Source: a virus (lineage: Duplodnaviria > Caudoviricetes). From it: a stretch of 64,000 bases of DNA. The stretch is taken from IMG/VR virus record IMGVR_UViG_3300021387_000075. One strand, 5' to 3'. Made by a program: the position numbers and the translations under genes. Positions 1 to 64,000 of this stretch are shown here, one piece after another (positions within the stretch are counted from its first letter, which is position 1; the number at the start of each line of letters is the position of its first letter). The notes under the pieces were generated by a model. The model worked only from the letters and a program-made list of their open reading frames with translations. It was not told the origin of the DNA and searched no databases.

Positions 1-15
1 GGAGGTGCGAACGTT

Positions 16-1131
16 ATGGATAATCTACACATTTTAATGAACGGCGTATTTGGACGTAAAGTTCCTGCTGAGTTCGCAGCCGCCGATTATGATTATGAAG
101 CTGCTCTACGTGATGAGCTAGCTAAGCTAATGACCAAAGACGGCAAACATTTTAACCGTCACGTCTTCAATCGTAACAAGGAAGACATCTTTGAGTTATT
201 AGAGCAGAATCTAGAGGAAGTACTACCGCAGAGTGTACAGTCCGCTCTAGATATGTTTGTTGAAACCCTACATTTCGCTCAGGGTACTCGTCCTGAGTTC
301 CGTGTAACTCGCGGCAAGCAGAGGGGCAAGCAGTTTGTTACTCGTGCTACCGAGTCCGGTAACTATGAGACTTTCCGTCTAGATCGTGATCGCTTCGATC
401 TATATATTCAGGCCATTGGTGGCGCTGGATATGTAGACTTCGAGCGTTATCTCGATGGTCTAGAGAGCATGACCGATATTTATGAAGTAATTCAGGAAGG
501 TATTGTTGATCGTCTATTTGAGATGATTCAGGAGTGCTTATTAGCTTCTTGGAACGCCGCTGGGCGTCCTTCTCGTAACAAGGTTGCGGCTAATGCTTTC
601 AATCCTGTTTCTATGAAGAAACTCTGCAACACAGTTGCTGCTTATGGTTCTCCAATTATTTATTGCACACCTGAGTTCGCGGCTGAAATGGTTAATGCTA
701 TTGTTTATAGCAATGCAAAGCCATCTTGGGTCGGCGGCAAGATTTCTGATCAGGATATGATCGATATTCGTGAACGCGGATATATCGGCAAGTTCCAGGG
801 CGTACCAGTTATTGTTATGCCTCAGTCCTTTACCGATGAGACTAACGCTAAGTTAGTTATGAATCCATCTTTTGCTTATGTCCTACCTGCCGGTAAGGAA
901 AAGCTAATTAAGATGGCTTTCGAAGGATCTCCATATTTCCGTGAGTGGGACGATCATGAAGGCGACAATTCTTTCACCCTACAGGGCTATGTAAAGGTTG
1001 GTGTCGGCATGTTCACTACTCCAAACTATTGGGGCATCTATTACAATAGTTCTCTAGACGATGGTAGCGGCTGGGAAGCCTATAACCAGGGTCTAATTCC
1101 AGAACTAGATGATGGTACTGCTAATAACTAA
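16..1131 (+). CDS. Probable major capsid protein
   Basis: 371-aa intact ORF with GGAGG SD, at the head of the virion module and followed by a strong terminator. Strongly biased codon use (CAG, CTA, CGT) and no in-frame TAG. Product inferred from size and position. Confidence 0.7.
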   Translation: MDNLHILMNGVFGRKVPAEFAAADYDYEAALRDELAKLMTKDGKHFNRHVFNRNKEDIFELLEQNLEEVLPQSVQSALDMFVETLHFAQGTRPEFRVTRGKQRGKQFVTRATESGNYETFRLDRDRFDLYIQAIGGAGYVDFERYLDGLESMTDIYEVIQEGIVDRLFEMIQECLLASWNAAGRPSRNKVAANAFNPVSMKKLCNTVAAYGSPIIYCTPEFAAEMVNAIVYSNAKPSWVGGKISDQDMIDIRERGYIGKFQGVPVIVMPQSFTDETNAKLVMNPSFAYVLPAGKEKLIKMAFEGSPYFREWDDHEGDNSFTLQGYVKVGVGMFTTPNYWGIYYNSSLDDGSGWEAYNQGLIPELDDGTANN

Positions 1132-1140
1132 TTAATATAA

Positions 1141-1175
1141 TGGGGCGGGTGCTTAACGCCCGCCCCAACTTTTCT
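1141..1175 (+). terminator. Rho-independent terminator after capsid gene
   Basis: TGGGGCGGGTG-CTTAA-CGCCCGCCCCA stem followed by ACTTTTCTTATTT. Confidence 0.8.
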
Positions 1176-1209
1176 TATTTCTAAAAGGAGTTAAAAGGAG
1201 GAATTTATT

Positions 1210-1653
1210 ATGGCAATTACTATTAAAAACGTTAGTTCATCTGATGTATCTATTTGGCTACCCGGAGTTAATTTTAGTCGTACTTTTACACCGGGTCGTA
1301 AAGTAGCTATTACTCAGGAAGTTTATGATGAAATGCAGAATGACCCCGGCGTGTTAGCTCTAATTCGCGGGCATTATATTAAAGTAGAGGGTCTAGAAGA
1401 GGAAAAAATGGTAGAAGAGCAGACTTCTCCAGTATTTGATGTAGATCAGATTAGTGCTTTCTTTGATAAGAATGATGTAACTGGTTTCGCTCGTTTTATT
1501 CCTAACGCTACTAGCGCGGAAAAAGAAACTGTAGTTAAACTAGCGGTAGACAAAGGAATTACTAGTCCTGCATTCACCATGCTAATTAAAAAATATTGTG
1601 ATGTTGACGTTATTAATGCTATTAATATGAAACATCAAGCAGAAGAGAAGTGA
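1210..1653 (+). CDS. Hypothetical virion-associated protein
   Basis: 147-aa ORF, AGGAGG SD, no in-frame TAG. Confidence 0.75.
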   Translation: MAITIKNVSSSDVSIWLPGVNFSRTFTPGRKVAITQEVYDEMQNDPGVLALIRGHYIKVEGLEEEKMVEEQTSPVFDVDQISAFFDKNDVTGFARFIPNATSAEKETVVKLAVDKGITSPAFTMLIKKYCDVDVINAINMKHQAEEK

Positions 1654-1658
1654 TTTAA

Positions 1659-2141
1659 ATGGCGACTCCTTTCTTAAAAGTATATGACGCCTTTTTGGCG
1701 CGAATAACCGCCGATGAATGGATGCTAGAAGAAGAGCTCGCCATTGTCGAGCGAGATTGGCAAGAACTTCTCAAAATGGCGGTTGAACGTTTCAAATATC
1801 CACGCGTAAGTTTAGAAATGGAAGAATTAGAATAGCAAGATGAAAATTCTCCCATTACGGTTATGCAATTTAAGGATGATTTAACAAATGCGGAAATTCA
1901 GCTATTAGCCCTTTATATGAAACATGAATGGGTTAAACGCTGTATTGCTAGTTGGGAAAATATTCGTCAATTGTATGTCGATAGTGATTATTCTCAAGCC
2001 AACCATATTGATAAACTATTAAAATTAGAAGCTTCGGTCGCGCTCGAAGTTCATAAAGCAGAGGGACGATATGATAGATCGCGTGAGCACAGTCCTGCAT
2101 CCATCTTTCGAAAGTTAGCAGGAAAGCGCAATAGCTTATGA
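1659..2141 (+). CDS. Putative head-tail adaptor/head completion protein (TAG-recoded)
   Basis: ATG 1659 (MATPFLKVYDAFLARIT...) is in frame with track ORF 1863..2141 through one TAG at 1833 and ends in TGA. Function inferred from position. Confidence 0.65.
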
Positions 2142-2403
2142 AACTTTTAGTGGCTATAAAAATAAATTAAAAGGCCGTTTATACGGCTTACTCTGTGAGC
2201 GCGAAAAGGGTGGCGAATGGGAAAAGTTCCTAGATTCAATTATATTGGAACTTTATGGACTGGGCGCAAATGGTATTAACTGGTGGCCTTTAATTGGTAA
2301 ATTATCTATACTTCGATATTTGTCTTATGAGTATTTTCGTAAAACAATATTTGAATGTATGAATTTAGTAGGCAAATTAGAGGAACCCGATGACCTATCT
2401 TGA
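2071..2403 (+). CDS. Hypothetical neck-region protein (TAG-recoded)
   Basis: ATG 2071 with GAGGG SD and TAG at 2116; reads ...YKNKLKGRLYGLLCEREKGGEWEKFLDSIILEL...YFRKTIFECMNL; TGA 2401-2403. Missed by the ORF track. Confidence 0.6.
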
Positions 2404-3682
2404 TGTATATTACTCGCGCCTAAATCACTTAGGAGAAACAATTGGAGAACGAGTTACTAATGGCGGTATTCGTACATTTTAGCGTTGGAAAGCAGAATCG
2501 CCGCATACGGTTCCAACTCTTTCTGTAGAGCGTGGATTATATTTTGATGGCATTATTTTACAAAGTAAGGATAAGGAATACCAGAAAATTATGCACTTAA
2601 ATGTTTCCAATGATATACCCATTAAGGTCGGAGACATTATGAATTGGCCTTAGAAAGATGGGACAATTGAAAAGTGGATTTTGCTTTCTGAAGAGAAGAA
2701 AGTAAATGGTACTTATCGTACTTTTGATATATTAAAATGTAACTATTTAATTAAATGGGTTAATGATAAAGGCTATTTAAAATAGTCATGGGCTTATGTA
2801 TTAAGTTCAACAGATGATAAAGTTAAAGGTAATTTCCGTACCTGGCATAATTTAATTACGCCACAGCCTAATAAATACGCGGAAATTGTTATGCCACGTC
2901 CCGTAGATATTCATTCAGAAATTGAAAATACGGTGAATCGCGGCACAAACTTTATTATTGAAGATGAAAGCTGGAAAATGGTAGAGGCTGATTTTACGAG
3001 TGTTCAAGGAATACTTTATATGTCTCTAACCGAAAATAAAGTTAATTTTTAGTATGATGATTTAAATGTTGATGTAGCAGATACTGACAAATTAAAATTC
3101 CCTACATTAAATTAGGTTTATAATGTAGGAGACGAGATTGTACCTAATTTTACTGATGAAACATTAAATGAATGGGAAATAGCATTAGTACCTCCAGAAG
3201 TTAAAGAAGGAGAAACAAAATACGTGGATTTTGACAATGGTAGGTTAAAAGCCTTGGCGCCAGGGAAAGTTACTATTAAAATGCGTTTAAAGAATTTTAA
3301 TATAGACGACCATCGCAAAGCCGTAACTAAGGAATTTGAAATTACTATTAATGAAAATGCGGATGAAATTCCATTATATATACAGGGGCCGAATAAAGTT
3401 AAATTAGATAGGTATGCTAATTATTATTTAATTGCAGAAGGAGAAGAAAGTCCTGATGATTTAACATAGGAAATGGCGCGCGCTCGTGTATTAAGTAAGC
3501 CTATTTCTATTAAAGAAAGTACAACTGGCTCTAAAAAAGATAGTATTCAAGAGTATAGTGAATTTCCTAACGTATATATATTCCGTGCTAATGCAGAAAA
3601 TAAATTGGGTAAAATTGTTTTAACTGCTACTTATAACAATAAAGAATATACTAAAACAATTGAAATAATTCCATTATGGTGA
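2390..3682 (+). CDS. Putative head-closure/neck protein with C-terminal Ig-like region (TAG-recoded)
   Basis: Single frame from ATG 2390 to TGA 3682 with TAGs at 2480, 2651, 2783, 3050, 3113 and 3467. Joins track ORFs 3224 and 3473; 430 aa. Confidence 0.65.
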
Positions 3683-3692
3683 GGTGAGATAA

Positions 3693-4199
3693 ATGGCTAA
3701 TGAAGATGCTGGACAGCGCCGATTTGCTGTAATGGGAGATAATACTTTTAGAATTGCTAATAAACTAATGTCTAATAAAGACTTATGTCGTTTATTAAAA
3801 TACCAAGTACGAGATCCTTTAAATAAAGAAAAATATCCGGATGTAGATGGCGCAGAACTTATCAATAGGCAGATATTGATCGTACCAAAAATCTTTGATG
3901 ACAGTACTGAAAAAATGTCATATGTAACGGCTTTATTTAGTAATTTTGTTGTCAATCAATTAAATCCGGAATTTAAAATCTCCACAATCCGTTTCGATAT
4001 AGCTTGTCCTTACGAGGAATGGCTACTTGATGACAGGACTTTACGTCCATATTTAATTATGGAAGAAATTGATAAAATGTTTAATGAAGCAAAGATGTAG
4101 GGCATTGGAACTTTGTAGTTCCGGCGCGCAGATGCTTTAACATTAAGTCCTTGGATTGGTGGATATTCTATGGTGTATCAAATCAATGAATTTAACTGA
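3693..4199 (+). CDS. Putative tail completion/terminator protein (TAG-recoded)
   Basis: Track ORF 3693..4100 continues through TAGs at 4098 and 4116 (KM*GIGTL*FRRAD...) to TGA 4197-4199. Confidence 0.6.
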
Positions 4200-4965
4200 T
4201 AACGAAGTTTTAAAATTTTTAAAAGGATCTCCGGTATTCATTGATGACATTTGTGCGGTGTTTCCTGCAACCTTAGGTCAGATTGTAGATGAAGGCTATG
4301 ATGAATTTCAAAAATATTTAGGTGTTTTGACCGCGACCAAACCCACTACTTAGCATGATGCTGATTAGGAATTAAAGGATTTGATGGCAAAGCTTACGGA
4401 TTTTTAGTACATTTTATTAATGGCCAATCTTGATCCATAGATGCTGTCTATTATGAAAAAAGGTTTTAAATTTTTCACTCACGAAGATGCAATTTTTTCA
4501 ATGGAGCCAGCACAAATTATTATAGGTCCACCCGCGGAGAAACACCTATTAATTGAGGAAAAATTTTATGATTTTTAGCGTTTACTACGAAGAATGTATT
4601 TTCTTGAGACTGAAGGCGAAGAGATTATTATATATGAAGATGATGATCCTCGTACTAAAGCCATAAAGATGAAGATGCGCGAAAATCGAGAAAAAGTGCG
4701 TAGGGCGAAAGCGAAAAAAGCTAAATAGTCTGGAAGTGATATGCAATTTTCAGATTTAATCGCCAGTATTACGCTTAATGATTGTGGCCTAAATATTTTA
4801 AATGTTTGGGATATTACATATTATGCTTTTCATGACCAACTCAAGCGGATGGGGTGGCGTGATCAGTTTGATATAAATTAGCGCGCGGCGCTTGCCGGCG
4901 CAAAGATTCAAAAGTCGCAACTCAAGCATTGGATGCGTTCAATTGCTGATAGCGGCAAGTCATAA
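4186..4965 (+). CDS. Hypothetical tail-assembly protein (TAG-recoded)
   Basis: ATG 4186 to TAA 4963-4965 with seven in-frame TAGs; 259 aa; abuts the SD of the major tail gene. Confidence 0.65.
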
Positions 4966-4982
4966 TTTGGGAGGTAACTTTT

Positions 4983-5972
4983 ATGGCTAGTAATGTTAAT
5001 ATTTTTGATAAGTATGGCATTAAAGAAGTTGCTAACGTATACTTTGAAGCTCTAGACGATGATCTAGCTGCTGGCGTATATGCTGGCGATATCGTGCTAT
5101 TCCTTGATACTCTAAAAGTTTCCACCATTGAGACCACTGCTGAGAATACAGCTGCTCAGGGCGGCTGGGGCAATCCTAAACTAGTACAGTGGGACTATGG
5201 TAAGGAAATCAATATCACTCTAGAAGATGCTCTAATGTCTCTAGAATCTTTACGTTTCATGCTAGGTGGCGCTATTAAAAAGCCCGAAGCAGAAGCTCCA
5301 GTTGTTGTACGTCATACTGAAGAAGTAGTTTGTGATGAAGGCGGCGTACTACCACAGCCAAAAGATCATTTAACTGGTAAGAAAATGACTCCTAAGGCTA
5401 CTAAAAACCATCCAGTTCGTTTAATCAATTTAACAACTGGCACTCGTACACAGATTAGTGCATCTGGCGATACTCCAGTAGAAGTATATGGAAAAGCAAT
5501 TGATTTTGTTAATCCTGCTTTAATTGGTATGACTACCACTGGAGAAGGTAATGAAGCTACTACTACTGCAACAAAAGTAAAGACCGCTAAAGGCGATCAT
5601 ATCCGTATTTTCTGGGAAGAGGTAGTTACCGGTGCTGAAAACCAAGAGAGCGCGGTTGAAGTAACAATTTCTCCTGATACGTTCCCAGGCACCTATCGTG
5701 TTGTTGGCGATACCTTCATGCGTTCTGAGAAAACTGGTAAGGATGAGCCATTCCAGTTTGTTATCAATAAGGCTAAGGTACAGTCCAATGTTACCCTAAC
5801 TCTACAGGCTGAAGGCGATCCTACTACGTTTGAAATGACTCTAAACGTACTACGTTCTACCAACGATCAGGGCGAAAATGAGATGATGAAACTCGTTCGT
5901 TATGATGTTGGCGCAGCTACTGCTACTACTAGCGGGGATGACCAGGGGTCTATTAATAACTCTAATGGTTAA
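4983..5972 (+). CDS. Major tail (tube) protein
   Basis: 329 aa, GGAGG SD, beta-rich; motifs YGIKEVANV, GGWGNPKLVQWD and LTLQAEGDPTTFEM; upstream of tape measure; no in-frame TAG. Confidence 0.75.
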   Translation: MASNVNIFDKYGIKEVANVYFEALDDDLAAGVYAGDIVLFLDTLKVSTIETTAENTAAQGGWGNPKLVQWDYGKEINITLEDALMSLESLRFMLGGAIKKPEAEAPVVVRHTEEVVCDEGGVLPQPKDHLTGKKMTPKATKNHPVRLINLTTGTRTQISASGDTPVEVYGKAIDFVNPALIGMTTTGEGNEATTTATKVKTAKGDHIRIFWEEVVTGAENQESAVEVTISPDTFPGTYRVVGDTFMRSEKTGKDEPFQFVINKAKVQSNVTLTLQAEGDPTTFEMTLNVLRSTNDQGENEMMKLVRYDVGAATATTSGDDQGSINNSNG

Positions 5973-5985
5973 TTAAATAATTAAT

Positions 5986-6021
5986 TCCTAGGGACTCTTT
6001 GGAGTCCCTAGGATTTTCTTT
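5986..6021 (+). terminator. Rho-independent terminator
   Basis: TCCTAGGGACTC-TTTG-GAGTCCCTAGGA followed by TTTTCTTT. Confidence 0.85.
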
Positions 6022-6043
6022 ACATAAAGGTAGGTGAATACCT

Positions 6044-6931
6044 TTGACACATCAATATTTTGGAATAAAAGAATTATATGAAGTATGCTTACGCGCGAAA
6101 ACTAATATGCAATTTGGTGAGCGATATATTGAAGCTGATGAGCCAGTATTGTATTTTGAAAATATTAGTATGGCTATGTTATCGGAGCAAAGCCGAGAAA
6201 TATACGCGCGAGGCGGTTGGCTTAATTAGCCAAAAGTAATATGGCAAGATCGTTCTGAAATACGTTTTCAAATGTCTGAAGGTGTTGTATCATAGTTTGG
6301 CTTGGGCATTCTTTTAGGTGCGAAAGTTGCGATTAAGGGAAAAGAAAAGCCAATCTTAATGCATAAAACCGAAGGACCATTTGATTTTGCTATTGGAGAA
6401 GAAACTCCGCGTATTTATTTAGAGCATTGGCCAGTAGATTATACATAGAAAAAGACATTTATCTTCGAATATGCGCGTGATGCTGTGTAGAAGAAGATAT
6501 ATGGAAAAGCAATTCATGGAGAGTATAAGGATCCATTTGATCCCGAAAAAGAAACTCCATGTGTTGAATTATACGAAGACAAGGAATTGAATATATTGGC
6601 AGACACCAATAAAAAATATATAGTAGATTATTACTATGAGTATGGGAAAGAAGCGATTTCTTATACATTACAAAAAGAGCGCTTCAACGGTTTGTTCTCC
6701 TTGGAAGGAAAGTTCTATTCTAAGGATGAGAATGAGGGCATTAATTATACGAACATATTATACATGCCCAAGGTTAGGATTGTAAGTGATATTAACTTAC
6801 GATTGGGAGAAAGGGCTGATCCAACGGTGTCCGCGTTTAATATAATAGGGTTGCCGGAGACTGTCGGTGACGATAAAGATTTAATAGTTGAGATTTAGCA
6901 TTTGGGTGAGGATTTAGACCCAGATGTTTGA
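6044..6931 (+). CDS. Second tail-tube-like protein, paralogue of 4983..5972 (TAG-recoded)
   Basis: TTG start; joins track ORFs 6044 and 6587 through TAGs to TGA 6929-6931. FGIKELYEV, RGGWLN*PKVIWQD and LRLGERADPTVSAF mirror the major tail motifs. Confidence 0.65.
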
Positions 6932-6932
6932 T

Positions 6933-6968
6933 AGCCACTTTCTTGCGGGAAAGTGGCTCTTTTTTTTA
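6933..6968 (+). terminator. Rho-independent terminator
   Basis: AGCCACTTTC-TTGCGG-GAAAGTGGCT followed by a T-run. Confidence 0.8.
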
Positions 6969-6998
6969 TTTTATGAGTTAAAAGGAGAGTGAGATTGG

Positions 6999-9900
6999 AT
7001 GGCTAATGTTACCGTTGATATATAGGCAAGGGTGGTAGGCTATGAGCAAAGTATAAAGTCATTGCAAGCCGCATTGGCTAAAGTGGATCCAGGTTCTGAC
7101 ATAGGAAAAAGTATTACAAAAGCAATGGAATAGGCGCAGTCTTAGGTGAAAGCATTAAGTAAAAATATGTTTCCTAAGGCATCGAGTGATACTTAGATTG
7201 ATGCAATTATTGAAAAAACCAATAGAGCTGGAGAGGCTATTTAGCAAGTAGCTTCCTTATTATAGAATGTTCAAGTTAGTGATTTAAACTTAGGAGCATT
7301 CGGAGGAGATATTGAAAATTTTAAAAATTAGATCTCTTCTTTATAGACAGAATTAGATAGTAAATTAAATGCTGGGATAATAAAAGCAGTAGGTGAATCT
7401 GAATAGCTAAAAAATGTATTTAAAGAGCTAGGTACAGATTTATCGAAAGCGACTGGCGCAACTTTATTGGAAGATTTGTCGAAAGGTGCATAGAAGGCAT
7501 CTGAAAATGTAGCTGATTTAGAAAAAAAATTAGAAAAAGCTCAAACATCAATTAATAATTATTAGACAATAGATAGCACATTAAAATCTTCTAGGCTTGG
7601 TACTCTTGAAGGACGTACTGCATTAGATGATGAATTAAAAACTATTACAGGTAATTATGACGCAGTTTTTGAATAGTTAAGAGCCACAATGATAAGTGGT
7701 TTTAGCAAATTAAAAACTGATACTAAGTTAGACACAGATGGATTATTAAAAACATTTTTTTCTGATTTAACTCCTGAGAATATTTAGAGTCATATATAGA
7801 ATTTATTTAACACGCTTTCGTCTCAAGGAGTATTTGGAGAAAATGAGAAACGTAAATTCTATGAATCAATTTTTGGCGGTAATGATGAATATAATACTAA
7901 TAATATTAATTTATTAACTAAATCTATTGGATTGGATAAAGCTTATTAGCAATATAAAGCTTAGCTTCAAGAATTTTATCGGAAAATTGCTAATGATATT
8001 GATGGTAAAGATTAGGCGCAAATTAATCGTTTAATTAGTACAGACTAGTTAGACAAGGCTGTAAGTGCGACCACCAAAGCATTAGATAATGCTTATAGTA
8101 AAATATATAATAGCATTAAACAGAATTAGGAAAAACTTAATAGTGCTTTAAGTGATAAAGACAATATAGTACTTTAGCTTAATACAGCACGCTAGACACA
8201 AGATACATTTAGTTCTGCTGAATAGTCATTAAGATAGGAAATTGAAGCCGTACGTTAGGAAAATAAGAATTTAGAAAATTAGATAGCTTAGTTACGTGAA
8301 TAGTTAAATCAAAAATTAAGCGGCGAAGTTGGAAATATTCGTAATGTAGGCACTACTGAAAATCGTAATGTCGGATAGGGTTTCCGTGAATCCTTAGAAA
8401 TAAGCGAAGCCTATAAAAATTAGTTGGCGCAAGTTGCCGCGAAAGAGCAAGCACTAGGAAAGATATAGGGTGTTGTTTAGCGCTGGTTTAGTATTTACGC
8501 AGCAATTCGGATGGTCCGTTAGGCCATTGATTCTGTAATTTCTACTGTTAAAGAATTAGATGCTACTATTACAGAGATTGCTATTGTTACTAGTATGGAT
8601 TAGAGTGAATTATGGGATTAGATGCCTAAATATACTCAATTAGCACGTGATTATGCCGCTTCTATTAGTGGTGTATATCAAGTATCTCAATTGTACTATC
8701 AATAGGGTTTACAAACAGCCGATGTAATGGCATTAACTGAATAGACTTTAAAAATGGCTCGTATATCTGGACTAGATTATGCATAGGCAACCGACTATAT
8801 GACTAACGCGGTTCGTTCATTCAAAATGGAAATGACGGATGCTTAGACAGTTGTTGATGTTTATTCAGCTATCGCCGCGAGTTCTGCTACTAGTGTAACT
8901 GAATTAGCAAGTGCAATGAGTAAAACCGCATCATCAGCCGAAGCAGTTGGAAGTAGTTTTTAGAATACTACTGCTATGATGGCTGTAATGATTGAAGCTA
9001 CTCGTGAGTCTGCAGAAAATATTGGTTCTGCTATGAAGTCTATTATTAGTCGATATGGTGAAATGACTTCTGATCCTTCTAAGTTAGTAGACAGCGAAGG
9101 ATAGGAAATGAGTTTGAACCGTGTTGATAAAGCTTTATAGACAGTAGGAATTAGTATTCATAATGCTGAAGGAGAATTCCGTAATTTTGACGAAGTTATT
9201 ATGGAATTAGCAGAAAAATGGAATACTATAGATACTAATACTTAGCGTTACATTGCTACTATTATGGCTGGTAACAGATAGCAATCACGTTTCTTAGCAT
9301 TAGTTTCTTCTTATGATAGATTGAAGGAATTAAGTACGGAAGCAGCAGAATCTGAAGATGCTTCTTAGTTACAATTCTTAAAAACTTTAGATTCTGTTGA
9401 AGCTAAAACGCAATAGCTTCAAACAAGTATTTAGGCGTTATATGTAAATAGCGGGTTAGAAGATTTTTATAAAAAAGTATTAGATTTAGGCAATAGAGTC
9501 TTAACTACTTTTGATTAGTTAGCAGAGAATTAGGGTTTGGCATTAACGGTAACTAAAATAGGAGCAAGCTTTGTTTCATTAGCAACCTTAGTTACTAATG
9601 CTTTTAATATTATTAAAATGTCATTTTCTAGAACTAAGTTACAAATTATGGCTGAGAGCAAAGCTGCGGCCTTAGAACGTGAATTAGATGCTGCGAAATT
9701 AGCAGCTTCAGAGTCTGCTTATGCACAACAAAGTGCTTAGAATTAGATCAATAGTGAAGATTCGATTACTGCAAATAAGCGAGCTGAAATAGAAGAAAGA
9801 ATCAGATTAGCTAAAAAAGAAGCACAAGAAAATAGTGGTTCTATATTTAATTCTAAATCTGTTCTTAAAAAGACCGGGGGTATGGTTGCTTCTGCCGCGG

Positions 9901-12900
9901 GTTTAGCATTGACTTCTATTGCTGCCCAAAAAGATGTAAATGAAGAAAGATAGACTAAAGCTTTGATGACTGCAATAGGATCTGCTCTTTCTGGAATAGG
10001 AACTTATGGAATGATTGGAGGTATTCCAGGCGCGATTGTTGGTACTATTACAGCCATTCCGGGTATTGTTGAAGCAATAGGGATGTCTACTGAATCTGTT
10101 ACCGATAAAGTAAATCGTTTGAATGCTGCGGTAACTGAAGCTTCAAATAAAACTATTTTAGCTCAAGATGAAGTAAAAACTTTAGAAGATTATAAAAATA
10201 AATTAATTGATTTAACAAGTAAATAGTATGATAGTGCGGAAGCAAAATAGGCATATTTGGATTTAAATAATGAAATTGCTAGTAATTATCCGGAATTAAT
10301 TAGTTATATTGATGAAGAAGGTAATAAAATTATTGCTTTAGGAAATATTTATGATGAACTCTATGAGAAGAAAAAATTAGCTTATGCTGAAGCGGCGAGA
10401 GATGAGGGAAGAGCACGTATCGCCGCAGCTTCTGATGGAAATACTCGGTTGACTAATGCTGGCATAGAAGCACCTTCAAGAAAACTTGATACTTTTTCTA
10501 CCTATATGGCTACAGGAATTAATGCCGCGCAAGAGGCACTTTCTTTCGGTGCTTCGCATATTACTGGATATGGACATACTGATAAGTTTAGTGTTATTAG
10601 TAAAGAAAATGAAGCATATAATTATTTAAGTGATTAGCTTGCTTCTTCTGGTTTTGGTAATATTTTGGAAGCAGCAAAAAGTAATACTTTCGGCGGCGCA
10701 TCCGGCCTTGATATTTATAAGGCTTTATTTGGTAGTAAGTTTAATAAATTTTTTAGTTCTTTTAACCCAGAAAAAGTTTCAGAAATTTTTAAGAATAATC
10801 AATTAGAAGAATTATATTAGTTAGATTCATCTGATAGCGGTTTAACTTAGTTAGGATTTATTATTGATAATTTAATAGCCGCGGATTAGAATTTTCAATA
10901 GGCTAGTACTATTATTAGTCAAATTTTGGGCGAGACTGTCACTATTGATAAAGATTTATATGAATATCGTAGATAGGCTTCGTCATTGCCAGCTGAAGGA
11001 ATTGAAAAAATTATTAAAAATGAAAATAGAAATTTATTTAATAATTTTTCTTCTTTGGATGGTGTGAAATTTTCTTCTGCTTTTGATTAGGAATATTTAG
11101 CTGCAAAATTTCAAGATTCTTGGAAAGCATATGAAGAGCAACATGCAAAAGAATATACAGATGCTATTACTGGAGAAATTGATTATACTGCAATGTGGGA
11201 TGCTTTTTCCTAGAATGCAGAAATTTCAATATAGGAATTAATTCGTGAATATTCTAATACTTTATCTAATTTAGATTTGGGTATTTAGTCTACTCTTGAT
11301 AAATATTTTAAATCACCTTCTGATTATAGTTTGAACGATTGGACAAAATTATTAGGAAAATTAAATTTAGATGAAGAAACTTACAAATTTATGCAGTCTT
11401 ATATTACTGATAGAATTGTTCCTACTATAACTAATTTTAATTCTTCTTTTAAAAACTTAATGGCTAGATATCATATAGATGAGAACTTAATAGATTATGA
11501 AGAATTATCTGAAGGAATAAATCCATAGTTTTTATCTGGAATGTATGAATAGTATGAAAAAGTATTTAGAAACTCTGCTCTTTCTTCTAGTTCTAAGGAA
11601 GATATTATTACAGATTTAAATTCTATATATTCATATATTGGCAGCTTGGATGAAGAATTACGTACTCCTATTTTAGCTAAATTATCTACTGCTGATCTTA
11701 CTTCTCTTTCTGGTATTCATAATTTTATATCAGGAATAGAGGCTATCGAGGGATTTAAATTAGAAGGAACGAATTTAGATGATAGTTTAGATAAATTAAA
11801 ATAGCATATTAAAGTTAATATTCCAACAGAAATTAGTTAGATGTTGAATTCTTATTCTGATGGCTTATAGTCTTTAAGTGATCTTTTAAGTAAAGCTAGT
11901 AAAGGAATGAGCCTTAAAGATGCTATAAAAGCAGTAGATTAGTTTGGAATTACTTTAGCCGATTTTAATTAGATTGGAGAAAAATTTTATTTAAAAGATT
12001 TAACTATATTAAAAGATTAGTATATTAAAAATAATAATGAATATTATACCGAATTATTATAGCAAATTAATGATTAGGCTGATTTTTACAAAGAAAACTA
12101 GCGTATTGGTAAAACAGATTATTTTGATTTTACAAAATATAAGGATTTACCCACTCCAGAGGAAAGACGAGCTTATTATGAAGAATATGCTGCAGAAATA
12201 TAGGAAATGGTTCCTCTTTTAAATACTTTTGATAAATTTGATACAACTGTAACAAATAGTACAGATACTAGTTTAGAATAGTTATCTAAAGGAATGCAGT
12301 CTAGGGTATTAAATAGACAAAAAGATTTTAATTTAAATAAATTATTAACTAATAAAACCGCGGATGATTTTACAGAAATATCCAATTTTATTGATGAAGA
12401 ATATGCTACATTGCTTTCCGAAAGTGGAATAAATGTCGAATCTTTAAAAAACGATATTAAAGCTTATTTAAATAATGCTAATGAAGGAGAAACATTTTCT
12501 GAATACATTCGTCGTACTTTAGGAGAATAGTTAGCAAATGTTTATAATGCTTCCGAAGAAGCAGTAAATTATTTATTAGCATCAACTGCTATTTCCCAGG
12601 GTAATTTAGATAGTTTATTAGATTTAGTCTTTGGAAAAGAAGGCGCAGAAGGAGCGATTAAAGTTGATCGTGAAACTATTAAGAATTAGATTGCTATTGG
12701 AGAAACGGATAATTTACCGAAAGAACTTCAAAAATATTCTATTCTAATTCAAGATACTTTTAAATCTGTCCGTGAAACTACAATTAATGCTTTAATATCT
12801 GCGATTGGAGATGGATCTACTTAGATTAAAGTTACAGATTTAAATAAAGGGATTTTAGAATAGCTTAAAGGCAAGCAATGGATTGAAGGCGATATAAAAA

Positions 12901-15900
12901 CTGGCGAATATGTAACGATTGCCGCGCAAAATCTCCTGGATAACGCTCAAGTATTTGAATAGTATATTGTTTCTTCTTTTAATACTAATGCAGAACGTAT
13001 TAAAGCTTTAACAGAAACCCATAAAAATTAGTATGCTAATAGTCGAGTAGAAAATTATGGTAAGGTTGCTGGCGTTGAATCTTTCGCCTATGAAGATTTG
13101 TTAAATTATATTAGTAAAACTGAGGGATTTGGTTTTTTAGATGAAAATAGTATAGAAGATGAAATAACGAAGTTTGGTTTAGCCTTTGATTCTATGGGCA
13201 ATGTTATCATTGAGAATTATGATTTATGGATTACTAAATTAGAATCAGAAGTTAAAGTATTAGCTGCTAGTGGAGCGAAGTAGCAAGAATTAAATCATGC
13301 TCAAGCATTATTAGAGAAAACAAGAAATGCACAAGAATAGGCGATCGCTACTGGTTTTGATAATATACTAAAGGATTCTTCCAATATTAGTATTGAATCA
13401 GTGGAAAAACTAGCTAATGCGCTTAACATGAGTTATACAGAATTAACTGGTTATATAAATGAAGCTGGCGAATATGTAGAAGGATATTTAACTAGTAATG
13501 GGAACGGTACTTATTAGTTAGATACAAGCAAACTTCCTGATTTATTATCAAAATTAAATGGTAAAGTATCTCAAGCTACTGCTGAAGCAATTGAAAAATC
13601 CATTAGCTCTATCGGTGATGCTTACTTATCTAATATTAAAAATACGACTTCTTATACTACAAAAGGAGCTTCCTCTTTAGCTGACGTAGAAACATTTAAA
13701 TAGTCTTATGCTGATATTGTCGGAAAAACATTAAGCGCTGATGCGTTTAGTTATAATTCAGCCTTATAGTCTTTCGTATTAGGCGAAAGCTACATGGATG
13801 AGTATATTAATGCTTAGCGCGAAAAGCTACGTCAATTAAATTACAGTGAAGAATTCATTGATTAGTATATTAAAGATCAAACTGATCGCGCTATTCAAGA
13901 CAGTATTGCTCTGGATGGATTCTTAAATGCGACTACAAGTACAGAAAGAAATGATGAAGCCAATAAGTTAATTTAGTAGATTAGGGGATTGAGTAATTAC
14001 AAAGATTTATTTACTCAAGATTCTTCTCTTATTCAAAAATTAAAAGATCATCATTTTGATGAAGAGAGTTTTAGTCGAGATTGGGAGCAATATTAGGAAC
14101 AATATGATTTACTAATTCTTGAAACTCTTGAATCCGGCGGCCAAGCCGCGGTTGATTTATTAAAGCAAATTAAACCCGATGCTTCTTAGGAAGAATTTAA
14201 GGCAGCATTTAATTCTTAGATAAATAAATTAAATGATGCTATGTCTCAAGTGGGGGATTTAGTCGCGGGTTAGTTTATCGGCACAGAAGGAAAGTTGTAT
14301 GATATACTTTTCCGCGCAGGCGCAGTTGATGTTAATGGAGTGGTACAGGCAGGTTTCAGCATGGTCGAGGTTTATGCTGCAATTTATGCTGAAATGTCCA
14401 GAACCGCTGGCGCAACCACTGCTGGCCTAAATGATGCCTATGCACAATTATTAACTGCTCAAGATCAGACTAATATTGATATTACTGAGGCATTAAAAAA
14501 TGGTAATGGTATGTCTTATGCTGATTTTGGTAATCTTCTTGCTAAATATGATATTAAGTTTGAAGATTATATGACATAGCATTATGATGCTGTTATGCGC
14601 GATGGTTTTGGTAATATTCGTATTACTGATTGGAATGCATTTGCAAAGAGTATTTGGGGAAACAATTTAGATTAGGTTAAAAATACGTAGGAATATATCA
14701 GTGCATTTAAGGCATATAATGATGGGCTTATTGAGTTAAATAAAAATACAGAAGATGCTATAGTTGAAGAAATTAAGTAGATTGAAAGTGCAAAGACAGG
14801 AGATTGGCTAAATTTAAGTGAATTTGGAACACAGTATTATAATGCTCTGGAAAAGTCTACTAATATAAATGATTATCTTAACAAAGGCTATGGCTTTGGA
14901 CTAGCTGCTGGAATGGCTGACTCTGCAAAAAAAGATAATGCAAAGATTTTTGATAATTTAAATTCTTAGTTACATCAATGGGGTGCATCATTTGAAGATG
15001 GTATTCTTAAAATTGGTGATAACGCTAATTTACTAGGTATTGCTTAGACACTTGAGTAGGCCGCTCAATAGGCAGGTTTAGAGCTTGGTAATGGATTAGA
15101 AGAAGTTAAAGATGCTGTATTAAATGTACTTAAATCTTATACCGACGCCATTATTCAGGGTATTAAAGGCGGATTATCTAATACCGATGCCTCTAATTTA
15201 ATTAAAATGGCAGATAATTTAGGAGTAAAAAATCTGCATTTTGAGCAAACAACTGAGGGACTAAAATTATCTCAAGCGTCGGCTATTGAGCTATATCAAA
15301 CTATTAGTAAAATTGATAATCTTTAGGGGCAATTAGTATTTGATGAATTATCTAAATCCTTAGCAGAAAATAATGAGAATTTTACTTCTACTAATGCATT
15401 ATTAAGTCATATGGTTGATTTACGCAAGAAACTTGCTGGTGTAGATGGTGAGATTTCAGATGCTCGTCGTAAATAGTATGAAGCTGAATTAGAGGTTGCA
15501 AAAGAAATTGTTGCTGTACGTAGTGGCGGAGAGGATGACTCTTTTAACTTTATGGATAATGATATTCCTGGTGGCCAAAAGAATATGATCAATTATGCAA
15601 AGAATTGGTCAGAAGCTATGAAAGCCATTAATAATGCATATAAAGTTAAAAATACTAAATATCGTGACGCTACTAAAAATACTGCGACTGGTTATATGGA
15701 TTATACTGATTTCTATAATATTGTTAATGAACTTAATAATATGGCCGGTTTAATGGGAAAGACAGTAACAGTAGGTAAGACTATTTAGGGTGAGGCATTA
15801 ACTTTAGATGGTTCATTAGAATCTGCGTCTGCATTAATTACTAAGGGAATTGAAACAATTACCGCTGTAGATACTGGCGACATGATGGTCAATATCGGCG

Positions 15901-18900
15901 CATTAGGTATCAATCTTTCTAAAGGAGCGAGTGATTTAAACAGCGGTATTTAGGATGGCATAAAAGAAGTAGCAAAAGCATAGATTTCTGCTTTAGATGG
16001 CATGATTGCCATGTTAGAACTTATTGTCGCTATGGAATCTTTAGGTGATATAGCCGGAGAAGATATGACCATTGATTTACCTGATATTGTAGTTGATGAT
16101 GATAATGATGGAAAGTTTGATAGATTAACTGATAAATATAAAGATTGGTTGACTAAATTTGATTAGCTATATGAAACTAATGAAGATATTAGAAAAGTAG
16201 TTGATGGCATTAATATCAATGGCATGACTTGGCGTGATTGGTTGAAAAGAGACGCAAAAGAATGGTCTAATGCTGATGCCTAGATTTTAGATGCTTTATA
16301 TTAGGCTGCAATTAGTACTGATTGGAATTTAGATGATATTGGAGGCAGCTTACAGAAACTTCTAAATAGTGGAAAATTTGGAGAATTAACGGATAGCTTT
16401 ACAATTGATATTGGTGATATTACCTATACAATTTCAAATGGAGCCGTAGTTGAAGTAGCTGATTGGAGTAATGAGCAAACTTAGAATGTACTAGCATAGT
16501 ATAAGAAAGCTACAGGAAAAGATGATTAGCATGCAAAACAAGATATAATTTCTGCAATTGAAAGCTATTTAAAAGGTAAAGGTACCGGTAATAAAGATAT
16601 TGAAGTTAAAGATGTTATTAAAATTAAACACTCTTCAGTTATTAAAACAAATAAAGAAGGCAAAGATGTAGTAGTTGTAGATGGTAAAGAATATACAGAA
16701 GGGAGTACTCAGTGGCAAGCTACATTAGAAAAGACTATTCTTAGTGATTAGGATGGAATTGATCCTAAAAATATTCATACTGATTATAAGACAGGAGAAG
16801 CTACAGCAACAGTAACATATGGAATAAAGACTTCAACTAAATTTACTGTAGATGCAGATGCTGATAGTGGAGAAGTAACTTGGAATGTAGCAGCAGATGA
16901 TCCCTTAGCTAAATATGCTGATCCAAATAAGAAATATAGTTCTTAGTCAGAAATATTAAAAGATATTTATAAGAATTTAAATACTGAAGCAACTTCTGGC
17001 AATACGGAAGCATAGGAAATATTAGGAAATGATTCCGGTAGTTTTGAAAAATTTATTTATGCTCATTATGGAATTCACCTTAAAGTTAAGACTGAAGTAT
17101 ATAAAGATGGCAACTAGGTAGAAGATCCCACTAAAGATCCTAAATTTAGAGATGCCGCTAAAAATGCTTTAAATAATATTGAAGATGCCATTAACACAAA
17201 ATTATCAGATAATGGCGAAGGTAAAACTACAATTACATTAGATAATGGATATACTATTCAAGTTGATACGGATGATATTACTGTCGATGGTGACGTTAAA
17301 CCTGAATTGGTAGCAGCTAAAATTCAAGAAAGTATGGGTTTAGACGCAGCTTTAAGAGATACAATTTCTGCCGGTATTAAAGACGCATTTATGTCCTTGC
17401 CCGAAGCCATTAATTCAATCGAACCTACTAAAATTACTTCTGTATCCGAAGCTTTAAATGGCATTACTACAGCACTTAGTGCAGTAGTTGGAGATTCTAA
17501 TTGGGCTGCTTTAATTGCTTAGTTAGAGAATGTAGCTAATGCCGCGGCGAATATTAAATTACCGACTTTTGATGGAAACAATGGACCGGAAACACCTTCA
17601 ACACCGACACCTAGTAGTACTCCTAGTGGTTAGAGCGCTCAGACACCGGTGCCAGGCCCACCCGTGAATATGGGCGAAGCCGAAGGTGCGGCAGATGAAT
17701 CACCCGAAATCGGTGAAAATATTTCATTAGGTTTAGCTGAAGGACTTACTGCAGCACTATCGAGTATTCTTTCCGCAGTTTCAGATATAGCAACTTAGCT
17801 TATTACAACATTAGAAAATTAGACAGGCGTACATTCTCCTTCTACTTTAACTGATGCAATTGGCTAGAATATTGATGCTGGCTTAATACAAGGCTTAGAT
17901 GCATAGTAGGGAGCAATTGTTGAAAAAGGTACAGCTATTGGTACTGCAGTAATTGAAGCTATTAATACAGCCGTTACTGAAGGTATGACAACTTTATCTG
18001 AAGGTATTGCAGAAGCAGTTGAATCTGTTGACAAATCTTATACTGAATTAGAAACAAAGACTGAACAGGTTGCGGGCTCTATTCGTTCACACTGGGAAGC
18101 CTTAGTCAACCAGATTACTGCCGCGGTTACATTAATTCAAGGCTTGGTATAGAGTTTATAGGAAAAGATTTCTATTACTTGGACTATTAGTAGTGGAGAT
18201 GGAAAGACGGATTTATCGGGTTCTGGTAGTGGCATTGATAAGAATGCGGAACGTGAGGTTACTGCCTTAACTGAATATATAGATTAGACATTGGCTTCCA
18301 TGGACAAGCTAGAAAACGGTACCTATAAAGTAACAATGCCTGATCTTCAAGTAAGTGTTGGTAAAATTACTCCTGATGTATCAGCTGCTGAAATGGCTGA
18401 TGTAGATACCTTTGCAGAGCCCTTGACGGTTTAGTTCGCTAAAGCTAAAATTAAAAAATTAGCAGATCCGTTGGATTTAACAACCATTCATGATTTGGGC
18501 TAGTAGTCATTACCCGAAGATGCATTCATGACAATAAGCGATGGTGTAAAAGCTGTTCCGACTAGCTTATCACTTTCTCTTGACGGTGCTTCGAATGTTA
18601 GCATAGATGAGTCTACTCCTGTTGTTCTTAGCGAACCAATTAAAATTCCTGCAGAGGTAGATACAACTGATGCAGAAACTGATATTTCTACTTTAAAGAC
18701 TAAGATTGGAGAAATTAAATAGGAAAGTACGCCTAAAATTTTAGTTGATATAAATCCTGCTATAAGAGTACTTAACGCGCTAATTCGAGCAATTGATAAG
18801 ATTAAGTAGAAAAAGGTTCCTCAAATTACAATTGATACAGCAGTTGCTAAGGCTAATTTAAATGAAATTATTGACATATTAGATACAATTATTGAGAAGG

Positions 18901-21900
18901 CTTAGTCACTAATAATTGCAATTGGTACTGCCGAAGAAACAAATAAAACTTCTAAGTTAATTGAAACAATAATGAATGATCTTATTATCATTGACGATAA
19001 AAAGAATATTCCAATTTCAATTACATTGGGCGATGTTGATGATTTAATAGATAAGTTATAGAAAATTGCAGCGGCATTAAAAGAAATTGCTGGAAATGCT
19101 AATACACCTATTGATATAGGGGCTCCGGAGGAAGAAACACCTAAGGGGAAGGAAGGGGAGACTCCTGAGAGTGAAACACCTGAGGGAGAAAATCCTGATA
19201 CCAATGATTAGAATAATACTAATTAGCATCGTACTCAAAGTGAAGAATTACCTTCTCAATCAGAAGAATCTTCAGAACTAACACCAATAAAGAAAATTAC
19301 AGATGAAAGCGCTGATGCATTTGCAGAAGCAACTAGTAAAGCTGCAGAAGGTTTAGATCAACTTAGTAATGCAGGGAATAATGCCGAAAATGCAATTACA
19401 GATATGACGACTGCTAGCCAAGCTGCAAATGAAACATAGGCAACTACGCCTTAGACTGAAGAAACAGTAGAAAAAGTAACGGCTGAACAAGCGACAACGT
19501 CGACATTAAAAGCAGAAAATGCAGAAGCAGCACAAGCTACCACAAAGACAATTAATGCAGAGTCTGGTACAGCAGACAACGTTACTGCTGAAAGTGTAGA
19601 TACTGGTGGAGAATCGGTCAAACTATAGGCCGAGGTGGATACTTCAGCCGCTAACTTAGAAGGATTAAAGGCTAAATATGAAGCTGAAATTTCAAATTAG
19701 CCAGGCGATATGGACGGACTAACAGCACGTTACACAGCAACAGTTTCGGGCCTGCCACCAGATCATATTGAAGGCACTGTTCATTATAGCGCAACATATG
19801 ATGGTGCTAAAGCTCATGGTAACTTTGGTCTCGCCTCTGGCACTCTTGGTCATATAACCGGTCCTGCTCATGCTCGAAGTACTCTTATGGGCGAGCTTGG
19901 TCCAGAACTTGTAGTATCTAATGGTCGTTACTTCGTAGTTGGTCAAAATGGCGCAGAAATGGTTGACCTAGACAAAGATGCAATTGTCTTCAATCATTTA
20001 CAAACTGAGCAGCTTTTAAAGAATGGGATGTCTAAAGAACGTGGCCGTGCTGTTACCAACGAGCGTAATGCGGTTGCATTTGCTAAAGGTAATATTAGCG
20101 GTGGCCCGGCTATGGCATCTGCATCTGCAGCCCTGTCAGCCTTAAAGCAACTTCGCTCTATGTGGCAATCTCTATTAAGCGCAACTGCAAAAGACCTTGC
20201 TGGTCTCGGTGGATCCGGCGGTGGTGGCGGTGGCGGAAAAGATAAAGGAGGTAAGGGCAGCGATGCTAGCCGTAAATCCTTTATTGAAGACGTTGAACGC
20301 TGGTATAACTTAATGCAAGAAATTGCTAAGTTGGAAAAGGTAATTAATCATGAAGAAACTCTTCGTGCGAAATTAGAGGGCGATTTGCATAAAAATGGTA
20401 GTGCTTATTATAAGAGTTAGAAAGAATCGCTTTCTGCCATTCAGAGTGAGATTAAAGCTCAAGAAGAATTAAATATTTCTCGGCGTGAATACTTTAATCA
20501 GAGGCGCAAGCAGCTAAATAAAGATAATGGACCATTTAATCAACTTTATGAGTTTGATGAACAGGGACAATTAAAGCATAAAAATAATACAAAGATTAAA
20601 GGTTCCAAAGCAACTAGTGGATATGAATTCTTAGCGGACTTAATGGCGCTAGATCCCAATACTGGTAAACCTAAATATACCGTTGAATAGCAATATAAGA
20701 TATTGAAAAAAGCTGGTTTCGAGAAGTATATGAAATATGACTCTTCCGGTAATGAAATTAAGCTTGGTGGAACTGATAGTGATGATGGTCCATCTGAAGA
20801 TGATTACAATACTTATTATAGTAGCATGGTACAGGCTTTTTGGGATCGAGTGGAAGCGCAGAAAACCGAAATGCAAACATTATATGATAGTGTAGCTGAA
20901 GGTGAAAATAATTTACTTGAACTAGAATAGCAGCGCAATGAACTCTTACAAGCCATGTATGACAATTAGAAAGAACTAGAAAATTCAGTTTTAAACGCAA
21001 TTGAGGACATGAAGCAACGTGAAATTGATGCTTTATAGGATGAGCGTGATAAGCTAGAAGAGGCTACTGGCAAGTATATTGAAGGTTTAAGCGAAGCATT
21101 AGATAAAGAGCGTGAGATGTATGATACTCAATAGAATCAAAACGAGCTTGATACCAAGAAACGCCGCTTAGGTATCTTATAGCGGTCAGGCGCGAGCGCA
21201 GAAGATATTTATTCGCTTCAAAAGGAAATTACCGAATCTGAAAAGAATATGTATTTCGATACTCAACAAGCGCAGATTGACGCAATTCAGTAGGCTTCTG
21301 ATTTGGAAATTGAACGCTTGGATAATCAAATTTAGATTATGCAAGACACGCTAGATTTCTAGAAAGAAATGGGATTGCTATGGTATTAGGTTTATGATGT
21401 AATGGGTAAATCTAATGCAGAAATTACTCAGTTTGTAATGGGTAATGATTCATAGTTCTGGAGCAAATCTCCATTAGAAAGTGCCCAAACTTATGAAGAT
21501 ACTATGTTTAAGGCAAGTCAATGGACTGATTTTAGAAAGGATCAAGTAGCTATGGCTACAAATAAGAAAATAGATGAGTAGACTGAAGCATTAAAAGAAG
21601 CTTTATCTTGGGATTAGAAAACTTAGACTGCCGATGCCTTTAATACCTATGCGGGAACAATGGCTAAAAAGCATGGTGAAGATTGGGATAAAACTGGAAA
21701 ATATAAAGATATCTTTGAAAAAACGTTTAAAGACACTGGTGATAGAACTAAGGCCGCAACCGCTGCATCTGAAGCTTTTGAAAAAGATGAAAAGTGGAGA
21801 TAGCGTGAAAAAAATGGTGGTAAGAAATTTATTGGTACTAAGGAATATGAATATATTCCTATTGATGATACTTATCACTGGACTTATAAATATAAGTATT

Positions 21901-22700
21901 AGAAGTATGGCGGCCTAAGTGCTGAGCATTAGGGTAAAACTGAATGGTTCTTTGTTTCTAAGAAAAAAGAAAAGCATGAATGGGAAAAAGGTAAGTGTAA
22001 ATTATGTAAACGTAAAAAGCCGAAGGAAACCGCATCATCTAGCGGTGGCGACAACGACTGGTCACCAAGTAATTGTAATGACAGCTGTTCAGGGGCTTGT
22101 AAGGGCTCTGGAGAAGGTGGAACGGGATGCTCTAAGAATTGCGCGAATGGGTGCAGTGGAGGATGTAAGACGGGATGCTAGAACACATGTACCAATTCAT
22201 GTAAAAACAGTTGTTAGGGTGGTCCTAATGATAAAGATAATCCTTCTAAATATGCTGGTACTAGTAATACATGTAAAGCTGGATGTATAGGAACATGTGC
22301 GGGATATACTGGTTCAAAAGCATCCGGCGGATATGTAGGCCACGGTATTTATGAACTTGGTGAGCGAGGTACAGAAACAGTTCTTACTGCCTAGCAAACC
22401 CGTGTTCTTCGTAATAATATTCTTTCTAATAAACCAAGTTCTCTTGTATCGTTATTAAAAACTTATAACGAGGGCTTCTCAATGAACTAGAGATATGGTG
22501 TATTAAAAAGCGTTGGTGAGAGTATATCCTCTACAACTAATAATACATCTGGAGGAATTACTATTGAAAATGCCACGGTTAATATGAATATCCAAAAGAT
22601 AGCCAATGATTATGATGCTAAGCGCGCTGGCGAACAGGCATTAAATGAAATGCTTCGTATTGCTAATAAAACAAGCGCGGCAAATAACATAAGGAGGTAA
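6999..22700 (+). CDS. Giant tail tape measure protein, about 5,233 aa (TAG-recoded)
   Basis: Twelve track fragments (9537, 9963, 10257, 11331, 12294, 13098, 14295, 15552, 17307, 18528, 19710, 20703) share one frame. The gaps I translated contain only TAG stops (not every gap was checked). TP901-type core at about 8.5-9.4 kb (VKELDATITEIAIVT, LYYQ*GL, ATRESAENIGSAMKSIISRY) and C-terminal GELGPE/GERGTE motifs; ends TAA 22698-22700. Confidence 0.85.
22074..22298 (+). repeat. CxxxC repeat inside the tape measure C-terminal region
   Basis: CNDSCSGACKG...CSKNCANGCSGGCKTGC*NTCTNSCKNSC*GG...TCKAGCIGTC; 14 Cys, mostly every 4th residue. Confidence 0.85.
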
Positions 22701-22708
22701 AAGGAGTA

Positions 22709-24547
22709 ATGGCAGATTATAACGTATTAGTGGGGGAAGAGACGGAACATCCAGTTCCGTTTTCTACCCAAGTTTATAAAGTAACTCATAATGGAAACAA
22801 ACGGCTTCCTTTTTTGAGACGCTCTTTTATTAGTTTTACATACGGCGAGGACGCCTCCGGGCGTCCCGTCCCAATTGAAGACTTTAATCTAATATCAACA
22901 TTTGATGGAGATCGTTTATCTAGACAAGCTTATGCCTCCTTTAATGACCTAACATCAAATTATGATGTTATACATGGGCAATTCTTTTGGGGGAGTTATT
23001 ATACCAATAACTCCCTTACCTTTAAACTTGCAACTGACGAAATGTCTCAGGAGGATTTGGATAGGTTTAAGTATTGGTTTAAAGCAGGGACAGTTCGTGA
23101 GTTAGTCTTAGCCGAACATCCAAATCGCGCTATAATGGCACGTGTAGCATAGCCACCGGAAATAGATTTATTGCCATTTGAAAAGCGTGTAACTGTACAC
23201 CTAAAAGAAAAGGAATTCCAAACTAGTACAACCGTCTATCGCGGCGAAATTACTTTGGAATTAACAATGGATGATCCATTCTGGTATGCGAAATAGAATA
23301 TTTTAGGTATCTAGGATGCTAATGGTAATTATGAAAGTGAGGACTGGGTCGATGCTAACGGCGTACAAACTAGTATTTTAGAATCAGAAGATGCTATTAA
23401 AATTATTTATGAAGATCATATTCCTATTGGCTCTCAAATCAATGTTGGTGTATTCTTGGGCGGTAATCTGTATGCTACACTTATTTATGAACCTTATTCT
23501 CGTGTTGCTACAAAAATTTCAGAGAACGATTACTAGGAGGCCTAGAAAAAAATAACTGGTGATGAAAGATTAAGACGAGCATATTTAGTAGTACCAGAAC
23601 CAGTAATAAATAAAGAGACTGGAGAACAAGAAATTGACCCAGAAACAAATGAGCCCGTAACTTAGCCAGTCTATTATATGGGTGCATATGTAGCTGATGA
23701 AGAAACATGGCAATAGTACGGCGCTTTAGTCGCCGGCGCGCAGGCTGGTCCTTCAAAGAGTGGTGCTTAGGGCATTCCTTTGCCACCTGGAGACAATAAT
23801 CCTGCATATTTATACTATGCTGGAACAGCGCCATCTCCTGTTAAAATGCGTTTTACTCTTAAACCTGAGTTTAATAGTGCTGATTATATAATTACTCCAC
23901 AAAGTAAAATATCTAATCCGGATTAGCCTTATAATACAATTACTCTTGAAGCGACAAATAAGCATGAATTTAAATTTACATTACCTGCTTTTTGGCAAAG
24001 CTATAATTACGTATTATAGATATTTGATAATCGAGATATTATTCGCGTTGGAAACGCTTGGCTTACAGTGCGCGAAACCATTCGTGATACTATTCGTCAT
24101 CCAGCGGTAAGATAGTGGGCGAATTATGTAATAGACCAAAAGGAAAATAATGGAGCAGGTATTATTCTGGAAGAAGATAATATTGAAAGTACAATTACCT
24201 TTTTAAAAGATGGAATGAAGGAAATGCTTATTGAAAATAACAATCCTTATCCTGCTCATTTTACTTTTGACGGTCGTACCGGTGAAGCTATAGGAGAATT
24301 CACTTATAAGACAATTAATGGTAATAAAGAAATTTCCGAAACCACGTCCGTAGAAAATGTCGGAGATATGGTGAAGAGTAGCTACTTAATTTTAGATGAA
24401 AGAAATGTCTTAGATTCCCAGTTCCGCATACAACCATGGAGTGAAAATACTCCACAGTATACATATAAGATTACGCATGATTTGTCTAGAAATGTAGCAG
24501 ACGGACTGGAAGATGTACATTTTGAATTTAAAAATATGTATCTATAA
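22709..24547 (+). CDS. Distal tail (Dit-like) protein, 612 aa (TAG-recoded)
   Basis: Track ORFs 22709 and 24215 are in frame through TAGs. Contains YRGEITLELTMDDPFWY and YAGTAPSP and follows the tape measure. Confidence 0.7.
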
Positions 24548-24570
24548 AAGGAGTAAAAGGAGGAATTTTT

Positions 24571-27500
24571 ATGGCTGAGACTTATAATACAATACGCAGC
24601 TATGAAATTTCTATTTGGACGCTTTAGGACAGGTTTTTATCTGTCCTGAAGTGGGCCAATATGAGTTAGAAAGGGCAATTACAAGATCCGGAAATGACTC
24701 TGCGCGATGACGGTACGGAAGAATTAACTTTTACAATTCCGAAGTTTTATTGGAGTGGGCCGGATAAAATTCCAAACCCTATGTGGCTGCAAGTAAAAAA
24801 AGAGCCAATTGAGGCGAATATGCACAAGTTAAAGGTTATCTTTAACAAAAATGATGAAAATGAACGAGTATTTGAATTTTTAGTTGTATCTGTTGATAGC
24901 GGGCACACTAAGGATGAAGTTGATATTTCTGTAAAAGCAGAAGGGTTAGCATTTCATGAACTTGGAAAAGTCGGATATAAGATTTCTTTATCTCAAACTA
25001 ATTACGAACTCGACTTGGAAGAATGGATTAATAATGGAATGAAAGGCCCGAAACCTGAGGAAACAATTTAGTATTGGAATGATAAGCTGTTTGTAGATGC
25101 ACGCGGAAATTAGCGTACTAATTGGACTTATGAAGTACAAATGGATTGGTCTTCATATAGTCAAGGAAATAGCGCATTAAAAGATCCGCATAAGGTATAT
25201 GAGGATGAATATGTATCTTCATGGCAAGTGGATGAAGAAGATGATACTAAATTGCTTCCTAAATATGTAGAAGGCTATAAAGAAAAGTGGCGGCCAATAG
25301 AAGTCTCAGCTAGTAACTTATATAATATTACATAGCAAATTGCTGAACAATTTGGAGTCTTTTGCCGCTATTAGTATGATTATGATGAAAATTATTAGAT
25401 TATTGGAAGACGAGTTATCTATTACAATAATTATATTAAAGATAAAGAAGGACATATAGATTTAACCTATCCTTATTCATCCACTAGTATTACTCGTAGC
25501 GTAGATAATAGTTAGGTAACAACTAAATTATATGTTCAAAATGTTGATAATGATACGATGGGTACTATTTCTATTATGGAAGTAGACGCCAATAAAAGTA
25601 AAGAAGACTATTTGCTTTGCTTTGATTATATGCGTGATGTAGAAGGTGTAAATGAGGATTAGTATGCTGAAATTGCTAAGTATGAAGCATTAATGCATTA
25701 GTATAATGCTAATCTTATTAAGATACAAGAGCGCATTAGGGTAATTAGTGATTAGTTGGTTGAATTAGAGGCTAAGGCTAAAGTATATGAAAATAGTCTT
25801 GTTGAAGATAGTGAGAGAATAAATGAAGCTCACGCTGAATATATGGGCCTAACAGATGGTCAAGGAGAAGTTAAATATGATACGTCTCGTACTGTAATGG
25901 AAGATAAAACATATGGTAAATATGTTAATCTTTATGTTAATGGTGTAATTCCTAATACGATACATTTATATAAAGAAGCTAATTATACAGCTATGAAAGA
26001 TGAAACATAGTATAAAGGCTTTATTGAAGTATTCACTCCTGATTTAGATGAAACTAAGCAATATGCAATTAGATTACGTAATATTTAGTATGCTGGATTA
26101 AATGCAGGTGATACTATTTATTTAAGCGCGAATCGAAGTCCATATTCTTATTATAAAGATTTAGAAACTTTGTGGACGAATCGGGAAGGGATGGACAAAG
26201 CTAATTTGGAAAAAACAAACAAAACAGTAGAGTTATATAATTGGTATTTAACCGGTTCGCGCGTTGGGTATGGCAAGGTTGGATCCGCAGAAGCGGATGG
26301 ATCTTATGAAGGATTAGCTATTACCGCGCCATTTGATGATCTAGAATTATTAAATAATTTTGCCAATACTCATCCGTTTGTAAGTTGGTCAGTAGATCAT
26401 ATGCGCGCAGGTGTTTCTGAAGATACGAACTATGATGTTGATGCGTTTTTAAATCACGATATTTCTTCTATAAGTGCTGATTTATATTATTTCCAAGACT
26501 ATTTCCTTGATTTGAAATCTTTGTTAAGTGATAAGTTTGAGCGCATGATGGGCCCTGCTTTACGCGAAGGCTATTGGCAACCAGATGATTATCACGATTA
26601 TGGAGATATGTATGAATCTACATTTAAATTAAGTGCTGCACCGGAGGAAAATATTGATTCTAATGACTTAAAGGGATTTATTGAAGGTTCTCTAGTACAA
26701 GCATTGGCGCGAGATGAACAATTATCTCCGCATATGCAAGTTATTTGGGATTGCAATAAGTATTATGATAATGAAACCCCGTTAGTCTATGAATCATCTA
26801 TTAGTGGCAGAAAAGATTAGCATTTAATTGTAGATATAAGTGAAAATTTAGATTTTGTAAAAGATCATTTGGATGACTTATGTTTTATTTATAGTGATCG
26901 CTCGTGTGTATAGACTATTTATGATATTCAAGAGAATAAAGTACCAAATTTTGCTCAGTATTTAAAGAGTTTTCATAATGGCATGTATCCAAATACTGAT
27001 AATAGCGCCGCTGAAGCAGAAACTAGTCATGATTATTATAATAAATTAGTACGTTTAATTGGACTTATATCAGATACAGAAGCGGATGAGAAGGCAAATC
27101 TGGTCAGGGAATATTTTAATGCGATAAAAGCATTGAAAACCACGGCAAAAGAAGTACGTGATGGTAATTAGGAATCGGGAAAAGAAGTGCCTGGCTATGG
27201 TTCAACGCCTTATTATATAGTAGATAAGATATTAACATTAGAAGATTTAACTGCACCTGTTGAAACATTAAAGGCGATTATTGAGCGACTTAGCAATATT
27301 AGCAATGAACTAAGTAAATTAGAAGATGCTTATTCTTCGAAGCTCATGAGCGCGAAGACTGATGAAAAAACTTTTATCGAAGCAGAATTAGCGAAAATTC
27401 AAGCTGCACATGAATATTTAGCTTATGTTGATAGTCAAGTTATGTCTGGTTAGAATACAGATATAACTATTGATGATCCCAATTCAGAAAATTATACTAC

Positions 27501-30500
27501 AGGAGATAGAGGCTTATTGACCATTATGCGTCAATACTTAGTATATCTCCAATGGATTGAATCTCTAGAAAAAAACCGTTTCTAGTATTATCAAATAAAT
27601 TCTGGATGTGAACTAGGATGGCTTATTGATACAAATTCCGAATCTACTTCTGACGAACCCAAGATAAAACGTATTCCAGTATTGATTATTACTGGTGCAG
27701 ACGTTTTAGATGATGATACTATTCGCTATTTAGTAAAAGGAGAATATGCGATTTATAATGGAGAAGGACTCTAGCAAGAAACAACCTATTCTAAACCTGT
27801 TGCAGAAAAGTATCGTCCATTCTTCGGATATTATACTACCACTGAATAGAAAGATAGTACTACTGGCTCAACCTATACTGAAAGGATACTTAATTATGGG
27901 CCATCAATTAACGATAGTCAATATATTGGTGCCGGTAATGAAGATTCTTAGTATTTTACTCGTAATTTAACTAAACATTTATATGACACTTTTAAATAGC
28001 CTGATGCTGATGAATATCGTTATCGTCGGGTATACCCTCGTATTTATTTTAATACGCTTAAACTTAAATCTGAATCCTCTGACATTCATTTGAGTATGAA
28101 TGAAAAGTTGTTAGAAGATTTCAAAGACTATTCTCTTGTTCCAGATGATAGATCAAAAGGTCAAAAACTTCAAGGTATTGGCTATTATTTAACCATTAAA
28201 CCGCATTTGCTATTTAAAAATGGTGAAGCAGAAAATGAATTTAAAATAGTATATACTTTATCTAATGCCGATATTTCTATCTATTTGGATGCTTTAAAAG
28301 TCTTGCGCGAAAATGCTTATCCAAAAGTTTCTTATAATGTGGATGTAAGTATTTTAAATCCAAAGTTTATTGCTACGGCTTATGATCGTTTAAATCAAAT
28401 AGTTCATATTAATGATAACGATTTACAGTTAGAAGATGCTAACGGATATATTTCATCAATTACAATGAAATTAGATCATCCATGGGAAGATTAGATAGAG
28501 ATTAAAAATTATGAGACTAAGTTTGAAGACTTATTTACTACAATTGTTGCTTAGACAGAAGCAATGTAGCGTAGTTAGTAGGGCTTGAATAGTGTATTGT
28601 AGGCTTTCTCGCGCACTACTGGCTTACTTGATAAGGACGTATTGGAACGCAGCTTGGTAAGTGCTAACTTAAAATTAAAATTCGATACGGCTGGCCGCGT
28701 AACATCAGATGAAAATGGTATTATGGCTATATCTGAAGATGAGAAAAGCGCAATTGCTTTCCGCCCAGGTGGTATTTTTACAGCGTATGAGCATGATACT
28801 AATGGAGAATGGATTTGGAATACTGGTATTTTACCAACAGGCATTAGCGCGAACTTTATTAGCGGTGGATAGTTAGATATTAATAAGATTAAATTATACG
28901 CTGGTGATTAGTTACGATTCTAGATGAATAGTGATGGCTTGTTTGCTTATAAGTCTTTCTCTACTAATCACGCAAAGAAAGATTTCGCGGTCAAACAAGA
29001 TATAGCAGAAGAAGATATAGCGCCGGAAAAGACAGATTTTAAGCAATATGTAGTCTTTAATTCAGAAGGTTTATTCTTAACCGCGAAGCAAGGTGCGCTA
29101 TATAATACGCAAAAAACTAGTACAAGCGATAATGAAATAAAATATCAATACGCGATAACTGAGAAAGATATCAATCGTGTTGAAATTAGCTGGGATGGTT
29201 TAAAATTACGTAACTGGGCTGGTGAGGAGGTATTCTATGCTGATCCAGATACTGGTAATTTAACCCTTAGCGGCACAGTTAAAGCAGATGGAGGTAACAT
29301 AGCTGGCTGGGAAATTTTAGGTAATGTCTTGTCGGGCGATCATATTAATTTAATTTCTCATACGAGTGATGAGGGTAATGATATAGCGGGCATTGTGCTT
29401 ACTGATCAACCAAAGTTACAAGATACTAAATTAGATCCTTATACTGGGAAAATTTATTTCGTATGTGAATGCTTCATTAATGGAAAAAAGACAACTGTTT
29501 ATTATCCTGATCCAGTTATTGGCTCTTTAAGTGTTAAAGTAAAACAAATATATAAAGACGGTAATGTTGTTGCTTATGTTACTCCCAAGTATATCAAAGC
29601 TGAGACAATAGCTACTGGAAGTAGCACTGAAGTACTTGATAAAGAGACAAAAGACCCTGTAATAACATACGCCGCAGATGCCGAGACTAAGTTATATATT
29701 ATGGCTGATGCGGGTTTAAATTAGTATGTTTATTCAGATAATAAAAAATTAGAGTATGATGGGGATAATACTTTAACTTCTTATTGGTATACACGCATGA
29801 GTAACTAGGAATCATTAATTACAAAAATAACTGTGCCTGCTATTGTGCCATATGATTTAAATAGTGATACCACGGTAGTTTTAACACCAGTCGGTGAATC
29901 AAAAGTAACATTCCAGGTTCAAGCAAGTACTGGTAAAACTATAATTCATAGCGGACAAATTGGCGGTTTTACAATTATGGATGATGCTGTTGGAACATTT
30001 ACTGGTGGTAAAATTGCCAATAGTGAATTTGGAACAGATAATAAAATTAATGGTATTAACTTAAGCTAGTTATTCTATGACGTTACAACTGATTCAACAA
30101 CAGGAATTGTTAGCTTAAAAAGAGTAAATGGTAACAATGTAAATTTTAATATTGCCGCTTTACAAGCTTATAAAGATATGCTAAGTAAAGTGGCATCTAT
30201 TAAAATTAAATTTAAAGTTTCTAGCGATGGTTAATAAAATGGCCAGACCGTATAGTAATATACGGAACAAACATGGTGAACCGGTAAATGCCGGGTGTCG
30301 AATTAACATTTTATTGTAAGAATAGGAAATGATTCTGCATAATTCGGCTAACGGGGAACCCTACGTCTATGGATATGGCAATCCCGTGCCAAGCTTAATT
30401 GAAGGTGTAACGACTATCCAGCTAGGAGTAGGGTTGTGGTGAAATTCCGCAAGCCGAAGCGCCATGCCCCAGAAATGGGTGAAGATATAGTCTGATTCAT

Positions 30501-31016
30501 AAAGAAATTTATGAGAAATTGCAATATTTAACTGCCACAGCGATAAGTGCTGATGGGACCGAATTTAAATAGACAGTATTAGCAGAAGATAATGGTAAAA
30601 GCAAAATAAAAATAAGTAAGTATAAGGGAAAAACATTAAAGTTTACTGCAACAAATGATTATGGTGCAAAGATTACAAAAACATATAAAATTACAGATGA
30701 TAGTACTATAAGCGGATATACAAATGCTTGGACAGAAGGATGCTCTACTTGTGAAGGCCAATGCGGAAAGAACTGCGCTAATGAATGTGCGGGATTATGT
30801 GGAGGTACGTGTAAAGGAGGATGCAAAGGTGGGTGTTCTGGCTGTGGCAATTAGTGTTCCACAGGATGTACTGAATCATGTTCTTCTGGCTGCGATGGAC
30901 AATGTAAAGGAGATTGTGGTTGGGACTGTTCCCATGAGTGTAGCAGCGGTTGTGGAAATAGTTGTCGTCGTGGTTGCGGTAACAATTGTGATAGTTCAGT
31001 TGACAATCATGATTAA
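24571..31016 (+). CDS. Tal-like tail-tip protein, about 2,051 aa after splicing (exons 24571-30231 and 30522-31016; TAG-recoded)
   Basis: ATG 24571 with AGGAGG SD; one frame broken only by TAG up to 30231. Motifs SNLYNIT*QIAEQF, NYETKFEDLF and GISANFISGG*LD. Removing the intron gives the in-frame join KVSSDG|QYLTATAIS, ending TAA 31014-31016. Confidence 0.75.
30232..30521 (+). ncRNA. Group I self-splicing intron (ORF-less, 290 nt)
   Basis: Exon ends UGGU pairing with GCCA (U.G at the 5' splice site). P2 CCGTATA-GTAA-TATACGG; P3 CATGGTG/CGCCATG; P4 CGGGGA/TCCCG; P7 GACTAT/ATAGTC with AAGATATAGTC; P9 TCATAAA-GAAA-TTTATGA; terminal G at 30521. Confidence 0.9.
30741..30989 (+). repeat. CxxxC repeat, 22 Cys in 83 aa, at the C-terminus of the tail-tip protein
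   Basis: CSTCEGQCGKNCANECAGLCGGTCKGGCKGGCSGCGN*CSTGCTESCSSGCDGQCKGDCGWDCSHECSSGCGNSCRRGCGNNC. Confidence 0.9.
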
Positions 31017-31061
31017 AAAAAATAAGCCCGGACTCTTAATGAGTCCGGGCCTTTCTTTTTT
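31015..31061. terminator. Bidirectional terminator between the convergent arms
   Basis: A-run, GCCCGGACTC-TTAAT-GAGTCCGGGC, then T-run. Confidence 0.85.
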
Positions 31062-31446
31062 ATTCAAATTGCAGGAAGGGTTCAAGGAATGACGCTTCAG
31101 CAGGGGTAAATTCTAAGTTTTCAATATCCTCTACAGGAATAGGTTTAGCTTCAATTTCAACTTCTTCCATAATTAGCTTATTGATTTCATCCATGTAAGC
31201 TTGCATATTTTCTTGAGTAAACTGATATTCGTTTTTCTCGTTTAATTCAAATTCTCCATCTTCTTTACGCTTAGCATATTTTTCAATTAGCTTTAGCCGC
31301 GTATCATTGTAAGATGTCAGAACTTCTTCTAGTTTCTTTAACAAGCGTGCTACTTGAAAAGCGGTTCGTCCTTTAAGTACCATTCCGCTCAATTTCTGTA
31401 GTGCTTCTTGTCCTTCTACAACTTCTTTTAATGTAATTTTCATCAT
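31060..31446 (-). CDS. Hypothetical protein (DUF1617-like, tentative)
   Basis: Helical protein MMKITLKEVVEGQEALQKL...; ATG overlaps the resolvase TGA. Confidence 0.6.
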   Translation of the reverse strand: MMKITLKEVVEGQEALQKLSGMVLKGRTAFQVARLLKKLEEVLTSYNDTRLKLIEKYAKRKEDGEFELNEKNEYQFTQENMQAYMDEINKLIMEEVEIEAKPIPVEDIENLEFTPAEASFLEPFLQFE

Positions 31447-32192
31447 ATAACTTCTCCCCAAGTACTATGTACTTTAATTTTATTACAAAAATATTTTCCA
31501 ATACAAATTGCATCAGCTTCGTCTTCGGTGCATTGCATATCATACCATATTCTAACCTTAGCCTATGCTGCTTTCTTGCGTGCTTCACGATGTTGGTCTC
31601 CATCGCCGACGCCGCAATAACTACGCCATTCACTCGGATAGACTAATTCGGAGTCTATACTTGCTTCAAATATAGTATCTAAGATTACACCTTGAAGATT
31701 GGCTAATGTTTGGAATGTTTTGACCTAAGTTTGTGCTTTATTCGGGCCATAGCTTTGTAATTGAATGTTTTCAATACCTACAAAATCCGGCTCCCATTCT
31801 TTAAGTGCAGCTTTAAGCCAATGCTTAACATTGTTAATACGTTCTGTTGTAGGAAGCGCGGCACTTGTTTTAAAAGTACCATATCCTACTAATATCTTAT
31901 CATCATATATAGAATAGCCAGTAATTCCTGTTGCCGCGTCAAGAGCGAGAATACGTGTTATATCCTCGCCCTTGGGCGGCACCTTATTTTTTTTCACCTT
32001 ATACGGATCACCGGCCATGCAAATATCGCACATTTTATGCTTGCGCCACTATTCAAATGTTTGTTGCTACACATGCCCCTACGGGCATTGCATATCAAGT
32101 GGCGTTTTTAAATTCTTATAACTATCGCTTATAAGTTTCCATCCTTCCGCTTCTAAGGCATTTTGGACTGTGTATATATTAATTGATGCCAT
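31443..32192 (-). CDS. RuvC-like Holliday junction resolvase with N-terminal Zn-binding domain (TAG-recoded)
   Basis: ATG 32192 overlaps the dUTPase TAA; five in-frame TAGs. Motifs CP*GH...CDIC, ILALDAATGITGY, VGIENIQ, VYPSEWR and EDEADAICIG; TGA at 31443. Confidence 0.8.
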
Positions 32193-32983
32193 TAGGTTCC
32201 AGTAGAGCCAAATCCGCCCTCTCCACGATCAGAATCTGTTAGAGAATCGACAACATTCGCCTTAAAGCGGTAAGAAGGCATTACTAGCATCTGAGCGATA
32301 CGATCGCCCTTATGAATTTCATATGGATCATCGCTGATATTATCATAAATCGCGCGTACCTCACCACGATAGCCACTATCAATTACACCTACACTATTGC
32401 TTAAACGTAGAGGTGTTTTCGCACCCATACTAGAACGTGGTAGGACAAAGGCTACCCATCCTTCTGGTAGCTGAATATGTACGCCCGTCGCTACTGGGGT
32501 ACCATGCGTATGAGGTTGAATTGTTATATCTTCAAACGCATACATATCTGCAGCGGCATCACTATCATGAGCATATGTAGGAACTTGTGCGCCGTCCTCT
32601 AGCATAATTGGTAGCTCGATTGAATAGAAGTGATATTTATCATAAGCAGTATCAAAGGTTTCATAAATCTTTTCCACTACTTTATCTACTACTTTACGCT
32701 TATTGCCTGCAATAATCTGATCGCCATAAACAATTTGATTTACAAATTCTTTTAGAGACTTTACTGATTCTTTGGCTTCTGCGCGGGTCGTACCCTGAGC
32801 CTCTAAGTTGGCAATAATCTGACTTACAGACTGATTAATCTGCTCCTTAGAAAAAGATTGATCAATACTCTGTAGAATTGTATCTAACGCTTCGTCAGAA
32901 AATAAATTATCATCCATATCTTTAAGATTTTTTACTGCGTCTATAAACGCCTGTACTTGCTGATTAGCTAATTCTTCGTTCAT
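32192..32983 (-). CDS. dut: Trimeric dUTPase with about 120-aa N-terminal extension
   Basis: AAADMY, PRSS, GVIDSGYRGE, GDRIAQ and RGEGGFGSTG motifs. Confidence 0.92.
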   Translation of the reverse strand: MNEELANQQVQAFIDAVKNLKDMDDNLFSDEALDTILQSIDQSFSKEQINQSVSQIIANLEAQGTTRAEAKESVKSLKEFVNQIVYGDQIIAGNKRKVVDKVVEKIYETFDTAYDKYHFYSIELPIMLEDGAQVPTYAHDSDAAADMYAFEDITIQPHTHGTPVATGVHIQLPEGWVAFVLPRSSMGAKTPLRLSNSVGVIDSGYRGEVRAIYDNISDDPYEIHKGDRIAQMLVMPSYRFKANVVDSLTDSDRGEGGFGSTGT

Positions 32984-32997
32984 TCCTTTATCCTCCT

Positions 32998-33213
32998 TTA
33001 GATTTCATATGAAATCGTAACTTCGACCATCCACCATTCTTCGGTAATTTCTCCGGTCTTACGATCTTTTTTAGTTTTATAATCAACCTTAGTCTTTGTA
33101 ATAGTAAATCCTTCTTTTATTGCGCGATTTTTCCAATCATCTACAACAGAATTCGCTTCTTCTTCTGTATCGCAACGACAAGTTTTTACCCACTTAGTAT
33201 CACAAATCGCCAT
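32998..33213 (-). CDS. Hypothetical protein
   Basis: Tightly packed ORF; likely start MAICDTKW. Confidence 0.6.
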   Translation of the reverse strand: MAICDTKWVKTCRCDTEEEANSVVDDWKNRAIKEGFTITKTKVDYKTKKDRKTGEITEEWWMVEVTISYEI

Positions 33214-33535
33214 TTTCTTCAATCTCCTTTGCTTTTTTCTCATTTAGTTCTCTTAGTTTTTGAATTAAATCTATGTAATTAAGCTTTGCGGCAGTTTCAT
33301 TAATCTCATCAATCTGAGATTTTTGTGCCATCTTAGCTTTCTTACCTTTATTTTGCTTAGCCAATGCGCGCCGTTGAGCGCGATTTAGCTTGACGCCGCC
33401 ATTGATTTTTGTAATAGTGAAATCTGTAATCTTTTTCATGATTTCTTCATCATTATCGGCGCCAACTTGTTTCTCAGCTTCTGCATAATCAATTCCTTGA
33501 ATTTCTGCAAAGCGCTTAATTAGATCATTTTCCAT
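33200..33535 (-). CDS. Hypothetical protein
   Basis: 111-aa ORF with GGAGG SD; contains LNRAQRRAL. Confidence 0.65.
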   Translation of the reverse strand: MENDLIKRFAEIQGIDYAEAEKQVGADNDEEIMKKITDFTITKINGGVKLNRAQRRALAKQNKGKKAKMAQKSQIDEINETAAKLNYIDLIQKLRELNEKKAKEIEENGDL

Positions 33536-34570
33536 TTATCCTCCTGCATTTCGGTTATATCCGAATGTCTGAGTATCAAAAAATTCAATATAATATTTTT
33601 CAAGCTCGGAAAGCTTATCTTTATCACAATAAGTGATTGCTTCGATTGACCAATTCCAGAATCCTGTTTTTAGTATTTCATGATGTACGGCTTGATCTGC
33701 AATACTCTTAATACCAATTGAGGACTTAAAGTGGTCAGTAATTCTTTTCTTTATATCAGTACTTTTTCCGATATAAGCTTTGCCGCTATCCAAATTCGTT
33801 AGCTTATAAATTCCCGGCTCTGCTTTAATTTCTATACGCTTAAAAGTATCATCCAAATTAGGCTTAACATATTCAGCCCAAACCAATTTTGAAATAATAT
33901 CTGGATGTTGTACTTTCGCCGCGACAGTAGTAAGCAAGAATTCAATATCTTCTCGGTATTCCTCAGGTAACTATATAGTATAGAATAACTTTGCCTACTT
34001 ATCCATTTCGTATTGGAGTAAGGGTTTCCGCAAACTTAGAAAGCGTTCGCGCTATTGCTCTTCGGCAATTTGATATTCTTTAACCTTGGCTAGTGATTCT
34101 TCAATTTTGTCAGCCATCCATTTCTTAGTTTCTTCGGCCTACTTATCACATTCTTTCGTAGTTTTTTCTAACTCAGATTCCAGAAATGCTTTTTTTTCGT
34201 TAAACGTTTCATCTAATGCTGCTTGGCGTTTTTCTCGCTATTCATTCATTAAAGAATCTAATTCAGTCATTTTTTCATTTACTAGATGATTATATTCATC
34301 ACGCGCATCCGCTAGGCTTGTTTTTGCGCTATCTAATGAATTATATATATCAGTTAATTTTTGCTATTCTGTATTAACTTTAATTTGTACATCTAGTAAT
34401 TTACTACGATATTGTTCAAGTGCTTCTTTATCAAAGTTTAACTCTTCTTTAAGTTTAACCGCTTGTTCGTGATATTCGTCTAATAACTATGTATCAACCG
34501 ATTGTTTTTGATAGAGTTTATACCCCAGAAATCCAATAATAATTAAGCATAAGATTAAAACTACAACCAT
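33536..34570 (-). CDS. Membrane-anchored coiled-coil GIY-YIG nuclease, 344 aa (TAG-recoded)
   Basis: ATG 34570 with AAGGTGA SD; N-terminal hydrophobic VVVLILCLIIIGFLGY; E/K-rich coiled coil with seven TAGs; C-terminal GIYKLTN...YIGKS...LEKYYI...GYN. Confidence 0.8.
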
Positions 34571-34597
34571 ATCATCACCTTTTTCTTTTGATACTTA

Positions 34598-34626
34598 ATT
34601 ATATCAGATTTCTGGGGAAATGTCAA
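34598..34626 (-). promoter_or_regulatory. sigmaA-type promoter
   Basis: TTGACA-17 nt-TATAAT, perfect consensus. Confidence 0.85.
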
Positions 34627-34637
34627 ATATTTGAATA

Positions 34638-34844
34638 TTACATTTCATCTTTTATATATAAGCCACAATGACAAGTTTCTCCAACTTGTACATTATTAAG
34701 AAAATCATAGCACATACATTTATATTCTGATTTGCCCTTGCTTTGATAAATACATGGACAATAGCCATCATTTTCTTTTAAGCCCTGACGAATCATTTCT
34801 ACAATTTCTTTATCTGGATTAATATGTACTTTCATTTTATCCAC
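34638..34844 (-). CDS. Ferredoxin:thioredoxin reductase catalytic-subunit-like protein
   Basis: GYCPC...CMC...CHCGLY cysteine pattern. Confidence 0.75.
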   Translation of the reverse strand: MDKMKVHINPDKEIVEMIRQGLKENDGYCPCIYQSKGKSEYKCMCYDFLNNVQVGETCHCGLYIKDEM

Positions 34845-35311
34845 TCCGCATATTGATTATTTGACGCAAGTTTTACACCAAGAATAGGATCAAACCGTTC
34901 TTCTAAGTTTTGAACATAACGTCCCCATTTAATAATTATATTATGATAATTTCTTATACTTTGTTCAGTAATAAAATCTTCTCCTTGCCCATAACCAGTA
35001 TAAATTATAATAGGATCATTACATTGTTTATCTATACGAATAAATTTGATAAGCTCTATTAAATCCATATAGCTATCAAATGGTTCTAAACCTTGAAAAC
35101 AAAAAGCTTTAGTTAGAGGATTTTGTTTATACATATTCCAAATATACTTGCCACTAACTTCTATATCGGGTTCGGCTGCCAAGCCGCTATTCTGACAGAC
35201 TTGACAGCCATTTAACTTATCACACTTAAAATCACAATATGGGAATTCTATTGTTAAGCAGGGTTCTTTATAATTCGTACAATCATAATCAATTATTCCC
35301 TTTACTTTCAT
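34832..35311 (-). CDS. nrdG: Anaerobic ribonucleotide reductase activating protein
   Basis: CDFKC...CQN, GLEPF, IYTGY, KWGRY and LASNNQ motifs; adjacent to nrdD. Confidence 0.85.
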   Translation of the reverse strand: MKVKGIIDYDCTNYKEPCLTIEFPYCDFKCDKLNGCQVCQNSGLAAEPDIEVSGKYIWNMYKQNPLTKAFCFQGLEPFDSYMDLIELIKFIRIDKQCNDPIIIYTGYGQGEDFITEQSIRNYHNIIIKWGRYVQNLEERFDPILGVKLASNNQYAEWIK

Positions 35312-37223
35312 TATTCATATGCTCCCATTGTCTCATTTTAAATTCTGCTTTACGCTCTTTACTCCAACTTTTAATTGGAGTATAGAAACCAACTATACGC
35401 GTATATTCAGTAACTACATCCCCGCCACAAATAGGGCATTGAGTGCCATAGAAGGCATGATTTTTCGCGCAAGCTTGAATTTTAGTATTAAAGGCAAAAT
35501 ATGTTAATCCTTGGTCAGCAATATAATTAACCGCATTCCAAGCTTTTTCAAAGCTATCAAATGGCGCATCTATATTTAAGTGAGCTATACTGCCGCCATT
35601 ACAATAACTATCAAATAGAGAAGCAATACGAATACGTTCTACCATAGTAGTTTTAATCCCAAGCGGAATAAATTGATTTCCATAAAGTGGCAAGTCTTTT
35701 ACTACTGTGTCTGGATAGAAGAATTCATCAGCAAGCTGCATCTTCGCGGCAGCAGATTCACCGGGAATTTGTTCTACATTAATCTTATAATCTTTATCTG
35801 CGGCAAAAGCGTCTTTTGTTTCATGTAGAACCTGGAAAATGCGCTTACCAAAAGCATCTGCCTTATCGGTATAGAAAACATTTCCCAGTTCGTCTTCGCG
35901 CGTATATCCAAATGTTTTCATTGTCTCATAAATACCTATAATACCTACTGTATTATATAGGTGCTCAAAATCTACGATACCTTTGGAAAAATTAGGAAGC
36001 AGTCCTTTCTCCACATTGCGGCGAATAATATAACGAACGCAATCCAAGGCTTTACAATCTAGTTCTACAATTTCTTTGAGCCTGATTAAATAATCTTCTT
36101 CATTTTCGGCTTCTAATGCTATTCGTGCGAGATTTACCGTAGACACTTTTACGGAACCGACTTTTAGTGCAGTGCCGCCAATACTATTAAAATATCCTAA
36201 ATCTTCAATATTGCTTTTTAGACGGCAGCAATTGCTTAGAGAGTTTACACTATCATCAATAAATAAATTAGAGTCGCTCCAAATACGATTATGTTCGACG
36301 CCCCAGCGCGCGAACTCTTCATCTTGAAATTTACCATCCTTCCGCAACAAAGAAATCGTAAGTACAGGGAAGGTAAACATATTATGTTGGCGTATCTCAG
36401 CGATAGTTTCCATAAAGATTTTTTGGAAATCTTGAATTTCTTTTAAATCATCAATCATATAGGAACCATCAGGAAATTGAGCGCCACCAAATAAAGCTTC
36501 TAGATAAGCCATATCGAATACTGAACAATTAGTAAAAGCAGATTGCATACCATCTCGGACATATGGCTGATTTACAGCATATACAAAACGTTGAATCTGC
36601 TGACGAGCATAATAATCTGAGTCTTTAGTTGCATAACCTGTAGCACAGTCTTTCTTCCAAAAATAATACATATAAGGAATAATATTGGGTAAACCAACAG
36701 CGCCGGAACTACGATTGGCGGCAAAGCTAATAAATTCTTTTACGAAGTCTACAAAAGTACTAAGATGTTGCGGCGGCTCAGCATTGAAATTATTTAAAAA
36801 GAATAGCCCTTTTTCTGCAACATCTTTTAAATCATATGCAAAACAATAATGTACATAAGTACTTGTATCAGCATCATGCATATATAATGCCTTAGTCCAT
36901 TCTTTTTCTAGCCAAAGATTAGCGTCTTTAAAGCCATATCGTTTATTCATTTCATAATATATTTTATTAAACGCTAATAGTTTTCTATGCGGCTTAGGCA
37001 TCTCATTCATTAGAGTACGCATGTCTTTATTCCCTACGTTAGAGTTGCCATCAACAGACGCATCCGCGACTGTATCTTTATCAATAAAGTTATCAATAAA
37101 GTCAGTATAAGAAAGCTGTTTATCACCAAAACCATTTAAATATGCCATTTCTTCGCCATACTTTTCGCTCAAGCGATTGTAAGCAGTTTGAAAATTTTTA
37201 CTTAATCGAACCTTAATATCCAT
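35289..37223 (-). CDS. nrdD: Class III (anaerobic) ribonucleoside-triphosphate reductase
   Basis: YMHD, FTFPV, SNCCRL, EQIPGES, CPICG and the glycyl-radical motif TRIVGF. Confidence 0.93.
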   Translation of the reverse strand: MDIKVRLSKNFQTAYNRLSEKYGEEMAYLNGFGDKQLSYTDFIDNFIDKDTVADASVDGNSNVGNKDMRTLMNEMPKPHRKLLAFNKIYYEMNKRYGFKDANLWLEKEWTKALYMHDADTSTYVHYCFAYDLKDVAEKGLFFLNNFNAEPPQHLSTFVDFVKEFISFAANRSSGAVGLPNIIPYMYYFWKKDCATGYATKDSDYYARQQIQRFVYAVNQPYVRDGMQSAFTNCSVFDMAYLEALFGGAQFPDGSYMIDDLKEIQDFQKIFMETIAEIRQHNMFTFPVLTISLLRKDGKFQDEEFARWGVEHNRIWSDSNLFIDDSVNSLSNCCRLKSNIEDLGYFNSIGGTALKVGSVKVSTVNLARIALEAENEEDYLIRLKEIVELDCKALDCVRYIIRRNVEKGLLPNFSKGIVDFEHLYNTVGIIGIYETMKTFGYTREDELGNVFYTDKADAFGKRIFQVLHETKDAFAADKDYKINVEQIPGESAAAKMQLADEFFYPDTVVKDLPLYGNQFIPLGIKTTMVERIRIASLFDSYCNGGSIAHLNIDAPFDSFEKAWNAVNYIADQGLTYFAFNTKIQACAKNHAFYGTQCPICGGDVVTEYTRIVGFYTPIKSWSKERKAEFKMRQWEHMNNESKGNN

Positions 37224-37224
37224 A

Positions 37225-37422
37225 TTATGCCTCCTTAATCCAATTATTAATTTCTACAGGAGACATTAAGTATTGTTCTCCAGTAAATACTACTGGCGCG
37301 CGGTCAGTATCTAGTTCACAGTTTTCAAATGGAATTTCTTGATATGTAATATTTTTATCAGTCATTTTCTTTTTTACCATTTCACAAATAGGACATGCTG
37401 GTAAAGTATAAATATAAATCAT
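37225..37422 (-). CDS. NrdH/glutaredoxin-like redoxin
   Basis: IYIYTLPACPICEMVKK (CxxC) and APV; upstream of nrdD. Confidence 0.8.
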   Translation of the reverse strand: MIYIYTLPACPICEMVKKKMTDKNITYQEIPFENCELDTDRAPVVFTGEQYLMSPVEINNWIKEA

Positions 37423-37427
37423 CAATT

Positions 37428-37634
37428 TCACTTCCTAAGTTTCTTTCCACAATATGGACATCTTTCTTGGTCTGAGAAATCATAAGACTCAGTACCGTGC
37501 GGGCATAGCGCCTGCAATTGTTTAATTTCATCACGAATAGTATATACCTTATCAGTACGTTCCATTCGTGATAGAGCATCACGCAAATCATTGCTTAATT
37601 GCTCATACCGGGTTTTAATTTCTGATTGATTCAT
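37428..37634 (-). CDS. Small Zn-ribbon protein
   Basis: CPH...CPYCGK. Confidence 0.6.
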   Translation of the reverse strand: MNQSEIKTRYEQLSNDLRDALSRMERTDKVYTIRDEIKQLQALCPHGTESYDFSDQERCPYCGKKLRK

Positions 37635-38713
37635 TTAATCCACCTTCCTGCTTTTGATAGTGATGCAGTTGTCTGCATAAATAATATATTTTGACGTGGA
37701 AATTTTTCCACCAAAATCCTAGCTTGTTCTTTCGCGGCTAAAACGTTTTCTTGCTTTGATTTATTTGGTATGTACTCGTATATTGTATGAGTTTTCCGCA
37801 AATGACTTGCTGACCAAGTTGCAATTAATCGAGATAAGTCAGCTAGTGGATCAAAGCAACCTAATGTTGGTTCTTCATACTTCAATCTAATTGGAATCCT
37901 GTTAGACCAAAGTGTATAAAGAAGATTCATTTTATATACGAAATTTTTATAATATTCTGTTTGATAATGATAAGACCCGCCCAATGAAAGGAAAATCTGC
38001 GAGCGAGGCATTATCAATTCTAAAAGTTTGTTTTTATAAGTTCTCAACATATATTTTGTATCTTGTAGAGGAATATTGATATCTAGAAATACATCATTAC
38101 TTTTGCTAATTATTTCATTTTCGCGCACCTTAAAAAAGTCAGATAGTTTATAAAAATGTACTGGATGGATAAAATTTACAGAGGAAGGTTTATGCTCTGC
38201 TATATCGTCAATAATGCGCTCCCATCCAGGCGTGAAAAAATCACGGTCATAAATATAAACTCGTTTTCTGCGCGCAACCGGAGGAATTGGTAATTCTTTT
38301 TCGCCAGCAAAGCGCCGATAATATGTATCATCCAATATGTGTTCAATGCGCTTTTCCGTTTCTCCTGCGTGATATTTCTCTTTTAAAAAATTACCGTAAA
38401 TAGCGGGCCGGGGAAACGTATAATCAATTAGCTCGTTTTCAAAAGGAATATATTTCTTATTAGTAAAGGCCGAGCCGCCATAAATAACATTTGGCTCACG
38501 ACGCAATGCTTCGGGAATATCAATACAATTATCATTCTCGCTGAATATATAAATTTTATCATAACCAGCAAACTCAGTTTCATCTAAGTTAATTAAGCGA
38601 CAATATTTATTTTCTTCGTGCTTATAATACTCTGCCAGCTTCATAATTTCTAAATTAGGAGGCGGAAGAGTTTTCTGCGCCTTCTGTAAATTTAAATCTA
38701 CTAAGCCGATCAT
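37631..38713 (-). CDS. Hypothetical protein resembling phage radical-SAM-like proteins but lacking CxxxCxxC
   Basis: N-terminal IGLVD...PNLEIMKLAEYYK...YDKIY...GGSAF; no cluster-binding motif. Confidence 0.5.
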   Translation of the reverse strand: MIGLVDLNLQKAQKTLPPPNLEIMKLAEYYKHEENKYCRLINLDETEFAGYDKIYIFSENDNCIDIPEALRREPNVIYGGSAFTNKKYIPFENELIDYTFPRPAIYGNFLKEKYHAGETEKRIEHILDDTYYRRFAGEKELPIPPVARRKRVYIYDRDFFTPGWERIIDDIAEHKPSSVNFIHPVHFYKLSDFFKVRENEIISKSNDVFLDINIPLQDTKYMLRTYKNKLLELIMPRSQIFLSLGGSYHYQTEYYKNFVYKMNLLYTLWSNRIPIRLKYEEPTLGCFDPLADLSRLIATWSASHLRKTHTIYEYIPNKSKQENVLAAKEQARILVEKFPRQNILFMQTTASLSKAGRWIK

Positions 38714-41700
38714 TCTTCCACCTCCATTCTTTTAGTTTGAAACTCTAAAATACCATCTTCATTTATACTTACAATCTTTGAAATTACTGGATAAAACGAG
38801 TCTTTCCGTTTCTTAGGTACGAAGTCTTGTCCTCTACGAATACCCTGTATCATCAGTAACGAGCCGCGCGAGAACCAACTCTTTTCGATGACGTGCTTTA
38901 TATCGTCATCTCCTCTTTGAGAAAGTTGCTTATCATATATAGCGTATTGATTCTTATATACCTTTACATTTACAACCCCAGTTGGCGTTAATAATGTAAC
39001 CGTATTCTTTAACTTATTCTTATCAATTACTGTGCCAATAATTCTATGAAGTTTAAATACTCTTACTTCATTACCATCTCTTCCAGTAAAAGTATATTCA
39101 ATTTCTGGCTCTTCTGGTAAAGTAAAGAAGTCATCATAATTATGCGCTGCCGCCGCGAGCTCATGTTCATGACTATAAAATGATACAGATTCCATTTCCC
39201 AATGCGAGATATTTCCAGTTGCATATTTATCATATACTTCTTTATAAAGAGAATCATTCAATGCCTTTAATACTGTATCCTTATTCTCTTTTAAATAAAT
39301 CCGCATTGGATCCATTGCCTTTTTATATATATTATCCCAACGTGTCTGCGGAATCTGCACTCCATTATCAATTAAATCTGCGCTAAAATTATTTCCAATG
39401 AAATTTACTGCGGCTTCATTTAAATCATAATTATCTCCATTTTTACAAGTCTTTAAAAACTTATTGAACAAGAACAATCTCTGATAAAACTTCATATCTT
39501 CTGGTATCAGATTTTTATTAATCAACATCTGCATATTCTGTAATGTTAATCTTTGTTTGCTATCTGCTACCATATCAATATACTTTTCCATAATCTTTTC
39601 GCGCGGAATCTTCATCAATTCATCAAATGCTCCGCACTTAATTAGATTAGTCATTTGAACCTTATTTACTTTAACTTTTTCAAGGAAGTCCTCCAACGAA
39701 CTAAACGGACGCATTTCCATAATTGCTCGAATGACTGAGGTCGACAAACGGGTAATTCCTCGCAATCCATACAAGATTTCATTTCTTTCAACGACTGGGG
39801 TAAAAGTATAAGAGGAATCATTGATGTTTGGCGGCGCAACTTTAATCCCGTAATTATTAAATCTTCCAATTGCTGTTGCGACTTTTCCGTAATCAACTGT
39901 TTTTGTTTTTTCTTTTTTCTTATCTTCTTTTTCTCCATCAATTACCTCATTCTCTTCTTCCCATTCTTCAAGCTCTTCATCATCCGCATCTTCGTCTGGC
40001 GCGGCTTCAACCACGATTGAAGCTTCACCTTCTTCATCATATTCAACATTCTGCGAACCACCGCTATCCACGATTAAGTTTGCGGTATTCCAGAATATGA
40101 TAGGATAAAACCGCGCAAGATTCATTTCCTGTAATGCGACTACTGAATATGCGTAAGTATGAGATGCATTAAATCCATATCCACGGCTTAATGCAACTTC
40201 TACATTCCATACATACGAACAGAAGTTTTCATCTAATTGTTTTTCCTTTACTCGCGCGAAAAACTCCGATGTTAATTGTTCGTACTCTTTCGGATTCTTC
40301 TTTGCGATACTTTTTCTCAAACGGTCGGCCCACTGCAAATCCCAACCGCCGCATTCTGGCAATTGAACTAGCTGCATGAATTGCTCTTGTGTAATTGACA
40401 TTCCATCTGAGATATCCAATTCTCTATGAAGAATCGCACGCTCTTCATCATTTAATCCATATTGAATCATTTCTTGTTCCCAATCATTGGGATGGAAACG
40501 GAATCTTGCGTACTTATCCAATGGACTTTCCGCGCCTTTTTCTGTTGCCATTAGACGAATTACAGAGTTTAATACTGCTAATTCATCAACGTTTCTTGGA
40601 TGAGTTAATGCGATTCCTCGTGTTCCAGATTGCTGTTCCATCTGAAACAAACTAACAATTTCGTGATGTTGAATCATATCCCACATCTTTTTATCATCAC
40701 GATTTATTTTATATACATTTAAAACCGATTCATAGGTTTCGCGCAATGTTGCTTTTTTCTCAACATATCCTTGCTCTACCAACAAATCAAGACAAGTATG
40801 AATCTTATCCGCGGCTTCAACACTCAGTAAGTCCATCTTGATTTCAGAAACATCTTCCAAATCATGTAGCTCAAACTGAGTAATAATCGTACCATCGGGC
40901 GCCCGCATCAATGCACTTGATTCTGTAAAATCTTCGTCCTTAAATACAACACCGCCCGCGTGAATACCAACGCCGCAAATCAATCCTTCGATGCGACTTG
41001 CGACTTCCCATAACTGAGGATATTTGCTAATTTCATTTATAAAAGTCTGATTTGGCTCAATCCCTGCTTCTTCATCGCCATAATACATTTGTTTCAATGT
41101 ATATGATTGGCCACGTTCCGCACTAATCAGATTAGCAATATATGATGCTTCATCAACATCAATCCCTAATCCTCTGGCCGCAGTTAAAATTGCCGAACGA
41201 GATTTTTCGGTTCTAAAAGTTGCTACATTTGATACTCGATTTTCACCATATACTTTTCTAAGATATTCCAAAACCTGTCCACGCCGAAGCCCTTCAATAT
41301 CAACGTCAATATCGAGAACAGAGACACGAGATGGATTAAGGAAACGCCAAGGATACATCTTCGTCTTTTCGCGCAAACAATTTATCTGAATAATATCCAG
41401 CGCGTACAGAAGAACGAATCCGCCACCGGAACCTCGGGCCGGAAGAACAATACTACCAGCGTTCCAACACTCATCTATAATCTTTTGAAGATTTAAGAAA
41501 TATGCTGACCATTGCGCCTTATTCACCTGAGAAGATTCCCAGGTCATTTCAAGACACTCATTTAATGCGGCATAAGCTTCTTCATTTTGAAGGTCCTCAT
41601 GCTTTTTAATACCAGTGATAACCGCATCCACCAATATCCTATCTGCTTTATATGGTGAAGAAGAGAATTTTTCTAATTCCGGTATTACTGAAAAATAATA

Positions 41701-42675
41701 TTCATAATCTTCTTCTTCAAACATATCAAACTCGCGCCACGGAAGACTCGGGATTTTCAATGGCTTTAAAACACTAAAATCTTCACATCTATCTTTAATC
41801 TCGTTAATTGATGAATATGCGGCTTGAAGTTCATCTTCATTTAAATATGGGAAGAAACTTCTAATTTCTTCATCCAACATCATATAAGTTGTCGCATAAA
41901 ATGAACGAACTTCCCGCTCACCATCCTGAGAATTAAGAAATGCTTCATGAACCGCCGCATCTTCTGGCCTTCCATAATGGCTATCAGTTGTGATTATATA
42001 TTTAATTCCAAGCTCTTTACTAATTTTCAAGAGCTGTTTATTTACAAATATCTGTTCTTTTCCATTTGAAGGTTGCATCTCCAAATAGAAATTTCCTTTA
42101 CCAAAAATATCCTCAATATATAGACACCAACGTTTTGCCGTTTCATAAAATTCTTCATCACCAGTATCCATATATTGAAGAAGAAATTTATCTAACTGAG
42201 AACCCAAACAAGCACTTGATGCAATCAAATGCCCTTGATTCGGTTTTACGATTTCCTTTAAGTCGGAATAATACGTTGGACGCCGCCGCAACTTACGACT
42301 CATATAAGAGCGATTCCACGCGCGAGTTGATAATTCGCAAATCTGATGATATCCTTCCAAATCCTTACACAAAAGAATAAAGTGGAAATATCTATCTCGC
42401 GCTCTATCAAAGTTCTTTGCGGTTAAACCATTACGAGTCAGATAAATCTCATTTCCTCTAATAAGTTTAAAATCTGGATGCTCTTTCTTTATTTTCTTAT
42501 AATACTTTTCTGCTTTAATATAACTTGATATAGTTTCGTGATCGGTTATTGCTACACACTCATGCCCGAGCCCAATTGCCAGATTAAACAAATCTTCAAC
42601 CCGATTTGTACTATCGCGCAAAGTCTCATTACTATACATAGTGTGATTATGCAAACTTCCCGGATATTTCAGCAT
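38710..42675 (-). CDS. dnaE: DNA polymerase III alpha subunit (family C)
   Basis: PHP domain (HNHT, AITDHE, TDSHY), RGSGGG, DIDVD, GIHAGGV, KMDLL and GFNASH. Confidence 0.95.
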   Translation of the reverse strand: MLKYPGSLHNHTMYSNETLRDSTNRVEDLFNLAIGLGHECVAITDHETISSYIKAEKYYKKIKKEHPDFKLIRGNEIYLTRNGLTAKNFDRARDRYFHFILLCKDLEGYHQICELSTRAWNRSYMSRKLRRRPTYYSDLKEIVKPNQGHLIASSACLGSQLDKFLLQYMDTGDEEFYETAKRWCLYIEDIFGKGNFYLEMQPSNGKEQIFVNKQLLKISKELGIKYIITTDSHYGRPEDAAVHEAFLNSQDGEREVRSFYATTYMMLDEEIRSFFPYLNEDELQAAYSSINEIKDRCEDFSVLKPLKIPSLPWREFDMFEEEDYEYYFSVIPELEKFSSSPYKADRILVDAVITGIKKHEDLQNEEAYAALNECLEMTWESSQVNKAQWSAYFLNLQKIIDECWNAGSIVLPARGSGGGFVLLYALDIIQINCLREKTKMYPWRFLNPSRVSVLDIDVDIEGLRRGQVLEYLRKVYGENRVSNVATFRTEKSRSAILTAARGLGIDVDEASYIANLISAERGQSYTLKQMYYGDEEAGIEPNQTFINEISKYPQLWEVASRIEGLICGVGIHAGGVVFKDEDFTESSALMRAPDGTIITQFELHDLEDVSEIKMDLLSVEAADKIHTCLDLLVEQGYVEKKATLRETYESVLNVYKINRDDKKMWDMIQHHEIVSLFQMEQQSGTRGIALTHPRNVDELAVLNSVIRLMATEKGAESPLDKYARFRFHPNDWEQEMIQYGLNDEERAILHRELDISDGMSITQEQFMQLVQLPECGGWDLQWADRLRKSIAKKNPKEYEQLTSEFFARVKEKQLDENFCSYVWNVEVALSRGYGFNASHTYAYSVVALQEMNLARFYPIIFWNTANLIVDSGGSQNVEYDEEGEASIVVEAAPDEDADDEELEEWEEENEVIDGEKEDKKKEKTKTVDYGKVATAIGRFNNYGIKVAPPNINDSSYTFTPVVERNEILYGLRGITRLSTSVIRAIMEMRPFSSLEDFLEKVKVNKVQMTNLIKCGAFDELMKIPREKIMEKYIDMVADSKQRLTLQNMQMLINKNLIPEDMKFYQRLFLFNKFLKTCKNGDNYDLNEAAVNFIGNNFSADLIDNGVQIPQTRWDNIYKKAMDPMRIYLKENKDTVLKALNDSLYKEVYDKYATGNISHWEMESVSFYSHEHELAAAAHNYDDFFTLPEEPEIEYTFTGRDGNEVRVFKLHRIIGTVIDKNKLKNTVTLLTPTGVVNVKVYKNQYAIYDKQLSQRGDDDIKHVIEKSWFSRGSLLMIQGIRRGQDFVPKKRKDSFYPVISKIVSINEDGILEFQTKRMEVEE

Positions 42676-42699
42676 TCACATTCCTCCTTATCTATATCA

Positions 42700-42728
42700 A
42701 TTATATCATAAATTTTATTAAAAGTCAA
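42700..42728 (-). promoter_or_regulatory. sigmaA-type promoter for dnaE
   Basis: TTGACT-17-TATAAT. Confidence 0.75.
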
Positions 42729-42881
42729 TTATTGTATCTTATCCAGCCATCCCATCTGCCACATTCGGACTAGGATATTATCTATTACAGCCATTTCCTC
42801 TGGGCTATCCTCGATGTTAGTGCCTTCAATTAGTTTTTCTTTACATATTTTAATTAACTCTTCTCGATTATCATCACACAT
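42729..42881 (-). CDS. Small hypothetical protein (50 aa)
   Basis: MCDDNREELIKICKEKLIEG...WQMGWLDKIQ; fills the gap between recJ and dnaE. Confidence 0.55.
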   Translation of the reverse strand: MCDDNREELIKICKEKLIEGTNIEDSPEEMAVIDNILVRMWQMGWLDKIQ

Positions 42882-42882
42882 A

Positions 42883-44655
42883 TTAAAACTCATATTTACT
42901 ATTATCCTCCTTTAGCTCATAGTCGTCAATAAATACTTGAACCGAAGTACGTCCATTGAATGTATTAAGATTTCCGCGCCCGTAGATAGTAAGCAACTTT
43001 GTTCTATCTTCCATTACTTGCTCTACGAAATCTGAGTCTTTAAAGCGCACATAATCAATATCGTTATATGAAATCTTCATACTATCTTTATTCACGCCCA
43101 TAGGTAGAATACTCATTAGTGGAATATCTTCTACTACAATACGTACTTCATCAATATGGTTGCCGAAGTATTCAGGATGAGAGGCTAAGGCCGCAATAAG
43201 TTCATCATTATAATCTGATGCCTTTAAGATATAATCTACAAGATAGCAATTTTCAAAGTCGGCAGAACTTAGATGTTTATTAGCATAATCAATAAGAGAA
43301 TCAACTCTATTTCCATTTAAGCCCCATCCGCAAGCGTTATCATGTCCCGCAGTATAATTAAGTAGTTTGCTATCTTCCAAGAACTTTTTAAAGCTCGGTA
43401 ATCCCGCAAAGTTTCCGTCAGAACGGATACTTCCTTGAATTTCATTATCATTATTTCTGCGGCCAATCATTACCGGCTTATGATATTTAGAAACTACATT
43501 CATAGCAATAAGACCAGTCAATTCAGATGGGATATTATCGGAAGCATCTAGCTCTACCAAAATAATGTTATTATCATCCAAGCAATCTTTTTGGATTTTG
43601 AAATCTACGATACCCAGCGCCTGTTCCTTGATACGGTCTTGCCGCGCCTTTGCGTTCTTACCTACGCGCGCGGTCTGCTCCGCCGCATATTCAATATCAC
43701 CTGGCTTCGCGCCACGCTTTGTGCTTCTCATTTCACGCCTAGGCTCAATAAAGCAATAGAACATTGTTTCTTTTTCTTCCATCGTGCCTACCCGCGTAAT
43801 AGCATTGATTAGCGGTGCAATGTAGAAAGCGATATCAATTGGACTTAGACCGTTATATGGTGGTATTGCCTTTTCTTTTAGAGAAAATGCCTGCGCCTCA
43901 ATTAGAGCCTTAAAGCCTTCGTTGCGAATGTGTTGAAGTCCTTCCATCATAATATAATTAGTTTCAATATCTGTTCTATCCATTACATCCGCGATTTCGC
44001 CCAATGCGGCGAGGTCAATATAATTATGGGCTTGGTCAATTCCTAGGATATTATCCAGTACTTCACAAAACTTATATACTACTCCCGCGCCGCATAGAGA
44101 TTTATTAGGGTAGTCAGGAGATAGCTGATTATTTACAACAATAGTATTCGCGCCATCAGAGACAATTGGCTTTCCATTGGTATCATATTCTTGCTCGTGA
44201 TGGTCTAAACAAATTACATCCATACCTAATTCGCCTAAGCGTCTATGCTCTTCTTTATCATAGCTACTGGAATCGGGGCAAAGTACCAAATCATAGTCTG
44301 GATTATCTTCAAGCCAATCAATTTTATCATCAAGCCCATGTTGCTTATGAGTATGTACCATAAAGTGTAAATCAGCATTGGGAAAAATATGCTTTATATA
44401 AAGCCACAAAATAGCGCTACTTGTAAATCCGTCAGCATCGCAATCGACATTGAAAAGGATAGAACTTCCTTTGCGTAAATGGTATAGTAGTTTGTCTGCG
44501 GCAGCCTCGATATTTTTTAGTAAATAGGGATTAAGCTCACAAACGGGTGATGGATTCATAAAATTCTCAATATCGGTAACGCCGCGGTCTCTTAGGATTT
44601 CTTCCAATGCAGCTTCGGGGTCGGTCGTATAGTTTTTCTTCAACTTATATTTCAT
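42883..44655 (-). CDS. recJ: RecJ-like ssDNA exonuclease (DHH family)
   Basis: DCDADG, DHH, LCGAGV, ADVM, APLINA, GSIRS and GHDNACG. Confidence 0.92.
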   Translation of the reverse strand: MKYKLKKNYTTDPEAALEEILRDRGVTDIENFMNPSPVCELNPYLLKNIEAAADKLLYHLRKGSSILFNVDCDADGFTSSAILWLYIKHIFPNADLHFMVHTHKQHGLDDKIDWLEDNPDYDLVLCPDSSSYDKEEHRRLGELGMDVICLDHHEQEYDTNGKPIVSDGANTIVVNNQLSPDYPNKSLCGAGVVYKFCEVLDNILGIDQAHNYIDLAALGEIADVMDRTDIETNYIMMEGLQHIRNEGFKALIEAQAFSLKEKAIPPYNGLSPIDIAFYIAPLINAITRVGTMEEKETMFYCFIEPRREMRSTKRGAKPGDIEYAAEQTARVGKNAKARQDRIKEQALGIVDFKIQKDCLDDNNIILVELDASDNIPSELTGLIAMNVVSKYHKPVMIGRRNNDNEIQGSIRSDGNFAGLPSFKKFLEDSKLLNYTAGHDNACGWGLNGNRVDSLIDYANKHLSSADFENCYLVDYILKASDYNDELIAALASHPEYFGNHIDEVRIVVEDIPLMSILPMGVNKDSMKISYNDIDYVRFKDSDFVEQVMEDRTKLLTIYGRGNLNTFNGRTSVQVFIDDYELKEDNSKYEF

Positions 44656-44658
44656 TCG

Positions 44659-44943
44659 TTATCTTACCTCTCTTATGTCGGCAACATATAGTGTTGCTAT
44701 AACTTCATCATCATTCTTATCTATCATTACTATATGATTTTCTAATATATTATCTACTAGCTTCTCAGCCAGCTTCCGCTTAATATATGTCATATCTTCG
44801 GGAAAATTATGAAATATTTTATAGCCTACTTTTAATCTGACTAATGGAGCTGTGCTTGTTATTATATTATATGATTGTACTACTTCCGTGGGCGTAGTAT
44901 ATCCGCCTAACCAGTGTATAAGTTTTTCTTTCCACTTTTTCAT
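44659..44943 (-). CDS. Hypothetical protein
   Basis: 94-aa ORF translationally coupled to the primase. Confidence 0.6.
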   Translation of the reverse strand: MKKWKEKLIHWLGGYTTPTEVVQSYNIITSTAPLVRLKVGYKIFHNFPEDMTYIKRKLAEKLVDNILENHIVMIDKNDDEVIATLYVADIREVR

Positions 44944-46061
44944 CGTACTCTTATCCTTCCTCTATAAAGTTCCTCAAATACTTCCTTCCCCTTATCATAT
45001 GGAGAATCTTTTTCTTCAAGCAGATTATCCATATCCCATATATAATAAAAAGTTGCCTGACCTGCATACTTGCGGCAGGCCGCTTCAATTCTTTTTCTAT
45101 ATTCACGCGCCTTTTCAGTACGCCAATCTGTATATTCTTTATCAAAGGCAATTGTTATTTCATTCGCGCCTAAAACATTAGTTAGTAAGTTAATTTGATA
45201 TTTATTTATCTTGGAACCACAACAGGCAACTGCATTTGCCCACTGTCCATAATATCCATCATCAAGAAGCACGGACTTTTCGCCTTCTACAATAATTGCG
45301 CTTTGGCGCTTTCTTATTGCTTCTTGGTGTTCATATATGCCATATAAGTTAAAATGTAAAGGATGCACGTATAAAACGCTACCGAGTTGTAAAGGACGAT
45401 ATTTACCGTATTGGTCTGCCTCATCTTTATCTAACGTTCGCGCGCGAATGCCTACTAAATTTCCATCAATATCTAAATGTGGAATTGTTATTTTATTTTG
45501 CGCCAATGAAAAGCCAATATGAAACTTATCCATAATTTCAGGCTTAATACCATCTTTCAACCATAGGGGATGATGATATGGTGGAAAATATGTTAGCATC
45601 GTCTGTGGATATTTTGTTAAGTGTGGAATAGATGAATCAAACTTGTATTTATCCATATTAAAGTCAGAATGATATTTTTTAATACCGCTTACTACTAAAT
45701 GTTTGATACATTTCTTAACATAATCCACGGCTTCTTCAAAACTTACTTTATGATAATTGATTCTCATAAACTTCTGATATAAAGTAAAAATTGACATTGC
45801 CTCATTACACTCAGTATAACAACGAAAGATTTTATTATTCTGATACCAGTATAACTTCATAGATTCGGCTTCTTCAATCGGATTATGACAGATAGTCGGG
45901 CATACTAAATATCCCTTATCTTCATACATCGCAATTTGCTCAACGCCTAGTCCTTCTAAAAATGCCTGTACATCCTCCAAAGTAATTGAATTGATAATGT
46001 CTTGTATGCTGACATCCATCAATTCAAGCTCTTCATCTGCGCCCTGTAGTGTGGTGAGCAT
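44940..46061 (-). CDS. DNA primase (Zn finger + Toprim)
   Basis: CPTICH...CYTEC, IPH...GIRAR, VEGEKS and FDKE; next to the helicase. Confidence 0.85.
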   Translation of the reverse strand: MLTTLQGADEELELMDVSIQDIINSITLEDVQAFLEGLGVEQIAMYEDKGYLVCPTICHNPIEEAESMKLYWYQNNKIFRCYTECNEAMSIFTLYQKFMRINYHKVSFEEAVDYVKKCIKHLVVSGIKKYHSDFNMDKYKFDSSIPHLTKYPQTMLTYFPPYHHPLWLKDGIKPEIMDKFHIGFSLAQNKITIPHLDIDGNLVGIRARTLDKDEADQYGKYRPLQLGSVLYVHPLHFNLYGIYEHQEAIRKRQSAIIVEGEKSVLLDDGYYGQWANAVACCGSKINKYQINLLTNVLGANEITIAFDKEYTDWRTEKAREYRKRIEAACRKYAGQATFYYIWDMDNLLEEKDSPYDKGKEVFEELYRGRIRVR

Positions 46062-46076
46062 TTATTACTCCCCTTC

Positions 46077-47660
46077 CTATATTTGAATTACTCGTTCTCC
46101 ATTACTTGAAAACAAATCAATCGGTTCATTTATCGGCTGATTCTCTGCTGTCGTAATAAATAAATCTTCACGCTCTCCCGTACCTAAATGTAATCTTGTC
46201 CATATACGAACCATTTTATAGCGGCCACGCCGCATCTTATAAATATCTAATACATGAGTTGGTTTATTCTCGAAAATATCTGGTGAAATCATACCAGCAT
46301 TTACAGCAATTCTTAAACCTGGCAGCATCGCATTCCATCCTTTCTCTGAAATACGAGTCATTACATAACCTACGTCTGCTTTATCGGCGATACTTTTCGC
46401 GCCACGAATTGTCTTCTCATCTTTAAATGCCATTTCTTCATCATTCATCGCAAGTGCATTTACCTGAGTTGCAGAAAAGATAAATAAACCATAATCTTTT
46501 GCTACCTGTTTCAATTGATTTGCCATCATCATCAATATAACATCTTCGCGCAAATTATTTCTGGAAAACTGCGCCATCATACTTGCTGTCGAATGAATAT
46601 AATCGAAGAATACATATTTTACATTATCTACTGTCGCATACTTTCTAATTGTCGCTTCTACGTTTTGAAGATTCGGATCACTGATTTCCTCAATTAGAAA
46701 ATATCCGCTATATTCCTCCATAATCTTACCAGCGCATTTTACTCTGGTTAATTCACCTAATTCATACTTACTTGTTAAAATATGATCTTCATCTACTCCG
46801 GACAAATATGCTAACATAATCGTCTGAATCTCTTCTTTATCCATTTCTGTTACGATGAATAATACTTTACGCGGCTCTCTCGGATTGCCTTTCGCATCTA
46901 CTTCTTCAATAAATGCTTTCTCCTTATGTGACCAACGCTTTGGATATGCGAGATGACACGCATCAAAAATACTTGTACGAGACTTACCTGCGCTTGTGCT
47001 GGCACTTTTCAAAAAGAAACATCCTTCTCGTGCTCCGCGGCAGACCGAACTAAATATTTTACCTTCCAAGCTTGGACCGATACTTGGAGATTTTCTTAAA
47101 TCTTCAATCAACTCAAATATTCCTTCCGATGGATCTCCTTTTAATCTGCCGCCATTTAAAAATTCATTTCTTATCTCAGAATAATTCTTCTCTACACTAT
47201 TTAATATATCCTCTAACGATGATTCATTTAAATGCTGTATTACTTGTTGTTCTTTTAACGGATCTACTGTACTTTTCTCATCAACATAAAATTCACTAAT
47301 ATCATAATTCGCACGCTGTAATTTCCTTAATAATGAACACTTTTTTAGTCGATCATAATAAAGTTTAAAGTTGCCTAAATTCGCGGACTCATATGCATTT
47401 TTAATAAAATCTAAGCCGCCCTCGCCTTTATAAATTTGTAATGCCGCGCCGCCATTACGTTCAATCTCTTGGTCTATTTCAAGTACAGATAATTCCGTTG
47501 CGCCCTGCTCATACATTTTTTTAATTGTATTAAAACATACGCGCGCGGGTCTAAAATCAAAATCGACTGGATGAATATCCGAATATTCCAAAAGTAATTG
47601 AGGCTGATACATTAAGCAACCGATAATATTGCGATAAGCCGCACTATCGGATAACGTCAT
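46077..47660 (-). CDS. DnaB-like replicative helicase
   Basis: Walker A-like STSAGKSR, FFDYIH, SATQVN, IADKAD and KMRRGR. Ends at TAG, with TAA four codons later. Confidence 0.85.
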   Translation of the reverse strand: MTLSDSAAYRNIIGCLMYQPQLLLEYSDIHPVDFDFRPARVCFNTIKKMYEQGATELSVLEIDQEIERNGGAALQIYKGEGGLDFIKNAYESANLGNFKLYYDRLKKCSLLRKLQRANYDISEFYVDEKSTVDPLKEQQVIQHLNESSLEDILNSVEKNYSEIRNEFLNGGRLKGDPSEGIFELIEDLRKSPSIGPSLEGKIFSSVCRGAREGCFFLKSASTSAGKSRTSIFDACHLAYPKRWSHKEKAFIEEVDAKGNPREPRKVLFIVTEMDKEEIQTIMLAYLSGVDEDHILTSKYELGELTRVKCAGKIMEEYSGYFLIEEISDPNLQNVEATIRKYATVDNVKYVFFDYIHSTASMMAQFSRNNLREDVILMMMANQLKQVAKDYGLFIFSATQVNALAMNDEEMAFKDEKTIRGAKSIADKADVGYVMTRISEKGWNAMLPGLRIAVNAGMISPDIFENKPTHVLDIYKMRRGRYKMVRIWTRLHLGTGEREDLFITTAENQPINEPIDLFSSNGERVIQI

Positions 47661-47671
47661 ATAACTCCCCC

Positions 47672-48160
47672 TTAATCGTCAAATAATCCATCATCTAAAC
47701 TGGTTTCTTTTTTCTTAGATTTGTTTTCCCTAACAGGAACAATATATTCTTTCATCTGCGTATTCACTACGGCCGCGGCTAGACTCGCGCCTTCTGCCTT
47801 TTTCTTTTCTTTCCAAGCACGAGTTTCTTCCATATTACGCGGATTTACCAACCCCAATGTCTCGGAAAGTTTTTTCATCTTCTTTACATTATAAATATAA
47901 TCCAAACAATCTATAATCGCATCGTCAGTATATCCATATTCATTTTGAAGACGTTTGCGCTGAGTCCAAATTACCGGTCCTGGCGCTTTAATTCCAAATA
48001 ACTGGCATACTTTATTCGCAAATCTTTCTCGCGCCTGCTTCTCCTCTAAACACTTCGGACAATACCAATGTGAAGTTTTTCCGGTCGGAGAAAAATACTC
48101 TACCATTTCTGTTTTTCTGAACGTTTCGCCGCATCCAGAACATTTTCGAGATAACTGCAT
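47672..48160 (-). CDS. Zn-finger protein, possible replication accessory factor
   Basis: CSGC...CPKC; directly upstream of the helicase. Confidence 0.6.
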   Translation of the reverse strand: MQLSRKCSGCGETFRKTEMVEYFSPTGKTSHWYCPKCLEEKQARERFANKVCQLFGIKAPGPVIWTQRKRLQNEYGYTDDAIIDCLDYIYNVKKMKKLSETLGLVNPRNMEETRAWKEKKKAEGASLAAAVVNTQMKEYIVPVRENKSKKKETSLDDGLFDD

Positions 48161-48190
48161 CTAATCACTCCCATACTTATTCTTTATATA

Positions 48191-48219
48191 AGTATAGCAT
48201 AATTTTGAAAAAAAGTCAA
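48191..48219 (-). promoter_or_regulatory. sigmaA-type promoter
   Basis: TTGACT-17-TATACT with extended -10 TG. Confidence 0.7.
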
Positions 48220-48220
48220 A

Positions 48221-48255
48221 TAAAAATAGGAACAACACCGGAGCATTGTTCCCTA
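48221..48255 (-). terminator. Rho-independent terminator
   Basis: GGAACAATG-CTCCGG-TGTTGTTCC followed by TATTTTTA. Confidence 0.6.
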
Positions 48256-48284
48256 AAACTATATAGTTTTGCGCGACTATTATT

Positions 48285-48393
48285 AAATGCGGACGTGGAT
48301 TTACACCACGCATAACAGATTGCGTACCTTTCAGCTGCTCCATCTGTCTCGTGTTCGGCTCTGCCTAGCGTCTACTTATTCCGCCACCGCATT
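48285..48393 (-). ncRNA. tRNA-like RNA without a canonical anticodon arm
   Basis: Acceptor AATGCGG/CCGCATT, D-arm TGGCGGAATAAGTAGACGC, T-arm CGTGG-TGTAAAT-CCACG; about 55-nt insert in place of the anticodon arm. Confidence 0.65.
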
Positions 48394-48396
48394 ATA

Positions 48397-49392
48397 TTAC
48401 ATCAGTTGCTTTACTTCATCAATAAAGTATTCAACCAAGCTACTCTGAGAAGGCACCGCTTGACTTATCTTAAAGTCCTCAGAGCCAAATACCTTCTTAA
48501 TAATATCCTTCATAATCATCAGATGCTGATCTTTATTCTCTTCGCCGCCAAGTTCAAGATATTTAATCCAAATTTCCTTAGCTTCGGCCATAACCTCATT
48601 GAAGGGCCTATCCTTAACCTGCGCGAATTCAGTATGGTCAGTTACCTGAGCGCCATCTTTTTCTACGGCCATATCAATGGCATCGCCAATGGCATCTACT
48701 AGTTCCTGATAACCAAACTTAATCTTAGGCGCAAGATACTGATAACGACTACCGGCAAATACAGAAGGTGTAGAACGAGTATAGAGGAATCGTTCAGAGG
48801 TTCCATCAGGATTCATCTGCACTTGTAAATATCCAATAATATCTACAATCGAATTGATAATAGTGTATGCCTGATTGGGCAAATCCGGCGCGACGGCAGT
48901 AATTTCATTTCCATCTTCATCGCGCATTTCAGTAGGCTTATCCTTACTGTGAGCAATAAATAGAATACCAAATCCAAGCAAGGTAATTTCACGCCAGAAC
49001 TCAGAGAACTCGGTTCTTAGCATATTCCAGCCCTGTCCCCACGGGACATCACGAATACTATCAACATTCTCTCTTTGACAAATATATTTTTCACACAGCT
49101 GCCACGCGATAGAAGCAGTATCAACTACGATGCTATCATACATTTCCTTAGCCTGAGGCTTGCGTAGCTGTGTGAGAACTTTCTTAGCATCAGTCCAACG
49201 TAGGATTGGAACTGCGCGAATACCAGCCAGAGCGTTAGTGCCCTGTTCAAAGTTCAGGAACAAAGAACGAGGTAGCTGGCTACCAAATGTAGACTTCCCG
49301 GTTTTTGGTTGCCCATAAATCAGCAGGAACTTCCCTTTAAGGTCGCGGCTAATCTTTGAAGGCTCCAAACTAAAAATATCAATATCAGCCAT
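48397..49392 (-). CDS. AAA_24/Sak4-like ATPase (ssDNA-annealing recombinase)
   Basis: IYGQPKTGKST, VVDT, FIAH and VDIIGY; adjacent to SSB. Confidence 0.8.
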   Translation of the reverse strand: MADIDIFSLEPSKISRDLKGKFLLIYGQPKTGKSTFGSQLPRSLFLNFEQGTNALAGIRAVPILRWTDAKKVLTQLRKPQAKEMYDSIVVDTASIAWQLCEKYICQRENVDSIRDVPWGQGWNMLRTEFSEFWREITLLGFGILFIAHSKDKPTEMRDEDGNEITAVAPDLPNQAYTIINSIVDIIGYLQVQMNPDGTSERFLYTRSTPSVFAGSRYQYLAPKIKFGYQELVDAIGDAIDMAVEKDGAQVTDHTEFAQVKDRPFNEVMAEAKEIWIKYLELGGEENKDQHLMIMKDIIKKVFGSEDFKISQAVPSQSSLVEYFIDEVKQLM

Positions 49393-49519
49393 TTAATTCA
49401 CTCCTTTTGTACGAGGTTGGGCGCAAGCCAATTCTTGCGCCCGTTCCCTCTATCATATCGTAGGCAGTCAAGTGACCGTTTGTGCTTTAATCACTCCTAC
49501 CACCGGTGTTGGCCTACGA

Positions 49520-50416
49520 TTACTCCCACTCATACTTCTTCGCATCGGTATGATTGCTACTACCGCCCTTAGGGGCCTTCGCGCGAGCATCAATCTGCAT
49601 CTGCTCAATCATAGCCTTACGAACATTAAAGGCTTTCTTAATATCAGTTGGATCATAACTGAACTCCTCATCCTTTGCGGTATCGTCACCACCAGTGATA
49701 ATCAGCTCACGGACAAAAGTTGTGGTGGTTTCTGGGATATCTTCACCCCAACCGCTGGACTCATGAGAAGCTTCTACTTCCTGAGAAGTTACACGAACAC
49801 GTCCAACAATACGCTGAGTTGTATTTGCTTCCCAATTACGAGATACAAACTCTACCTTGTCAGGCGCTTCTACAATAAAATCAAGAACATCAAGACGTCC
49901 GCCATACTGGACAATACCACCACGGACAATTAGACGACCAGTAGGATTGCCTTCACGATCGACTTCATCATCAATGCTCATGATATAGATTTCAGTATTA
50001 AAGGTCGCGGCATCACTTAGCTTCGCGGCATTGATAAAAGAACCACGAATCTGGAAACCATGGATTAGATTACCATTACGAGATACAAAGTTGTTCTCGG
50101 ACAGAACACCACTCGTAATGCGTACCTGATCGGCCGCATCGACGCCAACATTCTGAGCTGTTTTTAGCTCCTTCAAATCAACTAGGGACTTATACGCTGG
50201 ATTGGGCTTACCAGTGCTAGTATAAGGAGAAGCGAAGAAACCAACTGGAATCTCACTTGTCTCTTCCTTACCATCAACTGGCTGAGTTACACGGATGGTA
50301 ACTGTTGCGCGCTTATAATCGCGCCCATCGGATAGCTTACCTTCACCAAATTCAACATTCATTAGCTTACCAACTAGGTTCATTTTGTTCATTGCCTGTA
50401 CATTAATATCTTTCAT
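49520..50416 (-). CDS. Single-stranded DNA-binding protein (tandem OB folds)
   Basis: Beta-rich NKMNLVGKL..., acidic/aromatic C-terminus; next to the Sak4-like gene. Confidence 0.65.
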   Translation of the reverse strand: MKDINVQAMNKMNLVGKLMNVEFGEGKLSDGRDYKRATVTIRVTQPVDGKEETSEIPVGFFASPYTSTGKPNPAYKSLVDLKELKTAQNVGVDAADQVRITSGVLSENNFVSRNGNLIHGFQIRGSFINAAKLSDAATFNTEIYIMSIDDEVDREGNPTGRLIVRGGIVQYGGRLDVLDFIVEAPDKVEFVSRNWEANTTQRIVGRVRVTSQEVEASHESSGWGEDIPETTTTFVRELIITGGDDTAKDEEFSYDPTDIKKAFNVRKAMIEQMQIDARAKAPKGGSSNHTDAKKYEWE

Positions 50417-50439
50417 TTTTATTTCTCCTTTTTTCTTTT

Positions 50440-50468
50440 ATTATACATTAAATTTTATTTTTTGTCAA
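50440..50468 (-). promoter_or_regulatory. sigmaA-type promoter
   Basis: TTGACA-17-TATAAT. Confidence 0.8.
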
Positions 50469-50469
50469 A

Positions 50470-50856
50470 TTAGAAGCCTTCTACTTCAGCTTCGGCTTCC
50501 TTAGCAGCCTTCTTGGCAGCGCGCTCAGCGGCACGAGCAGCCTTCTTGGCTTCGTTCGCGGCTTTCTTAGCTTCTTCTTCAGCAACTGGGTCATAAGCCA
50601 GACCTTCTTCGGTTAGAGTATGATATAGTACCTTATGAGTCTTAGCCTTACGAGTCTCGGTCGCAGGAGCATCTTCAACAATTTCCTCGCGGGTAGTGAT
50701 AGCACGGTTCTTCTTAATTAGAGCATTGATCGCGCCAGTAACGGATGCGAATGGGATATCCAGAGCTTCCGCAATCTGTTTCTTTGTTAGTTCTTCACCA
50801 TAATGTTCCTTCATGTAATTTAGAGTCTTTTCACTGTTAATAGTAGCCATATACAT
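50470..50856 (-). CDS. Winged-helix DNA-binding protein with Lys/Ala-rich tail
   Basis: LTKKQIAEALDIPFASVTGAINALIKK...LTEEG; AKKAA repeats. Confidence 0.7.
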   Translation of the reverse strand: MYMATINSEKTLNYMKEHYGEELTKKQIAEALDIPFASVTGAINALIKKNRAITTREEIVEDAPATETRKAKTHKVLYHTLTEEGLAYDPVAEEEAKKAANEAKKAARAAERAAKKAAKEAEAEVEGF

Positions 50857-50896
50857 TTCTCCTTTTTATCTCGGGGTTATCCCCTTTTATACATAT

Positions 50897-50925
50897 ATTA
50901 TAATATAATTTTAAGTAAAAGTCAA
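50897..50925 (-). promoter_or_regulatory. sigmaA-type promoter
   Basis: TTGACT-17-TATAAT. Confidence 0.75.
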
Positions 50926-50929
50926 ATTA

Positions 50930-51319
50930 TTACTCTTCTGAAATTTGGAATTGTTCTTCCGCAGAAGCTCGGGCCGCCTCATCCGTATCAGCTTCAATAA
51001 CCTTAGATAGCTTTGGTACCAGGTCGGACTGATATCCAGCAATAGCTTTTTGAAGCGCCTGTACTCTATCTTGTAGGTTGCCAACTACCACATAACTACC
51101 TACCAATAGACGAGCATAATCGGCTTTGGTAAGTGTAGAACCATCAAAGCCTTCAACCTTCATACGATCATAAAGCTCAGCGAAATCATTGCGTAGGGTT
51201 TCGGCAGTCTCGTAACCTTTCTTATCACCCTTAGTCTCGTTATACTCCATTACCTGCTCGGCCGCAACTTCAGTAGCGTGCGCGAGCTCCTTAAATAGTT
51301 CAATATACTTCTTATGCAT
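50930..51319 (-). CDS. Hypothetical protein
   Basis: 129-aa helical ORF overlapping the gyrA stop. Confidence 0.7.
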   Translation of the reverse strand: MHKKYIELFKELAHATEVAAEQVMEYNETKGDKKGYETAETLRNDFAELYDRMKVEGFDGSTLTKADYARLLVGSYVVVGNLQDRVQALQKAIAGYQSDLVPKLSKVIEADTDEAARASAEEQFQISEE

Positions 51320-53384
51320 TCTTTACTCCTTTTACCGCTCTTCCGGTATTTTTATAATTAGAATCTCCTACCCACTTGGCTTCTTTGACATATCCATCTT
51401 TATCCAACTTAATAGCCTTAACGCCTTTCGTGAGCCGTCCCGTGTAACCTATATCAGACAGAGGATAACAATTGTAATAATCATTATTACTGATAATTAC
51501 TACCTTATCGTCATCATCGCTACTTAGGATGACCGATACTAGTGAATCACCTTCTTCCAACTTAATCGCGGCAGTTCCTTTTTTCGCGCGAGTTAGATAT
51601 TCAGCAATATGACTTTTCTTAATGAAGCCGTGCCGAGTTACACAAGTAACCGATTGGAAGGCATTAAAGGTACGAGCATCAATTAGAAGAAGTGGCTTTT
51701 CAGCGCCAATTGGGAATACATCTGTAAGCTTTATATCCTTATCATACTTAATTTTACTAAGTGATTCGCTATACATTTTCCCGCCAGAAGTAAATAGAAC
51801 CAGAGAGCCAAGATTGGTTGTATATAACGCTTCTCCACGCTTTCCTCTACTTACATCCTTCTTAACCACCTTAATGAAACTTCCATTCTGAAGAACAATT
51901 ACATCTTCTTCTTTAATTTCTTCCGGCTCTTCTTCATCACCAAGGATATTTTCAATTTTAGTTCTACGAGCATCACCAAATTTTTGGGATACTAGATTTA
52001 GTGTCTCAATCAATTTTTCATCCAAAGCGGTAGGTTCAGATAATAAGTAGTTACACGATCCAATGAATTTGGTAATTTCTGCCAGCTCTTCATTTATTTT
52101 CACGCCGTCAAGTCGGCACAGGCGTGATAACTTCATATCCAGAATCGCATCTACCTGCGGTTCATTGAACTGATACTTAGCAATCAATGCTTTCTTGGCA
52201 TCTGCTGGACTATCACTACCTTTAATAATAGCAACTACGTTGTCAATATCTGCGAGTGCAATCAGCAATCCATTCAAGATATTTTCGCGCGCGAGTGCTT
52301 TATCCAAATCAAATTGAATCATATTGCGCTTACACGCTCTAATATGAGCAATATAGGCATCACATGCTTCGCGCCATCCGAATACTTTTGGGAATCTTCC
52401 TTGATCCAGAAGAATCATATTGATTGAATAATGATTTTCCAACGAAGTGTCATGATAAAGTTTTGCAATCATTTTATCAGGATTCTGACCTTTGGAGAGA
52501 TAAATACGTATATCTGCTTCCTTCTTTGTGTGATCTATAACTTTATCAATTCCATATTCTGGATTATCATTTACAAGTGCGGCCAATTGGTCCATTACTG
52601 TATTTGTAAAGACACCATAAGGAAGTTCAGTAGCTTGAAGCATATTTTCCTTAGGAACAAATTTGATATTTGCGCGCAAACGAATAGACTTACCTTTTCC
52701 TACTCTTAGGCTTTCTTTGACTTCTGCGGCATTAGTAATAGTACCACCTGTAGCAAAATCCGGAGCACAATAAATATCATCGTATGATACTTGAGGATTT
52801 TGGATAATCTTTATAAGCGCATTATTTACCTCTTTAAGGTTGAACTGTGGTACGGAGGTAGCCATCGCAACCGCAATACCTTGACAGCCATTTACAATGT
52901 TCCAATATCCAATTGAAGGAAATACAGATGGAATTTGTTCGGTGCTATCATAATTATCATACCATTCTGTAATTGCGTTTTTCTTGAGGCCGTCAAACAT
53001 AAAGTCCGCAACTTCGCCTGCCTTCATTTCAACATAACGAGCAGCCGCATGGCTGTCGGGAGATGAAGGATTGCCATAGCTTCCTTGAACATCTTCGAGT
53101 GGATAGCGACTTGACCAAGGCCGGGCCGCACGTATTAGTGCATCATACATTGCTACATCGCCATGTACATATGATTGAGACATTGCGGCGGCAACACTCT
53201 TCTGAGCTTTTTGGAACTTGTCTTTATGAGTGAGCTTATTGGTGAATTGTGCATATAGACCTTGCCGCAGACCAATTTTAAGCATATCCCTAACATCTGG
53301 CAATGACCGCTCTTGAGCTATAGAAGCTCCGTACTTTAGAAATGCATCCTCAATGGTGTGCTGAAAATCTACTTGCTTAATCAT
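51312..53384 (-). CDS. gyrA: Type IIA topoisomerase subunit A (GyrA/ParC)
   Basis: RSLPDVRD, HGD, catalytic AAARY, GIAVAMAT and PDFATGG; shortened beta-pinwheel C-terminus. Confidence 0.9.
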   Translation of the reverse strand: MIKQVDFQHTIEDAFLKYGASIAQERSLPDVRDMLKIGLRQGLYAQFTNKLTHKDKFQKAQKSVAAAMSQSYVHGDVAMYDALIRAARPWSSRYPLEDVQGSYGNPSSPDSHAAARYVEMKAGEVADFMFDGLKKNAITEWYDNYDSTEQIPSVFPSIGYWNIVNGCQGIAVAMATSVPQFNLKEVNNALIKIIQNPQVSYDDIYCAPDFATGGTITNAAEVKESLRVGKGKSIRLRANIKFVPKENMLQATELPYGVFTNTVMDQLAALVNDNPEYGIDKVIDHTKKEADIRIYLSKGQNPDKMIAKLYHDTSLENHYSINMILLDQGRFPKVFGWREACDAYIAHIRACKRNMIQFDLDKALARENILNGLLIALADIDNVVAIIKGSDSPADAKKALIAKYQFNEPQVDAILDMKLSRLCRLDGVKINEELAEITKFIGSCNYLLSEPTALDEKLIETLNLVSQKFGDARRTKIENILGDEEEPEEIKEEDVIVLQNGSFIKVVKKDVSRGKRGEALYTTNLGSLVLFTSGGKMYSESLSKIKYDKDIKLTDVFPIGAEKPLLLIDARTFNAFQSVTCVTRHGFIKKSHIAEYLTRAKKGTAAIKLEEGDSLVSVILSSDDDDKVVIISNNDYYNCYPLSDIGYTGRLTKGVKAIKLDKDGYVKEAKWVGDSNYKNTGRAVKGVKNA

Positions 53385-53404
53385 CTTCTCACTCCTTTTT
53401 ATTT

Positions 53405-53433
53405 ATTATAACATAAATTTTAGAAATTGTCAA
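53405..53433 (-). promoter_or_regulatory. sigmaA-type promoter for gyrA
   Basis: TTGACA-17-TATAAT. Confidence 0.8.
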
Positions 53434-54597
53434 TTATTTCTCTGGATGTTTATGTTTTATTACTACTCGTGCATATTTTTTCTTGCCATTAACATAAGGA
53501 TAACCTAGATTATATTCAGATTTTTTTGTTGTTGCCATTAATCCAATAAGTTCAAACTGATCTGGATTAAAATAATTAAGAAAAGAAATCGGCACAGCCA
53601 TAAGATCTTCATAATCTTTAGGAATATTAATAGTTTTATCTATATTAATAATGGGTTGATCATCTAAAAAATTATAATCTTCACGTTTATAAAGCGTGTT
53701 GTAATAACTGGCTGTTAATTGTAATGGAGTAGTATGGCGTTCGTTAGGCATATTGGTATACCAACAAATGTTTCCAAAATTAGCTTGAGTTATACCTTCT
53801 TTAGTAGTAGTATTATTTGAAGTATATCCATCTGGCACATAAAAATGATGTACTCCATGAAGTCCGCGCCACATTTTCCCCTCTTTCATTAATGCAAATC
53901 CATATTGATAAGAAGCTACATTTTCATTTCCAATTACTAAGAAATTTTTCTTATATTCGATAATAGGTTCAATAAATTCTTTAAATAAACTAAAGGGCGG
54001 ATTAGTAAATACTATATCGCATTTTTTTAAAATATTGAGACTTTCTTCGGACATAAAACTGCCATCCCCCTCTAAAGGAGTAACTATCACGTCCTGTTCT
54101 CTTACTGGATGTCCATCTTCTGCAGCATGTAATGTGTAGAGCATTGGACATTCGCCATACGACATGGCATACATTGTTTTAATTTTGAAATTATTAAATT
54201 TACGAACAATGAATTGATAAAAATTACTTTCTGGACCGTCATTACAATTTAAGAATACAATTTTATCTTTAAAATATGGTTTATATGGAATTGTTTCAAC
54301 TTCAATATCTTCAAAGCGTGTATAAAATTCATCATTTTTAACTTTTTTTGCTACTAGAAGATTATCATTAGTTGCGCCCTGAGCTTCTAATGTTTCAATA
54401 TTTGGATTAAATGTATATGTTATTGGTTTAGTTTCATGCTTAAATAAATATCCGTTATTAGCTAGTGCAGATAAAGTATTAGCCGCGATTTTAGTTTGCA
54501 TTTTTTCACTCAAACTAGCAGCAGAAAAATCACCTTCTGGAAAAAATTTCTTTATTCCTTCATAAGCTATCATACCTTTTTGTGAAATTTTACTCAT
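53434..54597 (-). CDS. M.EcoRI-family adenine methyltransferase with N-terminal wHTH-like extension
   Basis: KNDEFYT, LNCND, GDGSF, TNPPFS, WYTN and MAVPISF. Confidence 0.85.
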   Translation of the reverse strand: MSKISQKGMIAYEGIKKFFPEGDFSAASLSEKMQTKIAANTLSALANNGYLFKHETKPITYTFNPNIETLEAQGATNDNLLVAKKVKNDEFYTRFEDIEVETIPYKPYFKDKIVFLNCNDGPESNFYQFIVRKFNNFKIKTMYAMSYGECPMLYTLHAAEDGHPVREQDVIVTPLEGDGSFMSEESLNILKKCDIVFTNPPFSLFKEFIEPIIEYKKNFLVIGNENVASYQYGFALMKEGKMWRGLHGVHHFYVPDGYTSNNTTTKEGITQANFGNICWYTNMPNERHTTPLQLTASYYNTLYKREDYNFLDDQPIINIDKTINIPKDYEDLMAVPISFLNYFNPDQFELIGLMATTKKSEYNLGYPYVNGKKKYARVVIKHKHPEK

Positions 54598-55813
54598 TTA
54601 AATATTCCTCCCAAATTTTATTAGATTTATGCTGATTACATTTTTTACATAGAATTTGACAATTCTCTTCAACGGTACGTCCACCTTCGCTCCAAGGAAT
54701 TTTATGGTCTGCCTGTGCATTTGCCCATGACATATCAATTCCACATAAAGCACATTTATGATTTTGACGTTCATACGCTCTACGTTTTACTGCGTCAGAA
54801 AATGTTCTAAAGTTTAATTCTCTAGGATTATGAGTAAATACATAAGTATAAATACCTTTACATTTTTCTACTTCTTCATGATCTTCGTCGCCACGAAGCA
54901 ATGCAACTAATTCTTTTTCAATTTCATCTGGATCAACGATTACATTATGAAAATTATTATATAACCAGCCCCAATCAACGGCTTTCATTAATGAAAGTCG
55001 ATCTTCAGCTTGATTAATAAATGTAGAATTAATCCAGTCAATAATTTTATAAAATTCATCACATACTTTTTGTGCTTCGTCTATATTATTATGACATTTA
55101 TTCATAAGAGTTAGAATATCATCATTACTCACCCATTTAAGAGCAGTTTCTAACAAACCTTGGCGATTCCATTTAGATGCACTACTAGTAATATTACGAG
55201 ATAAAGTATAACCTGCACAGTTTAATACAGAAAAATAATGTTTAAGCAATTCGGTGCCTTCGCCCATAAAAATCGCATTTCTACGTTCTTGGTCTGTCAA
55301 TACTACTGAATTAGCATTAATTTTTTCAAACCATTTTAATTGCGTATCTAATGAACCAAGACATTTATACATATTAATTTGATAATTGTTGATAATATTC
55401 CAAACTTCCGGTAATTCATAATACAAATCTTCATAGAAAAGATTTTTACCATTATAGGTGATAGAGAATTGTCCATCAATGAATCTACAAAGCGCAATCA
55501 GTCTCTGTTGACCATCAATTACGACCGTCAAATCTGCTAAAGAACCATCTGGATAAACTTCTTGACCTAGATAAATTGTACCGATAGGAGCATTATTTGC
55601 AATAGTAGTAATTAGTTTTTTATTTTGGTCTTCATTCCATACCGCATTACGCTGAAATGAAGGACGAAGACAAATATGCTTATTAAGGCACCATGCACCG
55701 CCGCTTTCACCATTATCTACAAATCCTTCAGCTAATTCTGTAATTTTATAAGAAATTGGCTGCATTGTAAAATCCGTACCCCAGAGTTCAAGAGAATCTT
55801 TCATCAAATTCAT
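54590..55813 (-). CDS. DUF262 (ParB/GmrS-like) plus HNH endonuclease
   Basis: RPSFQR, IDGQQR and FEKIN; C-terminal CALC...ADHKIPWSEGG...CQILCKKCN. Confidence 0.85.
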   Translation of the reverse strand: MNLMKDSLELWGTDFTMQPISYKITELAEGFVDNGESGGAWCLNKHICLRPSFQRNAVWNEDQNKKLITTIANNAPIGTIYLGQEVYPDGSLADLTVVIDGQQRLIALCRFIDGQFSITYNGKNLFYEDLYYELPEVWNIINNYQINMYKCLGSLDTQLKWFEKINANSVVLTDQERRNAIFMGEGTELLKHYFSVLNCAGYTLSRNITSSASKWNRQGLLETALKWVSNDDILTLMNKCHNNIDEAQKVCDEFYKIIDWINSTFINQAEDRLSLMKAVDWGWLYNNFHNVIVDPDEIEKELVALLRGDEDHEEVEKCKGIYTYVFTHNPRELNFRTFSDAVKRRAYERQNHKCALCGIDMSWANAQADHKIPWSEGGRTVEENCQILCKKCNQHKSNKIWEEYLNE

Positions 55814-55836
55814 CCTTTCATATTTTTTATATACAT

Positions 55837-55865
55837 ATTATACCATGAAAATTTCTGAATGTCAA
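55837..55865 (-). promoter_or_regulatory. sigmaA-type promoter for the nuclease-methylase cassette
   Basis: TTGACA-17-TATAAT overlapping the gyrB stop. Confidence 0.8.
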
Positions 55866-57727
55866 GTATTTAAAATATTAAAATCCACGTTCTCAAACAA
55901 GAAGTCTCTGCGTCCCTCAACTTCTGTACCCATTAGCATTTGTAGTGACTCAGCTGCGGCTTCTGCATCGTTTATAGTAAGAATATCCAAGCGCCGATTT
56001 GTCGGATGTAACATTGATTCTTCCATATCATCTGCCACCATTTCGCCCAAGCCTTTGTAGCGTGACTGTTCCCATCCAGACCGAGTTTTTCTCAGCTCAG
56101 TAAGCTCATCTTCATCATAAGCATAAACATGCTGATTTCCCTTACTCAATCTATAAAGGGGTGCGCGCAGCCATCCGAGCCGTCCTTCTTCAATAAACTT
56201 CGGCATTAGGACATAAAAGAGCGTAGTAATAAGGCACATGATATTATAGCCATCTACGTCTGCGTCAACTGCAATCGCAACTTTCCCATAGTTAAGCTTC
56301 TTACCATTGTAACGGTCTTGAATACCACATCCAAGTGCCATGATGATATCAGATACTTCCTGATTCTCCAAACACTCATCAAGCGGATGCTTCATTAGAT
56401 TCTTAACTTTACCACGCACCGCATACAATGCTTCTGTCTTTACATCGCGCGCGGGCATTAGGCCGCCCAATGCGGAATTACCTTCGCATATAATAAGCAT
56501 TGAGTCCTGACCGTGCTTTTCACAATCCTTAAACTTATCGGAAGAAGTAACCTTACGCTTACGCTGTTCGGTTTCTTTTTTCTCCATATTCATAATTGCT
56601 TCTCGCGCGCGAGTCGCAGCAGCTTCGGCCTTCTCAATCTTAGTAAGCATCTCGACAATCGCGCTAAACTCATTTGAGTGCTGAGCTGCCATATCTTTAA
56701 GCGCGTTGGAGAATGCGGTTGAAGCCAAGGTTCTGAGTGAAGCATTATTGATTTTAGATTTAGTCTGATTCGCAAAAGAAGGATTTTCTACTTTACAGTT
56801 AATTACATAGAAGAGGTTCTTACGAATATATTCTCCATCAAAGGAGGCATTAGCAAGCGTATTAAATGTCTTCGTTATTGCGCTTCTCGCGCCCGTAATT
56901 GGACTGCCGCCTTCTGGGCACCTAAGGCCATTTACAAATACATATGCGGTTTCGCGCTTAGTGCCCCATTGAAAAGCAATTTCCAGACTGTCTGTTCCAT
57001 CGGTTGCTGAACCGGTAATAATACTTTTTTGAAGCGGTTTCTTTACATTTACCGATACAAAATCAATGATGCCATTTTTCGCGCAATAAGTCTTTACATC
57101 TGTACCATCTGTAACAATAAACTCAATTCCAGGATAAAGATATGAAATATCTTGAATATCTTGGCAAATGCGCGAAAACTCATATCCGATGGGGCCATTT
57201 GAGAATACCTCTGGATCAGGTACAAAGTAAATATAAGTACCTGCTTTTATAGTAGTACATTTACGTTCTTCATAGTTAGTAAGAATACCTTTCTCAAATG
57301 TGGCTGTTGCTTTCTTCCCATCACGGATACTTGTAACTTCGAATTGAGCAGAAGAAAGGCAAACGCATGAGCCGCCAATACCATTCAAGCCAGATGCGTT
57401 TTTATAAGCATCATGTGAGAACTTGCCACCAGTATGACTTTTTGTGAAGATAGATACAAGCACATTTTCTCCATCTTCACGAATCCCAAATGGAACTCCG
57501 CGCCCATAATCACGAACGCTAACGCCATTGGTATCTATATCTAATTTAATTTCGATACGTTTCCCATATCCCGCAAGCGCTTCATCGGTACTATTGTTGA
57601 TAATCTCTTTAAGCGCCTGATATGTTCCTTCAATATCATCGCTTCCAAGATACATCTGAATCCGCGTGCGAACTCCTTCTCGGAAGGATAGGCTTTGTAT
57701 CGAATTTACATCATAGGTTTCTGCCAT
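55862..57727 (-). CDS. gyrB: Type IIA topoisomerase subunit B (GyrB/ParE)
   Basis: EIINNSTDE, DYGRGVP, HTGGKF, GLNGIG, EGNSA, DADVDG and RYKGLGEM. Confidence 0.92.
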   Translation of the reverse strand: MAETYDVNSIQSLSFREGVRTRIQMYLGSDDIEGTYQALKEIINNSTDEALAGYGKRIEIKLDIDTNGVSVRDYGRGVPFGIREDGENVLVSIFTKSHTGGKFSHDAYKNASGLNGIGGSCVCLSSAQFEVTSIRDGKKATATFEKGILTNYEERKCTTIKAGTYIYFVPDPEVFSNGPIGYEFSRICQDIQDISYLYPGIEFIVTDGTDVKTYCAKNGIIDFVSVNVKKPLQKSIITGSATDGTDSLEIAFQWGTKRETAYVFVNGLRCPEGGSPITGARSAITKTFNTLANASFDGEYIRKNLFYVINCKVENPSFANQTKSKINNASLRTLASTAFSNALKDMAAQHSNEFSAIVEMLTKIEKAEAAATRAREAIMNMEKKETEQRKRKVTSSDKFKDCEKHGQDSMLIICEGNSALGGLMPARDVKTEALYAVRGKVKNLMKHPLDECLENQEVSDIIMALGCGIQDRYNGKKLNYGKVAIAVDADVDGYNIMCLITTLFYVLMPKFIEEGRLGWLRAPLYRLSKGNQHVYAYDEDELTELRKTRSGWEQSRYKGLGEMVADDMEESMLHPTNRRLDILTINDAEAAAESLQMLMGTEVEGRRDFLFENVDFNILNT

Positions 57728-57755
57728 TCTCTCACCTCTCTCTTTCTTACAATAT

Positions 57756-57784
57756 ATTATAGCATAAATTTAAAAAAGAGTCAA
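57756..57784 (-). promoter_or_regulatory. sigmaA-type promoter for gyrB
   Basis: TTGACT-17-TATAAT. Confidence 0.75.
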
Positions 57785-57943
57785 TTATTTAATCGACTCC
57801 TGATATTCGATAACTTCTTTAAACCATCTATAAACCGGGCATCCGTCATCGGGTAATCCCCAGCATCCGGCGGTACGACAAGGACACTTATGATTATAAA
57901 GCCAACATCGTTTGTCCTTTTCAAGCTCCAAATTAAATTCCAT
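57785..57943 (-). CDS. Small Cys-rich hypothetical protein (52 aa)
   Basis: MEFNLELEKDKRCWLYNHKCPCRTAGCWGLPDDGCPVYRWF... Confidence 0.55.
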   Translation of the reverse strand: MEFNLELEKDKRCWLYNHKCPCRTAGCWGLPDDGCPVYRWFKEVIEYQESIK

Positions 57944-57947
57944 ATTA

Positions 57948-58133
57948 TTACTCCAAATTTACAAAATCAAAATCATCCTTATCATAAGGCCAATTACTAT
58001 GTACCCAAGTTGCCCTAGAAACCTTAATCCAATGTGGGTCATCGCGCGTAGCCCAGTCTATATCAGACATAGTGGCTACCGGCATATCTTGCGGCCATTT
58101 CTGTAATTCTTCAATTAGTTGTTTTACTGTCAT
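57948..58133 (-). CDS. Hypothetical protein
   Basis: MTVKQLIEELQKWPQDMPV, a common small phage protein start. Confidence 0.65.
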   Translation of the reverse strand: MTVKQLIEELQKWPQDMPVATMSDIDWATRDDPHWIKVSRATWVHSNWPYDKDDFDFVNLE

Positions 58134-58579
58134 GTTAGCACCGTCCTACACTTTCCATGGTTGGTTTCGCGCGGATTATCCAGAATCCATCTAAGTTCGC
58201 TTTTTATACCACCATAGTTCTTATCTGAGTTAATAAAGCTAGCGCTGCCCCAGTATGTCATGAGGGATGTAGGCTCATTGGTTACCTGGATTACATGAAC
58301 TGGAATCCCCTTTGCATAAGCATAGCCTTGTTCCCAATTTGTACCTGCAGTAGAGTTCCTACCAATACTAATAAGAATTACTGATTCACAGGAATCAATT
58401 GCGGCGACATCAGCTTCAAAGACTTTCTTAGCCCAATCTTCCTGTGAATAATCCCACGCGTTCTCAATTTTTAGTTCCCACGGGCAATAGATTTCTGCGC
58501 CCTTTTCGCGCAAATACTTAGCAACCTGAACCATAAAAGTACGATTAGTAGAATCACACGGACCAGCAATGTAAAACAT
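58130..58579 (-). CDS. Nucleoside 2-deoxyribosyltransferase/N-glycosidase family protein
   Basis: FYIAGP, FEADVAAID and GTNWEQGYAYAKGIPV. Confidence 0.8.
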   Translation of the reverse strand: MFYIAGPCDSTNRTFMVQVAKYLREKGAEIYCPWELKIENAWDYSQEDWAKKVFEADVAAIDSCESVILISIGRNSTAGTNWEQGYAYAKGIPVHVIQVTNEPTSLMTYWGSASFINSDKNYGGIKSELRWILDNPRETNHGKCRTVLT

Positions 58580-58580
58580 A

Positions 58581-58799
58581 TTATTCCTCCCAATTAATAT
58601 CAACAGAGCATTTATAACCATCTGGTAAGCAATTTTCCGCGCGAGTATCGAGCCTATTGATGCGTTCTTGATACGCGCCAGTTAGGATATAATGTTCTTT
58701 AACATTAGAAACATACTCACCTTCATATTCGCGCGGATCGACTTCCTCGTTCCAACTATAAGTGACCGATACTTTAAGTTTCAGTTTTGAAGTATCCAA
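58581..58799 (-). CDS. Hypothetical protein
   Basis: ORF in a tightly packed run. Confidence 0.55.
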   Translation of the reverse strand: MDTSKLKLKVSVTYSWNEEVDPREYEGEYVSNVKEHYILTGAYQERINRLDTRAENCLPDGYKCSVDINWEE

Positions 58800-59151
58800 G
58801 TTTATTCACCGCCATTTCTACACATTCATAAAGGATATGGGTTCTAATAAGACAATCAATATAGCGCGCGGGCGCACGATGAAACTCTTCTTTCATAGAT
58901 TTTGTAAAATCATAGCCCCACTCTTCAATGACTTCAACTAATTCGGGCAGCCCATAACCGACATAGCTGGCACATTCTTCTTCCGTCCCATAGTAGAAGC
59001 CGCCGTTGCCCGTAATCATATCTACGCCCCAAAGCTCATCTTCCAGAGCTTCCACATATTCATCTCGGGTCATTTCGGGCGCCGGTTCCATATAATTATC
59101 TACTACATAATTCATAATATCTTTAACCATTGCTTCTCTATAATTATACAT
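58774..59151 (-). CDS. Hypothetical protein
   Basis: MYNYREAMVKDI...ITGNGG. Confidence 0.65.
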   Translation of the reverse strand: MYNYREAMVKDIMNYVVDNYMEPAPEMTRDEYVEALEDELWGVDMITGNGGFYYGTEEECASYVGYGLPELVEVIEEWGYDFTKSMKEEFHRAPARYIDCLIRTHILYECVEMAVNKLGYFKTET

Positions 59152-59570
59152 TACCAAACCTCCGTATCTGTAATGTCTTCAGATTCGCCGCAAATGGGGC
59201 ATACAACTTTTAGAATAATACCAACTCCAGTTCCAGTAGGAATAAGATAGGGCCTGCGGCCACCGTCTGCCTTCGACTCTGCCCGCATATGCATATGTCT
59301 TTTCTCAAATTGAAGATACCTATCCTTCTCCTTTTGAGAACTAAAAGAACCATATGATAGACGAAGCTGTTCGCGCAAGCTATTCATTTCATTTTGAAAT
59401 TGCTTATAAACAAATTCATAAGCATCATCTTTAAGCTTTCTATTTTCTTCTGCTATGCGCTGGTATTGTTCTCTATAGTAACGAATAGTATCAGTTACCG
59501 CAGTCGCAAGTTCATTTGCTTCATATACTACGGAAGATTGCTTTGTCTCTGTATCATATGTGTAAACCAT
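59151..59570 (-). CDS. Hypothetical protein with C-terminal Zn ribbon
   Basis: PTGTGVG...CPICGESEDITD. Confidence 0.65.
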   Translation of the reverse strand: MVYTYDTETKQSSVVYEANELATAVTDTIRYYREQYQRIAEENRKLKDDAYEFVYKQFQNEMNSLREQLRLSYGSFSSQKEKDRYLQFEKRHMHMRAESKADGGRRPYLIPTGTGVGIILKVVCPICGESEDITDTEVW

Positions 59571-59571
59571 A

Positions 59572-59862
59572 TTATTCCTCCATTCTGACACTGAAGCCCT
59601 GTAAATCAAGATTAAAATCTTGCTTAAAATACTCCTGCATTACATCATCAAGTTTATGGACAAACAGGGGTTTGGTATCATCAAATTCGCCATATAGTAA
59701 ATCATTGAGGTCAATAATATAAAGAGAATCGAAGCCATACGCCTCTGCTTTAACTTGAAGTGCGCGCTTATTAGTAGTAAGAATAATACCATCGGCTTCA
59801 AGCGCCATTTCCATTAGTTCTTTTGTCTTTCCAGTCCCAATAGGACGAGCAATTACTTTCAT
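59572..59862 (-). CDS. Small P-loop-like protein
   Basis: RPIGTGKTKEL; only 96 aa. Confidence 0.55.
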   Translation of the reverse strand: MKVIARPIGTGKTKELMEMALEADGIILTTNKRALQVKAEAYGFDSLYIIDLNDLLYGEFDDTKPLFVHKLDDVMQEYFKQDFNLDLQGFSVRMEE

Positions 59863-59876
59863 TTCTTAGTCTCCTT

Positions 59877-60170
59877 TTAATCCATATACTCCTTACGCAT
59901 AATGCCGCAGTTCGGGCAGTACCTATCGTTGTCATATACAATGCTAATGACGCGACATTCTGGACACCTGTACGCCATTACTTCATCAGTAGTAACAGTT
60001 GGCGCAGTATCAATAACTGCTTGCGCTTTATCCATAACTGCTTTGGCGAAATTAAACATTTCTTCTGTATCGGGCATATGCATTTCATAAATCAAATCCC
60101 AAAGCATCTCATCGCGCCCGAGGGATGGCGCATTAAGGTCACAATCATCACGATAAATTAGTTCTCGCAT
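59877..60170 (-). CDS. Zn-ribbon hypothetical protein
   Basis: CPEC...YCPNCG. Confidence 0.65.
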   Translation of the reverse strand: MRELIYRDDCDLNAPSLGRDEMLWDLIYEMHMPDTEEMFNFAKAVMDKAQAVIDTAPTVTTDEVMAYRCPECRVISIVYDNDRYCPNCGIMRKEYMD

Positions 60171-60171
60171 T

Positions 60172-60330
60172 TTATTTCACCGCCTTTGGTTGATATTCTG
60201 ATAATGCTTCTCTGATTTCGTCAAAATTTAATTCCCAGGTTTCACCGAGCCTGTATCTTTTTGACCTTTGTCCTTTTTCCAGTAAGACAAGCTCTACTTC
60301 GCGGCGAGTTATAAGATCATTATCTTTCAT
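60172..60330 (-). CDS. Hypothetical protein
   Basis: Likely start MKDNDLITRRE with SD. Confidence 0.5.
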   Translation of the reverse strand: MKDNDLITRREVELVLLEKGQRSKRYRLGETWELNFDEIREALSEYQPKAVK

Positions 60331-60334
60331 TCTT

Positions 60335-60577
60335 TTACCACCTTCTTCCGTCCGCACAGAAAAATGTTTGTTCCCGCGGCAATCCACAATTATCACATAT
60401 GGAAATTCGTTCATCATACCATCTGCAATCCTTGCATTGGACAATTTCACTAATTTGTCCGCTCTTAAATAGTTCTCCAATTATTCCAGCAGCATCAACT
60501 AACAGATGCCAATCAAATCCATAATCGCCGCTGAAATTTCCTGTTTTAATTCTCATTAAGGCTTCTTTTTCGGTCAT
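60335..60577 (-). CDS. Small Cys-rich phage protein
   Basis: VQCKDC...FFCADG. Confidence 0.6.
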   Translation of the reverse strand: MTEKEALMRIKTGNFSGDYGFDWHLLVDAAGIIGELFKSGQISEIVQCKDCRWYDERISICDNCGLPREQTFFCADGRRW

Positions 60578-60879
60578 TATGTTTCACCACTTTTCCCATC
60601 CGCACAAAACCATTCTCCACGATTGTCGAGCATAAAAAGTGGAAAACCTTTTTCCGCGGCAATTGCCGCAAGCACACACTTTTCAACTTTCCCCTTATGA
60701 ATACAATCCTTGCACCGGACAATTTCTTCCTGCGCGGTGGGTTGCATAGCTACCATCTTCATAAAGTGGTCGTGCTCAAAATCGTGATTTGCTATGGCTC
60801 GAGGGTCTTTATGCGGATTCTGCATTTTGCTTTTTTGGATTGCATCTTGTAAGGCATATGCATCAATCAAACGCGCCAT
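60577..60879 (-). CDS. Small Cys-rich phage protein
   Basis: MARLIDA...VRCKDC...WFCADG. Confidence 0.65.
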   Translation of the reverse strand: MARLIDAYALQDAIQKSKMQNPHKDPRAIANHDFEHDHFMKMVAMQPTAQEEIVRCKDCIHKGKVEKCVLAAIAAEKGFPLFMLDNRGEWFCADGKSGET

Positions 60880-61087
60880 TATTCATTCTCCTTTGCGTGA
60901 TTTCATCAATAAGCTGCTGTTGTTCTTTTATTACGGCAAGGGCATCGGCGGCAAGATGTGGCATACCATAAGGCAAATCAGTGTCTATGCATTCGTGTCC
61001 ATATGGGCATTTTCGACATTCATCGCCACTCATCGCGGCGCAACATTTCAATCCTTTGATAACTTTCTCCCTATTAGTCAAGCCCAT
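60863..61087 (-). CDS. Small Cys-rich phage protein
   Basis: REKVIKGLKCC...CRKCPY. Confidence 0.6.
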   Translation of the reverse strand: MGLTNREKVIKGLKCCAAMSGDECRKCPYGHECIDTDLPYGMPHLAADALAVIKEQQQLIDEITQRRMNNGAFD

Positions 61088-61355
61088 TCCATCTTACCGC
61101 CTTCCCGCATTTCGAGCAATAGTTATCGCGCGCGTAGGTCGCATTGACTAGATGCTTGCCGCAGTACCCACATTTATACTGCTTAATGAGCCCATTCATA
61201 AATACTTTGGGCGTGACCGCATCTTGCCATTCAAGTAAATTAAGCATATCTGTTATTAAGTCTTCCATACAATGCGTTCCGCTTTTCGAGCATTCAGCGC
61301 AATTATCGCAGATACATTGCATTGCATCGGATAGTATCTGATCTCGATTAATCAT
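61074..61355 (-). CDS. Zn-ribbon hypothetical protein
   Basis: CGYCG...YCSKCGKAVRW. Confidence 0.6.
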   Translation of the reverse strand: MINRDQILSDAMQCICDNCAECSKSGTHCMEDLITDMLNLLEWQDAVTPKVFMNGLIKQYKCGYCGKHLVNATYARDNYCSKCGKAVRWNGLD

Positions 61356-61365
61356 TTTATCTCCT

Positions 61366-61620
61366 TTATGTAACGGGTTGAAGGACTTCTTGGAATACAG
61401 CCTGATTGGCGTATTTAAATACCTGATTATTTAATTTCGCTCCACACCAGGGACAGTATTTGATTGGTATATTTACTTCAATACTATCCTTACCTTCAAG
61501 ATGAATAACTAAACTATTGAAGAAGTCGATGAAAGCGTCACCTTCATAACCAAGAGTTACATCATAGCCTTCTTTAAGAGAGCACGCACTCTCAGTAAAT
61601 TTGCGACAGTATTCACACAT
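61366..61620 (-). CDS. Zn-ribbon hypothetical protein
   Basis: MCEYC...IKYCPWCG. Confidence 0.65.
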   Translation of the reverse strand: MCEYCRKFTESACSLKEGYDVTLGYEGDAFIDFFNSLVIHLEGKDSIEVNIPIKYCPWCGAKLNNQVFKYANQAVFQEVLQPVT

Positions 61621-61645
61621 TTTTTATCTCCCCTTTCGTAAGTAT

Positions 61646-61674
61646 ATTATACTATAATTTTGATATTATGTCAA
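61646..61674 (-). promoter_or_regulatory. sigmaA-type promoter
   Basis: TTGACA-17-TATAAT. Confidence 0.8.
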
Positions 61675-61737
61675 TTTTTTGACTTATGTTAATTTGATTA
61701 TCAGCGCCTTGGCGCGATAGCGCCAACTCGGCGCATT

Positions 61738-61938
61738 TCTTATATTTTTATTATATTAATTTTATTATGTTTTATTATATTATGTATGTTCTCACGACAC
61801 AGATGAAGAGTGTTCTCACAACACACATTCCGGATTTGAGGACACACATCAGGTGTGTTTTCACGACACACCTGTGTCTTCAAAACATACATTGATGAAG
61901 TGTGTCGTGAAGACACAGGTGTGTTCTCAAAACATACA
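61738..61938. repeat. Iteron-like direct and inverted repeats with AT-rich tract (putative origin)
   Basis: About six copies of TGTTYTCAC(G/A)ACAC or TGTYYTCAAAACATAC in both orientations (61787-61937), next to a nearly pure AT stretch. Confidence 0.65.
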
Positions 61939-62274
61939 TTATTCCATAATTTTTTTATATATAATTTTAAGATATTTATAAGGTTCATATTCTAAAAAAC
62001 CTCGTTCAATAAGCGCATCGCGCGCTGTATTATATCGTTTATGGTCAAAATTACACGCTTTTAAAATAGTTGCTTCTGCTGGATGGAAGTCACCATTTTG
62101 CCGCTGAAAGATTAAATAAAGTAATAATGTTTTTTGTGCGCCACTTTTATTATCAATCTTTTGGTTAATCTTTTCAAACATTTCGGGCGCGATTTGATAA
62201 AATAAGTTCTTTTCATTATAAGTAGATTTATCTACATCGCTCAATAATGCGAGTGCTTTCTTTTCATTTGCCAT
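61939..62274 (-). CDS. Winged-helix protein, possible replication initiator
   Basis: LLLYLI...FHPAEATILKACN...ARDALIERGFL; abuts the repeat array. Confidence 0.55.
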   Translation of the reverse strand: MANEKKALALLSDVDKSTYNEKNLFYQIAPEMFEKINQKIDNKSGAQKTLLLYLIFQRQNGDFHPAEATILKACNFDHKRYNTARDALIERGFLEYEPYKYLKIIYKKIME

Positions 62275-62286
62275 TTAGGTTCCTCC

Positions 62287-62475
62287 TTATCGCTTAGATT
62301 GCGATATGCGGCGGAAAGCTTCTTGAAATTCTGGTGAATTTTCAAATATCCATACTTTAAATTCTGGATTATATTCATTTATATCAGTACTTATAATTTT
62401 AAAGCCTTCGCGCCGAAGTTGTAAGGCTATCCAACGAGTATATACTCGGTAGCCTTTATTTTGTAATTTTGTCAT
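62287..62475 (-). CDS. Small hypothetical protein (DUF5659-like, tentative)
   Basis: VYTRWIALQLRREGFKII...VWIFENS. Confidence 0.55.
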   Translation of the reverse strand: MTKLQNKGYRVYTRWIALQLRREGFKIISTDINEYNPEFKVWIFENSPEFQEAFRRISQSKR

Positions 62476-62653
62476 TTTCTTCCTCCATAACTGCTTCCAT
62501 TTTATCTAGCAATTTTACCGATGGATTTTTAGTTCCTTTAAAAATACGACTTAAATGTTCTTGGCTGCATCCAATATGGTTGGCCGCTTCGGTTTGCGTC
62601 CATCCTTTATTATATGCAAATAATTCATATCGCTTTATAACATCTCTTGTCAA
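62456..62653 (-). CDS. XRE-family HTH regulator
   Basis: WTQTEAANHIGCSQEHLSRIFKGTKNPS. Confidence 0.8.
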   Translation of the reverse strand: MTRDVIKRYELFAYNKGWTQTEAANHIGCSQEHLSRIFKGTKNPSVKLLDKMEAVMEEENDKITK

Positions 62654-62741
62654 ATTATCACCTCCTGCCTTAAAGACATAATCTTAAATAAAAGAAATAT
62701 GACCTATCCTCCATAGAATAAGTCATAACATAATCTTTAAA

Positions 62742-63260
62742 TTATAGCAAATCTTTCCGTTCCTTAACAAATTTTTTTAATGCTTCGGCACTTGTAAAAG
62801 TAAAGCCATTCAAATAACTATAGGCATCAAACAAATAGGCAACCTGTTCGCGCCGCCATTTCTTTTCTTTAATTTCATCCAATGGCCAACCCATTGCCAT
62901 TGCGAGTTCATCATCTGGAGTAGTAACTTGGTCTTCAAACTTAGGATTCCACGGATCAATCTTTTGCCACCCAAAATCTTCGGAACCAGTAGCTGGGAAA
63001 AATTCTTCTGGGTCATCGGTTTCGTTAATATAGCCATTTACGCGCCAAAAGCCAAATATCCACACAGTGAATTTTTTAGTATCAGGATCAAATGTTACAA
63101 ATGAATAACAAGAATTATCCTCCCAGAAAGGGTCATCGCGCCAAGTCTCAATATCATCGACATTTTTTCCTGCTGGAACACTGAATGATTGGTCTGTGCT
63201 ATATGAGCCAACCAGAGTATCATACATAGGAAAGTATTCAGTACAATCTTTAAATGTCAT
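62742..63260 (-). CDS. Hypothetical protein
   Basis: Acidic, aromatic-rich ORF; likely start MTFKDC. Confidence 0.65.
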   Translation of the reverse strand: MTFKDCTEYFPMYDTLVGSYSTDQSFSVPAGKNVDDIETWRDDPFWEDNSCYSFVTFDPDTKKFTVWIFGFWRVNGYINETDDPEEFFPATGSEDFGWQKIDPWNPKFEDQVTTPDDELAMAMGWPLDEIKEKKWRREQVAYLFDAYSYLNGFTFTSAEALKKFVKERKDLL

Positions 63261-63444
63261 ATTGTCCCTCCAATAGTTCAAGTGCGGCTTCAATTACTGG
63301 ACGATCGAAACTAAGAAGAGTGTTTGGGTACTCCTTATCCTCAGTTTTAATCTTTGCGCCGTCTTCATAATGCGTGGTTCGAATTACATACGTCTTACTT
63401 AGCTCAGTTTTGAGCGCATCAATTACTTCAATTCTTGTCATCAA
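63250..63444 (-). CDS. Hypothetical protein
   Basis: ORF coupled to its neighbours. Confidence 0.55.
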   Translation of the reverse strand: MMTRIEVIDALKTELSKTYVIRTTHYEDGAKIKTEDKEYPNTLLSFDRPVIEAALELLEGQYDI

Positions 63445-63770
63445 TAATCAAACTCCATATAATAATGATAGCCATTTTCTTCATCTTTTTCAAAATGTCG
63501 AAGAATTTCGCACAGCTTCGGGACAGTTTCAAATCCATCAAAATAATCCGCATTATGGGTCGCAATGTTAATAAGTTCCTCTACGTTTTCGCGCGAAAGC
63601 TCTATGAACTCACCGCAATCATCCTTTATATTAAGAAATGATGCCTGCTCAATAAGAGCCCAAAATTTACGGGCATAATAGACTTCGGTTACGGCTTTAG
63701 AGTCATACCATTTTTCAGTCTTAAAAACCTGATGATTTCTCGCACGATATATATTTACATCCAATCCCAT
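63441..63770 (-). CDS. Hypothetical phage protein
   Basis: MGLDVNIY...YYARKFW; AAGGAG SD. Confidence 0.7.
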   Translation of the reverse strand: MGLDVNIYRARNHQVFKTEKWYDSKAVTEVYYARKFWALIEQASFLNIKDDCGEFIELSRENVEELINIATHNADYFDGFETVPKLCEILRHFEKDEENGYHYYMEFDY

Positions 63771-63801
63771 TTTACTTTCTCCTTTCTTTTTTTCTATATA
63801 A

Positions 63802-63830
63802 ATTATACCCTAATTTTAAGAAAAAGTCAA
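63802..63830 (-). promoter_or_regulatory. sigmaA-type promoter
   Basis: TTGACT-17-TATAAT. Confidence 0.75.
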
Positions 63831-64000
63831 ATAAGAGGAGTCCAAAATTGAACTCCTCTAATCTTATTTAGTTAATTTAGTAATCATTTCTGGCGGGATA
63901 TCACAGTAATCATCAATATAATTAGTTTTCGCGCGAAGTCCTCGTATTGGCGGAGTTTGATCTTTCAAAATTAGATTCAAGACAATTCCCACAATCATTG

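Follow-up and report, generated by a model that had tools for sequence, protein, structure and literature searches.

The window analysed here, by which we mean the whole stretch of 64,000 nucleotides, raises the question of how its late genes are read, because translation table 11 fragments the plus strand of positions 1659-31016, whereas reading TAG as a sense codon yields tiled genes. Which amino acid would be inserted at TAG, and how the corresponding tRNA would be supplied and charged, are the further questions. The window was matched at 100% identity to a source contig of 179,871 bp and, judged from its sequence, very probably represents the late (virion) module and replication block of a rumen siphophage of about 180 kb that decodes UAG as glutamine. 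The recoding of TAG to Gln is itself already known from gut phages, and the window joins the known code-15 phages; the points of interest are the design of the tRNA(CUA) and a Gln/Glu split among relatives.

In the ten TAG-containing plus-strand genes between 1659 and 31016, there are 232 in-frame TAG, as against 223 Gln codons of the CAA and CAG types. TAA and TGA are absent from the interior of these genes, each of which has a single such codon, at its end. Coverage of the region by plus-strand ORFs of at least 60 aa rises from 40.6% under code 11 to 98.4% with TAG as sense, while control translations with TAA or TGA as sense reach 54% and 44%, respectively. Thus, the comparison of codes 15 and 11 proposed in the preliminary description bears out its claims that the frames are broken by TAG only, and that the joined genes tile the region and end in TAA or TGA; its claim of Shine-Dalgarno sites stands for most starts, which are preceded by a GGAGG-like site, but not for every start. 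The motifs quoted there (an asterisk denoting TAG) were located in the tape measure gene (LYYQ*GL, TAG at 8703; AGNR*QSRF, TAG at 9279) and in the tail-tip gene (SNLYNIT*QIAE and ISGG*LD), and the tandem TAGTAG at 28576 is in frame, with three further tandem TAGTAG in the tape measure gene. TAG terminates no late gene and, of the 29 minus-strand ORFs with 100 aa or more, only that of the DnaB-like helicase.

The fragmentation under table 11 is the one observation in favour of untranslated TAGs, that is, of pseudogene decay, an assembly artefact or occasional read-through in ordinary genes. Against this, the 15.7-kb tape measure frame runs for 5233 codons with 163 TAG and neither TAA nor TGA, whereas its two other frames hold 171 and 355 TAA and 44 and 348 TGA; in addition, the TAG-containing frames are conserved in 45 related loci, ten standard-code relatives have Gln codons instead, and a matching tRNA(CUA) exists. 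We consider this explanation already refuted by the stop counts, the conserved frames and the tRNA, and give it practically no probability.

Table 1. Features of the window and their use of TAG
Feature	Coordinates	Strand	In-frame TAG	Remarks
Major capsid protein, HK97 fold	16..1131	+	0	14 CAG, 0 CAA
Small late gene	1210..1653	+	0	
Late gene, phrog_3853	1659..2141	+	1	
Small overlapping late gene	2071..2403	+	1	
Late gene	2390..3682	+	6	
Virion structural protein, phrog_6123	3693..4199	+	2	
Late gene	4156..4965	+	7	Homologue annotated as tail assembly chaperone in some Bacillus phages
Major tail (tube) protein	4983..5972	+	0	9 CAG, 1 CAA
Tail tube protein paralogue, phrog_2729	6044..6931	+	5	
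Tape measure protein, 5233 aa	6999..22700	+	163	No internal TAA/TGA
Distal-tail-protein position, 612 aa	22709..24547	+	11	Role from gene order only
Tail-tip (Tal-position) protein, 1887 aa	24571..30234	+	34	Includes TAGTAG at 28576; role from gene order only
Group I intron, between tail-tip ORF and next ORF	30295..30514	+		Rfam RF00028
Cys-rich ORF	30519..31016	+	2	Probable second exon of tail-tip gene
RuvC-like gene	31443..32192	-	5	Pfam RuvC match just under cut-off
GIY-YIG nuclease gene	33536..34570	-	7	
DnaB-like helicase gene	46065..47660	-		Terminates at TAG, TAATAA four codons on

The identity of the late genes was assessed from protein families, structure and gene order (Table 1). An AlphaFold model of the capsid protein (pLDDT 71.7) was related by Foldseek, with probability 1.0, to the capsids of lambda, YSD1 and HK97 and to encapsulins, and the tail tube protein matches, at 33-36% identity, proteins that are named 'major tail protein' or 'tail tube protein' in Tsamsa-like Bacillus phages. 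The label 'tape measure' is backed by PHROG matches to eight families of tape-measure proteins, the best with E 4e-40; the gene follows those for the tail tube and chaperone and precedes the tail-tip genes, and many of its 16,571 homologues are 3,000-5,744 aa long. The label 'Tal' fits the gene order and rests on it, since family and PDB searches gave no match; the distal-tail role likewise comes from gene order, and a family search gave no match for the small gene after the capsid gene. The group I intron scored 56.4 bits (gathering score 50, E 1e-13).

TAG is not used evenly. It accounts for about half of the Gln codons in the low-copy late genes, and CAG is scarce where TAG is used (26 CAG and 163 TAG in the tape measure gene), but the genes for the two most abundant virion proteins, the capsid and the tail tube, are TAG-free throughout the clade (TAG in 2 of 18,962 and 5 of 17,704 aligned codons, respectively). 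The replication core is also TAG-free, and TAG is frequent in the late module and in some accessory genes. The earlier proposal that recoding extends across the virion module therefore holds for ten late genes but not for these two, and it was also too narrow: the five TAG of the RuvC-like gene show that TAG sense codons are not confined to the module, and they occur in the second minus-strand gene of the window as well (Table 1) and in several genes past its end.

To determine the amino acid, we used tests that do not presuppose the answer, namely conserved columns, maximum likelihood and distant homologues. In a codon alignment of the window with 58 related phage loci, with conserved columns defined from ten relatives lacking any in-frame TAG, the Gln-conserved columns of the Gln-type phages contained 282 TAG, 236 CAA and 78 CAG, so that TAG makes up 282 of 596 Gln codons (47%). 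In every non-Gln class, TAG occupies at most 1.4% of cells: 13 of 2,426 for Glu (0.5%), 2 of 1,158 for Ser, 0 of 1,911 for Tyr, 4 of 3,226 for Leu and 3 of 847 for Trp. Across the 58 loci, the maximum-likelihood residue at the window's TAG sites is Q (lnL -6148, compared with -7475 for E), and the codons opposite these sites are CAA (409), TAG (364), GAA (234), AAA (138) and CAG (135). Among the best 150 of 16,571 distant tape measure homologues, the TAG at 8703, 9243 and 9279 (residues 569, 749 and 761) fall on near-invariant Gln columns (90-99% Gln), and the two motifs quoted above are at Gln in 127 of 141 and 137 of 138 sequences. Hence, in the tabulation of residues aligned to TAG, Gln predominates and the random distribution named as the alternative was not seen; the interpretation of TAG as Gln in this phage is supported, with the amino acid deduced from alignments.

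A Glu reading, or a Gln/Glu mixture, deserves attention because three relatives (L050, L054 and L055) place TAG on Glu-conserved columns and appear to read it as Glu. In the window itself, three of the 24 TAG sites in the tape measure core lie on Glu-conserved columns, where CAA/CAG is never found; these are TAG at aa 582, 655 and 702, and Gln is the second commonest residue at these columns. However, TAG is not enriched on Glu columns, because the ratio of TAG to CAA/CAG falls from 282:314 in Gln columns to 13:40 in Glu columns when the Gln-type loci, the window among them, are counted, and among the best 150 homologues Glu never occurs at residues 569, 749 and 761, all of which are TAG in the window. 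Moreover, the window sits within a clade (26 rows) that is entirely of the Gln type, and its long tRNA(CUA) with a tRNA-Gln end is unlike that of the Glu readers, which is a class I tRNA of 74-75 nt with G1.U72 and A73. We therefore regard Glu as very unlikely in this phage and retain Gln.

No tRNA gene was found within the window, and the prediction of a suppressor tRNA encoded outside it was confirmed on the source contig, where a tRNA(CUA) of 89 nt (L110:1762-1850; 51.7 bits to RF00005) opens an array of 17 tRNAs on the replication-gene strand, some 35 kb past the end of the window. The same long design was observed in 11 of 11 Gln-type genomes in which a tRNA(CUA) was found; none was recognisable in G004, a complete Gln-type relative, or found in the standard-code relatives. 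These tRNAs are 85-93 nt long, with an extra arm of 18-26 nt, and have a tRNA-Gln-like acceptor end: positions 1 and 72 form U:A or A:U or are mismatched, but never form G:C, G2:C71 follows, and position 73 is always G. The phages' own tRNA-Gln, and also their tRNA-Trp, are similar at 1:72 and 73. The body departs from tRNA-Gln in having A36 rather than G36 in the anticodon and a variable region longer than 4-5 nt, and the CUG loop is located only in an extra hairpin; there, the 7-nt loop YUCUGAR reproduces the anticodon loop of tRNA-Gln(CUG). Because this loop is invariant while its flanks vary, and the second closing pair alternates between C-G and G-C in a compensatory manner, the loop itself appears to be under selection. 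Our literature search found no description of a suppressor tRNA with an extra Gln-anticodon-like hairpin.

SerRS ignores the anticodon, and a long extra arm is a class II trait, so that the 18-26-nt arm, together with G73, G2:C71 and a global similarity of about 50% to Ser or Tyr tRNAs, could suggest charging by SerRS and TAG as Ser, or as Leu or Tyr. Nevertheless, the TAG cells in Ser, Tyr and Leu columns are as few as given above, and the tRNA combines the long arm with an acceptor identity that is not that of Ser or of Leu/Tyr. Its 1:72 pair is never G:C, whereas the phages' Ser tRNAs, as called by ARAGORN, have G1:C72 with G73 in 9 of 14 cases, their Tyr tRNAs G1:C72 with A73 in 3 of 3, and their Leu tRNAs A73 with G1:C72 or G1.U72. 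In addition, YUCUGAR is present in 11 of 11 extra arms of tRNA(CUA) but in 1 of 22 long arms of Ser, Leu and Tyr tRNAs, a single Leu arm, and in none from Ser or Tyr. We give these residues hardly any credence, and the reading of TAG as Gln stands.

It was also suggested that GlnRS or release-factor genes be sought, and no gene with an RF-1 domain or of the GlnRS/GluRS type was detected in five complete relatives, so a host enzyme, most likely GlnRS, would load Gln on tRNA(CUA). The extra YUCUGAR loop may provide the G36 signal missing from the CUA anticodon, although the hairpin projects from the variable-arm position, which makes contact with the anticodon-binding domain of GlnRS hard to picture. 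A related capsid gene, found on a contig that was binned with a MAG of the Acutalibacteraceae, gives a weak hint at the host, and glnS is present in that MAG and in 30 of the 31 genomes sampled from the family.

The indirect Gln pathway is used by many Bacillota, and GatCAB reads a weak 1:72 pair. The same code could thus arise if a non-discriminating GluRS loaded Glu and GatCAB amidated it by way of the U1:A72 end, with the hairpin being left over from a duplication of the anticodon arm or acting in processing or stability. Consistent with this, failed amidation would by default leave Glu, which sister phages appear to insert at TAG, and half of the tRNAs have a very short hairpin stem, with only 2-3 clean base pairs. 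On the other hand, the only hint at the host is to the family with GlnRS in 30 of 31 genomes, the tRNA(CUA) of the Glu readers is a distinct molecule rather than the Gln one with an altered acceptor end, and the conservation pattern of the hairpin points to selection on its loop. Indirect charging is, in our view, unlikely but to be kept in mind, and direct charging by host GlnRS is the reading that we follow here.

With regard to timing, we infer from the gene classes that early and replication genes would be readable by the standard code of the host, and that the TAG-containing genes would become translatable as the tRNA accumulates. Such gating by a suppressor tRNA is the model published for code-15 phages. 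The code-15 gut phages (crAss-like, Lak, Garnet, Agate and others; Borges et al., 10.1101/2021.08.26.457843; Peters et al., PMC9523058) resemble this phage in concentrating in-frame TAG in structural and late genes, in replication genes compatible with the standard code, in a phage-encoded tRNA(CUA), in close relatives on the standard code, and in that no phage synthetase was found, a host enzyme being presumed to charge the tRNA. This phage differs in being a rumen siphophage, distantly akin to Tsamsa-like Bacillus phages, with a tape measure of 5233 aa and the long, hairpin-bearing suppressor tRNA. Moreover, Borges et al. (10.1101/2021.08.26.457843) report TAG-to-Gln and TGA-to-Trp as the only recodings that they saw, whereas sister lineages here appear to read TAG as Glu. 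The large Tsamsa/PBC2/Kirov-like Bacillus siphophages share the homologous tail tube, a homologue of 4156-4965 (22-27%), tape-measure family matches, and a similar order of these genes and genome size, but they use the standard code, their DNA similarity is negligible, and the tape measure here is far longer. The peritrich ciliate nuclear code (NCBI table 30, TAA/TAG to Glu) has TAG as Glu in common with the sister phages only; that code is eukaryotic and reassigns both TAA and TAG, while the sister phages would reassign TAG only, through a phage tRNA(CUA) in a host presumably on the standard code.

A parallel to the tRNA is offered by laboratory amber suppressors. The combination of a CUA anticodon, a weak 1:72 pair and G73 is one that GlnRS accepts, and the phage tRNA has it in common with these suppressors. 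Charging by E. coli GlnRS has reportedly been found, in work attributed to Yaniv et al. in 1974 and Rogers and Soll in 1988, for supE tRNA-Gln(CUA), su7 tRNA-Trp(CUA) and an acceptor-altered tRNA-Ser(CUA), the last of which is said to make a long extra arm compatible with Gln charging. Unlike the phage tRNA, these suppressors are without a second anticodon-like loop, and for them charging was measured, while that of the phage tRNA is deduced from sequence.

Together, these comparisons lead us to propose, tentatively and as a possibility that we hold to be short of even chances, that within one clade of rumen phages TAG changes its meaning (stop, Gln or Glu) through exchange of the suppressor tRNA, and that the Gln tRNA is 'two-headed', its CUA arm reading the codon and its extra tRNA-Gln(CUG)-like loop letting the host GlnRS accept the tRNA. 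If true, this model would explain how suppressor tRNAs come to be charged in code-15 phages, and would add TAG as Glu to the codes used by phages.

Under translation table 11, the plus strand of the late module (1659-31016) yields only short ORFs, but it resolves into a tiled operon once TAG is read as a residue. In a comparison of code 11 with code 15 (TAG read as Gln), plus-strand ORFs no shorter than 60 aa cover 40.6% of this region with code 11, a share that rises to 98.4% once TAG is sense; the controls, in which TAA or TGA is made sense instead, give 54% and 44%, respectively. Ten late genes carry 232 in-frame TAG codons against 223 CAA and CAG codons together, and in each of the ten the only TAA or TGA is the codon that ends the gene. 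The proposal in the preliminary description that these frames are broken by TAG alone is thereby confirmed and chance is ruled out; the motifs that it quoted all lie where it placed them, among them TAG (8703) and TAGTAG (28576). Decay of the module into pseudogenes is rejected by the same count, since the off-frames hold hundreds of TAA and TGA codons (171 and 355 TAA, 44 and 348 TGA in those of the longest gene). CAG is depleted in genes where TAG is used, as is expected if CAG-to-TAG changes are synonymous.

The longest gene encodes the tape measure, as had been proposed: it matches eight PHROG tape-measure families, and a search of the representative library with its core gives 16,571 homologues, of which many measure 3,000-5,744 aa. 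Tail length usually follows a rule of about 0.15 nm per tape-measure residue, by which the tail would be about 0.8 micrometres long. The first gene has a predicted HK97-type capsid protein fold, and the putative tail-tube protein shows 33-36% identity to the major tail/tube protein of Tsamsa-like Bacillus phages, a role that rests on homology because the AlphaFold model is poor (pLDDT 56.5). Match lengths had hinted at a tail-tube gene interrupted by an insertion or intron in some relatives, which was not borne out. The Dit (distal-tail) and Tal (tail-tip) labels are inferred from gene order only, the Tal label of the preliminary description having no family or PDB match; Pfam gave no match for the ten late proteins, nor did a PDB sequence search for the capsid, Dit-position and Tal-position proteins, and a DNA search against deposited phages returned one weak match. 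A Dit-based locus search yielded two loci only, and the downstream regions of eight relatives were fetched instead. A group I intron separates the tail-tip ORF (1887 aa) from a Cys-rich ORF; the two ORFs are probably exons of a single gene, and the intron may include the TAA at 30232. From 31 kb on, the minus strand encodes Pol III alpha, gyrase A and B, DnaB, RecJ and NrdD, and relatives in IMG/VR measure 165-190 kb, several with terminal repeats.

Locations of the features discussed (window positions, or positions in a related locus or contig piece where an L-number is given; L110 is a piece of the window's source contig)
Feature	Location	Strand	Description
Capsid gene	16-1131		predicted HK97-type fold
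Putative tail-tube gene	4983-5972		
Tape-measure gene	6999-22700	+	5233 aa, 163 TAG; ORF with TAG as sense
Late gene	22709-24547	+	612 aa, 11 TAG; ORF with TAG as sense
Tail-tip ORF	24571-30234	+	1887 aa, 34 TAG; ORF with TAG as sense
Group I intron	30295-30514		RF00028, 56.4 bits
Cys-rich ORF	30519-31016		
DnaB-like gene	46065-47660	-	ends in TAG
cow-rumen-4 motif	L110:1319-1381		Rfam, 64.6 bits
tRNA(CUA)	L110:1762-1850	replication-gene strand	first of 17-tRNA array, about 35 kb past position 64000
tRNA-Asp, anticodon AUC	L110:4102-4174		ARAGORN
cow-rumen-3 motif	L110:4619-4765		Rfam, 120.9 bits
Short tRNA(CUA)	L100:846-920		Glu-type phages
Short tRNA(CUA)	L101:6071-6144		Glu-type phages

To determine the amino acid, TAG sites in the window's proteins were written as X, and the proteins were aligned at codon level to 58 related loci. 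The codons opposite the window's TAG sites are CAA (409), TAG (364), GAA (234), AAA (138) and CAG (135), and the maximum-likelihood residue is Q (lnL -6148, with E second at -7475), the substitution profiles being taken from the same 58-locus data set. Circularity is removed when the conserved columns are set by the ten relatives without any in-frame TAG alone and then counted in the Gln-type loci (those reading TAG as Gln), the window included: 16 Gln columns contain 282 TAG, 236 CAA and 78 CAG, and 55 Glu columns contain 13 TAG, 40 CAA/CAG and 2,141 GAA/GAG. Readings as Ser, Leu, Tyr or Trp are rejected, TAG being nearly absent from those columns (2 of 1,158, 4 of 3,226, 0 of 1,911 and 3 of 847 cells, respectively). 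Among the best 150 of the 16,571 tape-measure homologues, Gln occupies TAG sites 569, 749 and 761 in 127 of 141, 146 of 148 and 137 of 138 cases; these counts are secondary evidence, because some database proteins may have been translated with code 15. TAG sites 582, 655 and 702 of the window fall on Glu-conserved columns in which Gln is the second commonest residue, a pattern that is consistent with ordinary replacement of Glu by Gln and does not tip the balance of evidence. Judged from these alignments, the earlier reading of TAG as Gln in the window holds; the phage itself joins the known code-15 phages, and this core claim is unsurprising.

An excess of TAG on Glu columns in the pooled loci is due to three loci and is gone in the Gln-type loci. 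In these three (L050, L054 and L055), TAG stands on Glu-conserved columns 13, 27 and 13 times and almost never on Gln columns, and maximum likelihood clearly favours E (for L054, lnL -5193 vs -7581 for Q). Counted on columns set by the TAG-free relatives, the Glu-type loci have 35 TAG, 90 GAA and 27 GAG in Glu columns, and 2 TAG vs 41 CAA/CAG in Gln columns; E occurs at 29-58% of Glu-type TAG sites among the 150 best distant tape-measure homologues. By this evidence, L050, L054 and L055 read TAG as Glu, not Gln. The tRNA(CUA) of Glu-type phages is a class I tRNA of 74-75 nt with G1.U72 and A73, like these phages' tRNA-Glu, and its U11:A24 and U13.G22 are compatible with Glu and not diagnostic, since these D-stem features are common to several other isotypes. 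Two of the TAG-free relatives, both complete genomes, lack a tRNA(CUA) altogether. On a quick tree of one module (seven structural genes), which is open to recombination, the Gln, Glu and standard states require at least seven changes, and the Glu type appears in two places. Borges et al. (10.1101/2021.08.26.457843) observed only TAG-to-Gln and TGA-to-Trp recodings in phages; in contrast to their code-15 phages, the sister loci described here read TAG as Glu, and our literature search found no report of TAG-to-Glu in phages.

Within the 64-kb window no tRNA genes were found, and the source contig was followed past its end by exact-protein look-ups. ENA contig ERZ12302816 NODE_79 (179,871 bp) is 100% identical to the window over a 10,560-bp overlap and carries the suppressor tRNA(CUA) that had been expected outside the window (51.7 bits against the Rfam tRNA model, with no other Rfam family and no ribozyme at the site). 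At 89 nt, this tRNA has an extra arm of 21 nt together with U1:A72, G2:C71 and G73, and the same kind occurs in ten related Gln-type genomes (85-93 nt). In all of these long tRNAs, position 73 is G and 1:72 is U:A, A:U or a mismatch, a pattern shared with these phages' tRNA-Gln and also their tRNA-Trp; the Ser tRNAs have G:C at 1:72 with G73 in 9 of 14, the Tyr tRNAs G1:C72 with A73, and the Leu tRNAs G:C or G.U with A73. All 11 distinct sequences carry in the extra arm a 7-nt loop, CUCUGAA or UUCUGAG (YUCUGAR), which matches, except at position 38, the CUCUGAC anticodon loop that these phages have in tRNA-Gln(CUG); of 22 long arms from Ser, Leu and Tyr tRNAs, one has the motif. Because MAFFT aligned the acceptor and extra arm out of register, pairs were tabulated anchored on the motif: the closing pair is C-G, the pair after it varies between C-G and G-C in a compensatory manner, and half of the sequences have a stem with no more than two or three clean pairs. 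Global similarity to every isotype is about 0.5-0.7 with the extra arm in or out and is uninformative on ancestry. As tRNA-Gln with anticodon UUG or CUG is missing from the array, the CUA tRNA is the sole Gln-type tRNA there. The array also contains a tRNA-Asp whose anticodon, AUC, is unusual, a cow-rumen-3 motif and, about 380 nt upstream of tRNA(CUA), a cow-rumen-4 motif. G004, a complete Gln-type relative (record of L023; tRNA region L093) with 27 in-frame TAG in its aligned genes, has no recognisable tRNA(CUA).

The search for associated genes suggested in the preliminary description succeeded for tRNA(CUA) and was negative for the other genes: neither an RF-1-domain protein nor a GlnRS/GluRS-type enzyme gene was found in five complete relatives, and a host enzyme must consequently charge the tRNA. 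A contig of 47 kb (L151, JAZQTG010000088.1), whose capsid gene is 73% identical, was binned in an Acutalibacteraceae MAG, which is a weak hint of the host; this MAG and 30 of 31 sampled Acutalibacteraceae genomes encode GlnRS. We tentatively propose, at somewhat less than an even chance, that host GlnRS accepts tRNA(CUA) on the basis of U35, the Gln-type acceptor end and the extra hairpin's CUG loop. The main alternative is that Gln is supplied by the indirect GluRS/GatCAB route.

The claim that recoding extends across the virion module stands for most late genes; the capsid and tail-tube genes avoid TAG (2 of 18,962 and 5 of 17,704 aligned codons across the clade), and some non-virion genes carry it, namely a RuvC-like and a GIY-YIG gene within the window and, beyond the window, an 826-aa gene and a radical-SAM operon. 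TAG makes up 3% of tape-measure codons and is absent from the replication core. The host code would thus suffice for replication genes, the phage tRNA being needed for TAG-containing ones. The DnaB-like gene is the sole replication gene ending in TAG, and as TAATAA follows four codons on, read-through would add only four residues. The capsid and tail tube are the two most abundant virion proteins, and their avoidance of TAG hints at a cost of suppression for proteins made at the highest levels; selection against TAG would be strongest where translation demand is highest. C is the base after TAG at a frequency of 0.19, vs 0.10 after other codons, and may weaken termination.

Standard gene calling breaks the entire virion module of an abundant rumen phage group, the 5233-aa tape measure included, and blanket code-15 calling mistranslates the Glu-reading sister phages. 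Code-15 calling throughout would also mis-annotate the standard-code replication block, as TAG-as-sense over the whole window creates spurious antisense ORFs (for example 49472-50596 on the plus strand, 374 aa, 9 TAG). What our analysis adds is the two-headed tRNA, the clade-wide avoidance of TAG in capsid and tail-tube genes and the Gln/Glu split among close relatives. The extra Gln-anticodon hairpin offers a concrete, testable proposal for recruitment of a host synthetase, and the clade, whose close relatives read TAG in three ways and use two unrelated suppressor tRNAs, constitutes a natural experiment on host re-coding.

Follow-up and report, generated by a model that had tools for sequence, protein, structure and literature searches.

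Where does the tail-tip gene of this phage end, and what lies between its last in-frame codon and the Cys-rich reading frame that follows? In the 64,000-nucleotide stretch of DNA analysed here (the window), which comes from an uncultured phage with a genome of ~180 kb, a 1,887-codon open reading frame (ORF) at 24571–30234 closes on a TAA. The original prediction took this TAA for the first three bases of a group I intron that gates a Cys-rich C-terminal module on the tail-tip protein. Our analysis confirms the intron, identifies the module as the probable normal end of the protein, and points to a mobility of the intron that had not been anticipated.

The host gene is assigned to the tail hub (Tal, tail-tip or baseplate hub) proteins by gene order and predicted fold. 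Exon 1 (24571–30231, + strand; 1,887 codons) follows the gene for a 5,233-aa tape measure (PF10145) and a 612-aa gene at the Dit position, and the order of tape measure, distal tail gene and Tal is also found in relatives. An AlphaFold model of residues 1–520 (pLDDT 70) matched gp27/VgrG/Tal hubs at a Foldseek probability of 1.00, including the 80alpha baseplate Tal, Listeria gp18, the NF5 Tal, the tail tips of Bxb1 and T5, and VgrG, with the low TM-scores (0.2–0.36) expected for a multi-domain query. Pfam and PHROG searches of the hub protein itself gave no family match; the exon 1 protein has 203 homologues in the protein collection. The tape-measure neighbourhood and the gp27/VgrG-like N-terminal fold thus bear out the earlier description of the host gene as that of a tail-tip protein. 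By codon alignment, the phage appears to use TAG throughout as a sense codon for Gln. There are 34 TAGs in exon 1, 163 in the tape measure and, as originally noted, two in exon 2; at the 34 exon 1 positions, relatives carry TAG 101 times, CAA/CAG 37 times and the next most frequent residue, Glu, 20 times. The term "TAG read-through" used previously is therefore wrong, because TAG is a wholesale sense codon that aligns mostly with TAG and CAA/CAG in relatives. No tRNA genes were found in the 64-kb window.

The Rfam covariance model RF00028 (Intron_gpI) matches positions 30295–30514 on the + strand with 56.4 bits against a gathering score of 50, a lead of ~6 bits, with E = 2e-13 in a 1.2-kb scan and 1.2e-11 across the full 64-kb window. 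A whole-window Rfam scan at the default gathering threshold missed the intron, presumably because of its speed filters, and local and permissive scans recovered it. Related copies at five further loci (L002, L003, L004, L006 and L007) score 53.3–55.3 bits against the same model. The predicted intron spans 290 nt (30232–30521, + strand), starts with TAA TAA and ends with G30521; the last codons of exon 1 are GAT GGT, with U30231 as the final exon base, and the first TAA is in frame with the 1,887-codon ORF. Excision of the 290 nt joins the exons codon to codon (...SSDG|QYLT...), exon 2 otherwise lying in another genomic frame. The predicted junction peptide of the spliced product is VSSDGQYLTATAISADGTEFK, and the 1,887-aa form would end ...KVSSDG. 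At the 3' splice site, the sole in-frame join follows a G in all eight copies of the intron that were found; the exon end TGGT, the guide GCCA and the TAA at the intron start are likewise common to the eight. No endonuclease ORF was found on the sense strand, where all three intron frames close within ~30 codons, and a 101-aa antisense ORF that exists under TAG = Gln was rejected, having no Pfam match. We consider it very probable that 30232–30521 is a functional self-splicing group I intron without an endonuclease gene, yielding a 2,051-aa hub protein, and we infer that splicing takes place and is efficient.

The structure of the intron RNA was compared across six copies. In a 64-pair structure, 99.2% of cells are paired, versus 28–42% with the partners slid; 18 pairs have changed on both sides, versus 1–4 in the slid controls, and none of 500 shuffles attained the observed pairing or covariation values. 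P1 (30228–30245), placed by RNAalifold and pair counts, pairs exon UGGU and intron UA (30228–30233) with the guide UGGCCA (30240–30245), and its splice-site wobble U30231·G30242 is U·G in all six aligned copies. P2 (30248–30265) bears the GNRA loop GUAA (30255–30258) and one compensatory pair. The 5' strand of P3, CAUGGUG (30272–30278), forms seven pairs with CGCCAUG (30460–30466), with a compensatory change from U-A to C-G in L006. This comparative P3 replaces the one drawn by Rfam (AAUUCGGCU with GCCGAAG), which was rejected because L004 and L007 do not conserve it. In the P4/P5 domain (30351–30387), P4 consists of ACGGGG (30351–30356) with UCCCGU (30382–30387). P7 pairs GACUAU (30412–30417) with AUAGUC (30487–30492) through six invariant Watson–Crick pairs in six of six copies, in a pseudoknot with P3. 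Between P7 and P3' lie P7.1 and P7.2 (30418–30455), a subgroup IA feature, with both-side changes at six of the eight P7.2 pairs. P9 (30497–30514; GNRA loop GAAA at 30504–30507) has five of its seven pairs changed on both sides. All these elements are on the + strand. Covariation therefore supports a conserved core that contains the P3/P7 pseudoknot, P4–P6 and P8; P10 with the 3' exon is weak, at two to three pairs seen by eye. At the periphery, the alignment shows a 48-nt hairpin (30299–30346, + strand) specific to the "W-type" copies (window, L002, L003, L010, L006 and L009), where L004 and L007 form a short hairpin with a tetraloop. RNAalifold also proposed an apparently covarying helix that would connect positions −8 to −4 of the 5' exon with the intron's 3' tail. 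We rejected it: the 3' ends of the intron types are shifted by one alignment column relative to each other, and L006 does not maintain the pairing, nor, by eye, does L009. The original prediction had proposed a 290-nt group I core without homing endonuclease, with a P1 U·G, GNRA loops on P2 and P9, and P3, P4 and P7, and had named a search with group I intron models as a check. Each of these elements is present in the six-copy structure, RF00028 scores above its gathering threshold, and covariation and the closed frames agree with the rest.

Judged by helix layout and short phage DNA matches rather than by a subgroup-specific model, the intron resembles subgroup IA through P7.1 and P7.2. Phage IA2 introns, such as those of T4 td and Staphylococcus phage Twort orf142, carry P7.1/P7.2 between P7 and P3' and a stop near the 5' splice site. 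The intron described here shares that arrangement and has an in-frame stop close to the 5' splice site, but differs in two extra hairpins between P3 and P4. DNA matches to the intron in the phage collection are confined to 42–82-nt core pieces from Staphylococcus and Bacillus phages, and the matching stretch comprises P4/P5, P6 and P7.

In the splicing mechanism that we propose, the 4-nt guide GCCA would pair with exon UGGU, a guanosine cofactor would attack after U30231, and the freed exon 1 would attack after the terminal G30521. The 1,887 codons of exon 1 and the 164 codons of exon 2 would thereby be joined to encode one protein of 2,051 aa.

Intron-less homologues, which the original prediction had suggested looking for, were found. 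When the genes of six loci are spliced in silico, their products align with 12 intron-less homologues and show no gap at the junction; the 2,051-aa product is collinear with these 12 and has the linker and the CxxxC tail in common with them, and in at least 20 relatives this linker and Cys-rich tail are encoded contiguously, without an intron. These alignments indicate that the linker and the 22-Cys CxxxC repeat are the normal, conserved C-terminus of this protein family. They also uphold the exact splice-site placement given earlier, in which removal of 290 nt yields ...SSDG|QYLT... in frame, while the ORF at 24571–30234 agrees with the predicted TAA at the intron start and an unspliced product of ~1,887 aa. 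The fused forms were recovered by an exon 1 search of the protein collection; a search for them among longer proteins with the non-Cys part of exon 2 found none. Among IMG/VR relatives, exon 2 and the intron pattern had no match and the exon 1 C-terminus had one weak match, and no relatives were found in the species-genome collection. The predicted C-terminal fold of an intron-less relative has a mean pLDDT of 50.6, and the beta-meander around the junction (64–70) is taken as a hint. For annotation, the consequence is that the tail-tip protein is miscalled as 1,887 aa, with its Cys-rich end lost or called an orphan ORF; the correct product, a predicted spliced form of 2,051 aa, is needed for modelling of host recognition and tail tips in recoded gut-type phages.

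The eight copies of the intron lineage, which come from independent samples (the window, W, and L002, L003, L004, L006, L007, L009 and L010), lie at two, probably three, nearby codons of the hub gene, each after TGGT, the other sites being 8–10 and ~27 codons downstream of the window's site. The separation of site A from site B is robust; that of B from C hinges on the alignment of a 17-residue segment of L006. Introns of one type are 88–98% identical, and the flanking exons 24–43%. Between W and L006, the introns are 91% identical, the flanking exon DNA is 24–43% identical, the insertion site differs, and the flanks have only ATGGT upstream and a C downstream in common, which argues that there was no exon co-conversion. 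Near-identical introns at different codons in diverged exons point to movement without a homing enzyme, and the intron thus appears to be mobile, or to have been so recently, without a homing endonuclease. What is new here is that, as judged from these alignments, the histories of intron and exons disagree, with a single lineage that lacks an endonuclease occupying two to three codons close to one another. Where the host gene has diverged past nucleotide alignment, the introns are still ~90% identical, without exon co-conversion. Circumstantial evidence of this type for endonuclease-independent group I mobility has been cited mainly from eukaryotic rDNA (PMC3984707), and the present case is one from a phage protein-coding gene.

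As to the route, reverse splicing and DNA-level transfer both come into consideration. We tentatively suggest that the endonuclease-free intron relocates between UGGU sites: it would reverse-splice into the tail mRNA and then be copied back into DNA. The target UGGU sites would be Gly codons that lie in beta-turns, where the conserved Tal body passes into its variable C-terminal module. Being far better conserved than its flanks, the intron could in addition provide a portable stretch of homology with which diverged phages exchange tail-tip ends; recombination between homologous phage introns is known from exon shuffling in T4. If true, a phage structural gene would here offer a natural example of mobility by group I reverse splicing, or of exon shuffling mediated by an intron. 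The spread of nuclear rDNA group I introns is thought to proceed by reverse splicing (PMC1299323; PMC3984707), and the intron described here is like them in that near kin occupy different sites with only a short guide-complementary sequence in common, the accepted circumstantial signature of reverse splicing. It differs in residing in a phage protein-coding gene rather than in eukaryotic rRNA genes, and in the confinement of all its sites to a single short stretch, a restriction that reverse splicing by itself leaves unexplained.

That confinement bears on the second route, a possible if doubtful one, in which the intron spread at the DNA level, either by recombination between phages in co-infection, with the highly conserved intron and the conserved terminator/gene downstream serving as homology arms for an exchange of the variable exon 2 cassette, or after a break made by a trans-acting nuclease. 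TGGT occurs 33 times in the spliced gene of the window, and site B of an intron-less relative reads AGT GGT without being occupied; with so many free TGGT, guide pairing alone fails to explain why all copies lie within ~30 codons. Exon 2 is a variable segment: between W and L003, nucleotide identity is 38–70% in exon 2, versus 97% in the intron before it and 92% in the region downstream. Over its first 60 residues, the Cys repeat is 52–57% alike among W-type carriers, versus 35–47% across intron types, and the order of exon 1 similarity is opposite to that of the Cys repeat. Moreover, a GIY-YIG gene (33536–34570), a candidate trans-acting nuclease, lies 2.5 kb away, and no reverse transcriptase was seen in the 64-kb window. 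However, homologous or break-induced repair copies flanking exon and keeps the site, whereas here the flanks share ATGGT and a C and the sites differ. The exon 2 nucleotide identity of W and L006 (36–43%) is far below that of their introns (91%), so that recent joint arrival is not indicated; a recent co-transfer of intron and exon 2 as a cassette was rejected on this ground, and an older co-inheritance is possible. The GIY-YIG domain is C-terminal, after a long N-terminal region, and classical GIY-YIG homing enzymes differ from that layout. Neither this gene nor the other free-standing nuclease of the window, GmrSD-HNH (54590–55813), could be tied to the insertion site, and the varying sites themselves, as aligned, argue against site-specific homing by a trans endonuclease.

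Mobility apart, the intron is of a known and ordinary kind, and tail-gene precedents have been published. The Cluster J mycobacteriophages BAKA and Optimus have a 265-bp ORF-less group I intron in a minor tail protein gene, and RT-PCR has shown that the BAKA intron is efficiently spliced (PMC3706429). As in our case, these introns are short and ORF-less and interrupt a virion tail gene, the last base is U in the exon and G in the intron, and the BAKA intron was recognised against intron-less relatives, with a related intron elsewhere, in the LittleE capsid gene (PMC3706429). The differences are that splicing was demonstrated there and is deduced here, that the present host gene is the Tal hub of a TAG-recoded ~180-kb phage, and that, in different phages, one lineage here sits at two to three nearby codons of a single gene. 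In Bacillus cereus-group prophages, the tape-measure gene, again a tail-assembly gene, has group I introns at three positions (TMP-IVS1, IVS2 and IVS3), and the same argument is made there, that reverse splicing predicts no exon co-conversion (PMC2504315). The copies studied here are 88–98% identical within a type and ORF-less, with sites within ~30 codons. In gut Jug (jumbo) phages, group I introns of ~206 nt have been confirmed to splice from metatranscriptomes (PMC12880540). These too are gut-type, uncultured large phages in which essential genes are broken by short introns and intein-type elements; they differ in that each genome has ~18 introns, reported mainly from terL, nrdD and polymerase genes (PMC12880540), whereas in the 64-kb window the sole intron is that of the tail gene, and the nrdD, Pol III alpha and topoisomerase genes are uninterrupted. 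The BAKA, Bacillus prophage and Jug precedents weaken the earlier premise that introns in tail genes are exceptional (PMC3706429, PMC2504315, PMC12880540).

Does the intron, as originally proposed, gate the module, that is, is splicing incomplete or regulated on purpose, so that a functional 1,887-aa form coexists with a 2,051-aa form that carries the Cys-rich module? We regard this as improbable. The TAA right at the splice site would give the unspliced product a clean end, it is kept in all eight copies, and the intron is conserved far above its flanks, which could mean selection beyond catalysis; regulated splicing also has a precedent in the c-di-GMP-dependent group I intron of Clostridioides difficile (PMC3984707). 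However, the UA of the TAA belongs to P1 and is constrained for that reason, and group I introns of bacteria and phages commonly begin with an in-frame stop, which is read as a ribosome-stalling aid to folding (PMC3984707). In most relatives the module is contiguous, without an intron. Depending on the phage, the insertion follows ...SSDG, ...ATATSG or ...NGNG, so that each short form would break off the predicted beta-meander at another point; since the insertion point varies, a conserved short isoform is not to be expected. The comparable BAKA tail intron is spliced efficiently (PMC3706429), and no aptamer or regulatory RNA family was found near the intron: no riboswitch or other Rfam family appeared at E up to 0.001 in the whole window, and nothing credible adjoins the intron. 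Given the contiguous tails in at least 20 relatives, the shifting site, the commonness of the TAA and the lack of a riboswitch, the two-isoform switch is unsupported, also as a new regulatory principle. Most likely, the TAA halts ribosomes at the entrance of the intron and so helps the ribozyme to fold; the 1,887-aa product of unspliced RNA would be a by-product, not a designed isoform.

Exon 2 (30522–31016, + strand) comprises 164 codons, to 31013, and a TAA stop (31014–31016). Its translation begins with a beta-rich linker (aa 1–73), after which comes the Cys-rich repeat (30741–30989, + strand), with 22 Cys at a spacing of 4 and 19 CxxxC; the 164-aa addition ending in a 22-Cys repeat, foreseen in the original prediction, is thus recovered by translation of the in-silico spliced gene. 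Between W and L002, exon 2 differs by 32 synonymous and 9 nonsynonymous codons, with all Cys and both TAG positions retained, a pattern indicating that exon 2 is translated and under purifying selection. It is very improbable that the gene ends at 30234, with the intron a dead relic and 30522–31016 a separate small Cys-rich gene or decaying remnant: gene callers do give the 1,887-aa ORF alone, and in two relatives the last three intron bases are an in-frame ATG, with a separate ORF called on exon 2, but the catalytic-core helices are all intact and covarying, the frame, length and 22 Cys of exon 2 are kept with the 32:9 synonymous excess, and the beta-strand unit 3' of the intron in the window is 5' of it in L004 and L007, so that the exons encode one continuous domain. 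An independent exon 2 gene was likewise rejected: the codon before exon 2 varies among copies (TTG, TCG, ATG, CTCG or AAG), leaving no conserved start, and the promoter signal before it is not above chance.

In the Cys repeat we see a resemblance to the Cxxx-repeat targets of radical-SAM enzymes, not proven membership. TIGR04114 (tSAM_targ_Cxxx) gives the window's exon 2 17.6 bits, under the cutoff of 20, and the relative P0021 32 bits, above it; relatives bear precomputed PF27846. No twitch-domain radical-SAM partner was found among the 32 ORFs scanned in the 64-kb window, itself a part of the ~180-kb genome. Just beyond exon 2, a bidirectional intrinsic terminator (31026–31062) ends both the tail operon and a convergent gene, and it is conserved in all related loci.

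The long plus-strand ORF of exon 1 (24571-30231) ends in GAT GGT at 30231 and is followed immediately by TAA; a second frame, beginning CAA TAT TTA ACT, starts after G30521, 290 nt beyond the end of exon 1. The intervening sequence (30232-30521) contains a match to RF00028, the Rfam group I intron family, at 30295-30514, which scores 56.4 bits (gathering score 50; E 2e-13 for a 1.2-kb scan and 1.2e-11 over the whole window). No other Rfam family was matched anywhere in the window at E up to 0.001. In default mode, the gathering scan of the full 64 kb came back empty, which we attribute to its speed filters: the intron, 6 bits over the gathering score, surfaced only under more permissive filters, and similar introns may hide in other windows scanned by the default mode alone. 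No endonuclease ORF is present, the sense frames of the intron all being closed within about 30 codons, and its antisense ORF of 101 aa matched no family. The search with group I models that the original prediction had proposed thus gave a match above the gathering score, and its account of a 290-nt group I intron devoid of a homing endonuclease, with splice sites at the U-ending GGT and at G30521 and an in-frame TAA at its start, was borne out.

For a covariation test, six intron copies were aligned and folded and their pairs counted, after removal of three spurious helices and addition of P7 as a pseudoknot. Standard pairs were formed in 99.2% of cells, compared with 28-42% in controls with slid 3' partners, and 18 pairs changed on both sides, compared with 1-4 in these controls; 0 of 500 shuffles equalled the observed pairing or covariation. 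These counts support the group I core elements claimed at first reading (P1 with its U.G, GNRA loops on P2 and P9, P3, P4, and P7). P1 is formed by exon UGGU and intron UA with UGGCCA, and the splice-site U.G is found in all six copies. GNRA-type loops cap P2 (GUAA) and P9 (GAAA). P3 pairs CAUGGUG with CGCCAUG; in L006, the locus of one relative, a U-A pair of P3 has become C-G, a compensatory change. P7 (GACUAU with AUAGUC) is invariant in the six copies. Most compensatory changes are located in P2.1, P7.2, and P9. The window intron carries P7.1 and P7.2 between P7 and P3', a feature common to subgroup IA.

A search with the last 488 residues of exon 1 as query retrieved 203 homologues. Many of these are uninterrupted: a conserved ...NFN(I/V)AA.QAYKD... 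helix is followed by short units of beta-strand (...VTLKLTYSNS RVVATASSGLG AKAEQTL... in intron-less homologues), which lead into a Cys-rich tail with 15-49 Cys. When six intron-bearing loci spliced in silico were aligned with 12 intron-less homologues, all spliced loci were collinear with the latter and the junction was free of gaps, which fixes the join to the codon; in the window, ...KFKVSSDG followed by QYLTATAISADG... aligns on ...LKLTYSNS-RVVATASSGLG.... The predicted spliced Tal has the junction peptide VSSDGQYLTATAISADGTEFK, and the predicted RNA junction is ...GAUGGU joined to CAAUAU.... Hence the in-frame join of ...SSDG to QYLT... was located correctly at the outset, and the intron-less homologues to be looked for in related phages exist, with linker and Cys tail contiguous in the 12 aligned.

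Between the window and L002, the DNA of a close relative, exon 2 (30522-31016) differs synonymously at 32 codons and nonsynonymously at 9, and its length, both TAG positions, and 22 of 22 Cys are kept, a pattern indicating that exon 2 is translated sequence. Expression of exon 2 as a separate gene was considered and rejected: the triplet preceding it varies among copies (TTG, TCG, ATG, CTCG, AAG), and promoter-like sites are no commoner than in shuffled sequence. Because its core is intact and covaries, the reading frames join exactly, and exon 2 is under selection, the intron is most likely spliced. Standard two-step group I splicing would yield a single Tal protein of 2,051 aa. The TAA, whose U and A take part in P1, would be the customary in-frame stop at which ribosomes halt before entering the intron, leaving the ribozyme free to fold, a role described for group I introns (PMC3984707).

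Under the standard code, the plus strand is a field of short ORFs. Reading TAG as Gln yields long genes on this strand: two tube-like virion proteins (phrog_2729), a 5,233-codon ORF with 163 TAGs (6999-22700) bearing a PF10145 tape-measure domain that is also present in relatives, a 612-codon gene, and the gene of 1,887 codons that runs up to the intron. Where this last gene has its 34 TAGs, seven relatives show TAG 101 times, CAA/CAG 37 times, and Glu, the next most common, 20 times. TAG is therefore a wholesale Gln sense codon, which replaces the TAG read-through of the original prediction. TAG is common in low-copy virion genes on the plus strand, and most replication genes on the minus strand have none. 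The window (1-64000) contains no tRNA gene, so a suppressor tRNA must lie elsewhere in the genome; the protein collection places this tail-tip gene on a 179,871-bp contig.

Neither Pfam nor PHROGs recognised the 1,887-aa protein. An AlphaFold model of residues 1-520 (22 homologues, pLDDT 70) matched gp27/VgrG-type hubs at a Foldseek probability of 1.00, including the 80alpha baseplate, Listeria prophage gp18, the NF5 tail-associated lysin, and the Bxb1 and T5 tail tips. Together with gene order, these modelled fold matches support the identification as a tail-tip protein that had been proposed from the start. The minus-strand arm encodes NrdD, Pol III alpha, RecJ, DnaB, gyrase/topoisomerase subunits, an EcoRI-type methylase, GmrSD-HNH, and a GIY-YIG protein, with an interruption in none of the genes from NrdD to GIY-YIG. 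A conserved bidirectional terminator (GCCCGGACTC...GAGTCCGGGC, 31026-31062), perfectly kept at the same place in the relatives' loci L002-L009, divides the tail operon from this convergent arm, however diverged exon 2 is.

The closest relatives (proteins P0003-P0005, with 70-90% identity across the C-terminal query region) all end at ...S(S/G)DG, and the two with available DNA, L002 and L003, both hold the intron at the window's site. The intron was also found in more distant relatives, and a pattern scan of JGI metagenomes gave two additional copies. W-type introns (window, L002, L003, L010, L006, and L009) are 288-290 nt long, carry a 48-nt extra hairpin, and show 88-98% mutual identity; short-type introns (L004 and L007) are 262-264 nt long and 69-76% identical to W-type. 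The hairpin (30299-30346, between P3 and P4) occurs in W-type only and is almost invariant there, even between phages with Tal genes about 40% identical; short-type introns have a 4-bp tetraloop hairpin at this position.

Counted from the conserved helix, the insertion sites are site A, after ...VSSDG in the window group; site B, 8-10 codons past it, after ...ATATSG or ...QVKDG in L004, L007, and L009; and site C, another 17 codons past site B, after ...TINGNG in L006. In window coordinates, the three sites correspond to positions near 30231, 30557, and 30597. Sites A and B are certainly distinct, since the strand unit QYLTATAIS follows the intron in the window but precedes it in L004 and L007; site C might instead represent site B with 17 inserted residues. 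All eight copies have TGGT before the intron, a TAA start, and a GCCA guide. Introns of the window and L006 share 91% identity, whereas identity falls to 24-39% over the final 1,200 nt of exon 1 and to 36-43% in exon 2; judged by exon 1, L006 is the relative furthest from the window, but by intron it is one of the nearest. Judged from these identities, the histories of intron and host gene disagree. Only ATGGT and C are common beside the intron, so exon co-conversion is absent.

Related introns at different sites, with guide-complementary bases alone in common and no co-conversion, form the pattern of an element that would have moved without homing. Reviews treat such a signature as circumstantial support for reverse splicing, although this pathway has never been directly shown (PMC3984707, PMC2504315, PMC1299323); the intron may have spread by this route. 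Two observations weigh against it. The spliced gene of the window offers 33 TGGT, and intron-less relatives hold empty AGT GGT pairs, one of them exactly at site B in L012, yet all eight copies cluster in a stretch of about 30 codons. In addition, over its first 60 residues the Cys repeat is slightly more similar between carriers of W-type introns (52-57%) than between carriers of different types (35-47%). Given this clustering and likeness, recombination may contribute, with the conserved intron on one side of variable exon 2 and the downstream terminator and gene (78-96% identical) on the other serving as homology arms. The GIY-YIG gene (33536-34570, minus strand; 344 aa, C-terminal PF01541 at 35 bits, seven TAG codons) lies 2.5 kb from the intron, and its product is a possible trans factor for mobility. 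The two-isoform switch first proposed for the intron is very unlikely: beyond the TAA at the intron start nothing speaks for it, and the intron is missing from most relatives, the truncation point is not conserved among phages, no regulatory RNA lies nearby, and the comparable BAKA tail-gene intron splices efficiently (PMC3706429).

Group I introns without endonuclease have precedents in phage tail genes. The minor tail protein gene of BAKA and Optimus carries one, like the window's (PMC3706429); Bacillus prophage tape-measure genes have introns at three positions (PMC2504315); and the Jug phages, a gut jumbo phage clade, abound in short group I introns whose splicing was demonstrated with metatranscriptomes (PMC12880540). 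That late genes may have recoded stop codons has likewise been established (bioRxiv 10.1101/2021.08.26.457843), and the window intron thus belongs to an already known kind. What is worth keeping is a corrected gene model for this large tail-tip protein family and one intron lineage occupying multiple sites, without co-conversion, in a protein-coding phage gene.

A compact candidate intervening sequence of about 201 nt directly follows ...NVAG (GGT) in two further relatives (L005:7680-7880 and L008:7737-7937), whose proteins P0008 and P0013 appear to end ...FTAP. Its removal joins ...LTLNVAG to TKATVTATTSGG... in frame, matching intron-less relatives; if it is an intron, the 'KPYIFTAP' ending would be read-through. 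The candidate has group-I-like P4 (ACGGGGGAA...AAUCCCGU), P6, P7 (GACUG/CAGUC), P8, and a GAAA-capped P9. It gave no Rfam match even at E 10, a splice-site U.G was not found, and its two sequences yield one compensatory pair only.

The Cys-rich C-terminal module predicted in exon 2 was recovered with its 22 Cys, all kept in L002, at four-residue spacing. The module is similar to the 'Cxxx repeat radical-SAM target' family (TIGR04114, 17.6 bits, just under the cutoff of 20); one relative passes this cutoff, and PF27846 is found on many relatives. No radical-SAM enzyme was seen among the scanned ORFs of the 64-kb window, about one third of the genome. The tape measure has its own CxxxC repeat near the C-terminus (21990-22298; weak TIGR04117 match, 21.5 bits against a cutoff of 50), making the repeat common to two tail-tip components. 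We speculate that the module, placed at the far end of a trimeric hub, forms a tip structure stabilised by metal or by disulfides. A Hint/intein-type domain (PF07591, PF14890, PF01079), absent from the window's protein, follows the Cys-rich repeat at the C-terminus of many homologues (P0012, P0015, P0023, P0033, P0040, and P0045; the C-terminal ~140 aa of L007 exon 2; L005:7827-8849). It starts with ...GGGCF and ends with ...HN, followed by only 5-7 residues; a classical intein would need a longer C-extein, and the domain therefore resembles a terminal autoprocessing (BIL-like) domain.

Follow-up and report, generated by a model that had tools for sequence, protein, structure and literature searches.

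The closest described counterpart of the locus analysed here is the CXXX-repeat peptide modification system, which was reportedly defined bioinformatically by Haft and Basu in 2011. We take it to comprise a target repeat (TIGR04114/PF27846), a radical SAM (rSAM)/SPASM maturase (TIGR04115) and a companion protein (TIGR04116). Full-text literature searches returned no characterised member of the TIGR04115 or CXXX-repeat families, and searches pairing CXXX repeat/radical SAM or ranthipeptide with phage returned no literature on a cysteine ladder in a phage structural protein. Among better-known enzymes, the ranthipeptide maturase PapB of freyrasin (see also PMC12373016) and QhpD/QhpC make thioether cross-links to Asp or Glu, and QhpD offers a precedent for the cross-linking of a protein subunit. 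The nearest experimental precedent is CrpC, a SPASM rSAM enzyme of Methanococcus voltae that introduces ranthionine cross-links into CrpA, a Cys-rich protein (PMC13692751). That pair resembles the arrangement proposed below in that the rSAM/SPASM enzyme takes as its substrate a large Cys-rich repeat protein instead of a short peptide, and in that the C-terminal Cys repeat region lies behind a folded or leader-like N-terminal part (PMC13692751). The CrpA repeat, however, spans 17 residues with C-X-X-Q/D in place of a strict CxxxC, and the protein is cellular, not viral (PMC13692751). CrpC also belongs to another family, TIGR04463, for which the phage enzymes described here reach no more than 57-70 bits.

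Two further kinds of known phage feature bear on the locus. Self-splicing group I introns occur in phage genes (T4 td/nrdB, SPbeta bnrdE/F, Twort), and in known siphophages the C-terminus of the tape measure protein lies inside the tail tip.

A tail-tip gene read with TAG as glutamine

We analysed a stretch of viral DNA of 64,000 nucleotides (the window), following up an earlier note that had been made from the sequence alone. Near the cysteine ladder, the plus strand read with translation table 11 is interrupted by TAG only. Reading TAG as Gln opens a frame of 1887 codons at 24571-30231, with 34 TAG, and a downstream frame that runs from 30483 to a TAA at 31014-31016. TAG makes up 40-56% of the Gln-type codons in most virion genes of the window and falls to zero in nearly all of its replication genes, while no gene in the window ends in TAG. 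All close relatives require the same reading of TAG. An ARAGORN scan of the window found no tRNA, and thus there is no suppressor tRNA within it.

The minus-strand arm encodes a RuvC-like protein, a dUTPase, a GIY-YIG protein, NrdD with an NrdG-like gene, Pol III alpha (35% identical to SPbeta YorL), RecJ, DnaB and GyrA/GyrB, and the genomes of the relatives measure 130-190 kb. NrdD and the NrdG-like gene suggest that the host is anaerobic, and disulfides would be unreliable there. The source would best be explained as a large, gut-type, SPbeta-like siphophage that infects an anaerobe and in whose late genes TAG stands for Gln.

On the plus strand, a tape measure gene of 5233 codons with 163 in-frame TAG (6999-22700; matches to PHROG tape-measure families, the best being phrog_4211 at E 1.8e-31) is followed by a gene for a 612-aa protein (22709-24547) and then by the first exon of a Tal-like hub/tip gene (24571-30231), whose product ends in ..SSDG. 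The 612-aa protein has no PHROG match; it is assigned to the Dit position by gene order only and is homologous to the Dit-position gene of the relatives. The Tal body itself matched nothing in Pfam (Prophage_tail included), in the PHROG tail families or in a PDB sequence profile search, so that its assignment depends on its fold and on synteny. Residues 1-400 were modelled with AF2 (25-row alignment, pLDDT 74), and Foldseek matched the model at probability 1.0 and E 2.4e-7 to 1e-3, with low TM-scores of about 0.3, to the monocin tip (9j1k_L, E 2.4e-7), the baseplates of phages 80alpha (6v8i_AE) and phi812, and Listeria gp18 (3gs9); VgrG, Mu gp44, the Bxb1 tip and NF5 Tal were matched as well. 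Taken together, this gp27/Tal-like N-terminal fold and the position directly after the tape measure and Dit-position genes identify a tail-tip protein, and the earlier note's assignment of the ladder to such a protein agrees with both.

Its position and its N-terminal hub fold are shared with the Tal proteins of Gram-positive siphophages that have long C-terminal extensions (80alpha, SPP1, TP901-1, NF5). Unlike these, the window Tal matches no Pfam or PHROG family, has no detected lysin domain and ends in a Cys ladder. Other relatives carry unrelated C-terminal modules at the same position of Tal. By analogy with other Tal extensions, the ladder-bearing C-terminus would be the distal, host-contacting end of the protein. 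Downstream of the gene, a hairpin rich in GC (GCCCGGACTC/GAGTCCGGGC) with a run of T after it (31026-31061, read directly from the sequence and assigned to no strand) lies between the convergent Tal gene and a minus-strand gene at 31060-31461 and is likely a terminator.

Cysteine ladders and candidate maturases

The second exon begins with a beta-rich linker (30522-30740) that contains two hairpin-like repeats (..TATAISADGTEFKQT.., ..FTATNDYGAKITKT..) and one TAG, and for which AF2 gives four strands at low confidence (pLDDT 53-65). The (CxxxC)n ladder follows on the plus strand at 30741-30989, with one TAG read as Gln, and the protein closes with the tail DSSVDNHD before the TAA stop (30990-31016). 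The earlier note had placed 22 Cys in 83 residues here with a near-strict period of four; coordinates and count are right, and 19 of the 21 Cys-to-Cys spacings are exactly 4, the other two being 3. When the same 83 residues were shuffled, none of 200,000 permutations reached 19 spacings of 4, the best attaining 11. The spacers consist mainly of G (20), S (10) and N (6). In all homologues examined the four-residue Cys period is kept while the spacers diverge, over a size range of 21 to 55 Cys per ladder.

A region this rich in Cys and Gly might also serve without enzymatic modification. The ladder in Tal would then bind metal (Zn, Fe or Fe-S, in the manner of a metallothionein) or form disulfides after release, and the maturases would serve only separate small ladder proteins. 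The strict period of four speaks against such a role, since it matches the model of an rSAM target: the CXXX-repeat HMM TIGR04114 scores 25.0 bits on the isolated ladder domain, against a cut-off of 20. The likeness to CXXX-repeat targets raised in the earlier note thus holds for the domain taken by itself and falls below the cut-off when the whole of exon 2 is scored (17.5 bits). As this model is short (18 positions) and compositional, its match is weak on its own, and the co-occurrence of a maturase, considered below, therefore weighs more. The ladder is also matched by phrog_6085 (E 8.4e-5), and its homologues carry precomputed PF27846 (tSAM_targ_Cxxx_rpt) annotation. A Pfam search with the ladder domain, extended to E values up to 10, gave no match at all and hence no metallothionein or Fe-S family, which counts against metal loading but is still compatible with it. 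Structure prediction, to which the earlier note had also looked, was informative for one end of the protein: the N-terminus takes the hub fold described above, whereas AF2 on exon 2 (9-row alignment, mean pLDDT 45) gave no confident fold for the ladder (31-43). The lack of an autonomous fold is what would be expected of a metal-dependent region. Giant Cys-ladder proteins that emerged from a search of representative proteins (P0007-P0011) carry Listeria-Bacteroides repeats only and were set aside.

Among the spacer positions, Asp, Glu, Asn and Gln are modestly enriched at +3. We looked for a fixed acceptor position and found none, nor a fixed Cys-X3-Asp motif; the ladder in the window thus differs from the Cys-X3-Asp/Glu core motif of PapB substrates, which would call for an acidic acceptor at a set place.

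A second, shorter ladder was found by six-frame scanning and translation within the tape measure gene (22128-22214, plus strand), with 8 Cys at a strict spacing of 4 and further Cys on both sides. It lies about 160 residues before the C-terminus of the tape measure protein and has the core KNCAN.C in common with the ladder of Tal. Tape-measure ladders are present in the relatives G008 and G026 as well. This suggests that two components of the tail tip may bear the same tag.

The earlier note had proposed that a radical SAM/SPASM maturase might co-occur with the ladder, in the rest of the genome or in related phages. The 64-kb window has none, and no ORF in it carries a plausibly placed rSAM CX3CX2C motif, which favours the view that the ladder is left unmodified. 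The only rSAM-like gene in the window, encoding a 159-aa Fer4_12 protein beside NrdD, was rejected as a candidate, being an activase of the NrdG type and not a SPASM protein.

The proposal fared better in the relatives. The ladder is present in three of the 23 IMG/VR relatives of Tal (L010, L012 and L016), and the first of these is the complete 188-kb genome G002, whose Tal is 50% identical to that of the window. G002 encodes an rSAM/SPASM protein of 430 aa that matches TIGR04115 over model positions 2-359 of 359 with 336.6 bits, just below the curated cut-off of 350. The next-best named family for the phage maturases, PapB, reaches 147 bits, far under its own cut-off of 340 (NF047865). A 92-aa gene upstream of the G002 maturase matches TIGR04116 end to end, though weakly (E 0.02), while the companion proteins matched nothing in Pfam, PqqD/RRE included. 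All 21 ladder-pattern matches in G002 fall in the C-terminus of Tal, which makes Tal the only candidate CXXX substrate in that genome. An orphan maturase with its companion, and Tal as the sole ladder in 188 kb, speak against maturases that serve only small separate proteins.

The other two ladder-bearing records are fragmentary, and for each of them the same metagenome holds a contig that carries a maturase and overlaps the record end to end. G004 and G026 share 130 nt at 99% identity, and the joined genome contains a maturase; the two ends of G008 both overlap G024 (by 127 nt at 100% and by 91 nt at 99%), giving a circle of about 182 kb in which a maturase is likewise present. A TIGR04115-type maturase thus occurs in 3/3 reconstructable ladder-bearing genomes (G002, G004+G026 and G008+G024) and in 0/6 ladder-less relatives that are at least 95% complete. 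The small companion gene accompanies the maturase in all three reconstructable genomes of the ladder clade. The ladder-bearing Tal proteins, that of the window included, form one clade (support 100/99), so that this co-occurrence comes close to a single evolutionary event. Within the tree, the window and L002 are sister to the subclade that holds the genomes checked, and it is by this bracketing that the association extends to the window's own phage, which may then encode a maturase too.

Maturases of this group also have other, stand-alone substrates, as can be seen from G024 and G025, in which a second maturase cassette has its own adjacent ladder protein of 237 aa. That arrangement fits the idea that the enzymes are devoted to such proteins and leave Tal alone. 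A comparable association is found on an unrelated contig with the standard code (L006), where a 243-aa ladder protein with a different N-terminal domain is encoded three genes from an intein-interrupted maturase (TIGR04115, 368 bits, cut-off 350). As for disulfides, an anaerobic host makes dependable ones unlikely. Weighing these points, we judge a metal-binding or disulfide-bonded ladder to be unlikely, while according it serious weight.

With the catalogued CXXX-repeat systems, then, the locus shares the four-residue Cys period; in its relatives, a maturase that matches TIGR04115 over the whole model and a TIGR04116-type companion are encoded as well. The difference is that the target is the C-terminal domain of a hub protein of about 2050 residues and not a small precursor beside its enzyme, and that its coding sequence follows an intron, in a recoded genome, at a distance of tens of kb from the maturase.

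The group I intron and the exon junction

Between the two frames lies a 290-nt, ORF-less group I intron on the plus strand (30232-30521), which matches Rfam RF00028 with 56.4 bits (gathering score 50, E 1.7e-13) when sensitive filters are used, whereas a default-filter Rfam search of the whole window at the gathering threshold returns nothing. RF00028 also recognises, above its gathering score, the intron of L001 (52.8 bits) and that of L002 (53.6 bits), and it finds nothing in L007 or L012, which are intronless. The same exon-intron-exon layout is found in relatives L001-L005. The intron is about 95% identical between relatives, against about 50% for the flanking exons, and the boundaries of conservation fall exactly at ATGGT|TAAT on the 5' side and AAAWTG|CAA on the 3' side. 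In the RNAalifold structure the UGGU that ends the exon is paired with an internal GCCA, giving a P1 helix (UGGUUA/UGGCCA) with the canonical U.G pair at T30231, and seven compensatory pairs in which both sides have changed are seen among just three distinct sequences. The omega G is G30521, conserved in all intron copies as AAAWTG|CAA. Conservation boundaries, the U.G pair of P1 and the conserved G30521 together place the splice sites at 30231|30232 and 30521|30522. A 3' splice site after G30515 was considered and dropped, as G30515 is not conserved in L002, whereas G30521 is.

Ligation of the exons at these sites keeps the frame (..SSDG|QYLTATAIS..) and yields a product of about 2050 residues, with the predicted junction peptide ..VSSDG-QYLTATAISADGTEFK. 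Intronless homologues carry body, linker and ladder in a single frame and thereby fix this junction. Two of them, P0109 (1879 aa) and P0137 (1867 aa), were found by a profile search of 1.8 billion representative proteins; they start like the window protein (..YEVSIWTLQDRFLS..) and continue uninterrupted through ..SKDG, a linker of the same two repeats and a long CxxxC ladder. In the alignment to P0109, exon 1 extends to the final Gly of ..SKDG (E 6e-20) and exon 2 takes over immediately afterwards. Nor is there a break at the homologous point in the IMG/VR relatives L010, L012 and L016. We consider the reading of this gene as recoded, spliced and tail-tip-encoding to be well supported; the intron, presumably self-splicing, would be removed in vivo.

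In its RF00028 score above the gathering threshold, its 5' U.G pair, its omega G and the in-frame stop codons (TAA TAA) directly after the 5' splice site, the intron is like other group I introns of phages. It is unlike them in that it interrupts a virion tail gene precisely where two modules meet and has no ORF, and further in its identity of about 95% between phages in which the flanking exons are down to about 50%.

Those same stop codons would also end the product of an unspliced exon 1, and they lend some appeal to a different account of exon 2. It might be made mainly as a separate protein of 165 aa from the TTG or ATG at the 3' splice site, or splicing might be partial; most Tal would then end in ..SSDG, and the ladder protein would be free or separately attached, like stand-alone proteins of the P0006 type. 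A start-type codon does overlap the omega G, reading TTG in the window and ATG in both L001 and L002, but its G is needed there in any case as the omega G, and no Shine-Dalgarno-like sequence was seen upstream of the TTG. Public gene calls on the relatives annotate exon 2 as a small gene of its own, against which stand the fusion encoded by the intronless relatives and an intron in which no core feature is missing, with compensatory changes and a junction that stays in frame. We find a mainly separate exon 2 improbable on these grounds. The gene calls matter in another respect, for the earlier note had described the ladder as invisible to standard annotation because both recoding and splicing are needed to read it. 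The need for both is borne out by the TAG=Gln frames, the RF00028 intron and the intronless homologues, and it applies to the full reading of the gene; exon 2 by itself has been called in the relatives, as a separate small gene.

That the Cys periodicity is an accident of composition or repeat expansion, leaving a role-less low-complexity tail on a modular fibre protein, is scarcely credible: the variable length of the ladders and the unrelated modules at the same position in other relatives would suit it, but the period is kept despite spacer divergence, recurs in the tape measure and co-occurs with a dedicated enzyme family.

Proposed maturation of the tail tip and its meaning

We lean, by a little, towards the ladder being an enzymatically thioether-stapled module of the tail tip, a reading that draws on comparative genomics. 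Late in infection, suppression of TAG would allow both Tal and the maturase to be translated; the G002 maturase gene has eight in-frame TAG, a codon use that fits co-expression with Tal. Excision of the intron at 30232-30521 would join the ladder to the Tal body, and the phage maturase with its companion of about 90 residues, produced late like the virion genes, would cross-link the ladder thiols. The thioether links would be intramolecular, or possibly interchain within a Tal trimer. The stapled module would form the end of the trimeric central tail fibre, as a rigid tip that is proof against reduction and proteases, and the short ladder of the tape measure may receive the same treatment. We infer that this phage's maturase acts on Tal, that the links are thioethers, that the module lies distally and that it brings such a benefit.

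A wider proposal may be put forward tentatively, as one joint possibility that falls clearly short of being probable: the C-termini of Tal and the tape measure would both be thioether-cross-linked at the tail tip, perhaps to each other or between three Tal chains, and intron and TAG recoding would together gate the amount of ladder-bearing Tal.

The CXXX-repeat radical SAM system has been catalogued without a known product or role. The locus is of particular value in this regard, as the target repeat is fused covalently to a virion protein of known position, the tail hub or tip, so that the fusion of ladder and Tal provides an argument of the gene-fusion type for where the modified module acts. 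It also offers a simple test system of one domain, one enzyme and one companion. If the proposal is true, the enzymology of RiPPs would reach megadalton virus particles, redox-proof cross-links in phages of strict anaerobes would be explained, and recoding and introns would be shown to hide such features from routine annotation. A stapled virion protein would then be the first viral structural protein to mature covalently by a RiPP-like enzymatic route, and it would assign a first role to the orphan TIGR04115 family.

Exchange of the Tal C-terminus

The group I intron in the gene for the tail tip protein Tal (30232-30521, + strand) sits at the exact boundary between the body of Tal and its swappable C-terminal module. 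When the window was compared with the relatives' contigs L001 and L002-L005, the intron proved ~95% identical, whereas identity in the exons on either side of it is only about one half. This disparity, along with the position of the intron, suggests that either the intron moved recently or recombination occurred at the module boundary. Moreover, the Tal proteins of the ladder-less relatives L014, L015, L019-L022, and L027 share a different end module with the terminal motif ..SRVPCTVYYYP, which argues that the Tal C-terminus is an exchangeable cassette. In the complete relative G002, the Tal ladder (a tract with cysteine at every fourth residue) is followed by a C-terminal Hint/intein-splicing domain (contig L010, 16350-16852; Pfam Intein_splicing, 36.2 bits; ..TDG|CFIKGT...VVHN|A). 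Since the residue at +1 is alanine and just 9 residues come after it, the domain resembles an autoprocessing unit at the C-terminus more than a genuine intein.

A second ladder in the tape measure

The tape measure (6999-22700, 5233 codons) contains a second CxxxC ladder at 22128-22214, embedded in a wider cysteine-rich patch (~22068-22298) and located ~160 residues before the C-terminus of the protein. A KNCAN.C core is common to this ladder and that of Tal. Tape-measure ladders also occur in relatives G008 (45368-45442) and G026 (2018-2182), and none is present in the tape measure of G002. As tape measures usually specify ~0.15 nm of tail per residue, the size of this one points to a tail several hundred nm long; the tape measures of relatives are ~4700 aa or longer (L008).

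Joined genomes and maturase cassettes of relatives

The IMG/VR contig pairs G004+G026 and G008+G024 overlap end to end, each pair originating from one metagenome, and the members of each are halves of a single genome of ~182 kb; G008+G024 close into a circle. In G024 and G025 (contigs L041 and L042), a 648-aa fibre-like gene and one for a small chitin-binding-like protein lie upstream of two adjoining maturase cassettes. The first cassette encodes a companion and maturase no. 1, an orthologue of the G002 maturase, with no adjacent target, while in the second, lying after it, a companion gene precedes those for maturase no. 2 and a stand-alone ladder protein of 237 aa (P0006 type). On the unrelated contig L006, a TIGR04115 maturase (3290-5608) bears an intein (Hint_2 and LAGLIDADG_3) inserted between the radical SAM core and the SPASM domain.

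TAG usage and the host

Across all genes of the window, most virion genes use TAG for 40-56% of their Gln-type codons, and nearly all replication genes lack it. The replication-arm exceptions are a RuvC-like gene (31443-32192, 5 TAG) and a GIY-YIG gene (33536-34570, 7 TAG); in the virion arm, the genes at 16-1131 and 4983-5972 have no TAG. Flanked by gyrA and gyrB, an EcoRI-like adenine methyltransferase adjoins a GmrSD_N/HNH nuclease (53434-55813, - strand). The window also encodes NrdD, an anaerobic ribonucleotide reductase, together with a small Fer4_12 protein that resembles NrdG (34832-37223, - strand); the gene for the latter is the sole radical-SAM-type gene in the window; this pair indicates that the host is anaerobic.

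Follow-up and report, generated by a model that had tools for sequence, protein, structure and literature searches.

In-frame amber codons in a RuvC-like resolvase gene inside a standard-code gene run of a TAG-recoded rumen phage

For recoded phages, Borges et al. (10.1101/2021.08.26.457843) have proposed that early genes are translated in the standard code and that in-frame stops delay the late proteins; they also propose that selection enriches or depletes these stops by gene family, and describe the replication genes as 'variably' recoded. Block-wise code partitions have also been reported with Mgcod (10.1101/2022.06.29.495998). The phage analysed here, represented by a 64,000-nucleotide stretch of viral DNA (IMG/VR record IMGVR_UViG_3300021387_000075, hereafter the window), resembles these code-switch phages in that TAG is read as Gln, presumably via a phage tRNA(CUA), with the replication genes kept in the standard code and the structural genes recoded. 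However, the published partitions are mostly block-wise and strand-linked and place the stress on lysis and structural genes, whereas in the window single cistrons are recoded within an overlap-coupled run of standard-code genes. The clade also differs from the published cases in being of a non-crAss, Firmicutes-type lineage with both unrecoded and TAG=Glu sisters. In the text of Borges et al. (10.1101/2021.08.26.457843), neither 'resolvase' nor 'nuclease' is used, and none of the papers searched names the resolvase; the paper on phAss-1 (PMC10607447) mentions recoded 'DNA-processing enzymes'. Since the code-switch principle has already been published by Borges et al., the resolvase described below is a well-documented further case and not a new principle. 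Among described recoded phages, phAss-1 ('Phassvirus', OQ749652) is the nearest, with 36% and 30% identity to the window in its capsid and RuvC proteins, and here the situation is the opposite: the RuvC homologue of phAss-1 comprises 169 aa, lacks the N-terminal domain and contains 0 TAG, whilst its RecJ-like gene contains 4 TAGs.

On the level of the protein, the fold predicted for the window's resolvase is common to the RuvC enzymes of Lactococcus phage bIL67 (PDB 4KTW) and of bacteria (PDB 1HJR, 4LD0), with Foldseek E values of about 4e-5 to 6e-4 and a probability of 1.0. Both have acidic residues on the first and fourth strands and on the last helix, and the gene lies at the end of the replication module in bIL67 as well. 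Sequence identity to these known enzymes is only about 17–22%, however, and the window's resolvase differs from them through an extra 65-aa Cys/His domain at the N-terminus and through the in-frame TAG codons of its gene. In phages T4 and T7, branches in replicated DNA are removed before packaging by endonuclease VII (gp49) and endonuclease I (gp3), respectively, and T4 gp49 is largely a late protein. By analogy with these roles, the window's resolvase may likewise be needed for packaging, although the enzymes are functional analogues with unrelated folds and the timing in T4 and T7 is achieved by transcription, not by the genetic code.

The phage, the resolvase and its gene run

The window belongs to a large rumen phage of roughly 180–190 kb that reads TAG as Gln and falls into a non-crAss, Firmicutes-type clade. 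Relatives in IMG/VR have genomes of 180–190 kb with terminal repeats and 24–30 tRNAs, whilst blastn of the region against phage records returned no match. A crAss-like reading, suggested by the giant ORFs, was dropped: the matches of capsid and resolvase are Enterococcus EF1/VRE9, SPbeta-like phages and phAss-1, all of them distant kin. No suppressor tRNA with a CUA anticodon was found within the 64-kb window; a tRNA(CUA) gene is present in all three complete relatives (G001, G002 and G003).

The + strand frame of 31443..32192 is closed, and the minus strand forms a single 249-aa ORF once TAG is read as Gln; the gene therefore lies on the minus strand, which the earlier note had not stated. 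It sits in a six-gene run of about 3.6 kb, bounded by a promoter and a terminator:

34598..34626, minus: consensus host-type promoter, TTGACA-17-TGaTATAAT, 28 nt upstream of the GIY-YIG start
33536..34570, minus: gene of a 344-aa protein with a C-terminal GIY-YIG nuclease domain, first in the putative operon; 7 TAG
32998..33535, minus: ORFs of 111 aa and 81 aa, lying between GIY-YIG and dut; neither has a TAG in the window
32192..32983, minus: dUTPase gene (dut); 0 TAG, 5 CAA, 10 CAG
31443..32192, minus: RuvC-like Holliday-junction resolvase gene; 249 aa under TAG=Gln, stop TGA
31060..31446, minus: 128-aa gene (phrog_1401); 0 TAG, own strong Shine-Dalgarno GGGGAGAAG
31024..31052, both strands: bidirectional intrinsic terminator where the two arms converge; no other minus-strand terminator-like site lies in 30900–39000

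The cistrons on either side of the resolvase are joined to it by overlaps, of 1 nt between the dut TAA and the resolvase ATG (TAATG) and of 4 nt between the resolvase TGA and the ATG of the 128-aa gene (ATGA), and no good Shine-Dalgarno precedes the resolvase ATG. On the minus strand from 34598 to 31060 we found neither a promoter-like site above 9/12 nor a terminator. The overlap of dut stop and resolvase start (1–4 nt) is kept in 38/41 recoded related loci that cover dut, and most of the 49 loci covering the region, recoded or not, have a TTGAC[AT]-17-TGnTATAAT promoter that stands 11–40 nt ahead of the GIY-YIG orthologue. From the overlaps, the promoter and the terminator we infer that the six genes are most likely transcribed as one mRNA from the consensus host-type promoter. 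Within the window, the same strict promoter class also precedes PolB, both topoisomerase genes and the HNH gene, and it is absent from the window's virion arm.

Profile searches matched the resolvase to phrog_827 (E=1.1e-19, positions 3–158 of 161) and phrog_159 (E=1.7e-17), and the Pfam RuvC family (PF02075) is covered over positions 1–142 of 148, with a score that narrowly misses the cut-off (21.6 bits against 22.2; E=2e-4). An alignment of 14 orthologues provided the invariant residues of its two domains:

31998..32192, minus: N-terminal domain of ~65 aa, putative zinc finger; invariant C36, H40, C55 and C58; TAG at codons 38, 42 and 48
31473..31955, minus: RuvC/RNase H-like nuclease domain, residues 80–240; invariant D85, E141, D224 and D227; TAG at codons 156 and 210

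Judged by the range of the profile alignment, D85/E141/D224/D227 would be the counterparts of D7/E66/D138/D141 in RuvC. For the N-terminal domain (pLDDT 70–85), Pfam and PHROG searches gave no family, with a weak match to phrog_681 'endonuclease', and a search of the PDB sequences with the resolvase alignment profile gave no match. An AF2 model based on 14 close sequences has low confidence (mean pLDDT 60); its 12 best fold matches in the PDB are all RuvC, that of bIL67 included, with a TM of ~0.45, and support for the predicted RNase H-like fold is moderate. As far as can be read from the sequence, the product is a RuvC-type junction resolvase with an additional zinc-finger-like N-terminal domain, and would be expected to cut four-way junctions as a structure-specific dimer.

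The earlier note had counted five in-frame TAGs in this gene, three in the Zn domain and two inside the RuvC fold, and had described both coupled neighbours as free of TAG. Both statements hold, with dut and 31060..31446 at 0 TAG and the five codons placed as follows:

32079..32081, minus: in-frame TAG, resolvase codon 38
32067..32069, minus: in-frame TAG, codon 42; Gln or TAG in 46/46 orthologues
32049..32051, minus: in-frame TAG, codon 48
31725..31727, minus: in-frame TAG, codon 156; conserved Gln column
31563..31565, minus: in-frame TAG, codon 210; conserved Gln column

The reading of TAG as Gln follows from the alignment: columns 42, 44, 144, 146, 156, 167 and 210 are occupied by Gln or TAG in at least 80% of 46 sequences, and columns 42, 144, 146, 167 and 210 in all 46. 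Codons in these seven conserved columns switch between CAA/CAG and TAG, which occurs in 36 alignment columns overall; no in-frame TAA or TGA was found in any of the 46 full-length orthologues.

TAG codons in the replication arm and among relatives

The minus arm encodes PolB, a RecJ-like exonuclease, primase, DnaB, Sak4, topoisomerase II, a methyltransferase, a DUF262-HNH nuclease, NrdD/G and dut. After correction of start codons the part of this arm within the window comprises 35 genes with 354 Gln-type codons, and all 12 internal TAGs fall into just two of them: the resolvase (5/16 Gln-type codons) and the GIY-YIG gene at 33536..34570 (7/20; hypergeometric P=1.9e-13). The claim that only two genes of the arm contain TAG and that both are nucleases thus stands for the two genes themselves, but the implied association with nucleases does not extend further, as the RecJ-like exonuclease and the DUF262-HNH endonuclease of the same arm contain 0 TAG. 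The remaining arm ORFs with one apparent TAG turned out to be start-codon artefacts, with the exception of DnaB (46065..47660, minus), the sole arm gene to be terminated by TAG: this codon (46077–46079, codon 528/531) is followed by TAA four codons on, and is probably a genuine early stop, with the TAA acting as back-up stop when suppression is on.

The convergent + arm (1–31016) holds the virion genes, including a tape-measure gene of 5,233 codons with 163 TAGs. Within it, the capsid-like gene (16–1131), a 147-aa gene (1210–1653) and the major tail gene (4983–5972), all on the + strand, contain 0 TAG and almost no CAA, so that Gln is encoded by CAG only; that these high-copy genes shun CAA as well points to general codon optimisation and not to specific avoidance of TAG.

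In order to compare the pattern across the clade, two scans of IMG/VR were used, yielding 51 loci with resolvase orthologues of 60–97% identity, of which 42 are recoded and 9 unrecoded; genome-wide comparison of TAG was based on the three complete relatives. For the recoded loci, the TAG share of Gln-type codons and the number of loci with at least one TAG are:

Tail genes (two pooled): 0.51; 25/25 and 31/31
Resolvase: 0.42; 41/42
GIY-YIG: 0.40; 41/41
hyp360: 0.21; 27/34
128-aa gene: 0.12; 13/37
111-aa ORF: 0.09; 17/40
dut: 0.014; 5/41
NrdD: 0.005; 2/30
PolB: 0.001; 1/31
NrdG: 0; 0/17

Resolvase orthologues in recoded relatives are therefore anything but TAG-free, and their TAG density comes near to that of the virion genes, whilst dut and the replisome genes are almost without TAG. 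Fisher's test on the TAG shares of RuvC and dut gave 8e-62 for the 42 recoded loci pooled, a P value that overstates independence since the loci are related. In the recoded relatives, dut has 196 CAG against 6 TAG and PolB 413 CAG against 1 TAG, although CAG is converted to TAG by one transition; genes that are rich in CAG and yet nearly devoid of TAG indicate strong selection against TAG, a selection from which the resolvase is exempt. On the RuvC gene tree, parsimony requires at least 166 gains or losses of TAG, which shows that the TAG state is dynamically maintained and was not inherited once. The nine unrecoded sister loci (L091, L094, L095, L096, L098, L099, L108, L109 and L112) retain the gene order with 0 TAG in tail genes, RuvC and GIY-YIG, and they nest among the recoded clades on this tree, indicating repeated gain or loss of recoding.

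The division is not absolute. The weakly recoded loci L005, L008, L100 and L104 have 0–1 TAG in RuvC, and G001 (L049–L058) carries single internal TAGs in core replication genes (PolB codon 650, RecJ 155, DnaB 187 and NrdD 226), so that the early/late split is leaky. Other recoded genes of the arm differ by lineage: PIN-PhoH contains 6 TAGs in G002 (88261–89574; L073:8261–9574) and in G003 (146414–147667) but 0 in G001, and the dNMP kinase gene (G002 85920–86480) has 4 TAGs in G002 only. The hyp360 gene (37631–38713, minus; no family assigned) is likewise variable, with 0 TAG in the window and 5–8 in L003, L004, L006, L007, L017, L080, L103 and L107.

Alignment suggests that TAG means Glu in a subclade of the relatives (L107 and L097, also L104 and L100). 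Of 125 aligned TAGs in L107, 44 stand opposite Glu, 15 opposite Asp and 11 opposite Gln of the window's proteins, and in the resolvases of L107 (10004–10741) and L097 a TAG occupies the position of the catalytic Glu (window residue 141), with the conserved Gln columns encoded by CAA/CAG; L101, the sister of L107, has TAG at the Gln columns. The TAG=Glu lineage nevertheless has TAG-rich RuvC (9) and GIY-YIG (27) genes alongside TAG-free dut, NrdD/G and PolB. The same split of genes under two meanings of TAG shows that the partition follows the gene and not the history of particular codons.

All three complete relatives have a conserved, TAG-free 114-aa ORF 30–45 nt upstream of the tRNA(CUA) gene:

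G001, 165157–165501 (L057:5157–5501): 114-aa ORF
G002, 54779–55123: 114-aa ORF, with its own consensus promoter at 54677–54705
G003, 5440–5784, minus: 114-aa ORF

Searches of this ORF against Pfam and PHROG gave no family.

A probable delay by code switch and its alternatives

Full-length resolvase requires the phage amber suppressor and should thus appear after its co-transcribed neighbours. As long as tRNA(CUA) is inactive, ribosomes would stop at codon 38 of the resolvase and release an inert peptide of 37 residues, and dut together with the 128-aa gene, the latter from its own Shine-Dalgarno, would be translated normally; once suppression is on, full resolvase would be produced early enough to resolve branched concatemers before they are packaged. 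Because of its five TAGs, the yield of resolvase would vary with about the fifth power of suppression efficiency, making its onset switch-like. Completion of a tape-measure protein across 163 TAGs would imply a late suppression of about 0.97–0.99 per codon, at which five TAGs would cost the resolvase at most about 13%: the codons would hence act as an early lock and not as a late dose limiter. We assign a probability of roughly 0.6 to such a code-switch lock, in which full resolvase depends on phage tRNA(CUA) and so comes later than dut, and in which no direct selection is assumed. We read the TAGs as mainly tolerated in an enzyme that is not needed early, with the lock as a consequence; direct selection is possible. 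Were TAG simply tolerated wherever a gene is not needed early, one would expect a TAG share close to that of ordinary late genes, as is the case here. Tolerance is further favoured by the share lying slightly under that of the late genes, by the weakly recoded relatives with 0–1 TAG, by the unrecoded sisters and by the TAG-free nucleases of the arm. The constancy of TAG in 41/42 loci and under two meanings of the codon is compatible with selection and tolerance alike. Tests for selection based on the position of the first TAG or on the presence of at least one TAG were rejected as uninformative, since drift would give the same result with a TAG share of ~0.4 over ~15 Gln sites.

Among the alternatives, it is conceivable, if doubtful, that the TAGs were positively selected as a timer delaying a late-acting or dangerous DNA-cutting enzyme within an early operon. 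Both constantly recoded genes of the arm, the resolvase and GIY-YIG, are nucleases, their TAGs persist in 41/42 and 41/41 recoded relatives, respectively, and in the TAG=Gln as well as the TAG=Glu lineages, a TAG lies ahead of the catalytic domain in almost all orthologues, and selection of this kind on gene families has been proposed by Borges et al. (10.1101/2021.08.26.457843). On the other hand, ~15 Gln sites suffice for drift alone to predict at least one TAG, the resolvase share of 0.42 does not exceed the 0.51 of late genes, and the four weakly recoded loci manage with 0–1 TAG in RuvC. The nine unrecoded sisters, which have the same gene order and no lock, show that the lock is dispensable. 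That nucleases are locked is moreover no rule, given the TAG-free RecJ-like and DUF262-HNH genes of the same arm and the absence of TAG from the RuvC of phAss-1. The earlier note's proposal that recoding is applied gene by gene is borne out by single recoded genes inside a tightly coupled run; its further suggestion, that recoding is applied to delay late-acting or harmful enzymes, would imply selection for the TAGs and does not extend to nucleases in general. A stronger form of selection can be put forward only tentatively: the amber codons would form a selected, transcription-independent lock within one operon, with the number of TAGs per cistron setting an ultrasensitive suppressor threshold at which RuvC and GIY-YIG are switched on, and selection would have kept this lock through the change from Gln to Glu.

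Other explanations invoke expression level, transcription or composition. Incomplete suppression at each TAG might hold the copy number of the resolvase low throughout infection, with timing being irrelevant, and the absence of TAG from high-copy virion genes (capsid 16..1131, major tail 4983..5972) as well as the lack of a Shine-Dalgarno for the resolvase, fitting a low-abundance enzyme, agree with this. We nevertheless regard it as unlikely: the 163-TAG tape-measure gene would need near-complete late suppression, under which five TAGs cost a few percent, the high-copy genes avoid CAA as well in what is a general codon bias, and replication genes of low CAI such as PolB carry 0 TAG. Slightly less likely still is that the resolvase is made from a late promoter of its own or from another late transcript, so that the TAGs mirror late transcription and gate nothing within a shared mRNA. 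Scanning k-mers ahead of TAG-rich genes for a late-promoter motif yielded no usable candidate, which leaves some room for an internal promoter; the 1–4 nt overlap of dut and resolvase in 38/41 loci, the stretch from 34598 to 31060 with no terminator and no promoter-like site above 9/12, and the TAG-rich GIY-YIG gene directly behind the consensus promoter all argue against it. Finally, the TAGs could be an artefact of low expression, AT richness, recent horizontal origin or gene decay, for which the absence of CAG from the resolvase and its lowish CAI of 0.42 (calculated with Gln codons left out) may be cited. This we consider very improbable. The CAI and the GC3 of 0.31 lie within the range of the TAG-free arm genes, 12 of which have an equal or lower CAI or a lower GC3; PolB, at a CAI of 0.41, has no TAG beside its 49 Gln codons, and arm genes with a GC3 of 0.17–0.20 are also free of TAG, so that low expression or AT bias alone does not explain the TAGs of the resolvase. 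In addition, the frame is open in 46/46 full-length orthologues with invariant catalytic residues, TAG alternates with CAA/CAG at conserved Gln columns, and the pattern is stable down to 60% sequence identity.

With regard to transcription in the relatives, a consensus host-type promoter also stands ahead of the structural arm's first TAG-rich gene in G003 (75545–75574, +) and in G002 (about 166.2 kb, minus). The host polymerase, left unmodified, may accordingly transcribe late genes too, whose timing would then come mainly from the code switch, and as such promoters stand before some TAG-rich genes, promoter type alone does not date a transcript as early.

Returning to the code-switch lock, the conserved run with its adjacent TAG-free and TAG-rich cistrons constitutes a natural experiment for the timing hypothesis, and the sister phages, being unrecoded, TAG=Gln or TAG=Glu, offer a natural contrast. 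The locus is also a warning to annotators, as block-wise code callers miss or fragment single recoded genes in standard-code blocks. In the deposited annotation of phAss-1 (L079, OQ749652 53717–62196), the RecJ-like gene (locus 4744–6321, 4 TAGs) and the ThyX gene are fragmented, and the RuvC homologue (locus 4007–4516) is annotated as a hypothetical protein.
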